Positions 1 through 42,796 of a stretch of 42,796 nucleotides of DNA are shown piece by piece. Source of the DNA: an uncultured Treponema sp. (lineage in GTDB: Bacteria; Spirochaetota; Spirochaetia; Treponematales; Treponemataceae); NCBI GenBank assembly GCA_937902445.1, contig CALELJ010000039.1, forward strand, positions 1-42,796, in the 5' to 3' direction. Below the pieces are notes generated by a model that saw only the letters and a program-made list of their open reading frames with translations, was not told the DNA's origin and did not search any database. The first letter of the stretch is position 1; every line of letters begins with the position of its first letter. Position numbers and translations under genes: made by a program.

Positions 1-132
1 GAACTTGAAGACGGAAGGACAATTTACATAATTGTAAAAGGAAATCTGGTAAATATTGCAGCCGGAAACGGTCATCCTGCTGATATTATGGATATGAGTT
101 TTGCTCTTCAGGCTCTTTCTGCAGAATATGTA
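1..132 (+). pseudogene. ahcY: Internal/C-terminal fragment of adenosylhomocysteinase (SAH/SIH hydrolase), broken off after ...SAEYV
   Basis: Frame +1 from base 1 reads [44 protein letters not shown], matching the AhcY signature GRLVNLxxxxGHPxxxMDxSF. Similarity ends at ~132, where the frame runs into the antisense strand of the Ig-like gene. Confidence 0.8.
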
Positions 133-1340
133 TCATCTTTTTTATTTTCTGAACTAGCCATAGATACCCAGCCTGTTGTGTCAGTACCTGTTACTGTAAA
201 TGTTTCTGATTTAGGTTTTCCAATGGAGTTGACTTCCTTTACCCAGTACGGGTTACCTGGAGTAAGTTCAAAGTCACCTGTTTCTGTTCCCCACTGCCAT
301 GAAAGCTTCTGGATTCCGTTTACGTCCTTTGCATAACCTGCAATCGTGAAAACACCGTTCTTGACTTCATTTTCTGCCGGGGTGACAATTCTGATGTCTG
401 GATTTGTGTTGTCGATGAAGTAGAGGAATGCATAGTTTCCAACAGAACCAGCGTTGTCCCTTGCACGGAACCAGCATGTGGCAACACCGTCAGGGAAGTC
501 CTTTGTGTTTACAGGAACGCTGAACTTGAATTCACTGAGAAGACCTTCAGCAGATCTTTCCTTGTATTTCTCTTCCTTGATTGAAGCGGCGCTGTAGTAC
601 TTTCCGCCATCGAGGGAATATTCGAGGCTGTTGATGCCGTTTCCGTCCTTGATTGTTCCGGAAAGATCAATTTTACCGGAAACAAGCTGACCCATGGTGT
701 AGTTTGTAACTTCAATTACAGGAGCACGGCGGTCAAGCTGCCAGGTGACCTTTGTTCTTTCACCTTTCTTTGGAACGACGCGCGACTGGTCGACAACGCC
801 TTTTTCATCCTTGTATGCGTCAGGGTTACCGTTATCGATACCGTAGACTTCAATTGTATGGGGACCTTCAAAAAGCTGCGTAGTGTCGAGGAAGTAAGAC
901 CAGAATTCCGTACCGTTGGCCTTTACAGGATGTTCCTCATCACCGTCAAGAATGAGCCAAACTTCGGTAACCTTGTCGTCATCAACACAGGTACCAACGA
1001 TGTTGAGGTTGCCAGGAACACGCATGTTGTGAACCGGGTTTGTGATTCCGCAGACCGGAAGATCGGATTTTGGGTCGATATAGATGTTGAAAGGACCGGC
1101 GATAGTCTTGTTGCCAGCCTTGTCCTCAGCAGTAACGAGAACATTGTACTTTCCAGCTTCATGTTCCGTTTCATTGTTGATGTCGAATTTCTCCTGCCAG
1201 CTGTTTTCCGGACCTACAGACTTGGATCTGATCTTTCGTTCCGCAAAAGTCGATACCGGCAACAGAGCCACTGCCACCATTACAGCAAAAACTTTTTTTA
1301 GCATTTTTAACCCCGTAACTTTTGTTAATTTTTCCTTCAT
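108..1340 (-). CDS. Secreted multi-Ig-like-domain surface protein (Treponema type), apparently C-terminally truncated at ~170; start may be 1304 (MLKK...)
   Basis: Signal peptide ([19 protein letters not shown]) and repeated Big-like modules ending A(E/R)DxAG(N/S)...ID/LDxxxP. The fourth module stops abruptly after VTGTDTTG, followed by a non-homologous tail. Confidence 0.75.
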
Positions 1341-1574
1341 TTTTACATAAGGAAAATCACAATAGAAATGCCTCTCCCATAAGAAAATTCCAGAAAAGAA
1401 ATTCCCTTATTTCTTTATCGGCATTGAACCATTTTTTCCCCATATATATTTCTTATGATAACTCCAAAACATCCAAACCGCAAACAAAATATTATTTTCA
1501 AGGTCTTTTTTTCAGACGGAACTTACTGAAGCCCAGTACTCTGCCCATGTCTCCCAAAAAGGAAAAATGTGTCG

Positions 1575-1580
1575 TATAAT
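1575..1580 (+). promoter_or_regulatory. Putative -10 box 8 nt upstream of the cobB ATG (leaderless-type)
   Basis: TATAAT at 1575-1580, no Shine-Dalgarno before ATG 1589; no clear -35. Confidence 0.5.
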
Positions 1581-1588
1581 TGATATCT

Positions 1589-2347
1589 ATGGAAGAAAAC
1601 ATAGCTAAACTTCAGAAACTTGTTGATGAATCAAACAGGATCGTGTTTTTTGGAGGCGCCGGAGTCAGCACGGAAAGCGGAATTCCGGACTTCAGGAGCG
1701 TTGACGGACTTTACAACCAGAAATGGGACTATCCGCCGGAAACAATCATAAGCGCGTCTTTTTTTGCGGCGAACACAAGGGAATTCTACAGATTTTATAG
1801 GGAAAAACTTCTCGTTGACGGAATAAAGCCAAATGCGGCCCATTATAAGCTGGCGGAACTTGAGAAGGCAGGCAAGCTTCTTGGAATAGTCACACAGAAT
1901 ATTGACGGGTTGCACCAGGCGGCAGGCAATCAGAAAGTGTGGGAACTGCACGGAAGCGTTCTCCGCAACTACTGCACGAAATGCGGTGAATTTTACGACG
2001 GGGAATTCATAGCCGGAACAAAAGAAGATGACGGAATTCCACGGTGCACAAAGTGCGGCGCAGTGGTCAAACCGGATGTTGTCCTTTATGAGGAACCGCT
2101 CAACGACGCTGTTGTCGAAGGCGCGCTGAATGCCATCTCAAGCGCAGATCTTCTCATCATAGGCGGAACTTCCCTGACGGTTTATCCGGCTGCGGGCATG
2201 GTCAGGTATTTCCGTGGGAAGAACATCGTCCTTATAAACAGGGATCCGACCCAGAGTGATTCCATCGCAGATCTTGTCATACACGACAGCATCGGAAAAG
2301 TCCTAGGCCAGATAAATGCAGGTTTTGCTTCTGCTCAGGCTGAATGA
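1589..2347 (+). CDS. cobB: NAD-dependent protein deacylase (sirtuin, Sir2 family)
   Basis: Motifs GGAGVSTESGIPDFRS, TQNIDGLH, ELHG, two CxxC zinc pairs, KPDVVLYEE, GTSLTVYPAA. ATG at 1589 is preferred over the ORF-track TTG at 1580, which overlaps a TATAAT. Confidence 0.95.
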   Translation: MEENIAKLQKLVDESNRIVFFGGAGVSTESGIPDFRSVDGLYNQKWDYPPETIISASFFAANTREFYRFYREKLLVDGIKPNAAHYKLAELEKAGKLLGIVTQNIDGLHQAAGNQKVWELHGSVLRNYCTKCGEFYDGEFIAGTKEDDGIPRCTKCGAVVKPDVVLYEEPLNDAVVEGALNAISSADLLIIGGTSLTVYPAAGMVRYFRGKNIVLINRDPTQSDSIADLVIHDSIGKVLGQINAGFASAQAE

Positions 2348-2353
2348 GGTGAT

Positions 2354-2424
2354 GGACCCTTCGACGCAGCTCAGGGATCCTGTCCTCGCATTGCTACTGC
2401 GCTACGTGCACCGAGCATGAGGGC
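2354..2424. repeat. REP-like palindromic element / twin hairpins between convergent genes
   Basis: CCCTTCGACGCAGCTCAGGGA (2357-2377), followed by a long imperfect hairpin GTCCTC...TGCT..TGCGC-TAC-GTGCA..AGCA..GAGGGC (2382-2424). Confidence 0.5.
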
Positions 2425-2426
2425 TA

Positions 2427-2777
2427 TTATTTCAATGCCGAGCGCTGTCCCATCTTTGCCTTGAGTGCGCTGATTTCTTTCTTTACATTTTCACGTGCCT
2501 TGCCTGCGATGGCAAGTTCACAGGCGGAACTGACTGCCGTAATTCTTCCAAGGATATCCTGCTCAAGTTTTGCGGCAAGTATTTCCTTTGACTCTCCAAG
2601 GGCTGATGCTTCTTCAGCGATGGATGCGATTTCCTTTTTTTCCGACTCAAACTGATCGTTGAGGATTCCGGATTTTGCAACGAGAAGCTTCATCTGGGAA
2701 TTTATCTGTTCCACAAGACTTGGCCCTGCCGACTTCTCATCCTTCCTGAATAACTTATTTACAATTCCTTCCAGCAT
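2427..2777 (-). CDS. Hypothetical all-helical protein, last gene of the APE-like operon
   Basis: 116-aa ORF starting 4 nt after the ketosynthase stop, with a GGAG upstream; Ala/Glu/Lys-rich heptad pattern. Confidence 0.7.
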   Translation of the reverse strand: MLEGIVNKLFRKDEKSAGPSLVEQINSQMKLLVAKSGILNDQFESEKKEIASIAEEASALGESKEILAAKLEQDILGRITAVSSACELAIAGKARENVKKEISALKAKMGQRSALK

Positions 2778-2781
2778 TTTT

Positions 2782-4044
2782 TTATTCGCTCCACTTTTTG
2801 AAAATCAGCGAAGTATTTACTCCGCCAAAGGCAAAATTATTTGACATTACGTATTCAGCGTCAATTTTTCTGCCCTCATCCTTTATGTAGTCCAATGGCG
2901 CACACTCAGGATCAACTGATTCAAGGTTTAGGTTTGGATGGAACCACCCCTCGTTCATCATGTTTATTGTAAGCCAGGCTTCGATGGCACCGCATGCACC
3001 AAGGGTATGGCCTATGTAGCTTTTTGTCGTACTCACCGGGACAGCCCTGTTGAACACCTTGAAAACCGCCTTGCTTTCGGAAATGTCTCCGTGGGAAGTT
3101 GCAGTTCCGTGGGCATTGATGTAGGCGATTTTTTCAGCCGGAACTCCAGCATCATCGAGGGCAAGCTGAAGGGCAACTGCCTGGGTTTCGCTGTTTGGAC
3201 TTGTAATGTGGGTTCCGTCCATGTTTGTTCCAAAGCCGGCGACTTCCCCATAAATCTTTGCACCACGCTTTACGGCATGTTCCAGATCCTCAAGGATCAG
3301 GGTACCTGCACCTTCGCCGATTACAAGGCCATCGCGGTTTTTGTCCCATGCCCTTGGCGTTGAGAAGGGAGCGTCATTTTTTACGCTTGCCGCACCCATG
3401 ACGTCAAATATGGCGCTGTCTGCCGCAGAAAGTTCATCGGCACCGCCTGCTATCATAATGTCGGCGCGGCCGTCTTCTATGGCCTCATATGAATATCCTA
3501 TGGCCTGGCTGCCTGAAGTGCATGACGTGTCGGTCACGATGACACGGCCGCGGATTGAATAGTAGATGCTCAGGTTTGCGGCGCAGGTCTGCGGCATACA
3601 CTTTATGTAGGTCTGGGAATCTACCTTGCTGAAGTCTCCCCTTTCGACAATGCCGATCATGTCTGAAAGAGCCTGCATGGATCCCATACAGCAGCCGTAG
3701 GCGATACCGGTACGGCCGTTCTGGATTTCAGGACATGGATTCCCCTCGTCGTCAACAAGACCAGCCATGCGAAGGGCATCATCAGTCGCAACAAGCGACA
3801 GCAATGCCACACGTCCCATTCCGCGGATTTTTTTTCTTGGGAATTTAGGAAGTTCTTCCCTGTAGGGACAGGCAAGTCTGGTGTTCATCCTGTCATACTT
3901 GTCCCATTCAGTCATATATTCAATGAGGTTTTTCTTTTCCTTCAATCTTGAGCAGGCGTCTTCCCATGTGCGTCCGAGGGCAGAAAGCATTCCGGCCCCT
4001 GTGACAACGACGCGCCTTTTTCCGTTTGGCTTAGTGAATGTCAT
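2782..4044 (-). CDS. Beta-ketoacyl-ACP synthase, ApeR-like
   Basis: RRVVVTG start, catalytic Cys in TSCTSGSQAIG, HGTAT and KSYIGHTLGACG His motifs, SNNFAFGGVN end; YIKxMPQTxAAN segment typical of ApeR. Confidence 0.92.
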   Translation of the reverse strand: MTFTKPNGKRRVVVTGAGMLSALGRTWEDACSRLKEKKNLIEYMTEWDKYDRMNTRLACPYREELPKFPRKKIRGMGRVALLSLVATDDALRMAGLVDDEGNPCPEIQNGRTGIAYGCCMGSMQALSDMIGIVERGDFSKVDSQTYIKCMPQTCAANLSIYYSIRGRVIVTDTSCTSGSQAIGYSYEAIEDGRADIMIAGGADELSAADSAIFDVMGAASVKNDAPFSTPRAWDKNRDGLVIGEGAGTLILEDLEHAVKRGAKIYGEVAGFGTNMDGTHITSPNSETQAVALQLALDDAGVPAEKIAYINAHGTATSHGDISESKAVFKVFNRAVPVSTTKSYIGHTLGACGAIEAWLTINMMNEGWFHPNLNLESVDPECAPLDYIKDEGRKIDAEYVMSNNFAFGGVNTSLIFKKWSE

Positions 4045-4047
4045 CGA

Positions 4048-4776
4048 TTATGCCAGGCCTCCATTTACAGAAATGACCTGCCTTGTTATGTACCCAGCCT
4101 CTTCCGAAAGCAGGAAAACAGCAAGGGAACTTACTTCAGATGGTTTTCCGGCACGTCTCATAGGTATGGTCTCCATGATCATGTCCATGGGAGCGTCCTT
4201 TATCATGTCAGTTTCAATCAATCCCGGCGCAATGCAGTTTACCGTTATTGAACGGCTTGCAAGTTCCGCGGCAAGGGCTTTGGTGGCTCCAATAATTCCG
4301 GCTTTTGACGCGCTGTAGTTTGTCTGCCCGCGGTTTCCAATGATTCCGCTTACTGATGCAATCGTGATGATTCGGCCTTTCTTTTTTCTGGCTAATGGCA
4401 TGACAAGGGGATTAAGTACATTGTAAAAACTGTCCAGGTTCGTGTGGACAACGCTGTCCCATTCCTCTCCGCTGAGGCCTGCGAAAGTATTGTCCTTTGC
4501 AATCCCGGCATTGTTTATGATTCCCCAGAGAGCTCCGTGCTTTTCCGTCATGGCATCGAGTTTTGTCCTGCAGTCCTCACGGTCTGTAATGTCAAACTGA
4601 ATGAGTTCTCCATTTCCACCTGCAGCCTTGATTTCTTCCATGAGGCTTTCGGCTTTTTCCTGTCCGCGATTGTAATGACAGATGACGTAATAGCCTGCCT
4701 TTGCGCAATCCAGGGCAATGGCGCGGCCGATTCCGCCTGAAGCACCGGTAACTAATATTTTCTTGTCTTCATTCAT
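4048..4776 (-). CDS. fabG: 3-oxoacyl-ACP reductase, ApeQ-like SDR
   Basis: TGASGGIG, NNAG, GNRGQTNYSASKAG (YxxxK), YITRQVISVNGG. Confidence 0.93.
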   Translation of the reverse strand: MNEDKKILVTGASGGIGRAIALDCAKAGYYVICHYNRGQEKAESLMEEIKAAGGNGELIQFDITDREDCRTKLDAMTEKHGALWGIINNAGIAKDNTFAGLSGEEWDSVVHTNLDSFYNVLNPLVMPLARKKKGRIITIASVSGIIGNRGQTNYSASKAGIIGATKALAAELASRSITVNCIAPGLIETDMIKDAPMDMIMETIPMRRAGKPSEVSSLAVFLLSEEAGYITRQVISVNGGLA

Positions 4777-4780
4777 ACAA

Positions 4781-5287
4781 TCACACTCCCAGAATCTTTT
4801 CCATGTTTTCAGTCTGCATTACCGTTATGGTCGCCTCAACCACACTTTCCATGCTTTCAGGTCCTGCATATGCCATGCACCTGTAACGGTATATTCCGCT
4901 TTCAGGATCCCGATATTCTTCCTGCGCCGTGGCCTTCACCGTCGTTCCGTTTTCAAACCAGGACTGCCCGCACTTAAATCCGGTGACACTGAGTATGCAT
5001 CCGGCCTTTGGCTTGATTCCCAGCTGGTGGTCATGGATTCCTGTCAGAGCAGAAATGGCCTGGGCCATGATCTCAAAGCTGCACCACGACGGAACCCCAT
5101 CGGCTTCTTTTTCATAAAAAATAAAATTCTCGTTGATGTCGGTTTCCACGGTGATGGTCAGATTTTCAATATCATGACGGGTAACCCTGGAAAGAAGGAA
5201 CATTTTTCCTTTATGGGGAATCAAATCTACAAGAAGGTCTTTTTCTATGCGCTGTTCCATATGTTTCAACCACCGATAATCAGACAT
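4781..5287 (-). CDS. Hotdog-fold 3-hydroxyacyl-ACP dehydratase subunit, ApeP-like
   Basis: LIPHKGKMFLL and EIMAQ motifs; located between the KS and KR genes. Confidence 0.85.
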   Translation of the reverse strand: MSDYRWLKHMEQRIEKDLLVDLIPHKGKMFLLSRVTRHDIENLTITVETDINENFIFYEKEADGVPSWCSFEIMAQAISALTGIHDHQLGIKPKAGCILSVTGFKCGQSWFENGTTVKATAQEEYRDPESGIYRYRCMAYAGPESMESVVEATITVMQTENMEKILGV

Positions 5288-6459
5288 GCGTTTGAGCCGC
5301 CGAAAGCAAAGGAATTGCTCATGCAGATTTTTACTTTTCCAGAAGTTTTTCTGTGGGCTGCATCATAGAAATTCAGCTGCGGAATTTCCGGATCCTTCTG
5401 ACCGTCCCACATCTGGACTGGCAATATTACATCTTTGGAATTTCTGTTCTTCACAATGGCCTCATGGCATATGGCAAGTTCAATTGCACTGCCGGCTCCA
5501 AGGGTATGCCCCGTGAAAGGTTTTGTCGTGCTCACCGGAACCTTGTGGTCTCCAAAAACCGCATCGACAGCCCTGCTTTCCATGGAATCGTTGAGTTTTG
5601 TTCCTGTTCCGTGGAGATTGATGTAGTCGATGTCCTGACTCTTAAGCCCGGCATGGCTCAATGCACTTTCCATGGCACGCCTTGCTCCATCCCCGCTTGG
5701 ATCTGGAGAAGTCATATGATGCGCATCGCAGCTTTCACCGTAACCAAGAAGCCGGACGCCTGTTCCACACGGATCATCCCTTGTCATGAGAAAGAAAGCG
5801 GCTCCTTCGCCAAGGGTAATTCCATGACGGTTGATGCTGAAGGGATTTGTGATTTCCGAAGATACCGCCTCAAGAGAACCAAAGCCAAGCAAAACGGTAT
5901 CGGAAGCAATATCTACGCCACCGGCAACGACTGCATCTGCAAGTCCGCTGTTCAAAAGCTGCGCACCTTTTATCAAGGCTTCAGCACTGGATGAACAGGC
6001 TGTACTAAAAGAAAGGCATGGACCGCCAAGAGAAAATTTTTCCTTTATGAATGTGGCAGGATAATCGGCCCCCTGCATTTCAATTGAATAGTTTCCGTCA
6101 AATTTCTGATTTTCAAAATAGACTCTGTGGCCCGCAAGGGAAAATTCGGTTCCGTTGTCGCAGGAACCTGCACAGACTGCGACACGGTCCGCGCCATATT
6201 TTTTTCTGGCATCATCGATTTCACAGGCAATCTGATCCAATGCCATTTCCTGAATACGATGTATCCTCATGTCGTAACGTGCCGACGTAGGTTTTATTTT
6301 ATCGTCATCGATTCTTCCGGCGTAAAATTCATCTCCTGAAACTGCGGTAACTTTTCGGATGCCATCCTGAGTTCCGGCTGTAACTGAATTCCAAAGCTGT
6401 GATGAATCAAGACCGGCACAACAGACAACACCCGGTTTTGAAAGATAGATACTATTCAT
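5266..6459 (-). CDS. Beta-ketoacyl-ACP synthase, ApeO-like
   Basis: STACSSSA catalytic Cys, HGTGTKLNDSME, KPFTGHTLGA, SNSFAFGGSN, PFSINRHGITLGEGAA. Confidence 0.92.
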   Translation of the reverse strand: MNSIYLSKPGVVCCAGLDSSQLWNSVTAGTQDGIRKVTAVSGDEFYAGRIDDDKIKPTSARYDMRIHRIQEMALDQIACEIDDARKKYGADRVAVCAGSCDNGTEFSLAGHRVYFENQKFDGNYSIEMQGADYPATFIKEKFSLGGPCLSFSTACSSSAEALIKGAQLLNSGLADAVVAGGVDIASDTVLLGFGSLEAVSSEITNPFSINRHGITLGEGAAFFLMTRDDPCGTGVRLLGYGESCDAHHMTSPDPSGDGARRAMESALSHAGLKSQDIDYINLHGTGTKLNDSMESRAVDAVFGDHKVPVSTTKPFTGHTLGAGSAIELAICHEAIVKNRNSKDVILPVQMWDGQKDPEIPQLNFYDAAHRKTSGKVKICMSNSFAFGGSNACLIIGG

Positions 6460-7048
6460 CCAAAACTCCCGTCAGGTGATATTCGTAACCGCGTAGATGA
6501 TTTTTTATGACTGTTGAAGTTCCGTCTAGATGGATCTCTTCGATGACATTCTTGCCGTCAAGAATTTTTCGGATTTCTACGGCGCCGTCATTTTCAACGA
6601 CAAAATCGAGCTTGTATTTCGCAAGCCTCTCTTTCAGGGACTGGAAATCATAGAAAGCAAGCTGTATGTCCCAGACGATGTATTCCGCCTTCATGTTCTG
6701 GGGAAACACCGCTGAATTGAATTCCACATCACCGTTGCTGTAGGAAAGCTCGCCCATGCTTGTTCCCACGTCATTGAGAATCGAAACGTACATGCCTTTT
6801 TCATCGGCATTGATATAAAGCGGGAATGAAAAACTCTGAGCGCCAAAGGTACCTTCAAAAAGCTGAACCTCGTCCATGGGTCTTGAAATGTTTTCCGCAG
6901 TGAGAATGTTTACTTTTTTCGTGTTGGTCACATAGACTGCAGGAGTCACGGGACCTTCGACTTTGCTTGTGGCACAAGAAATGAAAAGCGCAGAAACCAT
7001 TGCCATTATGGGAAAGATCTTTGCGCACTTTCCGTTGAATCTAACCAT
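6452..7048 (-). CDS. Lipoprotein, ApeN/DUF3261-like
   Basis: Signal peptide with lipobox (LFISC), AEYIVWDIQL motif and NHLRGYEY C-terminus; positioned between MMPL and KS as apeN is. Confidence 0.75.
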   Translation of the reverse strand: MVRFNGKCAKIFPIMAMVSALFISCATSKVEGPVTPAVYVTNTKKVNILTAENISRPMDEVQLFEGTFGAQSFSFPLYINADEKGMYVSILNDVGTSMGELSYSNGDVEFNSAVFPQNMKAEYIVWDIQLAFYDFQSLKERLAKYKLDFVVENDGAVEIRKILDGKNVIEEIHLDGTSTVIKNHLRGYEYHLTGVLDE

Positions 7049-7054
7049 GGTTCA

Positions 7055-7083
7055 AGTTTAAATTTAATGGTTGCTTTTGTCAA
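7055..7083 (-). promoter_or_regulatory. Internal sigma70-type promoter for apeN-R, leaderless
   Basis: Minus strand TTGACA (7083-7078), 17 nt, TAAACT (7060-7055), 6 nt, ATG (7048). Confidence 0.75.
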
Positions 7084-7107
7084 ATTACGCAGGAAAGTGT
7101 AACGCCG

Positions 7108-9462
7108 TCAATCTCTTTCATAAAAGAAGGAACTGTAGTACGCGGTGGCAAGGCCTACAAGAATGGCAAGTCCCATCAGATGCACCGGAGTGAAGGAACT
7201 GAGGGAGATGGCTCCAAATGAAATTGATGTCGTAAAGAAGGACAGCAGAATCGCATAGGGTTCAAGCCTTTTGTTTTCCGTGGTGTCATTTCTTTTCTGG
7301 GCCTCGACCATATAGATGACGTAATCAAGGCCAAGTCCAAAGACAAGGATGATTCCCGTGATCGAGAAAAATTCCAGATGGATTCGGGCAATGGCAAACA
7401 CTGAACTTACAAGAAGAATTATCAGCAGCGGAATGGAAATAATCTTAAGAGACTGTTTCATCCTGTAGAACATCCTGAGAACAATAAAAATAAGAATGTA
7501 GGCAACGGCAAAGAATTTTAAAATCATGACCGTGAGAACATCCATGTCATGGCTTATGTCCGCCATCTTGTTCACATAGAAAACATCATCGCCATAATTT
7601 GAGGCAAAGTTCTTTCCGTCAAGCCCCTCGGGAATGAAAGAAGGCATCACAACGGAATACCAGCTTCCGTCGATTTCACCAAGCCACGAGTTGGCACATG
7701 CGCTCTGGATGAATTCAGGGAAATCTTCCATAGAAGTATATGCATTTTTCTTTTCTTCCCATTCGGAACTGATCCGGGACGCCATTGAGGAATCTTCTCC
7801 GATGTACTCAAGCTGAGCTTCCATAAAAGGCAGGAGACCTTCGTAAATTCTCTTTGACCTGTCCTGCTGCTTTTTCGACGGAAGGAAATCAGAAGTACAG
7901 AAAAGGGAAATTCCATCAATCTGGTTTCTAAGATCCATTACAACATCATGCTCAAGTTCAATCAGTTCATCAGCAGTTCTACCGCGCAGGATGAACCACC
8001 CGCGGGGCGCATAGTTGAGGACCTTTGCGCTTTCAATCTGGTCTTCAAGGACACGGCCTTCCATTTTGTAAAGGCGCGAAAGATCATTTTCAATACGGCA
8101 GTATTCGTATCCCCGGAAAAGACAGATGAAGGCAAAGACAAACATGGCGGTAACGGCGAAACGGCCGGCGATCTTGCGGTTGTACCACTTTGGTATCTTC
8201 ACGAATCTCATTCCACGTACACGGCGCTTTTTGTGTTCCGGAACTGGAACAAGAGGATAGATGCAGACCACCGAAAGGAAGGAACTGAAAATACCCGAGA
8301 GGGAGAAGACCGACATCTGCTTCAAAAGTTCAAAAGGAGCAAAGATAAGGATGGCAAAACAGATTTCCGTCGAAACAAGGGAAAGTGCGAGACCTGAAAA
8401 GAGATAGGATCTTATTTCCGAACCTGTCTTCAATGAGGTATTGGCTTTCCAGTTGATGAAAAAATGAAGGCTGTAGTCGATGCAAGAGCCAATCAGTGAA
8501 GTTCCGAAGATGAGGGTAAGGACATGAATCCTGTGGAACACTGAAATCGTAAGCAGAAATGCGGTGAGAACCGAAACTCCGATGGAACCGAGGGAAAGGA
8601 AAATCGGTATTGGAGTTCTGAAAACAAGGAGAAGCATGACAAGAACTGCGGCAAGGGACACTGTGGAAATAATGGTGATTTCCCTTGTAGCGGCATTGGA
8701 ACTTTTGTGGCTGTGGAAAGTAGTTCCTGAGTAGACAAAGCGCTGATCGCCATTCTCATACTTCGAGCACACTGAATATATTTCCGAGATGCCATTTTTT
8801 TTGCTTGCCAGCGCCGAACCTTCCTTGCTGAGAAGTCCGCGCACCATGACATACCAGAGACCGTTGTATTCCCTGGCAAGGACATTGTCCCTGAGACCAA
8901 GGGAAGTTCCGTTGGATGAGAGAGATTCAAGATAATTTTCCATTTCAACTTCAGTCAGAAGGAAAGGATCTCTGTCCATGTATGAAAGGCTTGAGTAAGT
9001 GAACGGACTGTAAAGCTTTTCAAGGGCCGTCTGCGACATCTGTGACGGATCACTGTATTTTTCATCGATGAAATTGAACCTGTTGTCAAAAAGGAAAGAC
9101 TCAAACTGGCCAATGACTTCCGTATCCTGATAGAGGGTCAGCGACTTGAAGTTGGAACTGTCTTTAAGCTCTTCGTAGACCTTGCCGGCGATTTCCTTTG
9201 CGGTGTCAAAATCCCTGTTGCAGGAAAGAATGAACACATTGCGGCTTGTAACTTCTGAAAGCTTCCTGTCGGCTTTTTCGACAGACTCTCCTGAAAACTG
9301 CTTTGGAAGCATGTTGAACAGATCGGCATCTATCTTGAGGGAGTCCTTTGAAAACAGAAAGGAAGCAAGGAAAACCGAGGCGATTACAAAATGAAAGGCA
9401 AGCCATAGGCCCAGGAATTTCCTGTCGGAAAACCTATTTGTTATTGAAGCAGGATTTTTCAT
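7108..9462 (-). CDS. MMPL/RND-family exporter, ApeM-like
   Basis: Two periplasmic loops with two TM bundles; motifs FGTSLIGSCIDYSLH and GLGLDYVIY. Start placed at MKNPAS (9462) rather than the ORF-track 9522. Confidence 0.88.
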   Translation of the reverse strand: MKNPASITNRFSDRKFLGLWLAFHFVIASVFLASFLFSKDSLKIDADLFNMLPKQFSGESVEKADRKLSEVTSRNVFILSCNRDFDTAKEIAGKVYEELKDSSNFKSLTLYQDTEVIGQFESFLFDNRFNFIDEKYSDPSQMSQTALEKLYSPFTYSSLSYMDRDPFLLTEVEMENYLESLSSNGTSLGLRDNVLAREYNGLWYVMVRGLLSKEGSALASKKNGISEIYSVCSKYENGDQRFVYSGTTFHSHKSSNAATREITIISTVSLAAVLVMLLLVFRTPIPIFLSLGSIGVSVLTAFLLTISVFHRIHVLTLIFGTSLIGSCIDYSLHFFINWKANTSLKTGSEIRSYLFSGLALSLVSTEICFAILIFAPFELLKQMSVFSLSGIFSSFLSVVCIYPLVPVPEHKKRRVRGMRFVKIPKWYNRKIAGRFAVTAMFVFAFICLFRGYEYCRIENDLSRLYKMEGRVLEDQIESAKVLNYAPRGWFILRGRTADELIELEHDVVMDLRNQIDGISLFCTSDFLPSKKQQDRSKRIYEGLLPFMEAQLEYIGEDSSMASRISSEWEEKKNAYTSMEDFPEFIQSACANSWLGEIDGSWYSVVMPSFIPEGLDGKNFASNYGDDVFYVNKMADISHDMDVLTVMILKFFAVAYILIFIVLRMFYRMKQSLKIISIPLLIILLVSSVFAIARIHLEFFSITGIILVFGLGLDYVIYMVEAQKRNDTTENKRLEPYAILLSFFTTSISFGAISLSSFTPVHLMGLAILVGLATAYYSSFFYERD

Positions 9463-10060
9463 CTTCCGAAAGTTCCTTTGGATGTGAGTGGTTTGTGAAT
9501 CCATAGAAAACGGAACCACCATTGGCTTCGTTTAAGACAATGTCTGTGATCTCCGAATTTCCCGATCCGCTTTTTCCCTTCAATACAATGCTGCTCATTA
9601 CCGAAGCGACAGTCTTGTCCTTTGGTTCAAGGGAAACTGTCCATGTATCTGCGCCGGATGACTCAAATGTCAAAGTGAAATTCTGACTAAGCTTTGATAC
9701 ATCGTTTGAGAAAAGGGCAAGCAAAGTGGATGACACGCTTTTGAAGGCATCGTTTCCCCGGGCGTCAGTGACCTTTCTTTTTCCGTCCGAGCCAATCTGA
9801 ACCATGTAGTCTGCACCAAGGACCAGAGTCGAAGGGAAAGGCTTCAAGGTATTCCAGAGAATTCCTTCCGTGCTGAAAATAAATTTTCCATTGGAGCTGA
9901 GTTTCTTGCCCGTCTTTGCGATTGTCTTTGACTGAAGAAAATCACCTTTTGTGATCCTGTTTTTTGAAAGGTCGGAACAAATCGACTCAAGAGAAATGTT
10001 CTGCGAAAATGCGAGGGCACCGCAAAAAACAAGCGCCGCCATAAAAATATGTTTTTTCAT
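9434..10060 (-). CDS. LolA-like periplasmic carrier, ApeL-like
   Basis: Signal peptide; GDFLQSKTI...LSSNGKFIFSTEGILWNTLKPFPS and WTVSLEPKD pattern of LolA-fold APE proteins. Confidence 0.85.
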   Translation of the reverse strand: MKKHIFMAALVFCGALAFSQNISLESICSDLSKNRITKGDFLQSKTIAKTGKKLSSNGKFIFSTEGILWNTLKPFPSTLVLGADYMVQIGSDGKRKVTDARGNDAFKSVSSTLLALFSNDVSKLSQNFTLTFESSGADTWTVSLEPKDKTVASVMSSIVLKGKSGSGNSEITDIVLNEANGGSVFYGFTNHSHPKELSEDEKSCFNNK

Positions 10061-10091
10061 GCAATAAATCCTTTGTATTAATTCTGTCAGT

Positions 10092-10520
10092 TTATTTCTT
10101 TAACGCCATTGCTTCCTTCATTTTTTCAATGAAAGTTTCAGGACAGACATACATTGTCTCTCCCGTAGCGACCTTCACCACCATCTGTGTGGATTCCGCC
10201 TTCGTCACAAGATCACCATTTGAGTTGTAGATTTCGTATTTTATCTTGAGGCAGTTTTCATATTCAGTGACGGAAGATCTTATTTTTGCCACCTCGTTGA
10301 ATTTGAGGGATTTCAGATAGCGTACCTTTATGTCGACCACAGGGAATGCATAGCCTTCGTTTTTCATCGACAGGTAATTGTATCCAATCTCATCAAGAAG
10401 GGCACAACGGCCTACTTCCATGAAACGTATATAGTTTCCGTGGTAGGCAATGTCCATTGAATCGACATCATAGAATTCAACCTTAAAATCCTTTTCGACC
10501 GTATAAAACTCTTTGTCCAT
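10092..10520 (-). CDS. Acyl-CoA thioesterase (4HBT/YbgC family), ApeK-like
   Basis: VEFYDVDSMDIAYHGNYIRFMEVGRCALL motif. Confidence 0.9.
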   Translation of the reverse strand: MDKEFYTVEKDFKVEFYDVDSMDIAYHGNYIRFMEVGRCALLDEIGYNYLSMKNEGYAFPVVDIKVRYLKSLKFNEVAKIRSSVTEYENCLKIKYEIYNSNGDLVTKAESTQMVVKVATGETMYVCPETFIEKMKEAMALKK

Positions 10521-10522
10521 TC

Positions 10523-11479
10523 TTATTCCTCGCTCCAGAAATCAAAGAAATTGTACCACTGGTTCGGGAACCACATACAGTACTTTTCAAGAACCATCAC
10601 ATAGTTTTCACAAAGACGGTTTATTCTTGCATTCCTTTCATTACGCCTGCAGTCATTGAAATCAATGTCAGACCTGTGCATATAGACCGCGTTGATCGGC
10701 CTCAGCATTACAGGTTCGTCCCTGAGTCCAAAACAGAAATAGGTCGGACAATTAAGAAGGGCGGCAATAAGGAAAACTCCATAAGGAAAGTTCGCCTCCT
10801 TGCCAAGAAATTTTGTCCTGATGAACCTGTTGCTTGAATGGGCGGAAATTCTGTCGCCGGTTATGACGACGATTTCTCCGTTCTGGATTTTTTCCTGAAG
10901 CTGGATTATGGTTTCCGGAGTTATGTCTGTGGGATCTATGGCAGTCATTTCATAATCTTCATTTACACTCTTCATCACATTGTTGAATTTTTCAGAAGAC
11001 TTTATTTCCATTATCACCGTCACGGGAATCACATGGTCCACACCTGCGCGGCTGAAAGTAGAAAGGCTTCTTAGAAGATCCATGTTGCCAAGATGTGAAG
11101 TGATCAGAAGACAGCCCTGGCCTTTATCAAGGTTTTCCCAATAGTCATCAATATCATCGTCATTATAGAAAACATCTTCCGCCTCAATTTTTCCGATCCA
11201 TCCTGCGATGCGTTCAACAAGGCAGAGACTGAAGGAGAAGATCGTCCTGTAGATTGAAATTTTATGGGGAACATGACCACCGGTGAAAGTCCTCATCTGA
11301 TTCTGGAATCTTCTGATTTCCCTGCGGGCACGGGCTGAAAATAAATAGTAGAAAAATGCGACCGGAAATATTATTGCGCACACAACTGGAAGCGGAAGAA
11401 CTTTGACCAGCCATAACGTGAAGAGAATCGGAGCACTTGTGTGGACCTGTTCCTTTTCCTTGTACCACTGTCTATTCAT
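10523..11479 (-). CDS. LpxL/LpxP-family acyltransferase (C-terminal half of ApeJ)
   Basis: SHLGNMD, GDR, FLGKEANFPYG and PNQWYNFFDFW motifs. Confidence 0.85.
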   Translation of the reverse strand: MNRQWYKEKEQVHTSAPILFTLWLVKVLPLPVVCAIIFPVAFFYYLFSARARREIRRFQNQMRTFTGGHVPHKISIYRTIFSFSLCLVERIAGWIGKIEAEDVFYNDDDIDDYWENLDKGQGCLLITSHLGNMDLLRSLSTFSRAGVDHVIPVTVIMEIKSSEKFNNVMKSVNEDYEMTAIDPTDITPETIIQLQEKIQNGEIVVITGDRISAHSSNRFIRTKFLGKEANFPYGVFLIAALLNCPTYFCFGLRDEPVMLRPINAVYMHRSDIDFNDCRRNERNARINRLCENYVMVLEKYCMWFPNQWYNFFDFWSEE

Positions 11480-12230
11480 TTTTTTTCAAACCTCTTTTAA
11501 CTGCCCTGAAAACCAGAACCGGCGAACGGAACATCATGCCTATGCACAGCCTTGTATAGGCAAGTGAAATGTGGATGTTGTCGCGCACCAGGCGGAAATT
11601 TGACACACCGTCCTTAGGGTAGCTGATTTTCACCGGACTTTGAACCACAGGAATATTCTTCCACATCATGTGGGCAAGGATATCCAGATCATAGCCCATG
11701 TGGCTGTCTATGACCGCATGATTTTTCAGCAATTTATAGTAGGGAGCCACTGGATACACACGGAACCCTATGAGGCAGTCCCTGATCTCATTTGAAATGG
11801 TGACGATATGGATCCAGGTGTTGGCGATTTTTCTTGCCTTGAGACGCGCAGGCGGAACCGTTCCGTCGTATTCAGGATAGCCGCAGATTATGCTTCCGGG
11901 ATTTTTCTCTGAAAGCTCAAGGAAATGTTCCACCTGGGACACATCATGCTGGCCGTCGGAATCTATCTGAAGGACGTGGGTGATTCCAAGTTCATGGGCC
12001 TTTCTCACACCGTCATTGACAGCCCTGCCCTTGCCTCCGTTTTTTTCCCGCCAGATGACCACAACACTGGAATACTTTGACTCAACCCCGCGTATGAATT
12101 TCTTGTCCTCTTCTCCATTTCCGTCATCAACGACAATGATGGGACAGTTGAATTTTTGCAATGAGGAAACAACATAATCCAAAGTCGATCCGTGCCTGTA
12201 CACCGGAACAATAAAAGCAAATCTATTCAT
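11472..12230 (-). CDS. GT2 glycosyltransferase (N-terminal half of ApeJ)
   Basis: IVPVY, VVDDG, NGGKG, QIDSDGQH, GFRVYP, GVSNFRLVRDNIHIS. Confidence 0.9.
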   Translation of the reverse strand: MNRFAFIVPVYRHGSTLDYVVSSLQKFNCPIIVVDDGNGEEDKKFIRGVESKYSSVVVIWREKNGGKGRAVNDGVRKAHELGITHVLQIDSDGQHDVSQVEHFLELSEKNPGSIICGYPEYDGTVPPARLKARKIANTWIHIVTISNEIRDCLIGFRVYPVAPYYKLLKNHAVIDSHMGYDLDILAHMMWKNIPVVQSPVKISYPKDGVSNFRLVRDNIHISLAYTRLCIGMMFRSPVLVFRAVKRGLKKNE

Positions 12231-12592
12231 CAGTTTTTTCCCGCAACAAATGCCCCGGAAGAGAAAACCTTCGATTCATCAACGGCAGACCAGAGCCTGA
12301 ATGCCACAGTTGATTTTTCCGGATCATATTCAAGTTTCATCCTTACCTTTGCGCCAGGTAGAATCGGTGCTGAAAACTTCATTCTTTTGATTGAGGATAC
12401 TCCCCTGGCAACTCCGAAATATCTGCAGGCAAAACGGGAAATGACCTCAAACTGTCCCACCGCAGGCAGCAGCTTGAACTGTGGGAAATGTCCGTCAAAA
12501 AAATCACTTGATTCCGGAACAAGAAATTCCAGAAGCACGGACGAGTCATCTTTCTCAATCAGGATTTCATTTTCAATGGAGTGGCTGTTCAT
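12230..12592 (-). CDS. Hotdog dehydratase, ApeI-like (FabZ/FabA fold)
   Basis: FFDGHFPQFKLLPAVGQ and MKFSAPILPG motifs. Confidence 0.88.
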   Translation of the reverse strand: MNSHSIENEILIEKDDSSVLLEFLVPESSDFFDGHFPQFKLLPAVGQFEVISRFACRYFGVARGVSSIKRMKFSAPILPGAKVRMKLEYDPEKSTVAFRLWSAVDESKVFSSGAFVAGKN

Positions 12593-12597
12593 CGGCT

Positions 12598-14628
12598 TTA
12601 AGATTCCTGTGAATTCTCAAACATGGCGGCGATTTCAGCCTTGTGCTTCTTGCCCTGTACATCAACAGGAAGTTCATCCACAAAGCGCCATTTCTTTGGG
12701 AGGACTACATTCTCAAAGAACTTCATGAGCCAGTCATGGAAATACCTGTTGATGAGATATTTTTCCGTACCTTCAAATTTTTTCTTACCTTCTGCGTTCA
12801 ACACAACGGCGGCGGCAAGATACTGGCGCACATCATTGGAAAGGGCAATGACCTTTACGTCCGCCACAAGTCCGCTTTCAATAAGGCGGTTCTCAACTTC
12901 CGTCATGGAAATGCGCTTTTCCTCAATTTTTACGATGGAATCGCTTCGTCCCTTCAGAAGGAATTTCTGATCCTCTCCGGTAAATTCAACAAGGTCGGCT
13001 GTTGCAAATCCCTCGGGATCCTTGATGTACGGAGAGATGATTCTGAGGCATCCGTCATCGCCCTTCCATACCTTTGCGTTGTCAAAAGGAGTCCAGACCA
13101 GCTTGTCCTTTTTCTGCTGGCGGTAAGCGATTCCGCTTGTCTCCGTTGAACCGTAGACTTCAAGAGGACAGAATCCAAAAACTTTTTCCGTGCTTACGGC
13201 AAGCTCGGGACTTACGGCACCACCGCTTGTGAAAATCCAGGTGTCATCAAGGGGAAGCTTTTCCTTGGATTCAACGGTGCGCTTGAGGAAAGCAGGAGTT
13301 GCGATGATGATGTATCTGCCGTCATCAAGCTTTTCAAAATCCTCAGGAAACTCAATTCTTGTCCTGCGGAATGGAACTCCCAATGTAAACGGAAGGCAGA
13401 TGCCAAAAAGGAAACCGTAGATATGATGCTGGCTTACTGTCGTAACAAGATGGCGGCTGCAGAATTCCTGCCCCCATTTTGAGATGATGAAGGCGTTGTC
13501 TTCCTCAAACTCCTTCATGCGCTGAGGAACAGCTTTTGGAGTTCCTGTAGAGCCTGACGTGTACATGTAGATGTTTGAATCCTCGCAATTGATTCCAGGC
13601 GCGGTGCGGATCTCGGATTCTGATGGTGATGCGGAGCCTTCGATTATTTCTGGAATAAAGCCGGAACCAGCGATGACCGCGCCGTCCTTCTTCTGGTCAG
13701 TGAGGAATTCAGTTCCGGCTGTCTTGATTTCTGCGATGAAAGACTCAGCTATGTTCTGTGTCAGGTAAACCGTCTTTCCGCTCTGGAGAAGGGCAACAAA
13801 AGAAACAAGGAAATACCAGTAGTCCTCGCAATGAAGAATCCAGTTCCGGGAATTTCTGGATGCAAGGAATTTCCTCATCTTTGCCGTATCCACAAGAAAA
13901 TCCTTCCAGGTCTTATAAGTTCCGGCTGAATACCTTTCCTCATAGCAAAGGATATGGTCATCCTTTCTTGAGTCCGCCTTGAATTTTGAAATCGGATATG
14001 TCTTAATCATTTTTCCATCAACCTTCTTTCTAATGAAAAATTCAACGGTAAAAAGAATCCCCATCAAAACATAGGAGATTCCACCGTTGTATATGGACCA
14101 CACCCTGTCACTTGCAAAGAACGCGGTGTAGACTGAAACGGTTCCGTTGAAAATAAAAAAACCGCACCAGACCAGAGTTACTTTTAGGCAATATTTTTCA
14201 ACGCTGCCTTCCCATGAACTTCCCTTTATGGACCTATCCATGAGGGTTGCGAATCTGAAAATCATGTTGGGCGGCGAAAAAAGAGTACTGCCAAACACCA
14301 CCAGGAAAGTCAGACTTATTACGACCGAGTAAAGTTTAAGGAAAACAACTTTCTGCGTAATAAAACAAAAAAGACCGGCGGCAAGAAAAAGCGCAGAAGA
14401 AACAAGCGGACGCCAGTTCATCACTTTCTTTTTTTCACCTTCACCGGTTTTTGAATTTCCGTCTGCCCTGCCACGAGCCGTTGCGCTCAAAAAAAAGGCA
14501 GAAGCAAGGACGATTATGCACAGGGACAAAATCCTGACCGGAAGCTTGAACACCACAAGAAATGCAAACACCAGCACAGGATATATGGCGGCCAATGCAT
14601 AGAACAAAATCTTGAGCAGTCCGGACAA
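12598..14628 (-). CDS. Fusion of an ApeG-like membrane protein (COG4648-type) with an ApeH-like AMP-binding acyl-ACP/CoA ligase
   Basis: N-terminal ~200 aa hydrophobic with YCLKVTLVWCGFFIFNG and WSIYNGGISY. C-terminal part has YTSGSTGTPK, QHHIYG, EVYGSTETSGIA, GRSDSIVKIEEKRIS and LPVDVQGK. TTG start preceded by AGGAAGAG. Confidence 0.9.
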   Translation of the reverse strand: MSGLLKILFYALAAIYPVLVFAFLVVFKLPVRILSLCIIVLASAFFLSATARGRADGNSKTGEGEKKKVMNWRPLVSSALFLAAGLFCFITQKVVFLKLYSVVISLTFLVVFGSTLFSPPNMIFRFATLMDRSIKGSSWEGSVEKYCLKVTLVWCGFFIFNGTVSVYTAFFASDRVWSIYNGGISYVLMGILFTVEFFIRKKVDGKMIKTYPISKFKADSRKDDHILCYEERYSAGTYKTWKDFLVDTAKMRKFLASRNSRNWILHCEDYWYFLVSFVALLQSGKTVYLTQNIAESFIAEIKTAGTEFLTDQKKDGAVIAGSGFIPEIIEGSASPSESEIRTAPGINCEDSNIYMYTSGSTGTPKAVPQRMKEFEEDNAFIISKWGQEFCSRHLVTTVSQHHIYGFLFGICLPFTLGVPFRRTRIEFPEDFEKLDDGRYIIIATPAFLKRTVESKEKLPLDDTWIFTSGGAVSPELAVSTEKVFGFCPLEVYGSTETSGIAYRQQKKDKLVWTPFDNAKVWKGDDGCLRIISPYIKDPEGFATADLVEFTGEDQKFLLKGRSDSIVKIEEKRISMTEVENRLIESGLVADVKVIALSNDVRQYLAAAVVLNAEGKKKFEGTEKYLINRYFHDWLMKFFENVVLPKKWRFVDELPVDVQGKKHKAEIAAMFENSQES

Positions 14629-14637
14629 ATTCTCTTC

Positions 14638-14889
14638 CTATGCCCAGACAGCTGCCAATGCGTCAACCACATCCTGAACGGTCTTTACTTCCTTGAAAAT
14701 GGAAGCATCGATGGCAGGTTTTCCTTCAGGTGTGTATTCCTTCATTTTAACAACAAGATCAATCGCATCGATTGAATCCAGGTCCAGATCATCTCCAAGA
14801 AGGGCTTCAGGAGTAACCTGGGATTCCTCAAGCTCAAAAACAGAAACAAGTATTTCTCTGAGCTTCACAAAAATTTCATCTTTTGTCAT
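14638..14889 (-). CDS. Acyl carrier protein, ApeF-like
   Basis: Acidic 83-aa protein with DLDLDSIDAIDL phosphopantetheine site. Confidence 0.92.
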   Translation of the reverse strand: MTKDEIFVKLREILVSVFELEESQVTPEALLGDDLDLDSIDAIDLVVKMKEYTPEGKPAIDASIFKEVKTVQDVVDALAAVWA

Positions 14890-14898
14890 AGCTGACCC

Positions 14899-15165
14899 CT
14901 AGTTTGCCTTTGCGCGTTCCGCAACGATGTACTGTGCAAGTGAGTCTACTGAAGCAAAAATCTTCTTTGTATCCTCGCCTTCTGTTGCAAATTTAATGCC
15001 GAATTTCTTTTTGAGTGCGACCCCAAGTTCAAGGGCATCAATTGAATCCAAACCGAGTCCTTCGTTGAACAAAGGAGCATCGTCCACAATATTTTCCGGC
15101 TTGATGTCTTCAAGCTGGAGAGACGAAATTATTGTTTCCTTTATTTCCTGTTTCAATGCGTCCAT
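14899..15165 (-). CDS. Acyl carrier protein, ApeE-like
   Basis: APLFNEGLGLDSIDALELG motif; RBS AGGGGA upstream. Confidence 0.92.
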   Translation of the reverse strand: MDALKQEIKETIISSLQLEDIKPENIVDDAPLFNEGLGLDSIDALELGVALKKKFGIKFATEGEDTKKIFASVDSLAQYIVAERAKAN

Positions 15166-15197
15166 AAAAAGTCCCCTAAAAACAAATACTTATATTA

Positions 15198-15226
15198 ATT
15201 ATATTGTAGAAATCCCGCTGATTCAA
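15198..15226 (-). promoter_or_regulatory. Sigma70-type promoter of the apeE-R operon
   Basis: Minus strand TTGAAT (15226-15221), 17 nt, TATAAT (15203-15198). Confidence 0.7.
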
Positions 15227-15266
15227 CACGGCGGAATTTTTGTATAGTTAAAGTTCCACAGCCATG

Positions 15267-15295
15267 TTGAAAAAACAACTTTTTTTCTTTAAAGT
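15267..15295 (+). promoter_or_regulatory. Sigma70-type promoter of the divergent apeBCD operon
   Basis: TTGAAA (15267-15272), 17 nt, TAAAGT (15290-15295); GAGGA RBS before ATG 15317. Confidence 0.65.
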
Positions 15296-15316
15296 TTCTT
15301 CTATAAATGAGGAACT

Positions 15317-16432
15317 ATGGACAAATCTAAATATTCTTTCGACAAATACAAGGACGACAGTCTTCGTGCCATCGATGCACGTTTTGAGGCGCAGAAAATA
15401 GCTTTTGCTCCAATGACTTTCCAGGCTGTCAGGGCAATGATCGAGCTGGGTCTGCTGGGCCTCATTGAGGATGCCGGAGAAGACGGAATCACCATCGCCG
15501 ACCTTGCCAGAAAAACAAACCTTACGGAATATGGTGCAGGCGTTCTTTGCGAGATGGCTCTTGGAATGAACGTTGTCCGCCTTTCAAAAAATTCCACATG
15601 CCAGAAAGATGAACATTATGTTTTAGGGAAAACAGGCTGGTTCCTGCTGAACGACACACTCACAAAGGTAAATTTCAATTTCACCAACGACATATGCTAC
15701 AAGGGTGCCTTCAAGCTAAAGGAATCTGTGGTGAACGGCAAACCTGAAGGACTCAAGGAATTTTCCGACAAGTGGACGGTAATCTACGAAGGCCTTTCAC
15801 AGCTGGATGAACGATCAAAGAAATCCTGGTTTGAATTTGACCACTTCTATTCCGACATAGCATTTCCTGTGGCTCTTCCCGTGGTCTTTGGAAACAAGGC
15901 TCCTTCCACTCTTGTAGACATTGGAGGCAACACGGCAAAATGGTCCATCGCATGCTGCAGATACAATCCTGACGTAAAGGTAACGATCGTTGACCTTCCG
16001 GGACAGACTGCGGTGGCGGAAAAAAATGCGGCGGCGGCAGGTTTTGCAGACCGCATCTCCACCTGCAGCGGAAACGTCCTTGATGAGACGACAAGACTTC
16101 CTTCAGGTGCCGACGCCTACTGGATGAGCCAGTTCCTGGACTGCTTCAGCCTAAAGCAGGTTACGAAGATCGCAAAGAAAATCTACGAAGCCGCGGGAGA
16201 CAACAGCACGGTCTATGTACTTGAGCCTTTATGGGACAAGCAGCAGTTTGAAGGAAATGCATATTCCGTCATGGCGACATCACTTTATTTTACATGCATG
16301 GCAAACGGCAACAGCAAGATGTACCGCTTTGAGGAACTCCGTGACGCAATCGAAGCTTCAGGGTTCCGGCTGAAGGATGCCCACCACAACCTTGGAAGCA
16401 ACGCATATTCCCTTCTGGAATTCGGTAAATGA
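15317..16432 (+). CDS. SAM-dependent methyltransferase (Methyltransf_2 fold), ApeB-like
   Basis: EAQKIAFAP N-terminus, SWFEFDHFYSD, VDIGGNT SAM motif, WMSQFLDCFS, SLYFTCMANGNSKMY. Confidence 0.9.
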   Translation: MDKSKYSFDKYKDDSLRAIDARFEAQKIAFAPMTFQAVRAMIELGLLGLIEDAGEDGITIADLARKTNLTEYGAGVLCEMALGMNVVRLSKNSTCQKDEHYVLGKTGWFLLNDTLTKVNFNFTNDICYKGAFKLKESVVNGKPEGLKEFSDKWTVIYEGLSQLDERSKKSWFEFDHFYSDIAFPVALPVVFGNKAPSTLVDIGGNTAKWSIACCRYNPDVKVTIVDLPGQTAVAEKNAAAAGFADRISTCSGNVLDETTRLPSGADAYWMSQFLDCFSLKQVTKIAKKIYEAAGDNSTVYVLEPLWDKQQFEGNAYSVMATSLYFTCMANGNSKMYRFEELRDAIEASGFRLKDAHHNLGSNAYSLLEFGK

Positions 16433-17067
16433 AATTCTACGTCAGCAACACAAAAGCATGGGCTCCGGGAATTGAAAACGGACTCGATGCAATACAGAAC
16501 GAAAAGGTCTCTCCAAAAATCGAATTCACGGATCCGTTGTTCCGCAGAAGGTTCAGCCAGATAACAAAAATGACTGTTCAGGTTGTACACGACGTGATTG
16601 AGGAAGTTCCAGAGGCAAAGGACTGCAAGATCGTTTTTGTTTCGTTCCGCGGTGAGATCGAGAGGGAATTTGCCATCGATAAAATGGTGATCGAAGACAA
16701 GATGATTTTGCCCGCAGCATTTTCACTTTCCGTATTCAACACACCGATAGCAGCCGCAACCATAGCCCTGGGCCTTAAGGGCGGATACAGCTGCATCTAT
16801 CCTTCACAGGGAAATTTCCGAGACGCACTTGTTTCAGCAGCATCAAGCGTTTTAAGCGGAGACGAGAAGAAAATTCTTTTTGTCTATGGGGATGAAAAAA
16901 TTCCTGCGGAGTACGAGGACACCCTTAAAAACTACAATGTTCCGGGGCCACATGTTCCCCTTTCATTCGCATGCATTCTTTCGGCTGAAAAAACAGAAGG
17001 CGCAAGGGAATTTTCCATGGACTGTCTGGATGCAGTTCCGCTGGATTTCCTGAAAAAGGCACTATAG
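16429..17067 (+). CDS. Ketosynthase chain-length factor, ApeC-like (Ketoacyl-synt_2)
   Basis: RRRFSQITKM, VFVSFRGE, PAAFSLSVFN, YGDE; ATGA overlap with the methyltransferase. Confidence 0.85.
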   Translation: MKFYVSNTKAWAPGIENGLDAIQNEKVSPKIEFTDPLFRRRFSQITKMTVQVVHDVIEEVPEAKDCKIVFVSFRGEIEREFAIDKMVIEDKMILPAAFSLSVFNTPIAAATIALGLKGGYSCIYPSQGNFRDALVSAASSVLSGDEKKILFVYGDEKIPAEYEDTLKNYNVPGPHVPLSFACILSAEKTEGAREFSMDCLDAVPLDFLKKAL

Positions 17068-17079
17068 GAAACGTAACCG

Positions 17080-17940
17080 ATGGAACAAAAAGAAATGGAT
17101 GACAAATACAGCTGGAATGATCTCCCAAGGCCGACAAATCCCGTTCTCCACGCCTACAGATGTTTCATGAAACTTTTCTGGATTTTTGTCATAGGAGCCG
17201 GGTCCCTGGTTCTGGCATTTCTTGTATTTCCCCTGCTCAAAATATTCATCCACCCAAAAGACAGGTTCAAGATTGCAGCCCAAAGGTTCGTTTCGGCCAC
17301 ATTCAGATTCTTCATGTCCATGCTCAAGGCATCCCGAATCTCCTACATGACAACGGATGCGGAAGACCAGCTGAAAAACCTGCGTTCCAAGGTTGTCATC
17401 GCAAACCATCCTTCGATGCTTGATACAGTTGTTCTCGTTGCCCTCATTCCAAACACAACGGTGATTGCCGGTGAAAAATATTCCCGTGGAGTTTTCGGCG
17501 GAGTGATAAAGGCCTGCTACATAATTAACTCACTTGACTTTGACGAACTTTGCAGAAGATGCAGGGAAAGCCTGGATCTTGGAAGCAACGTGCTGATTTT
17601 TCCGGAAGGAACAAGAACTCCACGGCACGGACATAATTCATTCAAGAAGGGAGCTGCCAGAATCGCAAGGGCAGCTGGTGTAAACATTCTGCCGGTCTAT
17701 ATTGCTGGAAGCGACAAATTCGGACTTGGGAAAAACAACCCCTTCTGGAGTTTCAATCCGGTGGAACAGCTGATATACCATGTAATCCCGCTTGAGGAAA
17801 TCGACACCAGCGAATACTCGGAACTTACGGATCCAATTGCAGCCAAAAGAATCACCCGGAAATGCCGCGACCAGCTATGTGACGCCGCCGAGGCATACAA
17901 AAAAGACCATCCCCTTACGAAGACGGTCAATAATTTTTGA
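17080..17940 (+). CDS. PlsC-family lysophospholipid acyltransferase, ApeD-like
   Basis: IANHPSMLD (HxxxxD), IFPEGTRT, FKKGAA; N-terminal TM segment. Confidence 0.9.
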   Translation: MEQKEMDDKYSWNDLPRPTNPVLHAYRCFMKLFWIFVIGAGSLVLAFLVFPLLKIFIHPKDRFKIAAQRFVSATFRFFMSMLKASRISYMTTDAEDQLKNLRSKVVIANHPSMLDTVVLVALIPNTTVIAGEKYSRGVFGGVIKACYIINSLDFDELCRRCRESLDLGSNVLIFPEGTRTPRHGHNSFKKGAARIARAAGVNILPVYIAGSDKFGLGKNNPFWSFNPVEQLIYHVIPLEEIDTSEYSELTDPIAAKRITRKCRDQLCDAAEAYKKDHPLTKTVNNF

Positions 17941-17958
17941 CGGGATTGAGGGGCGCCG

Positions 17959-19275
17959 CTATTTTTCGTCGGCGGCAAGTTCCTTGATGATGCGCTGTAG
18001 CCTTTCATTGACCTGAGAATAGACTTCTGCTCTGTCGATGAAGGCAAATTCACCATCGCGGTAAACAACACGGCCGTCAATCATGTTCATTACGATGTCG
18101 GAACTCTGTGCGCTGAAAACAACATTGGACAACGTATTGAAATCCGGCTGCATGTGCGGAGTCGAAAGGTCAAACACGATGATGTCGGCACGGTTTCCAA
18201 CTTTTATTGTTCCGCAGTCCTTCCTATCCTGGGCCATGGCTCCATTCACAGTTGCCATTTTAAGAATGTCTGATGCGGAAACTGCATTTGCATCCCTGGT
18301 GGCACCACGGCAAAGAAGAGCGGCAATATGGATTTCTTCCATCATATCGAGATTGTTGTTGCTTGAGGCACCGTCGGTTCCAATGCAGACATTGAGTCCT
18401 TTTTCTACCCATCGCTTTACAGGAGCAATGCCTGAACCAAGCTTAAGGTTGCTTGACGGATTGTGCACAAGGAAGGCTCCTGCTTTTTTCAGAAGTTCCT
18501 CGTCCTCTTCCGTTACATAAACACAATGGGCAAACTGGGAATGACAGTCCAGAACGCCGGCACTTTCCATGAATCTGGCCGGAGTCTGCCCATTATGTCT
18601 GCCCTCACATTCTTCCTGTTCCCTGGCAGTTTCCGAAAGATGGGCATGAATGTTGAGACCGGCTTTCTTTGCACCATCGGCAATAAGTTTCGCAACCCTT
18701 TCATTGTTTGTGTACTCGGCGTGGAGACCCATATCCACCTTGATGCGGTCACTGAATTTTCCATTTTTCACAGAATCAAGCAGGGCCCAGGTTTCATTCC
18801 ATCCGCGGTTGTTTGCAAGATCTTCATTCGGATCAAAGGAAGTCACACCGTTGCAGATATTTGCCTTGAGTCCGCATTCATCGAGAGCCTTTGCCTCCGA
18901 CTCGATATGGAAATACATGTCGCTGATGCTTGCACAGCCGGAAGCGATAAGTTCCATGGCACCAAGTTTTGTAGTCCAGTAGACATCTTCAGGCGTCAGT
19001 TTTGCCTCAAACGGAAATATTTTTGTAAAAAGCCAGTCCTGCAAGGAAAGACCTTCTCCATAACCGCGGAGAATTGTCATAGGCACGTGACAGTGGGTGT
19101 TGAAAAATCCGTTCATGAGGAATTTTCCTGTTCCGTCGTAAACCTCTTCATCCGCAGAATTTTTTTCCGGCATCTTTTCACCGATATACGAAATCTTTTC
19201 GTCCTTTGTCTGGACGAACATGTTCTGCCTTACCTGGAAATTCTCATCAAGCAATTTTACGTTTGAAAAAATCAT
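17959..19275 (-). CDS. mtaD: Amidohydrolase, MTA/SAH (5'-modified adenosine) deaminase family
   Basis: NTHCH (HxH), ISDMYF, HAHLSE (HxxE), HNPSSNLKLGSG, GTDGASSNNNLD. Confidence 0.8.
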   Translation of the reverse strand: MIFSNVKLLDENFQVRQNMFVQTKDEKISYIGEKMPEKNSADEEVYDGTGKFLMNGFFNTHCHVPMTILRGYGEGLSLQDWLFTKIFPFEAKLTPEDVYWTTKLGAMELIASGCASISDMYFHIESEAKALDECGLKANICNGVTSFDPNEDLANNRGWNETWALLDSVKNGKFSDRIKVDMGLHAEYTNNERVAKLIADGAKKAGLNIHAHLSETAREQEECEGRHNGQTPARFMESAGVLDCHSQFAHCVYVTEEDEELLKKAGAFLVHNPSSNLKLGSGIAPVKRWVEKGLNVCIGTDGASSNNNLDMMEEIHIAALLCRGATRDANAVSASDILKMATVNGAMAQDRKDCGTIKVGNRADIIVFDLSTPHMQPDFNTLSNVVFSAQSSDIVMNMIDGRVVYRDGEFAFIDRAEVYSQVNERLQRIIKELAADEK

Positions 19276-19315
19276 GTGTCATCTTCCTTGAATCTTCATC
19301 TTGAAAATCTTTTTC

Positions 19316-19344
19316 ATTATAATGACAAACCATGAGTAATTCAA
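19316..19344. promoter_or_regulatory. Bidirectional promoter with palindromic shared -10 (ATTATAAT)
   Basis: TATAAT on + (19318-19323, 8 nt before ATG 19332) and on - (19321-19316), the latter with TTGAAT (19344-19339) at 17-nt spacing. Confidence 0.65.
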
Positions 19345-20087
19345 ACTTGTCATCGGCAATCAGAACCATCATGATATTTGGCGCCATGAATGTGGAAACT
19401 GAATACATGGTTTCAAAACTTTCAGATGTAAAAAAAACTACAGTCGCAGGATATACTTTTTTCGACGGAACTTATAAAGGCAAAAAAGTCATCGTGTGCA
19501 GGACTTTCACCGGCATGGAAAATTCTGCGGCGGCAACCGCAATTGGAATCCTCAATTTCAAACCGGACTGCATCATAAGCCAGGGAACTGCCGGCGGACA
19601 CGATCCGAGGCTTCATAAAAACGACATTGTGATCGGAGAACGTCTCGTAAACATTTCTTCATTTCAGACATGCCGGCACAAAAAGGGAGAAGGCAGCCAT
19701 CCGACTGAATGGAAAATCAGGGAATGGGATCTCTTTGAAGGCGACGAGCAGGAAAAGGAATTTCCGGCACTTTACAGCAACTCAGTCCTTGTAGAAAAAG
19801 CAATGTCGGCGAAATATGAAAAAGGCCGGCTCTTTAAAGGCACGGTTTCATCAAGCAACAACTGGAACATGGAGATGGACCGCATCAACCACCTTGTTGA
19901 ATCCTACGGCTCAATGTGCGAGGAAATGGAAAGCTATGCGGCAACGCAGATTGCGGACAGATTTAAGGTTCCGGCTGTGACCATAAGGATAATCTCAAAT
20001 TCGGAACAGCACCCGGGAGAAGAATACGAGCGCACCACAGGAACAACCTGTCAGGAATTCGTTCTTGATGTGGTGGAAAAGCTCTAG
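19332..20087 (+). CDS. mtnN: MTA/SAH nucleosidase-family protein (PNP_UDP_1), Asn variant at the catalytic Asp position
   Basis: GAMNVE, GTAGG, DIVIG, EEMES, RIISN (canonical RxISD). Confidence 0.8.
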   Translation: MSNSNLSSAIRTIMIFGAMNVETEYMVSKLSDVKKTTVAGYTFFDGTYKGKKVIVCRTFTGMENSAAATAIGILNFKPDCIISQGTAGGHDPRLHKNDIVIGERLVNISSFQTCRHKKGEGSHPTEWKIREWDLFEGDEQEKEFPALYSNSVLVEKAMSAKYEKGRLFKGTVSSSNNWNMEMDRINHLVESYGSMCEEMESYAATQIADRFKVPAVTIRIISNSEQHPGEEYERTTGTTCQEFVLDVVEKL

Positions 20088-20102
20088 AACACTCCAAGGA
20101 TT

Positions 20103-20591
20103 TTACAGCCAGAAACGGATTCCGGCATTGACTGGAAAACATGCAGGCACAAAACGGAAACTGAATTTCTCAGAGCCGCTGTCGTAGTTCAGTCCAAAAG
20201 AAGGATTCCACGCGGCATGGGTGTAGAATTCAAGACTGCGGTTTTCAAGGCAGAATGCATTGAGTCCGATTCCAACCCTGGCACCTGTATCTCCAAAGAA
20301 TTCATTTTCAAATTTTCCACGGAAGGACATTCCCCAAAGGGCAAACCAGTTGACGCGGGAATTTATTTTCTTGTAGACCCACCAGTTGTCCAGAACTAAA
20401 GCGGCAGATTTTTCCCTGATATTCCATGAAGCAGAAATTCCCCATGGAGAAAATTCTGAACGCACGGAAATTCCAGCGCCGTAATCCAGATCAGGATTAA
20501 ATTCAACGCCGCCTTGCACACCGAATCCAACTCTGGCAAAAGCAAGGGAACCCATAAAAATACAGGCAAGGAAAACAAGAATCTTTTTCAT
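20103..20591 (-). CDS. Small outer-membrane beta-barrel protein (spirochaete DUF3996/BAPKO_0422-like)
   Basis: Signal peptide (MKKILVFLACIFMGSLAFA), alternating aromatic/Gly beta-strands, LDNWW, C-terminal NAGIRFWL. Confidence 0.65.
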   Translation of the reverse strand: MKKILVFLACIFMGSLAFARVGFGVQGGVEFNPDLDYGAGISVRSEFSPWGISASWNIREKSAALVLDNWWVYKKINSRVNWFALWGMSFRGKFENEFFGDTGARVGIGLNAFCLENRSLEFYTHAAWNPSFGLNYDSGSEKFSFRFVPACFPVNAGIRFWL

Positions 20592-20598
20592 GGCTTAC

Positions 20599-20627
20599 AT
20601 TGTAATTTTTATGCCGCGGAAAAGCAA
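20599..20627 (-). promoter_or_regulatory. Sigma70-type promoter, leaderless, for the beta-barrel gene
   Basis: Minus strand TTGCTT (20627-20622), 17 nt, TACAAT (20604-20599), 7 nt, ATG. Confidence 0.65.
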
Positions 20628-20635
20628 AGGGTTGT

Positions 20636-20664
20636 TTGTTTATTGCTGTCATTTACGTTAAAAT
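20636..20664 (+). promoter_or_regulatory. Sigma70-type promoter for the esterase-aminopeptidase gene run
   Basis: TTGTTT (20636-20641), 17 nt, TAAAAT (20659-20664), 9 nt before ATG 20674, no SD. Confidence 0.55.
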
Positions 20665-20673
20665 ATTCTATAG

Positions 20674-21564
20674 ATGAAAAAGGCAGTCATATTTTTTTCA
20701 ATATTATTCTCATTTGCTTCCTTCTGTTTTTGCGGTGAAAGATCACGGTACAGAAAAATCTATCTGTGGCAAAACGTCAAAGGCATGGAAGTAAATGTCC
20801 GCGACACCGTTTTGTTTGCCCCGAAAAATTTTTCTTCAGACGGAACAAAAAAAGCGGCCGTAGTAATCTGCCCCGGCGGAAGCTACCACCACCTTGGGAT
20901 GCCCCACGAAGGATTTGCCAGTGCCAGATGGTTTGAAAGCATCGGCGCCGTTCCCTTTGTACTCCAGTACCGGGTCGCCTACAACTGCCACCACCATCCC
21001 CAGATGCTTGAAGACATTGAGATGGCCATCAAGTACATCCGCGAGAATGCCGGCACCTACGGAATCGACGTTGAAAAAATCGGCGCCATAGGATATTCCG
21101 CCGGGGGTCATCTTGTAACGATGGCAGGAGTCTATGGAGGATGCCGCAACGAACTTGAAAAGCTTGGAATCCAGACAGAAGTATCACTCAGACCAAATTT
21201 CGTAATGCCCATCTATCCTGTTGTCACCATGCAGGACGACATCTGCCACAGATGGTCAAGAAGAAGCCTTCTTGGCCACCGGAAATACACCCAGGAACTT
21301 AAGGATGAATATTCAATGGAAATGAACATTCCATCGGACATGGTTCCATCATATGTGCTTGCATGCCGTGACGATCCCGTTGTCATCTTCGAGAATTCCG
21401 TACGCCTGGAAAAGGCACTTGCAGAAAAAAACATACCGCACCGGTTTGCAGTCTACGAAAAAGGCGGCCATGGATTCGGAATGAAAGACGGCTGGTTCAT
21501 GAAGGAAACCCACTGGAATGAGGACCTGAAAAACTGGCTTAAGGAAATCAACATGATCGATTGA
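20674..21564 (+). CDS. Secreted alpha/beta hydrolase (BD-FAE/acetyl-xylan-esterase-like)
   Basis: CPGGSY oxyanion loop, GYSAGGH nucleophile, DDPVV Asp, GGHGFG His; signal peptide. Confidence 0.88.
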   Translation: MKKAVIFFSILFSFASFCFCGERSRYRKIYLWQNVKGMEVNVRDTVLFAPKNFSSDGTKKAAVVICPGGSYHHLGMPHEGFASARWFESIGAVPFVLQYRVAYNCHHHPQMLEDIEMAIKYIRENAGTYGIDVEKIGAIGYSAGGHLVTMAGVYGGCRNELEKLGIQTEVSLRPNFVMPIYPVVTMQDDICHRWSRRSLLGHRKYTQELKDEYSMEMNIPSDMVPSYVLACRDDPVVIFENSVRLEKALAEKNIPHRFAVYEKGGHGFGMKDGWFMKETHWNEDLKNWLKEINMID

Positions 21565-21583
21565 TCCATAGGGAGGAACATAA

Positions 21584-22918
21584 ATGAACATCACTGAAAG
21601 CTACAAAAATTTCCTGAAAAACGGAAAGACAGAACGGGAATGCACTTGTGAAATAATCCGTCTTGCGGAAGAAAAAGGATACGTGGACATAAACAAGGTC
21701 AGCAGCCTGAAGGCCGGAGACAAAGTCTATGTCTCAAAGTGGAACAAGTCCATCGCTCTTTTTCATGTGGGATCACTGCCCATGGAAAACGGAATGAACA
21801 TTCTCGGCGCACACATCGATTCACCAAGACTGGACATCAAGCAGAATCCTCTTTACGAAAGTGACTTCATAGTTTACCTCAACACCCATTACTACGGCGG
21901 AATCAAAAAATACCAGTGGGTTACAATTCCCCTGGCCCTCCATGGAGTGGTCTGCCTAAAGGACGGAACGACGGTGAACATCAGCATCGGAGAAGATCCT
22001 GATGATCCTGTGTTCTGCATAAGCGACATACTGCCCCACCTTGCACAGAAACAGATGGAAGGAAACGCAAAGGAATTCATTCCGGGAGAAGACCTGGACA
22101 TAATCTGCGGCAGCGGAACCGTTGACAGCGGCGATGATAAAGATAAGGACAAGGAAAAAGAAAGCGCAAAGAAAAACATCCTTGGCCTTCTGAAAGACAA
22201 GTACGGAATGGAAGAAAAGGATTTCAATTCCGCAGAACTTGAGGTTGTACCTGCAGGTGCACCACGGGATCTTGGTTTTGACAGAAGCCTGATTCTTGCC
22301 TACGGACAGGACGACCGCTCATGCGCATACACTTCAGTCCAGGCGATTCTGGACACGGAAAAAACCGAAAAGACACTTTGCTGTCTCTGCGTCGACAAGG
22401 AAGAAATCGGCAGCGTAGGAGCAACGGGAATGGCAAGCCACTTCATGGAGAATGCCGTGGCAGAAGTCATCGCACGAGTTGGCGACTACAGCGACCTTAC
22501 ATTGAGGAGATGCCTCAACAACAGCCTCATGCTTTCAAGCGACGTCAATTCCGCCTATGATCCTTTGAACCCTGGACTTTACGACAAGAAGAATTCATCT
22601 TTCCTTGGCGGAGGAATCGTGTTCAACAAGTATACGGGCAGCCGCGGAAAATCTGGTGCAAGCGATGCAAATCCGGAATTCATAGCAAGACTCAGAAATG
22701 CCCTGGACAATGCAGACATCAAATACCAGCTGGCAGAACTTGGAAAAGTCGACCAGGGTGGTGGCGGAACCATAGCATACCTTGCGGCAAAATACGGAAT
22801 GTATGTTCTTGATGCCGGAGTTTCAGTTCTTTCCATGCACGCGCCGTGGGAAACCACATCGAAATTCGACATTGAGGAAGCCTACAGAGCCTACAGGGAA
22901 TTCCTCAAGCTCGCATAA
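21584..22918 (+). CDS. M18-family aminopeptidase
   Basis: GAHIDSPRLD, HYYGGIKKYQW, GQDDR, DKEEIGS, SSDV, SMHAPWE. Confidence 0.93.
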   Translation: MNITESYKNFLKNGKTERECTCEIIRLAEEKGYVDINKVSSLKAGDKVYVSKWNKSIALFHVGSLPMENGMNILGAHIDSPRLDIKQNPLYESDFIVYLNTHYYGGIKKYQWVTIPLALHGVVCLKDGTTVNISIGEDPDDPVFCISDILPHLAQKQMEGNAKEFIPGEDLDIICGSGTVDSGDDKDKDKEKESAKKNILGLLKDKYGMEEKDFNSAELEVVPAGAPRDLGFDRSLILAYGQDDRSCAYTSVQAILDTEKTEKTLCCLCVDKEEIGSVGATGMASHFMENAVAEVIARVGDYSDLTLRRCLNNSLMLSSDVNSAYDPLNPGLYDKKNSSFLGGGIVFNKYTGSRGKSGASDANPEFIARLRNALDNADIKYQLAELGKVDQGGGGTIAYLAAKYGMYVLDAGVSVLSMHAPWETTSKFDIEEAYRAYREFLKLA

Positions 22919-22951
22919 CGGGACTGTGATTTTTTTACTGCGGAGACTTTC

Positions 22952-23602
22952 ATGTTTGACAATATTCTATTTGATTTCGACGGAACAATAATGGACACCT
23001 CGCCAGGAATTTACGATTCTTTTGACAAGGTTATAGCACACTACAAGCTTGATTTTCCCCGCTCCCAGTACAGCCGCATGATCGGGCCTCCTCTCAACGA
23101 AAGCTTTTCAAAAATTCTTGGACTTCCGGAGGAGGAGATCCGCAATGCGATAAAGATCTACAGGGACTATTATTCCGTAGAGGGAATGTATAATGGCCAG
23201 ATATACCCGGGTGTGGTTCCGCTGATAGAAAACCTGAGGAAGGCAGGCAAAAAAATCTTTACGGCAACAAGCAAGCCGGAAGTTTTCACGCGCAGAATAA
23301 TAGAACAGAAAAACATGACACATCTCTTCGATTTCATTGGCGGCAGCGATGCGGAAGAAAAAGGTCGCACAGATAAGAAAGATGTTGTAAAATATGTACT
23401 AGAGACACAAAATATAGCCGAAAATAAGGAGAGGAGCATTTTAATCGGTGACAGAAACTATGATGTCTTTGGAGCCCACCACTGCGGAATAAAATGTGCA
23501 GGAATTCTGTGGGGATTTGGAGACAGAGATGAATTTGAAAAAGCCGGTGCAGACTGGATTTTTGAAACTCCGGAAGAAGTGGAAACCTTCCTTGTTAGTT
23601 GA
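22952..23602 (+). CDS. HAD-superfamily hydrolase (phosphoglycolate phosphatase / 5'-nucleotidase-like)
   Basis: FDFDGT motif I, ATSKP motif II, IGDRNYD motif IV. Confidence 0.9.
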   Translation: MFDNILFDFDGTIMDTSPGIYDSFDKVIAHYKLDFPRSQYSRMIGPPLNESFSKILGLPEEEIRNAIKIYRDYYSVEGMYNGQIYPGVVPLIENLRKAGKKIFTATSKPEVFTRRIIEQKNMTHLFDFIGGSDAEEKGRTDKKDVVKYVLETQNIAENKERSILIGDRNYDVFGAHHCGIKCAGILWGFGDRDEFEKAGADWIFETPEEVETFLVS

Positions 23603-23631
23603 AGTTTGATCCATCTAAAAAATAAGCATAG

Positions 23632-24720
23632 ATGATTTTTAATATTATTGCAGTTTTACTTATCATAAACATTCTCATTTTTTTGACCGCAACCATCGTA
23701 CAGCTGCGAACATTCAGAAAGAACCGTGGAAAGGGTTCCGGAAACCTAAGCAGAAACGAACGGATGATGGAAAGGGCCATCATGGCTTTAAGCAACGCCA
23801 TCGAAGCAAAGGACAGCTATACCAGCGGCCATTCAAAAAGAGTTGCTACATACGCAAAAGAAATCGCACGCAGAATGGGCAAATCTGAAGAAGACCAGAT
23901 GGAAATCTATCACGCCGGACTTCTTCATGACATCGGAAAAATCAGGATTCCTGACAAGATCATCAAGAAAAAAGGCAAGCTTTCAGACATGGAATACGAA
24001 TGCCTCAAGCTTCATCCAATCATTTCATACACAATGCTAAAGGGCATTTCAGAAGACGGAAACATCGAGGATGCGGCAAAATACCATCATGAGCATTACG
24101 ACGGAACAGGATATCCGGAAGGACTTGCCGGCAAAAGCATTCCTGAATATGCAAGGATCCTTGCGGTGGCCGACACCTACGATGCGATGACATCAAGCCG
24201 CAGTTTCAGAAACCTTTTTCCACAGAAATTCGTACGTTCTGAAATGGAATATCAGAGCGGAAAACAGTTTGATCCTGAGATCACAAAGCTGATGCTGGAG
24301 ATCATCGATGAGGACAAGGATTTCGTCCTGAAGCAGGATGAGAACATACACAAAAATGTTCTTGTGGTTGACGACGACATCATCAGCAGCAAGCTCGTGG
24401 AATTCATGCTGACAGAAGATGAGACTTTCAACATCACTTCAGTAAAGGACGGTGCCCAATGCAAAAAGGAACTTGCCCAGACCCACTTTGACCTTATCAT
24501 CCTTGACATATACCTGCCGGATACCGACGGTTTTGAACTTCATGATTTCATTCAGGAAAAATACCATACGCCTACAATTTTCATGTCGTCAGACAAGAAC
24601 ACGGAAACTATTGTCCGCGCAAAGGAATCCGGTATAAAATATTACCTTGTGAAACCTTTCCTCAAGCAGGAACTGAATGTTGCACTGAGAGATGTTTTCA
24701 GACACAATCTGGAGCCGTAA
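23632..24720 (+). CDS. Membrane-anchored HD-GYP phosphodiesterase with C-terminal receiver domain
   Basis: N-terminal TM; AKDSYTSGHS, LLHDIGK, HHEHYDGTGYP, VADTYDAMTS; REC motifs VLVVDDD, ILDIYLP, KP. Confidence 0.92.
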   Translation: MIFNIIAVLLIINILIFLTATIVQLRTFRKNRGKGSGNLSRNERMMERAIMALSNAIEAKDSYTSGHSKRVATYAKEIARRMGKSEEDQMEIYHAGLLHDIGKIRIPDKIIKKKGKLSDMEYECLKLHPIISYTMLKGISEDGNIEDAAKYHHEHYDGTGYPEGLAGKSIPEYARILAVADTYDAMTSSRSFRNLFPQKFVRSEMEYQSGKQFDPEITKLMLEIIDEDKDFVLKQDENIHKNVLVVDDDIISSKLVEFMLTEDETFNITSVKDGAQCKKELAQTHFDLIILDIYLPDTDGFELHDFIQEKYHTPTIFMSSDKNTETIVRAKESGIKYYLVKPFLKQELNVALRDVFRHNLEP

Positions 24721-26952
24721 ATGAAATTTACACTTGAAGACATAAAGAACAAATTCATATCTTCCGAAAACCCGACGCAGCTTACGCTGTTCAACATAAT
24801 CATCCCTGCAGGCATGGTGGGCGGATTCGTATCAATCGGACTTTCCCTTACTGATGTTACATTCGCATTTCAGGTTACATGTGGCTTTCTGGGAATGCTT
24901 TTCCTTCTTTTTCTTTTCTATCTTGCAAACTGGAAACGTAAAATTCTGCTGGCTTCAATCCTCAGCATCACATTGATGGGAGACATCGTTTTCCCGATCA
25001 TGTTTTTTTCAGGCGGCGGCATATACAGCGGAATGACTTCATGGTTCTTTCTTGTCATAATATTCACTTTTCTTGTTCTTGAAGGCATTTCATTTTTCGT
25101 CGTCCTTTTGACCCAGATCGTCGTCATAATCGCATGCTATACGGTTGCCTACAAATATCCGGAGCTGGTGAAACCAATTACCTCCGAATCAAGCCGCATA
25201 CTTGACATCGTACAGGCCCTTATTCTTTCATCTGTTGTGATCGGATGCATCATCAAATTCCAGAACTCCATCAACAAGCGCGCTCTCGAAAGCGTAAAGA
25301 AGGCAAACGAAGACCTTAAGGATTCTGAAATCAAGGCGGAAAATGCAAACCACGCAAAATCGGACTTTCTTTCAAACATGTCACATGAAATCCGTACGCC
25401 TATCAATGCCATCCTCGGCATGAACGAAATGATACTCCGTGAATGCAAGGACAAGAAAATCATCGAATATGCTTCTGCAGTACAGACATCAAGCAATGCC
25501 CTTCTTTCCCTCGTAAACGACGTCCTTGACCTTTCAAAAATCGAGTCAGGTAAAATTGAAATAAAGAATGAGGAATACAAGCTTCAGGACCTGATCCTCA
25601 ACAGCTACGGAATGATTTCTGAGCGTCTTGAGAAAAAGGGTCTTCGCGGTGCGATTTTCTGCAACGAAAACCTTCCGTCGGGACTCATAGGTGACTTCTC
25701 GCACCTGCGCCAGATCCTCATCAACTTCCTTACAAACGCCTGCAAATACACGGAAAAAGGAAACGTGGATTTCTTCATTCTCGGTTCCGTTACCGGTGAC
25801 AACGCAAAGATAATATTCTCCGTAAAGGATACCGGCATTGGAATCAAGGAAGAAAACCGCGCCAAGATGTTCAAGAAATTCGAACGCTTCGACCTGCAGA
25901 GAAACCGCAACATCGAAGGTACCGGTCTTGGACTCAGCATCTCAAAACAGCTTTGCGACCTTATGGGTGCAAAGATCGAAGTCAAAAGCGAATACGGCAA
26001 GGGATCTGAATTCATCATTACCGTAGACCAGAAAATATTTGATCCGACTCCGATTGGAGAAGTATCACCTAAGGGCAAGCAGAAAGAAAAGGAAATCCAG
26101 GTATACCACCAGAGTTTCGAAGCTCCAGATGTTGATGTACTTGCAGTCGATGACGTGGAACTCAATCTCATCGTCTTTGAAAACCTGCTCAAGGAAACAA
26201 AGATGAAAATCGATCTGGTTGAAAGCGGTGCTGCAGCAATCGAACGCGCATCTGAGAAACATTATGACATCATTTTCATGGACTACATGATGCCTGAGAT
26301 GGACGGTATCCAGACCCTCGAAAAACTCAGAAGCATGGATACTCCAAACAACAAGACACCTGTTATCGTCCTTACAGCAGATGCCCTTGCAGGTGTCCGC
26401 GAAAAATACATCCGTGCAGGATTCAAGGACTACATTTCAAAGCCTATTGATGGCAGCAACCTTGAAAAAATGCTCATCCGTTATCTTCCACAACAGAAGG
26501 TTTTCCTCAAGACAGGAAAAGAAGACATTCCGTGCGGAGAAAAAATTTCCCGCCTCAAGAACATGCTTCCTGAGTTTGACTATGAGACTGCCCTCAGCTA
26601 CTGCGATGAAAGTGAAAACTTCTGCATAGAGATCATCAGCGAATACAGCACAAACAACCACAAGGAAGACTTGAAGAAATATTACGATGAATGCGAATGG
26701 GAGAATTACAGGCAGAGGCTGCACTCATTGAAGAGCACGTCACGCACTGTCGGACTCCAGTCACTTGCGGAAGAATTCAAGATTCAGGAAGCGGCTGTCA
26801 GAAAATGCGAGCTGGACTTTGCAAGGAAAAACCACAAGCATCTCATGGATCACTATTCCCACTGCATAGTCAAAATGCAGGAAGCAGGTTTCATCATGGA
26901 AGATGATGATGAAGAAATCGAGGATATCGTTGATTCTGAACTTGTAATTTAA
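24721..26952 (+). CDS. Hybrid sensor histidine kinase (TM bundle-HisKA-HATPase-REC-Hpt)
   Basis: H-box FLSNMSHEIRTPINAI, N-box NFLTNACKYT, DTGIGI, GTGLGL; REC FMDYMMP; Hpt LHSLKSTSRTVG. Confidence 0.95.
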   Translation: MKFTLEDIKNKFISSENPTQLTLFNIIIPAGMVGGFVSIGLSLTDVTFAFQVTCGFLGMLFLLFLFYLANWKRKILLASILSITLMGDIVFPIMFFSGGGIYSGMTSWFFLVIIFTFLVLEGISFFVVLLTQIVVIIACYTVAYKYPELVKPITSESSRILDIVQALILSSVVIGCIIKFQNSINKRALESVKKANEDLKDSEIKAENANHAKSDFLSNMSHEIRTPINAILGMNEMILRECKDKKIIEYASAVQTSSNALLSLVNDVLDLSKIESGKIEIKNEEYKLQDLILNSYGMISERLEKKGLRGAIFCNENLPSGLIGDFSHLRQILINFLTNACKYTEKGNVDFFILGSVTGDNAKIIFSVKDTGIGIKEENRAKMFKKFERFDLQRNRNIEGTGLGLSISKQLCDLMGAKIEVKSEYGKGSEFIITVDQKIFDPTPIGEVSPKGKQKEKEIQVYHQSFEAPDVDVLAVDDVELNLIVFENLLKETKMKIDLVESGAAAIERASEKHYDIIFMDYMMPEMDGIQTLEKLRSMDTPNNKTPVIVLTADALAGVREKYIRAGFKDYISKPIDGSNLEKMLIRYLPQQKVFLKTGKEDIPCGEKISRLKNMLPEFDYETALSYCDESENFCIEIISEYSTNNHKEDLKKYYDECEWENYRQRLHSLKSTSRTVGLQSLAEEFKIQEAAVRKCELDFARKNHKHLMDHYSHCIVKMQEAGFIMEDDDEEIEDIVDSELVI

Positions 26953-27010
26953 TCCTGATTTGATTAAGTTTACTTAAAAGCATTACTGCACCGGCATTGG
27001 GTATTTCAGT

Positions 27011-28516
27011 ATGAACATTCTTGAGAAATTTAAGGAAACACTTTTTTCTGTCATACCGATCATGGCTATAGTCATGGTTCTTTCTCTGACTGTCGCACCT
27101 TTCACCGCAGACCTTACGTTCCGTTTTCTATCCGGCGGTCTGATGGTCGTTATGGGACTCACATTTTTTCTTCTTGGCGTTGACATCGGAATCATTCCAA
27201 TCGGAGAAAGAAGCGGAGCTGCCCTTACATCAAAGAGAAACCTTGCACTCCTTCTTTCCGTTTCTTTTGCCATCGGACTCATGGTGACAATCGCGGAACC
27301 GGACGTCCAGGTTCTGGCAACCCAGATTCAGGGTGTTTCTCCCGACGTTGAAAAATGGCCCCTCGTCATAATGATTGCCCTTGGTGTCGGAGCATTCGTC
27401 ACCATCGGACTGTGCCGTACAGTGCTTTCCCTTAAACTCCGCAGGGTCCTCATCATTTCGTACGTAGCGCTTTTCGCACTGGCCTTTGCCTGCCCCAAGC
27501 TTCTACAGGGCGCCGCATTTGATGCGGGTGGAGCTACAACCGGGCCAATGACAGTTCCTTTCATCATGGCACTGGGAATGGGTGTTGCAAGCGTCAGAAA
27601 AAACACGGATACAGCCGGAACTGACGACGGTGCTTTTGGCCTTACAGGAATCGCAAGTATAGGACCTGTTGCCGCTGTGTGCATCTACGGAATTATTCTG
27701 CGCGCAAAGGGACTTGGTTCAGCCGGAGAGGAAACGATACTCATTGAGGAGGCATCCCATATCCATCCCCAGGGAATATCGGTATTCATGACACTGCTTC
27801 CAAAAATTGTTGGAGAAGTTTTCAAATCCCTTCTGCCGCTTCTTGTGATGTTCATCCTGTTTCAGATTTTCCTTTTAAAAATGCCACCGGTTCAGGTGAG
27901 AAAGATGATCAACGGAACAATCTACTGCTTCATAGGGCTTGTACTGTTCCTTATGGGAGCTGAGGGCGGTTTCATGCCGGCGGGAGAAACTCTCGGACAG
28001 ACCTTGGGCCACCTTGCCACGATGAACGGAAGCTTCTGGACAGTTCTTGTTGTTGCCGTAGCTTTCATCTTTGGCGCCATAATAGTCTGCGCAGAACCTG
28101 CCGTCTGGGTTTTGACACAGCAGGTGGAAGAAGCAAGCGGCGGAACCATAAAAAGAAAAATCATGCTCATTTCCCTTTCCCTTGGAGTCGCATTTTCCAT
28201 CGCCTTGAGCGTCATCAAAATAATTTATGGCTTCAGCATCTGGTACATCCTCATCCCGGGATACGCCATTGCCCTTCTGCTGACTTTTTTCTGCCCGCCG
28301 CTTTTCACTGGAATTGCATTTGACTCAGGCGGCGTAGCATCTGGCCCAATGACAAGCACATTCATACTGTCATTCACTCTTGGATGTTCAGCATGCACGG
28401 CAGATGCCGGAGCCAGCGCCTTTGGAGTGATTGCCCTTGTCGCAATGACACCACTAATTGCCATTCAAATTCTTGGAATCATATTCAGACTGAAAACAAA
28501 GGAGCGTGATTCATGA
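27011..28516 (+). CDS. DUF1538 polytopic membrane protein (internally duplicated)
   Basis: Two repeats, each with AEP and AFD(A/S)GGxx(T/S)GPMT motifs. Confidence 0.88.
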   Translation: MNILEKFKETLFSVIPIMAIVMVLSLTVAPFTADLTFRFLSGGLMVVMGLTFFLLGVDIGIIPIGERSGAALTSKRNLALLLSVSFAIGLMVTIAEPDVQVLATQIQGVSPDVEKWPLVIMIALGVGAFVTIGLCRTVLSLKLRRVLIISYVALFALAFACPKLLQGAAFDAGGATTGPMTVPFIMALGMGVASVRKNTDTAGTDDGAFGLTGIASIGPVAAVCIYGIILRAKGLGSAGEETILIEEASHIHPQGISVFMTLLPKIVGEVFKSLLPLLVMFILFQIFLLKMPPVQVRKMINGTIYCFIGLVLFLMGAEGGFMPAGETLGQTLGHLATMNGSFWTVLVVAVAFIFGAIIVCAEPAVWVLTQQVEEASGGTIKRKIMLISLSLGVAFSIALSVIKIIYGFSIWYILIPGYAIALLLTFFCPPLFTGIAFDSGGVASGPMTSTFILSFTLGCSACTADAGASAFGVIALVAMTPLIAIQILGIIFRLKTKERDS

Positions 28517-29157
28517 ACTGCTACAAATTGATTACGGCAATAGTCCCCCACAACAGATGCGATTCTGTTTCCGACGCCGCCATAAAGGCTGGTGCCTGGG
28601 GAGGTACTGTCATTTCCGGTCGTGGAATCAGCGCAAACAGATTCCTTGATTATCTTGGAATCGGTGAAACCGCAGTCGACGCGGTGATGATCCTTACTGA
28701 ATCAGAAAAATGCAGCGGCATATTCAATGCCATAGTGGAAGCAGCATCCGGCGAGAAGAAAAACTACGGTGTTGTCTATTCAACAAACGCAGGCCATCTT
28801 TTGAAGGCCGGAAATCTTACGGGAGAAAAACCGGTTATGAACGGAAATAAAAAACAACAGCTTATTACGGTCATCCTGAACAGAGGATATGCTGACGATG
28901 CGATGGAAGCGGCAAGAAAAGCCGGAGCCGGCGGTGGCACAGTCCTCAATGCAAGGGGAACAGCCAGGGAAGACGACGAGAAATTCTTTGGAGTCCACAT
29001 TGTTCCGGAAAAAGAAATGCTCAACATTGTAGTACCGGAAGAAAAAAAGGAAGCCGTGCTTGAAGCAATCAAAAACCTCCCATGTCTTTCACAGCCCGGA
29101 AGCGGAATCTGCTTCTGCAGCGAAATCGAAGAGTTCCATGTTCTCGGGAAAAAATAA
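28513..29157 (+). CDS. Tandem (two-domain) P-II-family protein
   Basis: Two PII-like repeats: AIKAGAWGGTVISGRG and ARKAGAGGGTVLNARGT...PEKE...PGSGICF; ATGA overlap with the DUF1538 gene. Confidence 0.85.
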   Translation: MNCYKLITAIVPHNRCDSVSDAAIKAGAWGGTVISGRGISANRFLDYLGIGETAVDAVMILTESEKCSGIFNAIVEAASGEKKNYGVVYSTNAGHLLKAGNLTGEKPVMNGNKKQQLITVILNRGYADDAMEAARKAGAGGGTVLNARGTAREDDEKFFGVHIVPEKEMLNIVVPEEKKEAVLEAIKNLPCLSQPGSGICFCSEIEEFHVLGKK

Positions 29158-30036
29158 TTGAGCGACATTTTTTCTACAGAAAGATTTCTGGATTTTACAG
29201 AACCATCCCTTGCCGCAAAACTTTCAGGCAAAGTTTCCCTTGTCCGTGAAATCGACAGCACAAACACTTTCCTCATGAACGAATCCTCAAGGTTCATTCC
29301 CTTGCTTGACCATGAAGGCAACCTTACTGCAGGCGGCATAAAATTCAACCTGAACATAAAAGGCGCGGAAAAGCAGACCAGAGGCAGAGGAAGACTGGGC
29401 CGGGAATTCGTTTCTCCAATTTCAAGCGGAATCTATTTTAGTTTTGCTTTCGTTGAGCAGGGCGGAATTACAGATCCTGCAATAATCACGGTTTCATCCT
29501 GCATAGGCGTTTGCCGCGCCATTGAAAAAACCTATGGAATTCCGTGCAGCATAAAATGGGTAAACGACATTTACTGCGGCTCAAAAAAAGTCTGCGGCAT
29601 CCTTACGGAGGGAATCGTCAACCACGATGAAGGCCGCATAGACGGTTGCATCTGCGGCATTGGAATAAATCTCAGAAGCAGCGAGGATTTTGGAAAGGAA
29701 CTGATGGAAAAGGCCGGTGGAATTCTTGACGGAGTTCCGGCGGAAGAAAAAACTGCCACCCGTGCCCAATTTCTTGCCTGCTGCATCAGGGAGATTTTTT
29801 CGATACTTCTTGAAAAACAGAATGTAGTCGAAGAATATAAAAAGCGTTCGTTGCTTACCGGAATGGAAATAAAAGTCACTCCGGTCATTGGAGACGACAG
29901 AAGTTCCTACAGCGCGAAAGTCTGCGGAATCACCGATGATTTTGGACTCAAGGTCATGGATGAATCCGGAAATGAAAAAATTCTCCATAGCGGTGAAGTA
30001 AGCCTTCACGGAACAAAGATTCCCACACGAGAATAG
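29158..30036 (+). CDS. birA: Biotin--protein ligase (class I, no HTH)
   Basis: IDSTN, QTRGRGRLGREF, IKWVNDI, KKVCGIL, GIGIN, SGEVS. Confidence 0.93.
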   Translation: MSDIFSTERFLDFTEPSLAAKLSGKVSLVREIDSTNTFLMNESSRFIPLLDHEGNLTAGGIKFNLNIKGAEKQTRGRGRLGREFVSPISSGIYFSFAFVEQGGITDPAIITVSSCIGVCRAIEKTYGIPCSIKWVNDIYCGSKKVCGILTEGIVNHDEGRIDGCICGIGINLRSSEDFGKELMEKAGGILDGVPAEEKTATRAQFLACCIREIFSILLEKQNVVEEYKKRSLLTGMEIKVTPVIGDDRSSYSAKVCGITDDFGLKVMDESGNEKILHSGEVSLHGTKIPTRE

Positions 30037-30038
30037 AA

Positions 30039-31715
30039 ATGAAAATTCTTGCAGCCGCCATCAACGCCAGATTCAACCACACAAACATAGCCGTCCGTTC
30101 AATCGTAAAATACGTGAAGGAAAGGCTTGCCCATGACTGCGGATGTGAAATCGAATTCGCAGAATGGACCATCAACATGAGCATGGACCAGATTCTTCGA
30201 GGACTGTCTGCATCAAAACCAGACATGGTCCTTTTTTCCACCTACATATGGAATTCAGAGATGGTCCAGAAAATAATTCCAGATGTAAAGAAAGTATTGC
30301 CTGAAGCCATCATCGGAGCCGGTGGACCTGAAGCAGGTTTCTGTCCGGAAAAGTGGCTCAAGAATTTTCCCCAGATTGATTTTATAATGTCAGGTGAAGG
30401 CGAAGAAACAGTACTCCAGATCGCCCTGGGAAGCTCTCTTGAAAACGTTAGCGGACTTTATCTTAGAAATGCTGAAGGTGAAATTTTTTCCACCGGAACA
30501 AGGGAACTGATATGCGACCTTGACCAGCTGCCATTTCCCTACGACAGTTTCGATGATCCGGAACATAAAATATACTATTACGAATCAAGCCGTGGATGCC
30601 CATTCAGCTGTTCTTACTGCATGAGTTCCGTGGACAGGCATGTCAGGTTCAGAAGCATACAGCGCACATGCCGCGACCTGCAGAAATTTCTCGATGCCAA
30701 TGTGAGCCTTGTAAAATTTGTCGACCGCACATACAACCTGAACGAAGACCGCTACCTTGCCATATGGCAGTACATACTGGACAACCACAACGGAACTACC
30801 ATGTTCCATTTTGAGATTGAGGCGGAATACCTAAGTGAAAAAGCACTTTGCTTCATCGAAAAAATTCCATCCGGAATCATGCAGTTTGAAATCGGAGTCC
30901 AATCATGCAATGAAAAAACTCTTGAGGCTGTAGGACGTTCAAAAGAAACAGACAGGCTGTTTGAAAACATAAGGCGCATTCCAGGAACAATACACAAACA
31001 TCTTGATCTGATAGCAGGCCTTCCCTACGAGGACCTTGAATCCTTTGGAAAATCTTTTGACACAGTCATTGCCCTGAAACCGGACGCACTTCAGCTTGGA
31101 TTTCTCAAGGTTCTTTACGGAACCACGATGAAAGCCTATGCGGAAAAAAACGGATGGCAATGGATGCAAAGCGCACCCTACGAAGTTCTGTCCACGCCAT
31201 ACCTTTCCTTTGAGCAGATTCTTTTTCTGAAGGACGTGGAAGTTTTACTGGATGCCTTTTACAACAAGGGGATTTTCAAAAGAACCATGGATTACATGGG
31301 GCGCACAACCGGCTATAGGAATTTCTTTTTTGACGCCGCCACAAAAGCAAGGGCCGACGGAACTCTTGATGCTGACCGAAAGACATCCTACTGGTTTGAC
31401 TGGATCGCACGCCATCTTGAAAAAGATTCCGTAGCCCTGGAACTTTTAAAATTCGACTATCTTTCCATGTCAAAGACAAGCCGCTTTCCGTCCTGGATGG
31501 AACACAGATACGACAAGAATGAACACCTTGACGCCATGAATAAAAACGAATGCCGGTTTGACAGCAGAATCGAATTCGCATTCTCTGAATACGATGAATT
31601 CACCGTCAACCCGGCATCAGCAGAACCCGAAAAAACAAAGGGCACATTCAAAGTTCTCTTCGTCTACGAGCGTCATAATTCTTCAATAAAAAACTGTCAG
31701 ATTATTCTACAGTAA
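30039..31715 (+). CDS. B12-binding-domain radical SAM protein (DUF4080-type)
   Basis: STYIWN, GGPE, GEGE, ESSRGCPFSCSYC (CxxxCxxC), KFVDRT, HLDLIAGLP. Confidence 0.9.
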   Translation: MKILAAAINARFNHTNIAVRSIVKYVKERLAHDCGCEIEFAEWTINMSMDQILRGLSASKPDMVLFSTYIWNSEMVQKIIPDVKKVLPEAIIGAGGPEAGFCPEKWLKNFPQIDFIMSGEGEETVLQIALGSSLENVSGLYLRNAEGEIFSTGTRELICDLDQLPFPYDSFDDPEHKIYYYESSRGCPFSCSYCMSSVDRHVRFRSIQRTCRDLQKFLDANVSLVKFVDRTYNLNEDRYLAIWQYILDNHNGTTMFHFEIEAEYLSEKALCFIEKIPSGIMQFEIGVQSCNEKTLEAVGRSKETDRLFENIRRIPGTIHKHLDLIAGLPYEDLESFGKSFDTVIALKPDALQLGFLKVLYGTTMKAYAEKNGWQWMQSAPYEVLSTPYLSFEQILFLKDVEVLLDAFYNKGIFKRTMDYMGRTTGYRNFFFDAATKARADGTLDADRKTSYWFDWIARHLEKDSVALELLKFDYLSMSKTSRFPSWMEHRYDKNEHLDAMNKNECRFDSRIEFAFSEYDEFTVNPASAEPEKTKGTFKVLFVYERHNSSIKNCQIILQ

Positions 31716-32730
31716 CCTTTGCAACCTCATCTCCAAGAACGGAAAGCACCAGTGTCGTTCCTTTTTTGACATTGTATGGAGCCGTAAAATTCTTTCCAGG
31801 ATGGTTGGCAGAAAGAAGCACCGTAACTTTTCCCTCAGGATCTTTTGCAGAGAAAAGTACAGGAACAGGATAAGGATATTCAATCAGCTCACATGCAAAG
31901 ATACCCTGAACGTTTTCGGACTTTTCATCACGTGGCTTTACCTCAAGAACAGCCTTGATTCTTTCATAGGCTTCGACTGTATCCTTTGTTTTTTCAACGG
32001 CAACAATCTTTCCTTCTGGGGAAGCATTTTCATTTTCCTGAACCTCAAGGTCAACGACAATTTTGTGTTCCGTAAGGGCAGAAAGAAGTTCCTTTATGCT
32101 GAGACCATCAAGCTTTGGCATGTCGACTTTCTCAACCTCAGTTCCAGAACTTACGATGAACTGGAGTTTGACTTTTTCGGCAATTGAAGTTCCGGCTGAA
32201 GGATGCTGGGCGATGATTGTACCCGGAGCACTTTCATCCTTGACGTAGACGACAGGAGCAACTTCCACAAGGGCATCGGAACCGCTGAAAAGAAGCTCAA
32301 GGTCATTGCGGATTTCATCGGCATTTTTTCCTACATAGTCTTCGATGAAATCAATGGCAACACCACGGCTGACGGTCAATGTAACGCGGCGATAGGCCTT
32401 TACGATGGCACCTGCCTTTGGATTCTGCTCAAGGATTGTTCCCTTGTCTCCAGGAAAGTCAGAATATTTAAGCTGGATCTTTGGATAAAGTTCCTTTGCC
32501 TGCATCTTGAGGAGGGCATCAGTAAGGCTTTCCCCGACAACATCAGGCACGAGCACTTTTTCCGCACCCTGAACAGACGCAAAGAAAACAGCAAGACAGG
32601 CCGAGAGCGCAATCACCAGAGAAAGGATTACGGTGATGACAGATGTCTTTCCGTATTTCACAAAATTTTCAAGGAACTCGGTGGTTCCGTCTTTTACCCT
32701 GCTAATAATTTCATTCACTTTCATTTTCAT
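31702..32730 (-). CDS. PASTA-domain membrane protein
   Basis: One TM followed by PASTA repeats (VPDVVG...ILEQNPKAG; IIAQHPSAG); follows fmt. Confidence 0.85.
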   Translation of the reverse strand: MKMKVNEIISRVKDGTTEFLENFVKYGKTSVITVILSLVIALSACLAVFFASVQGAEKVLVPDVVGESLTDALLKMQAKELYPKIQLKYSDFPGDKGTILEQNPKAGAIVKAYRRVTLTVSRGVAIDFIEDYVGKNADEIRNDLELLFSGSDALVEVAPVVYVKDESAPGTIIAQHPSAGTSIAEKVKLQFIVSSGTEVEKVDMPKLDGLSIKELLSALTEHKIVVDLEVQENENASPEGKIVAVEKTKDTVEAYERIKAVLEVKPRDEKSENVQGIFACELIEYPYPVPVLFSAKDPEGKVTVLLSANHPGKNFTAPYNVKKGTTLVLSVLGDEVAKVTVE

Positions 32731-32735
32731 GCATC

Positions 32736-33749
32736 CTATTCAAGAACCGTGCCGATGAAATTTCTTGCACCATTCATAAATGATTTGTAGTCCATTGCCT
32801 TCTTTGACTGCCACTGGAGTTCCGTAGCGATGAGAACGCCGTCTCCAGTCTGGATCAGAATTCCACGGGGCTTGCTGTATGCAAGGACAGTTCCCGGAAC
32901 AGCCGAAGTATTTTTTGGAATGCTTGGATCCTGGGTCGCAACTTTTGACGCTGCCCTTCCTTTCAGGATTCTAAGCTGAACTCCACCAGCCGAAGTAAAA
33001 CATCCAGGCCATGGAGTATATGCCCTTATCATGGCATCTATTTTTTCAGCAGGAAGTTTCCAGTCAATCTTTCCGTCTTCCTTCTTTATCTTTGTGCAGT
33101 ATGAAGGTTCTCCAACCTGAGGTGTTGCAGGCGGAAGAACGCCGGTGCGGGAAATCTGCCTCAGATACTGAGTAAACATGGCGGTGCCATAAACAGAACA
33201 CTGGCGCAAAAGATATTCCGCATTTTCATTTCCGGTCAAACGGTATTTGTGGCAGGTAATGATGTCGCCTTCATCCATTCCAAGGGCCATGGTCTGGATC
33301 GAACATCCGGTCTCCTCATCCATGTTGAGGATGCACTCATTGATTGGAGTCGCACCCCTGTACTTTGGAAGGATCGACGGATGAATGTTGATTCCGCCGT
33401 ATTTAAAAAGCGAGAAGAACTTTGGACCAAGAATGTGGCCATAAGCAAAACAGATGAAGATGTCCGGCTTGAGGGAAGCAAGAATCTCACGTTCCGGAGC
33501 ACATACATGTTCCGGGCAAAGGATCTTTATGTCAGTTCCGCGGGCCTCGTTCCAGGTGCGGGCATACTGCTCAACTTCCGTCGGAACAAGTTCCGAATGA
33601 CGGCCTCTCGTTGTGGGAGGATTCGTGAGGACACCAACTATTTCATACTGCTCGTCAGGAGTTGCTTTTGACATCTCGCTGTCACGCAAAAGAAGTTCAA
33701 GGATTGTCGCAGCAACCTGAGGACTTCCACCGTATACTACTCTCAGCAT
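32736..33749 (-). CDS. fmt: Methionyl-tRNA formyltransferase
   Basis: AYGHIL, INIHPSILPKYRGATP, MDEGDI, KIKKEDGKIDW, RAYTPWPG. Confidence 0.95.
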   Translation of the reverse strand: MLRVVYGGSPQVAATILELLLRDSEMSKATPDEQYEIVGVLTNPPTTRGRHSELVPTEVEQYARTWNEARGTDIKILCPEHVCAPEREILASLKPDIFICFAYGHILGPKFFSLFKYGGINIHPSILPKYRGATPINECILNMDEETGCSIQTMALGMDEGDIITCHKYRLTGNENAEYLLRQCSVYGTAMFTQYLRQISRTGVLPPATPQVGEPSYCTKIKKEDGKIDWKLPAEKIDAMIRAYTPWPGCFTSAGGVQLRILKGRAASKVATQDPSIPKNTSAVPGTVLAYSKPRGILIQTGDGVLIATELQWQSKKAMDYKSFMNGARNFIGTVLE

Positions 33750-33755
33750 TTTTAC

Positions 33756-34340
33756 CTACTTGTTCTTTTTTGCTTCTTTCGCAGCTTTCTTTGCCGCGAT
33801 GCTGCGCTGCTTTGCTTCCTTTGCCGCAGCCTTTTTTTCCGCACGTTCCGCACGGCGCTTCATTGTTTCGATGACTTCCTGCTTGTATGCCTCATCTCCA
33901 TGGTCGATGTAAAGCACTCCATCAAGGTGGTCGTTTTCATGCTGTATGATTCTTGCAAGAAGTCCGTCGGCATCGTTGATCACAAATGGTTTTCCGTTTT
34001 CGTTCAACGCAGTTACGGAAATCTTTACAGGACGTACAATTTCCTCGGAGAATCCCGGAAGAGAAAGACAGCCTTCTTCATAGGAAGATGTTTCTGCGGA
34101 AGTCTTGATGATTTCAGGATTGATAAAAACGCGTCTTACTTCATCATCTGCTTCAAGTACAAAAAATCTCTTTGCAATTCCAACCTGAGGTGCGGCAAGT
34201 CCAACACCGTTGGCACTTACCATGGTTTCAAACATTTCGTCGAAAAGCTCACGCATCTCATCGTTTATTTCTTCCGGCTTGACCGGCTCGCATTTCTGTC
34301 TGAGTATTTCTTCACCAAGCTTTGTAATTCTCATTTCCAT
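33756..34340 (-). CDS. def: Peptide deformylase
   Basis: GVGLAAPQVG, EGCLS, QHENDHLDG. Confidence 0.97.
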   Translation of the reverse strand: MEMRITKLGEEILRQKCEPVKPEEINDEMRELFDEMFETMVSANGVGLAAPQVGIAKRFFVLEADDEVRRVFINPEIIKTSAETSSYEEGCLSLPGFSEEIVRPVKISVTALNENGKPFVINDADGLLARIIQHENDHLDGVLYIDHGDEAYKQEVIETMKRRAERAEKKAAAKEAKQRSIAAKKAAKEAKKNK

Positions 34341-34353
34341 TTTCCTTTCAAAT

Positions 34354-35715
34354 TTACAGTCTTACTCTGGCGGCTCTTGCATGTCCTGCAAGTCCTTCCG
34401 CATCACCAAGAATTCCGGCAGCCTTTGCGGAATTCACAGGGCCTTCCTTTGAGCTGTCAGTACGCAAAGTCGTTACAGTCTTAAGGAAAACACGGACGCT
34501 GAGGCCTCCAGTAAATCTTGCGCTTCCACTTGTCGGCAATGTGTGGTTCAGTCCTGCGGCATAGTCACCGAAAACTTCCGCAGCTCCATGGCCTATAAAA
34601 AGGGAACCGTAGTTGTGCACAAGTTTTTCTATGCTGTCCCGGTCCGCACCTGATTCCATGGCAAGCTCAAGATGTTCAGGGGCCTTTCTGTTGGCGATGT
34701 CCGCGGCCTGCTCAAGTGAATCACAAAGGATTATCCTTCCGTAAGTGTCGATGCTCTGGCGGGCAACGGCTGCGGTAGCAAGGGTTTCAAGCTGTTTTTC
34801 AATTTCCGCGCTGACTTTTTCCGCAAGTTCCCTGTCAGTGAGGGCAAGCACGGGCTGTGCCACAACATCGTGTTCGGCCTGGGCAAGCAGGTCGGCGGCA
34901 ACCCATTCAGGATTTGCGCTTTTATCGGCGATGATGAAAACCTCGGTAGGACCTGCAACCATGTCGATGCCGACAGTTCCGTATACAAGCTTCTTTGCCT
35001 CAGCAACAAATTTATTTCCAGGACCAACGATTACATCTACAGCCGGAATTGATTCAGTTCCGAAAGCAAGGGCGCCGATAGCCTGGGAACCACCACATGC
35101 AAATGCCTTTGTAACACCACAGATATAGGCTGCTGCCATTATGTTTTCATCAGCATAAGGCTTTCCGTTTTCAAATGCCTTTCCAGGAACACCCTTTCCA
35201 GCTTTTTCGGCTTCTGCCTTGTCCGACGGGTGAACTCGTGGTGGAGTACAAAGGATGATTTCCTTGACGCCTGCAGCAACTGCCGGAGCAACTGTCATCA
35301 CCATTGTGGAAACCAAAGCAAAACGGCCGGCCGGAACATAGACTCCTGCACGGTCTACGGCAATGTTTTTCTGCCCCGTAAAAAGACCAGGTTCAAGTTC
35401 AACTTCAAAATCGTCAAAGGATTCCCTCTGCTTTTTTGCGAAACGGACGGCAAGGTCACGGCTGTAGCAAAGGGCATGATAAAGATCAGGATTTTCTTTC
35501 TGCATTTTTTCAGCGGCTGCTTTGAGTTCCGACTGTGGAATTTCAAGAGTCGATGGAGAGGCAACGTCAAACTGAGCCGTATATTTTTTAACTGCGGCAT
35601 CTCCGTTTGAGCGCACGTCATTCAAAACATCGCGTACAACATCAATGGAAGAGCCAAAATCTCTGCCTCCAAAGAACGCGCTTTCGATTTCTGATGCTTT
35701 CTGAATTCTGATCAT
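34354..35715 (-). CDS. hisD: Histidinol dehydrogenase
   Basis: GVYVPAG, GPGNKFVAEAK, IDMVAGPTE, DLLAQAEHD, APEHL, GDYAAGLNHTLPT. ATG at 35715 with GGAG RBS is preferred to TTG 35730. Confidence 0.95.
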   Translation of the reverse strand: MIRIQKASEIESAFFGGRDFGSSIDVVRDVLNDVRSNGDAAVKKYTAQFDVASPSTLEIPQSELKAAAEKMQKENPDLYHALCYSRDLAVRFAKKQRESFDDFEVELEPGLFTGQKNIAVDRAGVYVPAGRFALVSTMVMTVAPAVAAGVKEIILCTPPRVHPSDKAEAEKAGKGVPGKAFENGKPYADENIMAAAYICGVTKAFACGGSQAIGALAFGTESIPAVDVIVGPGNKFVAEAKKLVYGTVGIDMVAGPTEVFIIADKSANPEWVAADLLAQAEHDVVAQPVLALTDRELAEKVSAEIEKQLETLATAAVARQSIDTYGRIILCDSLEQAADIANRKAPEHLELAMESGADRDSIEKLVHNYGSLFIGHGAAEVFGDYAAGLNHTLPTSGSARFTGGLSVRVFLKTVTTLRTDSSKEGPVNSAKAAGILGDAEGLAGHARAARVRL

Positions 35716-35784
35716 CTGGAATATCTCCAACGGGCACTTCCATAAGTTATTTTTATGCAGTAACCCCGATTTTTTTTGAACTCC

Positions 35785-35813
35785 ATTTTATCAGAAAACG
35801 CAGATGTATACAA
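35785..35813 (-). promoter_or_regulatory. Sigma70-type promoter of hisD-def-fmt-PASTA
   Basis: Minus strand TTGTAT, 17 nt, TAAAAT with extended TGn. Confidence 0.6.
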
Positions 35814-35896
35814 TTAAAGGGCATCTATAGGCGGCTGTTCTGTCATTTCCATTTTTCTGCTATCATGGTCACAGTAAAAAAAACAGGAGGCATGAT

Positions 35897-36439
35897 ATGG
35901 AAGAACTTTTTGACCAGTCCTATAGAGCCGCAATGGAATTGATCGAGGTTGCCGGATTGAAAAAAGGCCAGATTCTTGTGGTCGGATGTTCCAGCAGTGA
36001 GATTACAGGCGGAACAATCGGAAAGGATTCGAATCTTGAGGCGGCTGAAAAAACTTTTGGCGGAATCTATAAAGCCAGCCAGGAAAAAGGCATCGAACTT
36101 GCATGCCAGTGCTGTGAACACCTCAACAGGGCAATCATAATTGAATCGGCAACCGCAGAACGCCTTGGTCTTGAGGTCGTCAACGTAGTTCCACAGCCAA
36201 AAGCCGGCGGATCATTTGCAACCACAGCCTGGAATACATTCAGCAATCCTGCAGCCGTGGAACACATAAAGGCCCACGCAGGAATGGACATCGGGGATAC
36301 CCTCATCGGAATGCACCTTAAGGATGTGGCGGTTCCGGTAAGGCTTTCAACCAGCGCCATCGGCAACGCTCACCTTGTCTGTGCCAGAACCCGTGCAAAA
36401 TATATCGGCGGAGAAAGGGCAGCGTACAGGGCGGAATAG
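35897..36439 (+). CDS. TIGR01440/UPF0340 (DUF436, YwlG-like) protein
   Basis: VVGCSSSE, QCCEHLNRA, PQPKAGGS, DIGDTLIGMH, RAKYIGGERA; AGGAGG RBS and TGcTATCAT extended -10 upstream. Confidence 0.92.
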   Translation: MEELFDQSYRAAMELIEVAGLKKGQILVVGCSSSEITGGTIGKDSNLEAAEKTFGGIYKASQEKGIELACQCCEHLNRAIIIESATAERLGLEVVNVVPQPKAGGSFATTAWNTFSNPAAVEHIKAHAGMDIGDTLIGMHLKDVAVPVRLSTSAIGNAHLVCARTRAKYIGGERAAYRAE

Positions 36440-36481
36440 CCGATTTAAAGTTCCGCGACAGTAAAACACCGATTTCTACAA

Positions 36482-36510
36482 TTGAATTGGTGTAAGATTC
36501 AGTGTATTAT
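36482..36510 (+). promoter_or_regulatory. Sigma70-type promoter of the TAXI-TRAP operon
   Basis: TTGAAT, 17 nt, TATTAT; AGGAG RBS before ATG 36542. Confidence 0.65.
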
Positions 36511-36541
36511 AGTAGAAATAAAATCAAAAGGAGCATAAACA

Positions 36542-37498
36542 ATGAAGAAAATTGCAGCATTTGTACTTGCAGTTTCAGCAGCACTCGTACTTGCAGGCTG
36601 CTCAAAGACAGCATCAAAGAAGAATTTCATCCTTGCAACAGGCGGAACTTCTGGCACTTACTACCCGTTCGGCGGCGCAATCGCAAACATCTGGAACACA
36701 AAGATCGAGGGCATGAACGTTACAGCCCAGTCAACAGGTGCTTCAGCAGAAAATCTCCGTCTCATCAGCGCAGGGGATGCAGAATTCGCTACAGTTCAGA
36801 ATGACGTCATGGACTATGCATACAACGGAACAGACATGTTTGCAGGAAAGGCACTTCCAAATCTTGCTACACTCGGAACAATGTACCCTGAAGTAGTTCA
36901 GATTGCGGCTTCAAAATCAAGCGGAATCAAGACAATCTACGACCTCAAGGGAAAGCGTGTTTCTGTAGGCGATGCAGGTTCAGGTGTTGAATTCAACGCA
37001 AAGCAGATTCTCGAAGGCTACGGTCTTACATTCGACGACATCAAGAAGTCAAACCTTTCATTCAAGGAATCAGGCGAAGGTCTCCAGAACGGAACTTTGG
37101 ACGCATGTTTCATCACAGCAGGTGTTCCAAACGCAGCTCTCCAGGAACTTGCATTTACAAACGGTCTCGTGCTCATTCCTGTTGACGGTGCTGAAGCCGA
37201 TGCAATCTGCGCAAAGTACGGATTCTACACAAAGACTACAATTCCAGGCGGAACATACAAGGGAACAGATGCAGATACAGAAGCACTTTCGATCAAGTGT
37301 ACAATCGCTGTAAACGCAAACCTTGATGAAGATACAGTTTACAAGATGACAAAAGTTCTCTTTGAAAACCTTGAAGAACTTGGAAACGCACACGCAAAGG
37401 GAAAGGAAGTTACTGCTGCTAAGGCTGTTACAGGATGTTCAGTTCCATTCCACCCGGGCGCAAAAAAGTACTTCGAAGAAATCGGACTTGTTAAATAA
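36542..37498 (+). CDS. TAXI-family TRAP transporter solute-binding lipoprotein
   Basis: Lipobox LAGC; ATGGTSGTYY, STGASAEN, YPEVVQ, DLKGKRVSVG, PFHPGA. Codon usage looks strongly biased, as in highly expressed genes. Confidence 0.93.
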   Translation: MKKIAAFVLAVSAALVLAGCSKTASKKNFILATGGTSGTYYPFGGAIANIWNTKIEGMNVTAQSTGASAENLRLISAGDAEFATVQNDVMDYAYNGTDMFAGKALPNLATLGTMYPEVVQIAASKSSGIKTIYDLKGKRVSVGDAGSGVEFNAKQILEGYGLTFDDIKKSNLSFKESGEGLQNGTLDACFITAGVPNAALQELAFTNGLVLIPVDGAEADAICAKYGFYTKTTIPGGTYKGTDADTEALSIKCTIAVNANLDEDTVYKMTKVLFENLEELGNAHAKGKEVTAAKAVTGCSVPFHPGAKKYFEEIGLVK

Positions 37499-37564
37499 TT
37501 AGGAATTAGGAATTAAGAATTAGGAATTGGAAGGAAGATGAAACTTTTTTCTGATTCCTAATTA
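37496..37564. repeat. AATTAGG heptamer tandem repeat (~5 units) plus a downstream inverted copy
   Basis: AATTAGG AATTAGG AATTAAG AATTAGG AATTGGA (37497-37531); ATTCCTAATTA (37554-37564) is the exact reverse complement of 37496-37506. Confidence 0.8.
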
Positions 37565-37573
37565 ATTACAGCA

Positions 37574-38074
37574 ATGAAGACAAAGGCACTTTTGATTTCA
37601 GTCATTTTCTTTTTAGCAATGGTGTTTGTTTTCACTTTTCCTTTTTATTCAGTTCTTTCAATTTCAAACAGAAAGAATCCTTCAGAGAAAATTTATTTTA
37701 CAGACGGAACGAAAGGTTTTGTCGTTTCCTACACCCACTCGGTGAACAAAGGACGCGTCCACGACTATTACAGAACGGAAGGCCGCAACCTTGTTGTCTA
37801 CAGGACCGACTTTGTAAGCTACGGAGCCGGAATGCCTGAACTTGAGGAAACTCCGGGTGCTGTTTTCCATGAGACAGACGGAACTTATTCCATGGAATAC
37901 AGAAGGGATGCAGGCCGGTCGTTTTTACTTTCAGTCGGTGTCATTGCCGAACATTCCATTACAGTCGGAAGTCATGAATTTTTTCTGAAAGATTTTTTTG
38001 CTCCAAGAACAAGTCTTGTATTTGAAGTAAAAAACATTTCACTTTACCAGTTCTTGAAAAGGAGGCCAATTTGA
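37574..38074 (+). CDS. DUF1850-family protein (TAXI-TRAP associated)
   Basis: YTHSVNK and FVSYGAGMP motifs; lies between the TAXI SBP and the permease. Confidence 0.85.
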   Translation: MKTKALLISVIFFLAMVFVFTFPFYSVLSISNRKNPSEKIYFTDGTKGFVVSYTHSVNKGRVHDYYRTEGRNLVVYRTDFVSYGAGMPELEETPGAVFHETDGTYSMEYRRDAGRSFLLSVGVIAEHSITVGSHEFFLKDFFAPRTSLVFEVKNISLYQFLKRRPI

Positions 38075-40086
38075 GCAGCAAAGAAAAAAACAACCAGACA
38101 GAAAATCAGTTTGAAGAGCAGATGGAAAATCTGGGACCTACTTCAAACGAAACGGAACTTAAGGAAATGATGAAAAGCCTTGACCGCGAGCAGGCATACA
38201 GAGAGCATACCTGCTGGCGTCAGTACATTACCGTAATCGTTTCCATTGCCTTTGTGGTTTTCCAGTTATATTCAAGCCTTTCGGGAATGGTAACGGCACA
38301 GGTTCTCCGCGCAACACACCTTGCCTTTGTCCAGATGCTTGCTTTCCTTCTTTTTCCTGCAACCAAAAAGCTTCCGCGCAACCATCTGCCATGGTACGAC
38401 GTTGTCCTTGCGTTGATTGGGGCCGCCTGCTGGTTCTACATAGTCGTCAATTTCCAGGAACTTGCACGCCGTACAGGAGCTTTTACCTTCCTTGATATTT
38501 TCGTAGCCTGCGTGGGAATTCTTGTCCTCGCAGAAAGCTGCCGCCGCATCGTAGGACTTCCTATTCTCATCATTGCAACATGTTTTGTCCTCTACGCACT
38601 TTTCGGCCGCTACATGCCGGGCTTCCTGAACCACCGCGGATATACGGTAAAACGTGTCGCAGCCCATCTTTTCTACAACACGGAAGGAATCATGGGTGTT
38701 CCACTCGGTGCATGTTCCACATTCATCTTCCTTTTCATTCTCTTTGGTGCGCTTCTTGAAAAAACAGGAAGCGGACAGTTCTTCATCGACATCTGCAACG
38801 CCATCGCAGGTGGAGCTTCCGGCGGCCCAGCAAAAGTTGCTGTCCTTACAAGCGCCCTCCTTGGTACTGTAAGCGGATCGTCTGTTTCAAACACTGTCGG
38901 AAGCGGAAGTTTTACAATTCCAATGATGAAAAAACTTGGATACAAGAAAGAATTTGCCGGAGCAGTAGAAGCCGCAGCATCAACTGGCGGACAGCTTATG
39001 CCGCCTATCATGGGAGCAGCAGCATTCCTCATGGCAGAAAGCCTCGGTGTTCCTTACATCAAGATTGTAAAGGCATCGATCATTCCGGCCATACTTTACT
39101 TCACAGGAATTTTCATCACAGTACATCTTGAAGCACACAAACTGAGCCTTAAGGGACTTCCCCGTGAAAAGCTTCCAAGATTTCTTCCCCTTTTCCTCCG
39201 CAAAGGATACATGCTTCTGCCTCTGATCATCATCGTCGCATTCCTCTGCATGGGACGCACTGCAGTTTACGCAGCCTTCATGGGAATAGCCGCATGTGTT
39301 GCAATAGGACTTGTCACATCTTTCGTAGACGTCGCAAAGGGACGCAGGCCAACATTCAGCGGAAAGGATGTCATTGAAGTAATGTGTGCCGCCGCAAGAA
39401 ACATAATCAGTGTTGCCATAGCCTGTGCAATGGCCGGCATCATCATCGGCGTAGTAACCCTTACGGGAATCGGCCTTAAGTTTGGAGCAGGATTGATTTC
39501 AATCTCCCACGGAATAGCACTCATAACACTTCTGCTCACTATGGTTTCTTCGATTATCCTTGGAATGGGAGCACCTACAACTGCAAACTACCTCATCACT
39601 TCAACAATTACAGCAGGTGCCATCATCCAGCTTGGATACGAACCGATCGCAGCCCACATGTTCGCATTCTATTTTGGTATCATCGCAGACGTAACACCTC
39701 CGGTAGCACTTGCCGCTCTAGCAGGAGCTGCCATAGCCAAGGGAAAACCGATGCGCACAGCCCTCAACGCCACAAAACTTGCCATCGGTGCTTTCATCAT
39801 TCCATACATCTTCGTATTCAACCCGGCAATGCTTATGATAAACACCGACCTGAGGGGCATAATTTCAATCAGCATTTCCGCCATCATCGGCATGTTTGGA
39901 ATCAGCGCCGCCCTTGAAGGTTATGTTTGCAGAAAGGAATCGATAATCGAAAGAATTCTTTTTGCGGCCGCAGGTTTCTGCTGTGTAATGCCTGGATTCA
40001 CGACAGACGGAATCGGTTTCCTGATCATGGGTGCGCTTATCGCCTACCAGATAATCAGAAACAGGGCTGAAAATAAAAGTGCATAA
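38071..40086 (+). CDS. TRAP transporter fused 4TM/12TM permease
   Basis: GGPAKVAV, GTVSGSSVSN, EAAASTGGQLMPPIMGAAAF, GMGAPTTANY, ADVTPPVAL; TTG start overlapping the upstream stop. Confidence 0.93.
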   Translation: MSSKEKNNQTENQFEEQMENLGPTSNETELKEMMKSLDREQAYREHTCWRQYITVIVSIAFVVFQLYSSLSGMVTAQVLRATHLAFVQMLAFLLFPATKKLPRNHLPWYDVVLALIGAACWFYIVVNFQELARRTGAFTFLDIFVACVGILVLAESCRRIVGLPILIIATCFVLYALFGRYMPGFLNHRGYTVKRVAAHLFYNTEGIMGVPLGACSTFIFLFILFGALLEKTGSGQFFIDICNAIAGGASGGPAKVAVLTSALLGTVSGSSVSNTVGSGSFTIPMMKKLGYKKEFAGAVEAAASTGGQLMPPIMGAAAFLMAESLGVPYIKIVKASIIPAILYFTGIFITVHLEAHKLSLKGLPREKLPRFLPLFLRKGYMLLPLIIIVAFLCMGRTAVYAAFMGIAACVAIGLVTSFVDVAKGRRPTFSGKDVIEVMCAAARNIISVAIACAMAGIIIGVVTLTGIGLKFGAGLISISHGIALITLLLTMVSSIILGMGAPTTANYLITSTITAGAIIQLGYEPIAAHMFAFYFGIIADVTPPVALAALAGAAIAKGKPMRTALNATKLAIGAFIIPYIFVFNPAMLMINTDLRGIISISISAIIGMFGISAALEGYVCRKESIIERILFAAAGFCCVMPGFTTDGIGFLIMGALIAYQIIRNRAENKSA

Positions 40087-40092
40087 ATGAAG

Positions 40093-40120
40093 AATGCCGG
40101 CGTCATTGCCGGCATTTTTT
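40093..40120. terminator. Intrinsic terminator between convergent genes
   Basis: Perfect 9-bp stem AATGCCGGC-GTCATT-GCCGGCATT followed by a T-run. Confidence 0.85.
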
Positions 40121-41309
40121 ATTTGGGAAAATATTTGTTCTTAAGCTGCGTGTAGTCAAAATTGCCTTCCTTCTCACGCATGTTGTAGTCCACATCCTTT
40201 TCAAGAATCCTGAGGAACACATCCGCAATGTCAGGGTCAAACTGCTTTCCCCTCTCATCCTGGATTATGGAGATGACTTTTTCACGAGGCATTACGCTTC
40301 TGTAGCTTCTGTTTGAGGTCATGGCGTCATAGGCGTCCGCAATGCTGACAATGCGGGCAATGACAGGAGTTTCAGTTCCGGCTTTGCCATCAGGATAACC
40401 CCTGCCGTCATAACGTTCGTGGTGCCATCTTGCGACCTGGGCAAGTTCCGGCATCTCATCGATTTCATGAAGGATATTCCAGCCGGACACAGGATGCTTT
40501 TTTATTTCCGCATATTCCTCGTCGGTAAGCTTGCCTTTTTTGTTGATGATCTCATCGGCGATGCTTATCTTTCCAATATCGTGGAGAAGTCCGCAAAAAT
40601 AGATTGTCTTCTGCATTTCATCGGAAAAACCCATATCCTTTGCAATCATCTCGGCATAGGAAGCGACACGGATCGAATGTCCGTTTGTATATTTATCTTT
40701 TGCTTCAACCGTCTGGCTCAAAGTAACAAAGAGCCTCAAAGACAGGCGTTCAATCTGAATGTTCTGCTCATCAGTTTTGGACTGGGCTACGGAACAGGAA
40801 ACCATGCTGATGATTCCCATGCAGACAGCCTCAACACCACAGCAGAAAGCCGTGAGGATAAACTGATATGAAATCTTCATTTCAACGAAGCCAATCTCAG
40901 GACGCAATATACTTTTAAATGTATTTACACCGAACAAAGCACAGGCAAGGAGACTGTAAAAGTAGAACATCTTGTTCCGTCTTTGATAGTGAGTTTTGAA
41001 AATGTAACCCAAAAGTCCAATGAGCGGTATGAGAGGCACAACGATGGAACAGAATCCCCAGTAATATTTGATGCACCAGGTCATCACCGTTGAAAAAAGA
41101 AATACTTCGGAAAAGAAGAGCACGTAGGCCTGGTAAAGACATCTACCATTCAGAAACAGAAAGAAACAGGTGATGTAGACAGCAAAGCTCAATACATTGA
41201 AATATGACAGAGCACCCGCACCGGCGGTCATCATGAGACAGAAAAACACAACATGTACCAGAAGAACCATCACTGATACACAGGCCATGAACAGATGCAT
41301 GTTGTCCAT
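40119..41309 (-). CDS. Membrane-bound HD-GYP cyclic-dinucleotide phosphodiesterase
   Basis: About 6 TM helices, then EAKDKYTNGHS, LLHDIGK, HHERYDGRGYP, IADAYDAMTSNRSYR. Start set at 41309 because a TTGATT-16-TATAAT promoter (41397-41370) overlaps the longer ORF start. Confidence 0.9.
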   Translation of the reverse strand: MDNMHLFMACVSVMVLLVHVVFFCLMMTAGAGALSYFNVLSFAVYITCFFLFLNGRCLYQAYVLFFSEVFLFSTVMTWCIKYYWGFCSIVVPLIPLIGLLGYIFKTHYQRRNKMFYFYSLLACALFGVNTFKSILRPEIGFVEMKISYQFILTAFCCGVEAVCMGIISMVSCSVAQSKTDEQNIQIERLSLRLFVTLSQTVEAKDKYTNGHSIRVASYAEMIAKDMGFSDEMQKTIYFCGLLHDIGKISIADEIINKKGKLTDEEYAEIKKHPVSGWNILHEIDEMPELAQVARWHHERYDGRGYPDGKAGTETPVIARIVSIADAYDAMTSNRSYRSVMPREKVISIIQDERGKQFDPDIADVFLRILEKDVDYNMREKEGNFDYTQLKNKYFPK

Positions 41310-41426
41310 GTTTATGCCTTTTCGCAATTCCCTGAGTTTCAAAACTTCATCCTGTTTACTTTTTCTACCATTATATTGCATAAAATCACAAAATCAACGA
41401 AAATCTTTGTTCCCGGCGGTAATAAT

Positions 41427-42143
41427 ATGAACAAAAGAAAAGTTTTTTTTAACGGATTTCGCGACGGCATTCCCATCGGCCTTGGATATTTTGTGGTTTC
41501 CTTTTCACTTGGAATCATTGCAAAAAAATCAGGTGTAACATTCTATCAGGGTTTCATAGCAAGTTTTTTCAACCACGCTTCAGCTGGAGAATATGCCCTT
41601 TTCACTGCAATCGGAACTCTGGCAAGCTACATTGAGGTTGCCCTGGTGACCTTCATAGCAAACGCAAGATACCTTCTTCTTTCAAGTGCATTAAGCCAGA
41701 AATTTGATCCAAAGACAGGCTTCCTGCACAGGCTTTGTTCCGGCTTTGTGATTACCGATGAGATTTTCGGAATTTCAATCGCACAGAAAGGTTTTGTAAA
41801 TCCATTTTACATGTACGGGGCATTCATCTGTGCCTCGACCTTATGGAGTCTTGGTACTGCCTGTGGAATTCTTGCGGGAAACATCCTTCCACTCAGAGCC
41901 GTAAGCGCACTTTCTGTGGCACTCTACGGAATGTTCCTGGCCATCATAGTTCCGCCTGCAAAAAAGAATCCTGTAATAGCCGCCTGTGTCATAATCAGTT
42001 TTGCCGCAAGCTGGGTGATGGGTGTAGTTCCGCATATAAAGGAAATCTCAAGCGGAAACCGGGTCATCATACTGACTGTAATCATAGCAACAGCCGCAGC
42101 AATCATCAGACCTGTCAAAGAAGAAAAGGAAATGGAGGTGTAG
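41427..42143 (+). CDS. azlC: AzlC-family branched-chain amino acid exporter, large subunit
   Basis: GIPIGLGY, ASAGEY, NARYLL, ITDEIF, ALYGMFLAII; start at MNKRK (41427). Confidence 0.9.
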   Translation: MNKRKVFFNGFRDGIPIGLGYFVVSFSLGIIAKKSGVTFYQGFIASFFNHASAGEYALFTAIGTLASYIEVALVTFIANARYLLLSSALSQKFDPKTGFLHRLCSGFVITDEIFGISIAQKGFVNPFYMYGAFICASTLWSLGTACGILAGNILPLRAVSALSVALYGMFLAIIVPPAKKNPVIAACVIISFAASWVMGVVPHIKEISSGNRVIILTVIIATAAAIIRPVKEEKEMEV

Positions 42144-42146
42144 AAA

Positions 42147-42449
42147 ATGAAAAACGTCTACGTATACATTTTTGTGGCGGCATTTGTTTCACTTGTAATA
42201 AGGGCACTTCCACTTACACTGATCCGCAACCAGATAAAAAACAGATTCATCCGTTCATTTCTGTTCTACGTTCCCTATGTGACCCTTGCCGTCATGACTT
42301 TTCCCGCAATCACGGAAGCAACACAAAGCCTTTGGGCTGGAATCGCAGCTCTTGCAACCGGAATCATACTTTCCCTTGCCGGTGCCGGTCTTTTGCCTGT
42401 AGCAGCCGCATGCTGTGCCGTTGTTTTTGTTATTGAATTGTTTATCTAA
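42147..42449 (+). CDS. azlD: AzlD-family small subunit
   Basis: IRALP and FLFYVPYVTLAVMTFP; immediately follows azlC. Confidence 0.88.
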   Translation: MKNVYVYIFVAAFVSLVIRALPLTLIRNQIKNRFIRSFLFYVPYVTLAVMTFPAITEATQSLWAGIAALATGIILSLAGAGLLPVAAACCAVVFVIELFI

Positions 42450-42549
42450 GTCTGTTATGTTTTTAGTGGGTATTTTAAGAAAATTTCAATTTCAGGAAAT
42501 CCCACAACTAAAGAATACGTGAGTTTTATTATACGACCGGAGCGATCTT

Positions 42550-42796
42550 ATGGAAAATACAAGTGCAGAAAACCAGGAATCCAACGACATCATTGACCAG
42601 ATCCGCATTCCCCTTTCAGATATAAGCGGAATTTCAAGACTTCTCAGATACAATATACAGAACATGGAAGGCAACAACGAGTCCCAGGTTCATGCCCTTT
42701 TTGATCTGTTGAACGCACTTGATGAAAACACCGCCCACATCCTTTCCCTTCTCAATGAAAATCTTGAGCGCGAATACGAGGACAAACCTGACCTTG
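42550..42796 (+). CDS. Partial ORF running off the window; N-terminus resembles a degenerate HisKA helical hairpin
   Basis: GGAG RBS, ATG 42550, open to the end: MENTSAENQESNDIIDQIRIPLSDISGISRLLRYNIQNMEG...LNALDENTAHILSLLNE. Confidence 0.65.
   Translation, partial: MENTSAENQESNDIIDQIRIPLSDISGISRLLRYNIQNMEGNNESQVHALFDLLNALDENTAHILSLLNENLEREYEDKPDL

Follow-up and report, generated by a model that had tools for sequence, protein, structure and literature searches.

A probable aryl polyene lipid gene cluster of the Escherichia coli/Xenorhabdus ape type in an uncultured gut Treponema

Here we report the analysis of a 42,796-nucleotide stretch of DNA (the window) from an uncultured Treponema sp., which carries at positions 2782-17940 a set of 17 intact genes, the counterparts of E. 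coli apeB-apeR, with the apeE-to-apeR order unchanged. Both limits of the locus are gene stops, that of the ApeR-like gene at 2782 and that of the ApeD-like gene at 17940. Aryl polyenes are yellow membrane pigment-lipids, and the product expected of an ape-type cluster is a membrane-bound aryl polyene chromophore that absorbs near 430-440 nm. The features of the locus are as follows.

2782..4044, minus strand: ApeR-type beta-ketoacyl-ACP synthase, 420 aa (NF006587/PRK09116, full ketosynthase)
4048..4776, minus strand: ApeQ-type ketoreductase (FabG2, SDR), 242 aa (TIGR01831 fabG_rel, 350.5 bits, cut-off 338.85)
4781..5287, minus strand: ApeP-type hotdog dehydratase, 168 aa (PF22817 ApeP-like, 40 bits, cut-off 27)
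5266..6459, minus strand: ApeO-type ketosynthase, 397 aa, the expected partner of the chain length factor (NF006618/PRK09185, full ketosynthase)
6452..7048, minus strand: ApeN-type DUF3261 lipoprotein, 198 aa (PF11659, 52 bits)
7108..9522, minus strand: ApeM-type MMPL/RND exporter, 804 aa as listed (PF03176 MMPL; weak HpnN/HAE3 matches)
9434..10060, minus strand: ApeL-type LolA-like carrier, 208 aa (PF03548 LolA)
10092..10520, minus strand: ApeK-type 4HBT thioesterase, 142 aa (PF13279/PF03061)
10523..11479, minus strand: ApeJ acyltransferase half (LpxL-like), 318 aa (PF03279 Lip_A_acyltrans)
11472..12230, minus strand: ApeJ glycosyltransferase half (GT2), 252 aa (PF00535)
12230..12592, minus strand: ApeI-type hotdog dehydratase, 120 aa (PF22818 ApeI-like, 39 bits, cut-off 28.5)
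12598..14628, minus strand: ApeG-ApeH fusion, 676 aa, TTG start (AMP-binding and AMP-binding_C)
14638..14889, minus strand: ApeF-type acyl carrier protein, 83 aa (NF003757/PRK05350, 86.7 bits, cut-off 65)
14899..15165, minus strand: ApeE-type acyl carrier protein, 88 aa (NF006617/PRK09184, 98.4 bits, cut-off 70)
15166..15316, no strand: divergent apeE/apeB intergenic region, promoter-like sites facing both ways
15317..16432, plus strand: ApeB-type O-methyltransferase, 371 aa (PF00891 and dimerisation domains)
16429..17067, plus strand: ApeC-type chain length factor, 212 aa, lacking the ketosynthase active site (PF13723 Ketoacyl-synt_2, 99.8 bits)
17080..17940, plus strand: ApeD-type lysophospholipid acyltransferase (PlsC-type), 286 aa (PF01553, 60 bits)

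The APE_Ec cluster of E. coli CFT073 (apeA-apeR) was compared with the locus via the cluster of identical architecture in E. coli IBS28. Since the reference copy of E. coli apeB is frameshifted, ApeB was left out of the pairwise blastp comparison, in which the 16 E. coli proteins from ApeC to ApeR were matched one-to-one at 21-56% identity, the E-to-R block being collinear. The ApeR-like ketosynthase is 51% identical to E. coli ApeR and scores 588 bits with NF006587/PRK09116 (cut-off 470; E. coli ApeR, 778). The ApeO-like enzyme (36% identity to E. coli ApeO) has NF006618/PRK09185 as by far its top model, at 398.4 bits, slightly below the cut-off of 407 (E. coli ApeO, 555). In a ketosynthase tree of 44 rows, they fall into clades with E. 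coli ApeR (SH-aLRT 100) and E. coli ApeO (98), respectively, as the preliminary description had anticipated, and the genome's own FabF clusters with E. coli FabF; the two thus do not group with FabF/FabB. Aligned to C163/H303/H340/K335 of E. coli FabF, the ApeR-like protein keeps C175/H312/H346/K341 and the ApeO-like protein C155/H283/H318/K313. The chain length factor (24% identity to the E. coli product annotated as 'chain length factor', E 6e-9) has a sole solved relative, 6qsp_B (E 4.6e-7), whose partner chain in the crystal, 6qsp_A, is in turn the top solved relative of the ApeO-like ketosynthase (E 5e-65); the Treponema pair is accordingly related to the two solved 6qsp chains.

Both acyl carrier proteins match Pfam PP-binding and keep the DSID serine, with 54% identity to E. 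coli ApeE and 45% to ApeF. The ketoreductase, 56% identical to E. coli ApeQ (475 bits on TIGR01831), keeps S and YxxxK, and the NCBIfam models for ApeR, ApeO and ApeQ are thus common to the E. coli and Treponema proteins, with the Treponema ApeO slightly below its cut-off. The dehydratases are more divergent, at 29% identity to E. coli ApeI, with the GHF histidine kept, and 24% to ApeP (E 2e-8); the thioesterase is 38% identical to ApeK and matches the TIGR00051 YbgC/FadM family at 75 bits (cut-off 68.7). In the ApeG-ApeH fusion, a six-helix membrane domain at the N-terminus precedes an acyl-ACP synthetase/adenylating enzyme: residues 89-200 align with E. coli ApeG (36% identity, E 1e-18) and residues 247-673 with ApeH (28%, E 2e-54), and the predicted structure of residues 1-235 consists of six long helices (mean pLDDT 70). 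The junction is an open frame in every relative that reaches it, and the N-terminal part has 635 matching proteins of fused length. A dedicated acyl-ACP synthetase (ApeH) is present, with aryl acids as its predicted substrate class.

The genes for lipid attachment (apeD, J and K) and for export (apeL, M and N) follow the E. coli order with blastp E values of 1e-11 to 4e-61, as in the ape clusters of E. coli and Xenorhabdus doucetiae. The ApeD-like acyltransferase is 32% identical to E. coli ApeD (E 2e-23). ApeJ is divided into a GT2 half, aligned with residues 10-244 of the 558-aa E. coli protein (37% identity, E 4e-61), and an acyltransferase half, aligned with residues 264-550 (28%, E 1e-39). 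The ApeL-like carrier has a hydrophobic leader at its N-terminus and 27% identity to E. coli ApeL (E 1e-22), and the ApeN-like protein (25% identity) has a lipobox-like LFISC near its N-terminus. The exporter aligns with E. coli ApeM at 21% identity across 730 aa (E 2e-29); its true start probably lies about 20 codons downstream of the listed one, because relatives align from residue 19-47 and the listed frame overlaps apeL by 89 bases. Within the apeE/apeB intergenic region, promoter-like sites occur on the minus strand (15226-15198, 10/12 matches) and the plus strand (15267-15295, 9/12), but these candidate divergent promoters are only suggestive, since 17 such sites were found in the region versus 18.6 expected from shuffles.

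Overall, apeB-apeR are all represented and the apeE-to-apeR order equals that of E. coli and X. doucetiae, in agreement with the gene table of PMC8253772 and with the preliminary description, which had seen here an essentially complete type II PKS/lipid cluster of the ape type; the parts it listed were all recovered as open frames with family matches. All nine genes of the core set found here (apeO, apeR, apeE, apeF, apeC, apeI, apeP, apeQ and apeM) are intact, the core set of Grammbitter et al. comprising ketosynthase, ACP, CLF, dehydratase, ketoreductase and transporter (Fig. 1 legend, bioRxiv 10.1101/2020.12.19.423268). Contigs from two further public runs cover 3683-15183 and 5298-16149 gap-free, although one of these runs may be the source sample of the window assembly; none of the public runs listed as holding the locus is an RNA run. 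Several features set the Treponema cluster apart from that of E. coli. ApeG and ApeH form one protein, a conserved fusion, and ApeJ is encoded by two genes. The apeB-C-D genes are divergent from apeE, whereas in E. coli they lie upstream on the same strand, an arrangement retained by one member of the same genus (G081). An ApeA lipoprotein is missing from the head of the cluster, and no ApeA homologue was found in the window or the genome (top tblastn E 0.11); ApeA is not a core feature, since in the available text of PMC8253772 an E. coli apeA deletion keeps near wild-type pigmentation. The analysis establishes which ape genes are present and in what order, their orthology, the integrity of the catalytic residues, the host and how the cluster is distributed. 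On this basis, and despite the ApeO score below its cut-off, the missing ApeA and the failure to find an aryl-starter enzyme in the genome (below), we consider it highly probable that this gut Treponema harbors a complete and apparently functional aryl polyene lipid (APEL) cluster of the E. coli/Xenorhabdus ape type.

Likeness to the flexirubin clusters of Bacteroidota was also found. The FlxJ family is the top model of the methyltransferase (439 bits, cut-off 560), the ketoreductase also matches FlxB (279/340), the carrier matches LolA2_flexi (58/125), and an ammonia-lyase of relatives in the genus also matches FlxA (357/700). All these scores lie below the cut-offs, and assignment to a flexirubin cluster by the NCBIfam Flx equivalogs was rejected for the methyltransferase, the ketoreductase and the carrier. 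Among the window ORFs scanned, no extra FabH-like or dialkylresorcinol-type gene was found.

The source of the aryl starter is a further point of difference from E. coli. Searches of the window's own genome, which is 86.7% complete, found no UbiC-type lyase, no Rv2949c/XanB2-type enzyme and no aromatic ammonia-lyase; UbiC-type and above-cut-off Rv2949c-type enzymes were likewise each found in 0/5 high-quality cluster-bearing relatives. We regard it as quite possible, slightly short of an even chance for starter and supply routes taken jointly, that the same machinery uses another starter, a hydroxycinnamate such as 4-coumarate, like flexirubin, and not UbiC-made 4-hydroxybenzoate, with most relatives supplied by a tyrosine-ammonia-lyase-like enzyme and the lyase-less lineage scavenging plant phenolic acids in the gut. 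Besides the missing UbiC-type and Rv2949c-type enzymes, this is favored by the distribution of the aromatic lyase, which tracks ApeO in the genus (42/64 ApeO-positive genomes vs 1/37 ApeO-negative ones, that one being 61% complete), although the Fisher p of 5e-11 makes this link look stronger than it is, since related genomes are not independent. In four genomes (G062, G063, G046 and G089) a distance of 0.4 to 5.5 kb separates the lyase gene from that of ApeR, and in two (G081 and G027) the lyase gene is without hut-gene neighbors. Among NCBIfam models the lyase scores highest with the tyrosine ammonia-lyase BagA/FevW (434 bits, slightly above HutH at 410-421), all below cut-offs, and its tyrosine specificity is putative. 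However, 22 of the 64 ApeO-positive genomes are without the lyase, including the genome of the window, G043 (98% complete) and G077 (98%, 4 contigs). In the window, a gene of the BD-FAE (feruloyl/acetyl-xylan esterase) family is found 2.7 kb away from apeD; its homologue directly adjoins apeD in G002, and homologues occur within 10 kb of ApeR, along with apeB-D, at two other loci (L060 and L063). Yet this association holds at 6 of the 11 places with apeD in view (the window, L096, L097, L100, L060 and L063), and the window, L096 and L097 represent one lineage. Finally, of the NCBIfam models, 4-coumarate-CoA ligase fits the ApeH domain best, but at 90.6 bits it is far under the cut-off of 334.7.

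Since the genome would be unable to supply an aromatic starter, no supplying enzyme having been found in it, the cluster might instead make solely a non-aromatic conjugated polyene lipid without an aryl head group, corresponding to the conjugated C26:5 acyl portion of APELs, or some other unusual lipid of the membrane. We find this improbable as a whole. Phenolic acids are plentiful in herbivore guts, the genome is only 86.7% complete, and both the ring methyltransferase ApeB and the adenylating domain of ApeH are intact and conserved in relatives (67-93% and 61-83% identity, respectively), which would be surprising in a pathway that uses no aromatic acid. In its favor, a second conjugated chain, without an aryl group, is part of APELs and is presumably built on ApeF by the same enzymes (bioRxiv 10.1101/2020.12.19.423268).

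For the preferred reading, an APEL cluster, a pathway can be proposed in which all chemical steps, as well as the identity, location and role of the product, are read by homology to characterized systems, with protein roles and the APEL structure from bioRxiv 10.1101/2020.12.19.423268 and the available text of PMC8253772. The ApeG-ApeH fusion would, through its adenylating domain, load the aromatic acid onto ApeE, and the ApeO:ApeC heterodimer (with ApeR), ApeQ and ApeI/ApeP would elongate it with malonyl units from the host FabD, yielding a conjugated polyene because enoyl reduction is absent from the elongation. ApeB may methylate the ring. A second conjugated acyl chain would be made on ApeF and transferred by ApeD to a lysophospholipid; the GT2 half of the split ApeJ pair would add an amino sugar, to which the LpxL-like half would then esterify the aryl polyene. 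A GalNAc-phosphoglycerol anchor has been described for Xenorhabdus alone, and the amino sugar specificity of the Treponema GT2 half, 37% identical to E. coli ApeJ, is putative. ApeM, ApeL and the lipoprotein ApeN would deliver the lipid to the outer membrane, where this diderm without lipid A may use it as a pigment that quenches radicals. The host support functions for the pathway (FabD, FabG, FabF, carboxyltransferase and AcpS) are present.

The host is a Treponema: placement in this genus bore out the earlier suggestion. Its supposed lack of classical LPS is in line with the genus, in which LpxC was found in 0/41 genomes, a difference from E. coli and Xenorhabdus. The supposed dependence on external fatty acids did not stand. 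The genome encodes FabF (contig C96), fabD-fabG-fabF (C237/C274), a carboxyltransferase and AcpS, and with these genes the host does not have a fatty-acid auxotrophy like that of T. pallidum. Nor is the finding new for a spirochaete, as the preliminary description had implied. Aryl-polyene clusters are common in Treponema and already in print from antiSMASH-type surveys, namely in Treponema_D sp900541945 (PMC8863827; PMC10904984, Table 2) and in oral Treponema (PMC8549736), that is, in the same genus and of the same cluster class as the present locus. The available text of these reports gives the cluster-type label only, without gene-by-gene comparison, distribution figures or chemistry. The cluster class is therefore known in Treponema, and, consistent with the statement that a spirochaete product of this type is uncharacterized, its chemistry was not found in the literature as far as the sources could be consulted.

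Within the genus, 64 of 101 species genomes encode an ApeO orthologue, among them 31 of the 52 high-quality ones. The gene order and flanks of the window recur in G043 and G066, intact clusters are present in G081, G077, G002 and G046, and cluster genes are present in the cultured isolates T. socranskii ATCC 35535 (on a 2.0-Mb scaffold), T. socranskii ATCC 35536, T. bryantii XBD1002 and Treponema sp. Marseille-Q4130. Two close loci do bear non-spirochaete labels ('Bacteroidaceae bacterium', L022; 'uncultured Prevotella sp.', L079), and ApeR copies from UBP6-labelled genomes are nested among the Treponema ones in the ketosynthase tree, but that the contig is mis-binned or very recently transferred, and not spirochaetal, is barely credible given these isolates, closed or near-closed genomes of the genus with the cluster, e.g., G077 (4 contigs) and G338 (1 contig), the housekeeping flanks def, fmt, hisD and an M18 peptidase gene, which the window has in common with G043 and G066 at 70-88% identity, and an even GC content throughout the window. 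As noted earlier from the composition, the GC content of the cluster matches its flanks, and the window holds no mobility genes, and likewise no tRNAs. The accompanying claim of long residence holds within the genus but not beyond it: a sample of the phylum yielded an ApeR-type ketosynthase in 9/24 genomes from within the genus, as against 0/26 from other genera of its family. Because of this restriction, and because Treponema ApeR is nearer in the tree to E. coli ApeR than to ketosynthases of other spirochaete classes, the evidence points to a lateral gain of the cluster by the genus or its ancestor.

The locus at 2782-17940 is organized in two divergent blocks, with 14 genes on the minus strand and three on the plus strand. 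Pfam and NCBIfam models name every component listed in the preliminary description, from the acyl carrier proteins (ACPs) and ketosynthases (KSs) to the methyltransferase, and both limits, 2782 and 17940, are gene ends. The Cys-His-His-Lys set is kept in both full ketosynthases, as judged from alignment to E. coli FabF, and so are the phosphopantetheine serine in the ACPs, the Ser/Tyr/Lys residues in the reductase, and the histidine in the ApeI-like dehydratase. The host genome is a 2.41-Mb assembly of 315 contigs with 86.7% completeness, in which the 42,796-base window is contig C39. A promoter and terminator scan gave site counts not above those of shuffled sequences, and none of the RNA runs was listed as containing 2782-12592. 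The following genes serve as landmarks:

2782..4044 (-), ApeR-like ketosynthase
12598..14628 (-), ApeG-ApeH fusion
17080..17940 (+), apeD

A 116-aa ORF directly downstream of apeR (2427-2777, minus strand) was considered as a cluster member and rejected, having no family match; it is a predicted coiled-coil protein with 53-90% conservation, confined to the closest relatives (loci L006-L012).

As a reference we used the annotated ape cluster of E. coli IBS28 (locus L086), which has its genes in the order tabulated for CFT073 in the available text of PMC8253772, and compared all proteins by blastp except the methyltransferase, which is frameshifted in IBS28. For every E. coli protein from ApeC to ApeR the window has one counterpart. 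The ApeE-to-ApeR genes are collinear, and identities range from 21% (ApeM) to 56% (ApeQ), including 51% for ApeR and 36% for ApeO. The window methyltransferase best fits the FlxJ methyltransferase family. The cluster differs from that of E. coli in several respects: ApeA has no counterpart in the window or the genome, ApeG and ApeH are separate in E. coli but form one 676-aa protein in the window, and the single ApeJ gene is replaced with a GT2 gene and an LpxL-like acyltransferase gene. The apeB-C-D genes are divergent from apeE in the window, whereas in another genome of the genus (G081) they lie upstream on the same strand; apeB and apeK were not seen in G077, and the cluster is fragmented in G001, G095, and G027. 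Curated NCBIfam cut-offs are passed by the ApeR-like KS, the reductase, and both ACPs, and the ApeO-like KS scores 398.4 against a cut-off of 407, i.e., 9 bits short; E. coli ApeR, ApeO, and ApeQ match the same three models as their window counterparts. Among solved structures, the ApeO-like KS and the chain-length factor (CLF) match best to chains A and B, respectively, of 6qsp, which we take to be the Xenorhabdus ApeO:ApeC complex.

That the two ketosynthases might be ordinary FabF/FabB enzymes is contradicted by a maximum-likelihood tree of 44 KS rows, obtained by a quick search with SH-aLRT support only and comprising the two window KSs, four E. coli references, and KS ORFs that aligned over 300 residues or more, taken from 22 chosen loci. 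The ApeR proteins of the window and of E. coli share a clade (support 100) and the window ApeO groups with E. coli ApeO (support 98), while the host's own FabF, encoded on contig C96, stands beside E. coli FabF, so the ape-type reading stands. By homology, this organism would use the mechanism established in Xenorhabdus and E. coli, as far as the available text of PMC8253772 and bioRxiv 10.1101/2020.12.19.423268 describes it.

The preliminary description regarded the cluster as long resident. Its immediate surroundings agree: the flanks are housekeeping genes, shared with genomes G043 and G066, there are no mobility genes or tRNAs, and the GC content is even. Almost all of the closest ApeR relatives, from 95% down to 66% identity, belong to records with Treponema or Spirochaetia/Spirochaetales in the title. 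They stem from gut material of horses, ruminants, and humans, and T. bryantii, two subspecies of T. socranskii, and Treponema sp. Marseille-Q4130 are among them. An ApeR-type KS scores over the cut-off of model NF006587 (PRK09116) in 60 of 101 sampled species genomes of the genus. As a proxy for the cluster this model overcounts, since T. bryantii has a detached ApeR-like KS; therefore, we also counted the ApeO orthologue, which is present in 64 of the 101 genomes and in 31 of the 52 high-quality ones. The detached KS of T. bryantii XBD1002 (L048, 10001-11269) is 72% identical to that of the window and lies alone among GGDEF, MCP, DUF1846, and OPT genes, on a different contig from the fused G-H and CLF genes. 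Detached ApeR copies also occur in G027, G007, G042, G055, and G090.

In a phylum sample of 401 genomes, a match at E <= 1e-130 was found in 33, representing 18 of 152 genera; within the Treponema family, 9 of 24 own-genus genomes match versus 0 of 26 from other genera. A full cluster with the fusion was found in G343, from another family of the same class. The NF006587 matches from other spirochaete classes are 40-48% identical to the window ApeR and branch outside the clade of E. coli and Treponema ApeR; being set in different clusters or alone, they were left uncounted as the same system. Taken with the tree, whose only points from outside spirochaetes are E. coli and UBP6-labelled genomes, this distribution makes the cluster look like a lateral acquisition and not like an inheritance from the phylum's ancestor. 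Long residence thus holds within the genus, where the cluster is old and common, and not for the phylum. Loci L070, L071, and L074, titled UBP6 or 'bacterium', carry an ApeR (68% identical) and one ApeO nested in Treponema clades, which reflects gene exchange among lineages of the rumen or else problems of labelling or binning. In other spirochaete classes, loci L092 (G243) and L090 (G282) have different PKS/FAS-like clusters around a PRK09116-like KS; that of L092, with a FlxJ-like methyltransferase, AMP ligase, LpxL-like acyltransferase, GT2, LPLAT, and thioesterase and no ApeO/P/Q/N/M nearby, may be another aryl-polyene-like subtype.

The fusion in the window cluster is a protein in which residues 89-200 match ApeG, a COG4648 membrane protein, and residues 247-673 match ApeH. 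The gene is crossed without gaps by contigs of two other runs. Among 80 loci of ApeR relatives, 25 match the fusion protein; the junction is reached in 12, with an open frame in all 12, and the other 13 loci end before it. A single frame was also found in 6/6 further genomes of the genus, in 4/4 cultured strains, and in G343, and the N-terminal part is matched by 635 database proteins of fused length, the named ones being from Treponema. T. socranskii ATCC 35535 and ATCC 35536, like T. bryantii, have both the fused G-H gene and the CLF gene. In the available text of the Xenorhabdus and E. coli studies (PMC8253772; bioRxiv 10.1101/2020.12.19.423268), ApeG was proposed to energise export. Because the fusion is conserved across the genus, the gene structure suggests instead that ApeG acts together with the loading enzyme ApeH. 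An AlphaFold model of the ApeG-like residues 1-235 has six helices (mean pLDDT 70); a Foldseek search of the PDB with it returned no match at E <= 0.001, and a wide VIA-align search reached a best Z of 8.5; its hits at Z 7.7-8.5 were BAR domains, VTC, and TMEM120A, for which the rmsd went as high as 9. Such Z values are below the meaningful level for helical bundles, so no function can be read from this fold.

The aromatic starter in E. coli is 4-hydroxybenzoate made by UbiC (PMC8253772, available text). Chorismate synthase is present. A search for a UbiC-type lyase in the host genome and in five high-quality relatives that carry the cluster found none, nor did any protein in these genomes score over the cut-off for an Rv2949c/XanB2-type lyase. 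An aromatic ammonia-lyase was likewise not found in the 86.7%-complete host genome. Across the genus it occurs in 43 of 101 genomes, and 42 of the 43 carriers have ApeO.

Aromatic ammonia-lyase and ApeO in 101 genus genomes (raw 2x2 counts; related genomes are not independent)
ApeO-positive (64): lyase present 42, not found 22
ApeO-negative (37): lyase present 1 (61%-complete genome), not found 36

In four genomes the lyase gene lies 0.4-5.5 kb from ApeR; in two others the stand-alone gene has no hut neighbours:

G081, contig C5, 50174-51634, stand-alone lyase
G027, contig C13, 104860-106320, stand-alone lyase

The tyrosine ammonia-lyase model scores slightly above the HutH models for this protein, with all scores below the cut-offs. 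Flexirubin producers prime from tyrosine via 4-coumarate. The co-occurrence of lyase and ApeO is a strong lead, not proof, and points to this same priming route in many members of the genus. Within the lineage of the window the lyase is present in G066 and was not found in G000, G043, G037, G049, and G059, and a reasonable candidate for the starter source is the uptake of phenolic acids of plant origin. At 20674-21564 (plus strand), 2.7 kb beyond apeD, the window encodes an alpha/beta hydrolase of the BD-FAE (feruloyl/acetyl-xylan esterase) family; a homologue adjoins apeD in G002 (L100), and in L060 and L063 homologues are found no more than 10 kb from ApeR. This esterase may be linked to phenolic acid supply, or its position may be a coincidence.

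A more specific proposal, which we consider a long shot, is that ApeG works at initiation and not in export, perhaps anchoring or feeding ApeH at the membrane, for example by coupling phenolic acid uptake to adenylation and loading, with the starter coming in lyase-less lineages from plant hydroxycinnamates or hydroxybenzoates, perhaps freed by the BD-FAE esterase. If true, it would provide the first functional assignment for ApeG, and in gut spirochaetes without LPS the pigment would be a trait that depends on diet.

The absence of classical LPS assumed for the host is supported: a search of 41 genomes of the genus, including 24 of high quality, found LpxC in none. Dependence on external fatty acids had also been supposed, and is at odds with the FabF on contig C96 and the fabD-fabG-fabF genes on C237/C274 of the host genome, which also has a carboxyltransferase and an AcpS-type phosphopantetheinyl transferase. 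These fatty acid synthesis genes and AcpS would supply malonyl-ACP and holo-ACPs, neither function being encoded in the cluster.

Aryl-polyene clusters in Treponema have been recorded by genome mining (PMC8863827; PMC10904984, Table 2; PMC8549736), and PMC9964075 provides a statistical association only, in each case as given in the text available; a full-text search of the literature in the portions accessible found no description of a spirochaete aryl-polyene product. With its class and its presence in Treponema already recorded, the cluster itself is ordinary as a discovery. Secondary interest lies in the conservation of the fusion, in the lyase that co-occurs with ApeO, in a lineage for which no starter source was found, and in a host without LPS. 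Lipids of the aryl-polyene type are believed to shield the outer membrane from oxidative attack and to influence biofilm formation. The full pathway occurs here in strictly host-associated spirochaetes without lipid A, in about six of ten species of a large gut, rumen, and oral genus that includes the cultured T. bryantii and T. socranskii, and offers a tractable way to ask about the role of these lipids in an LPS-free outer membrane, the starter source in anaerobes, and the role of ApeG.

Elsewhere in the window, an HD-GYP-type (HD_5) response regulator adjoins a hybrid histidine kinase (23632-26952, plus strand), and a second HD_5 protein is encoded near the window's end (40119-41381, minus strand); these genes probably serve cyclic-di-GMP signalling and show no evident connection with the ape genes. 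A DUF1538 membrane protein followed by a P-II-like protein forms a conserved pair at 27011-29157 (plus strand).
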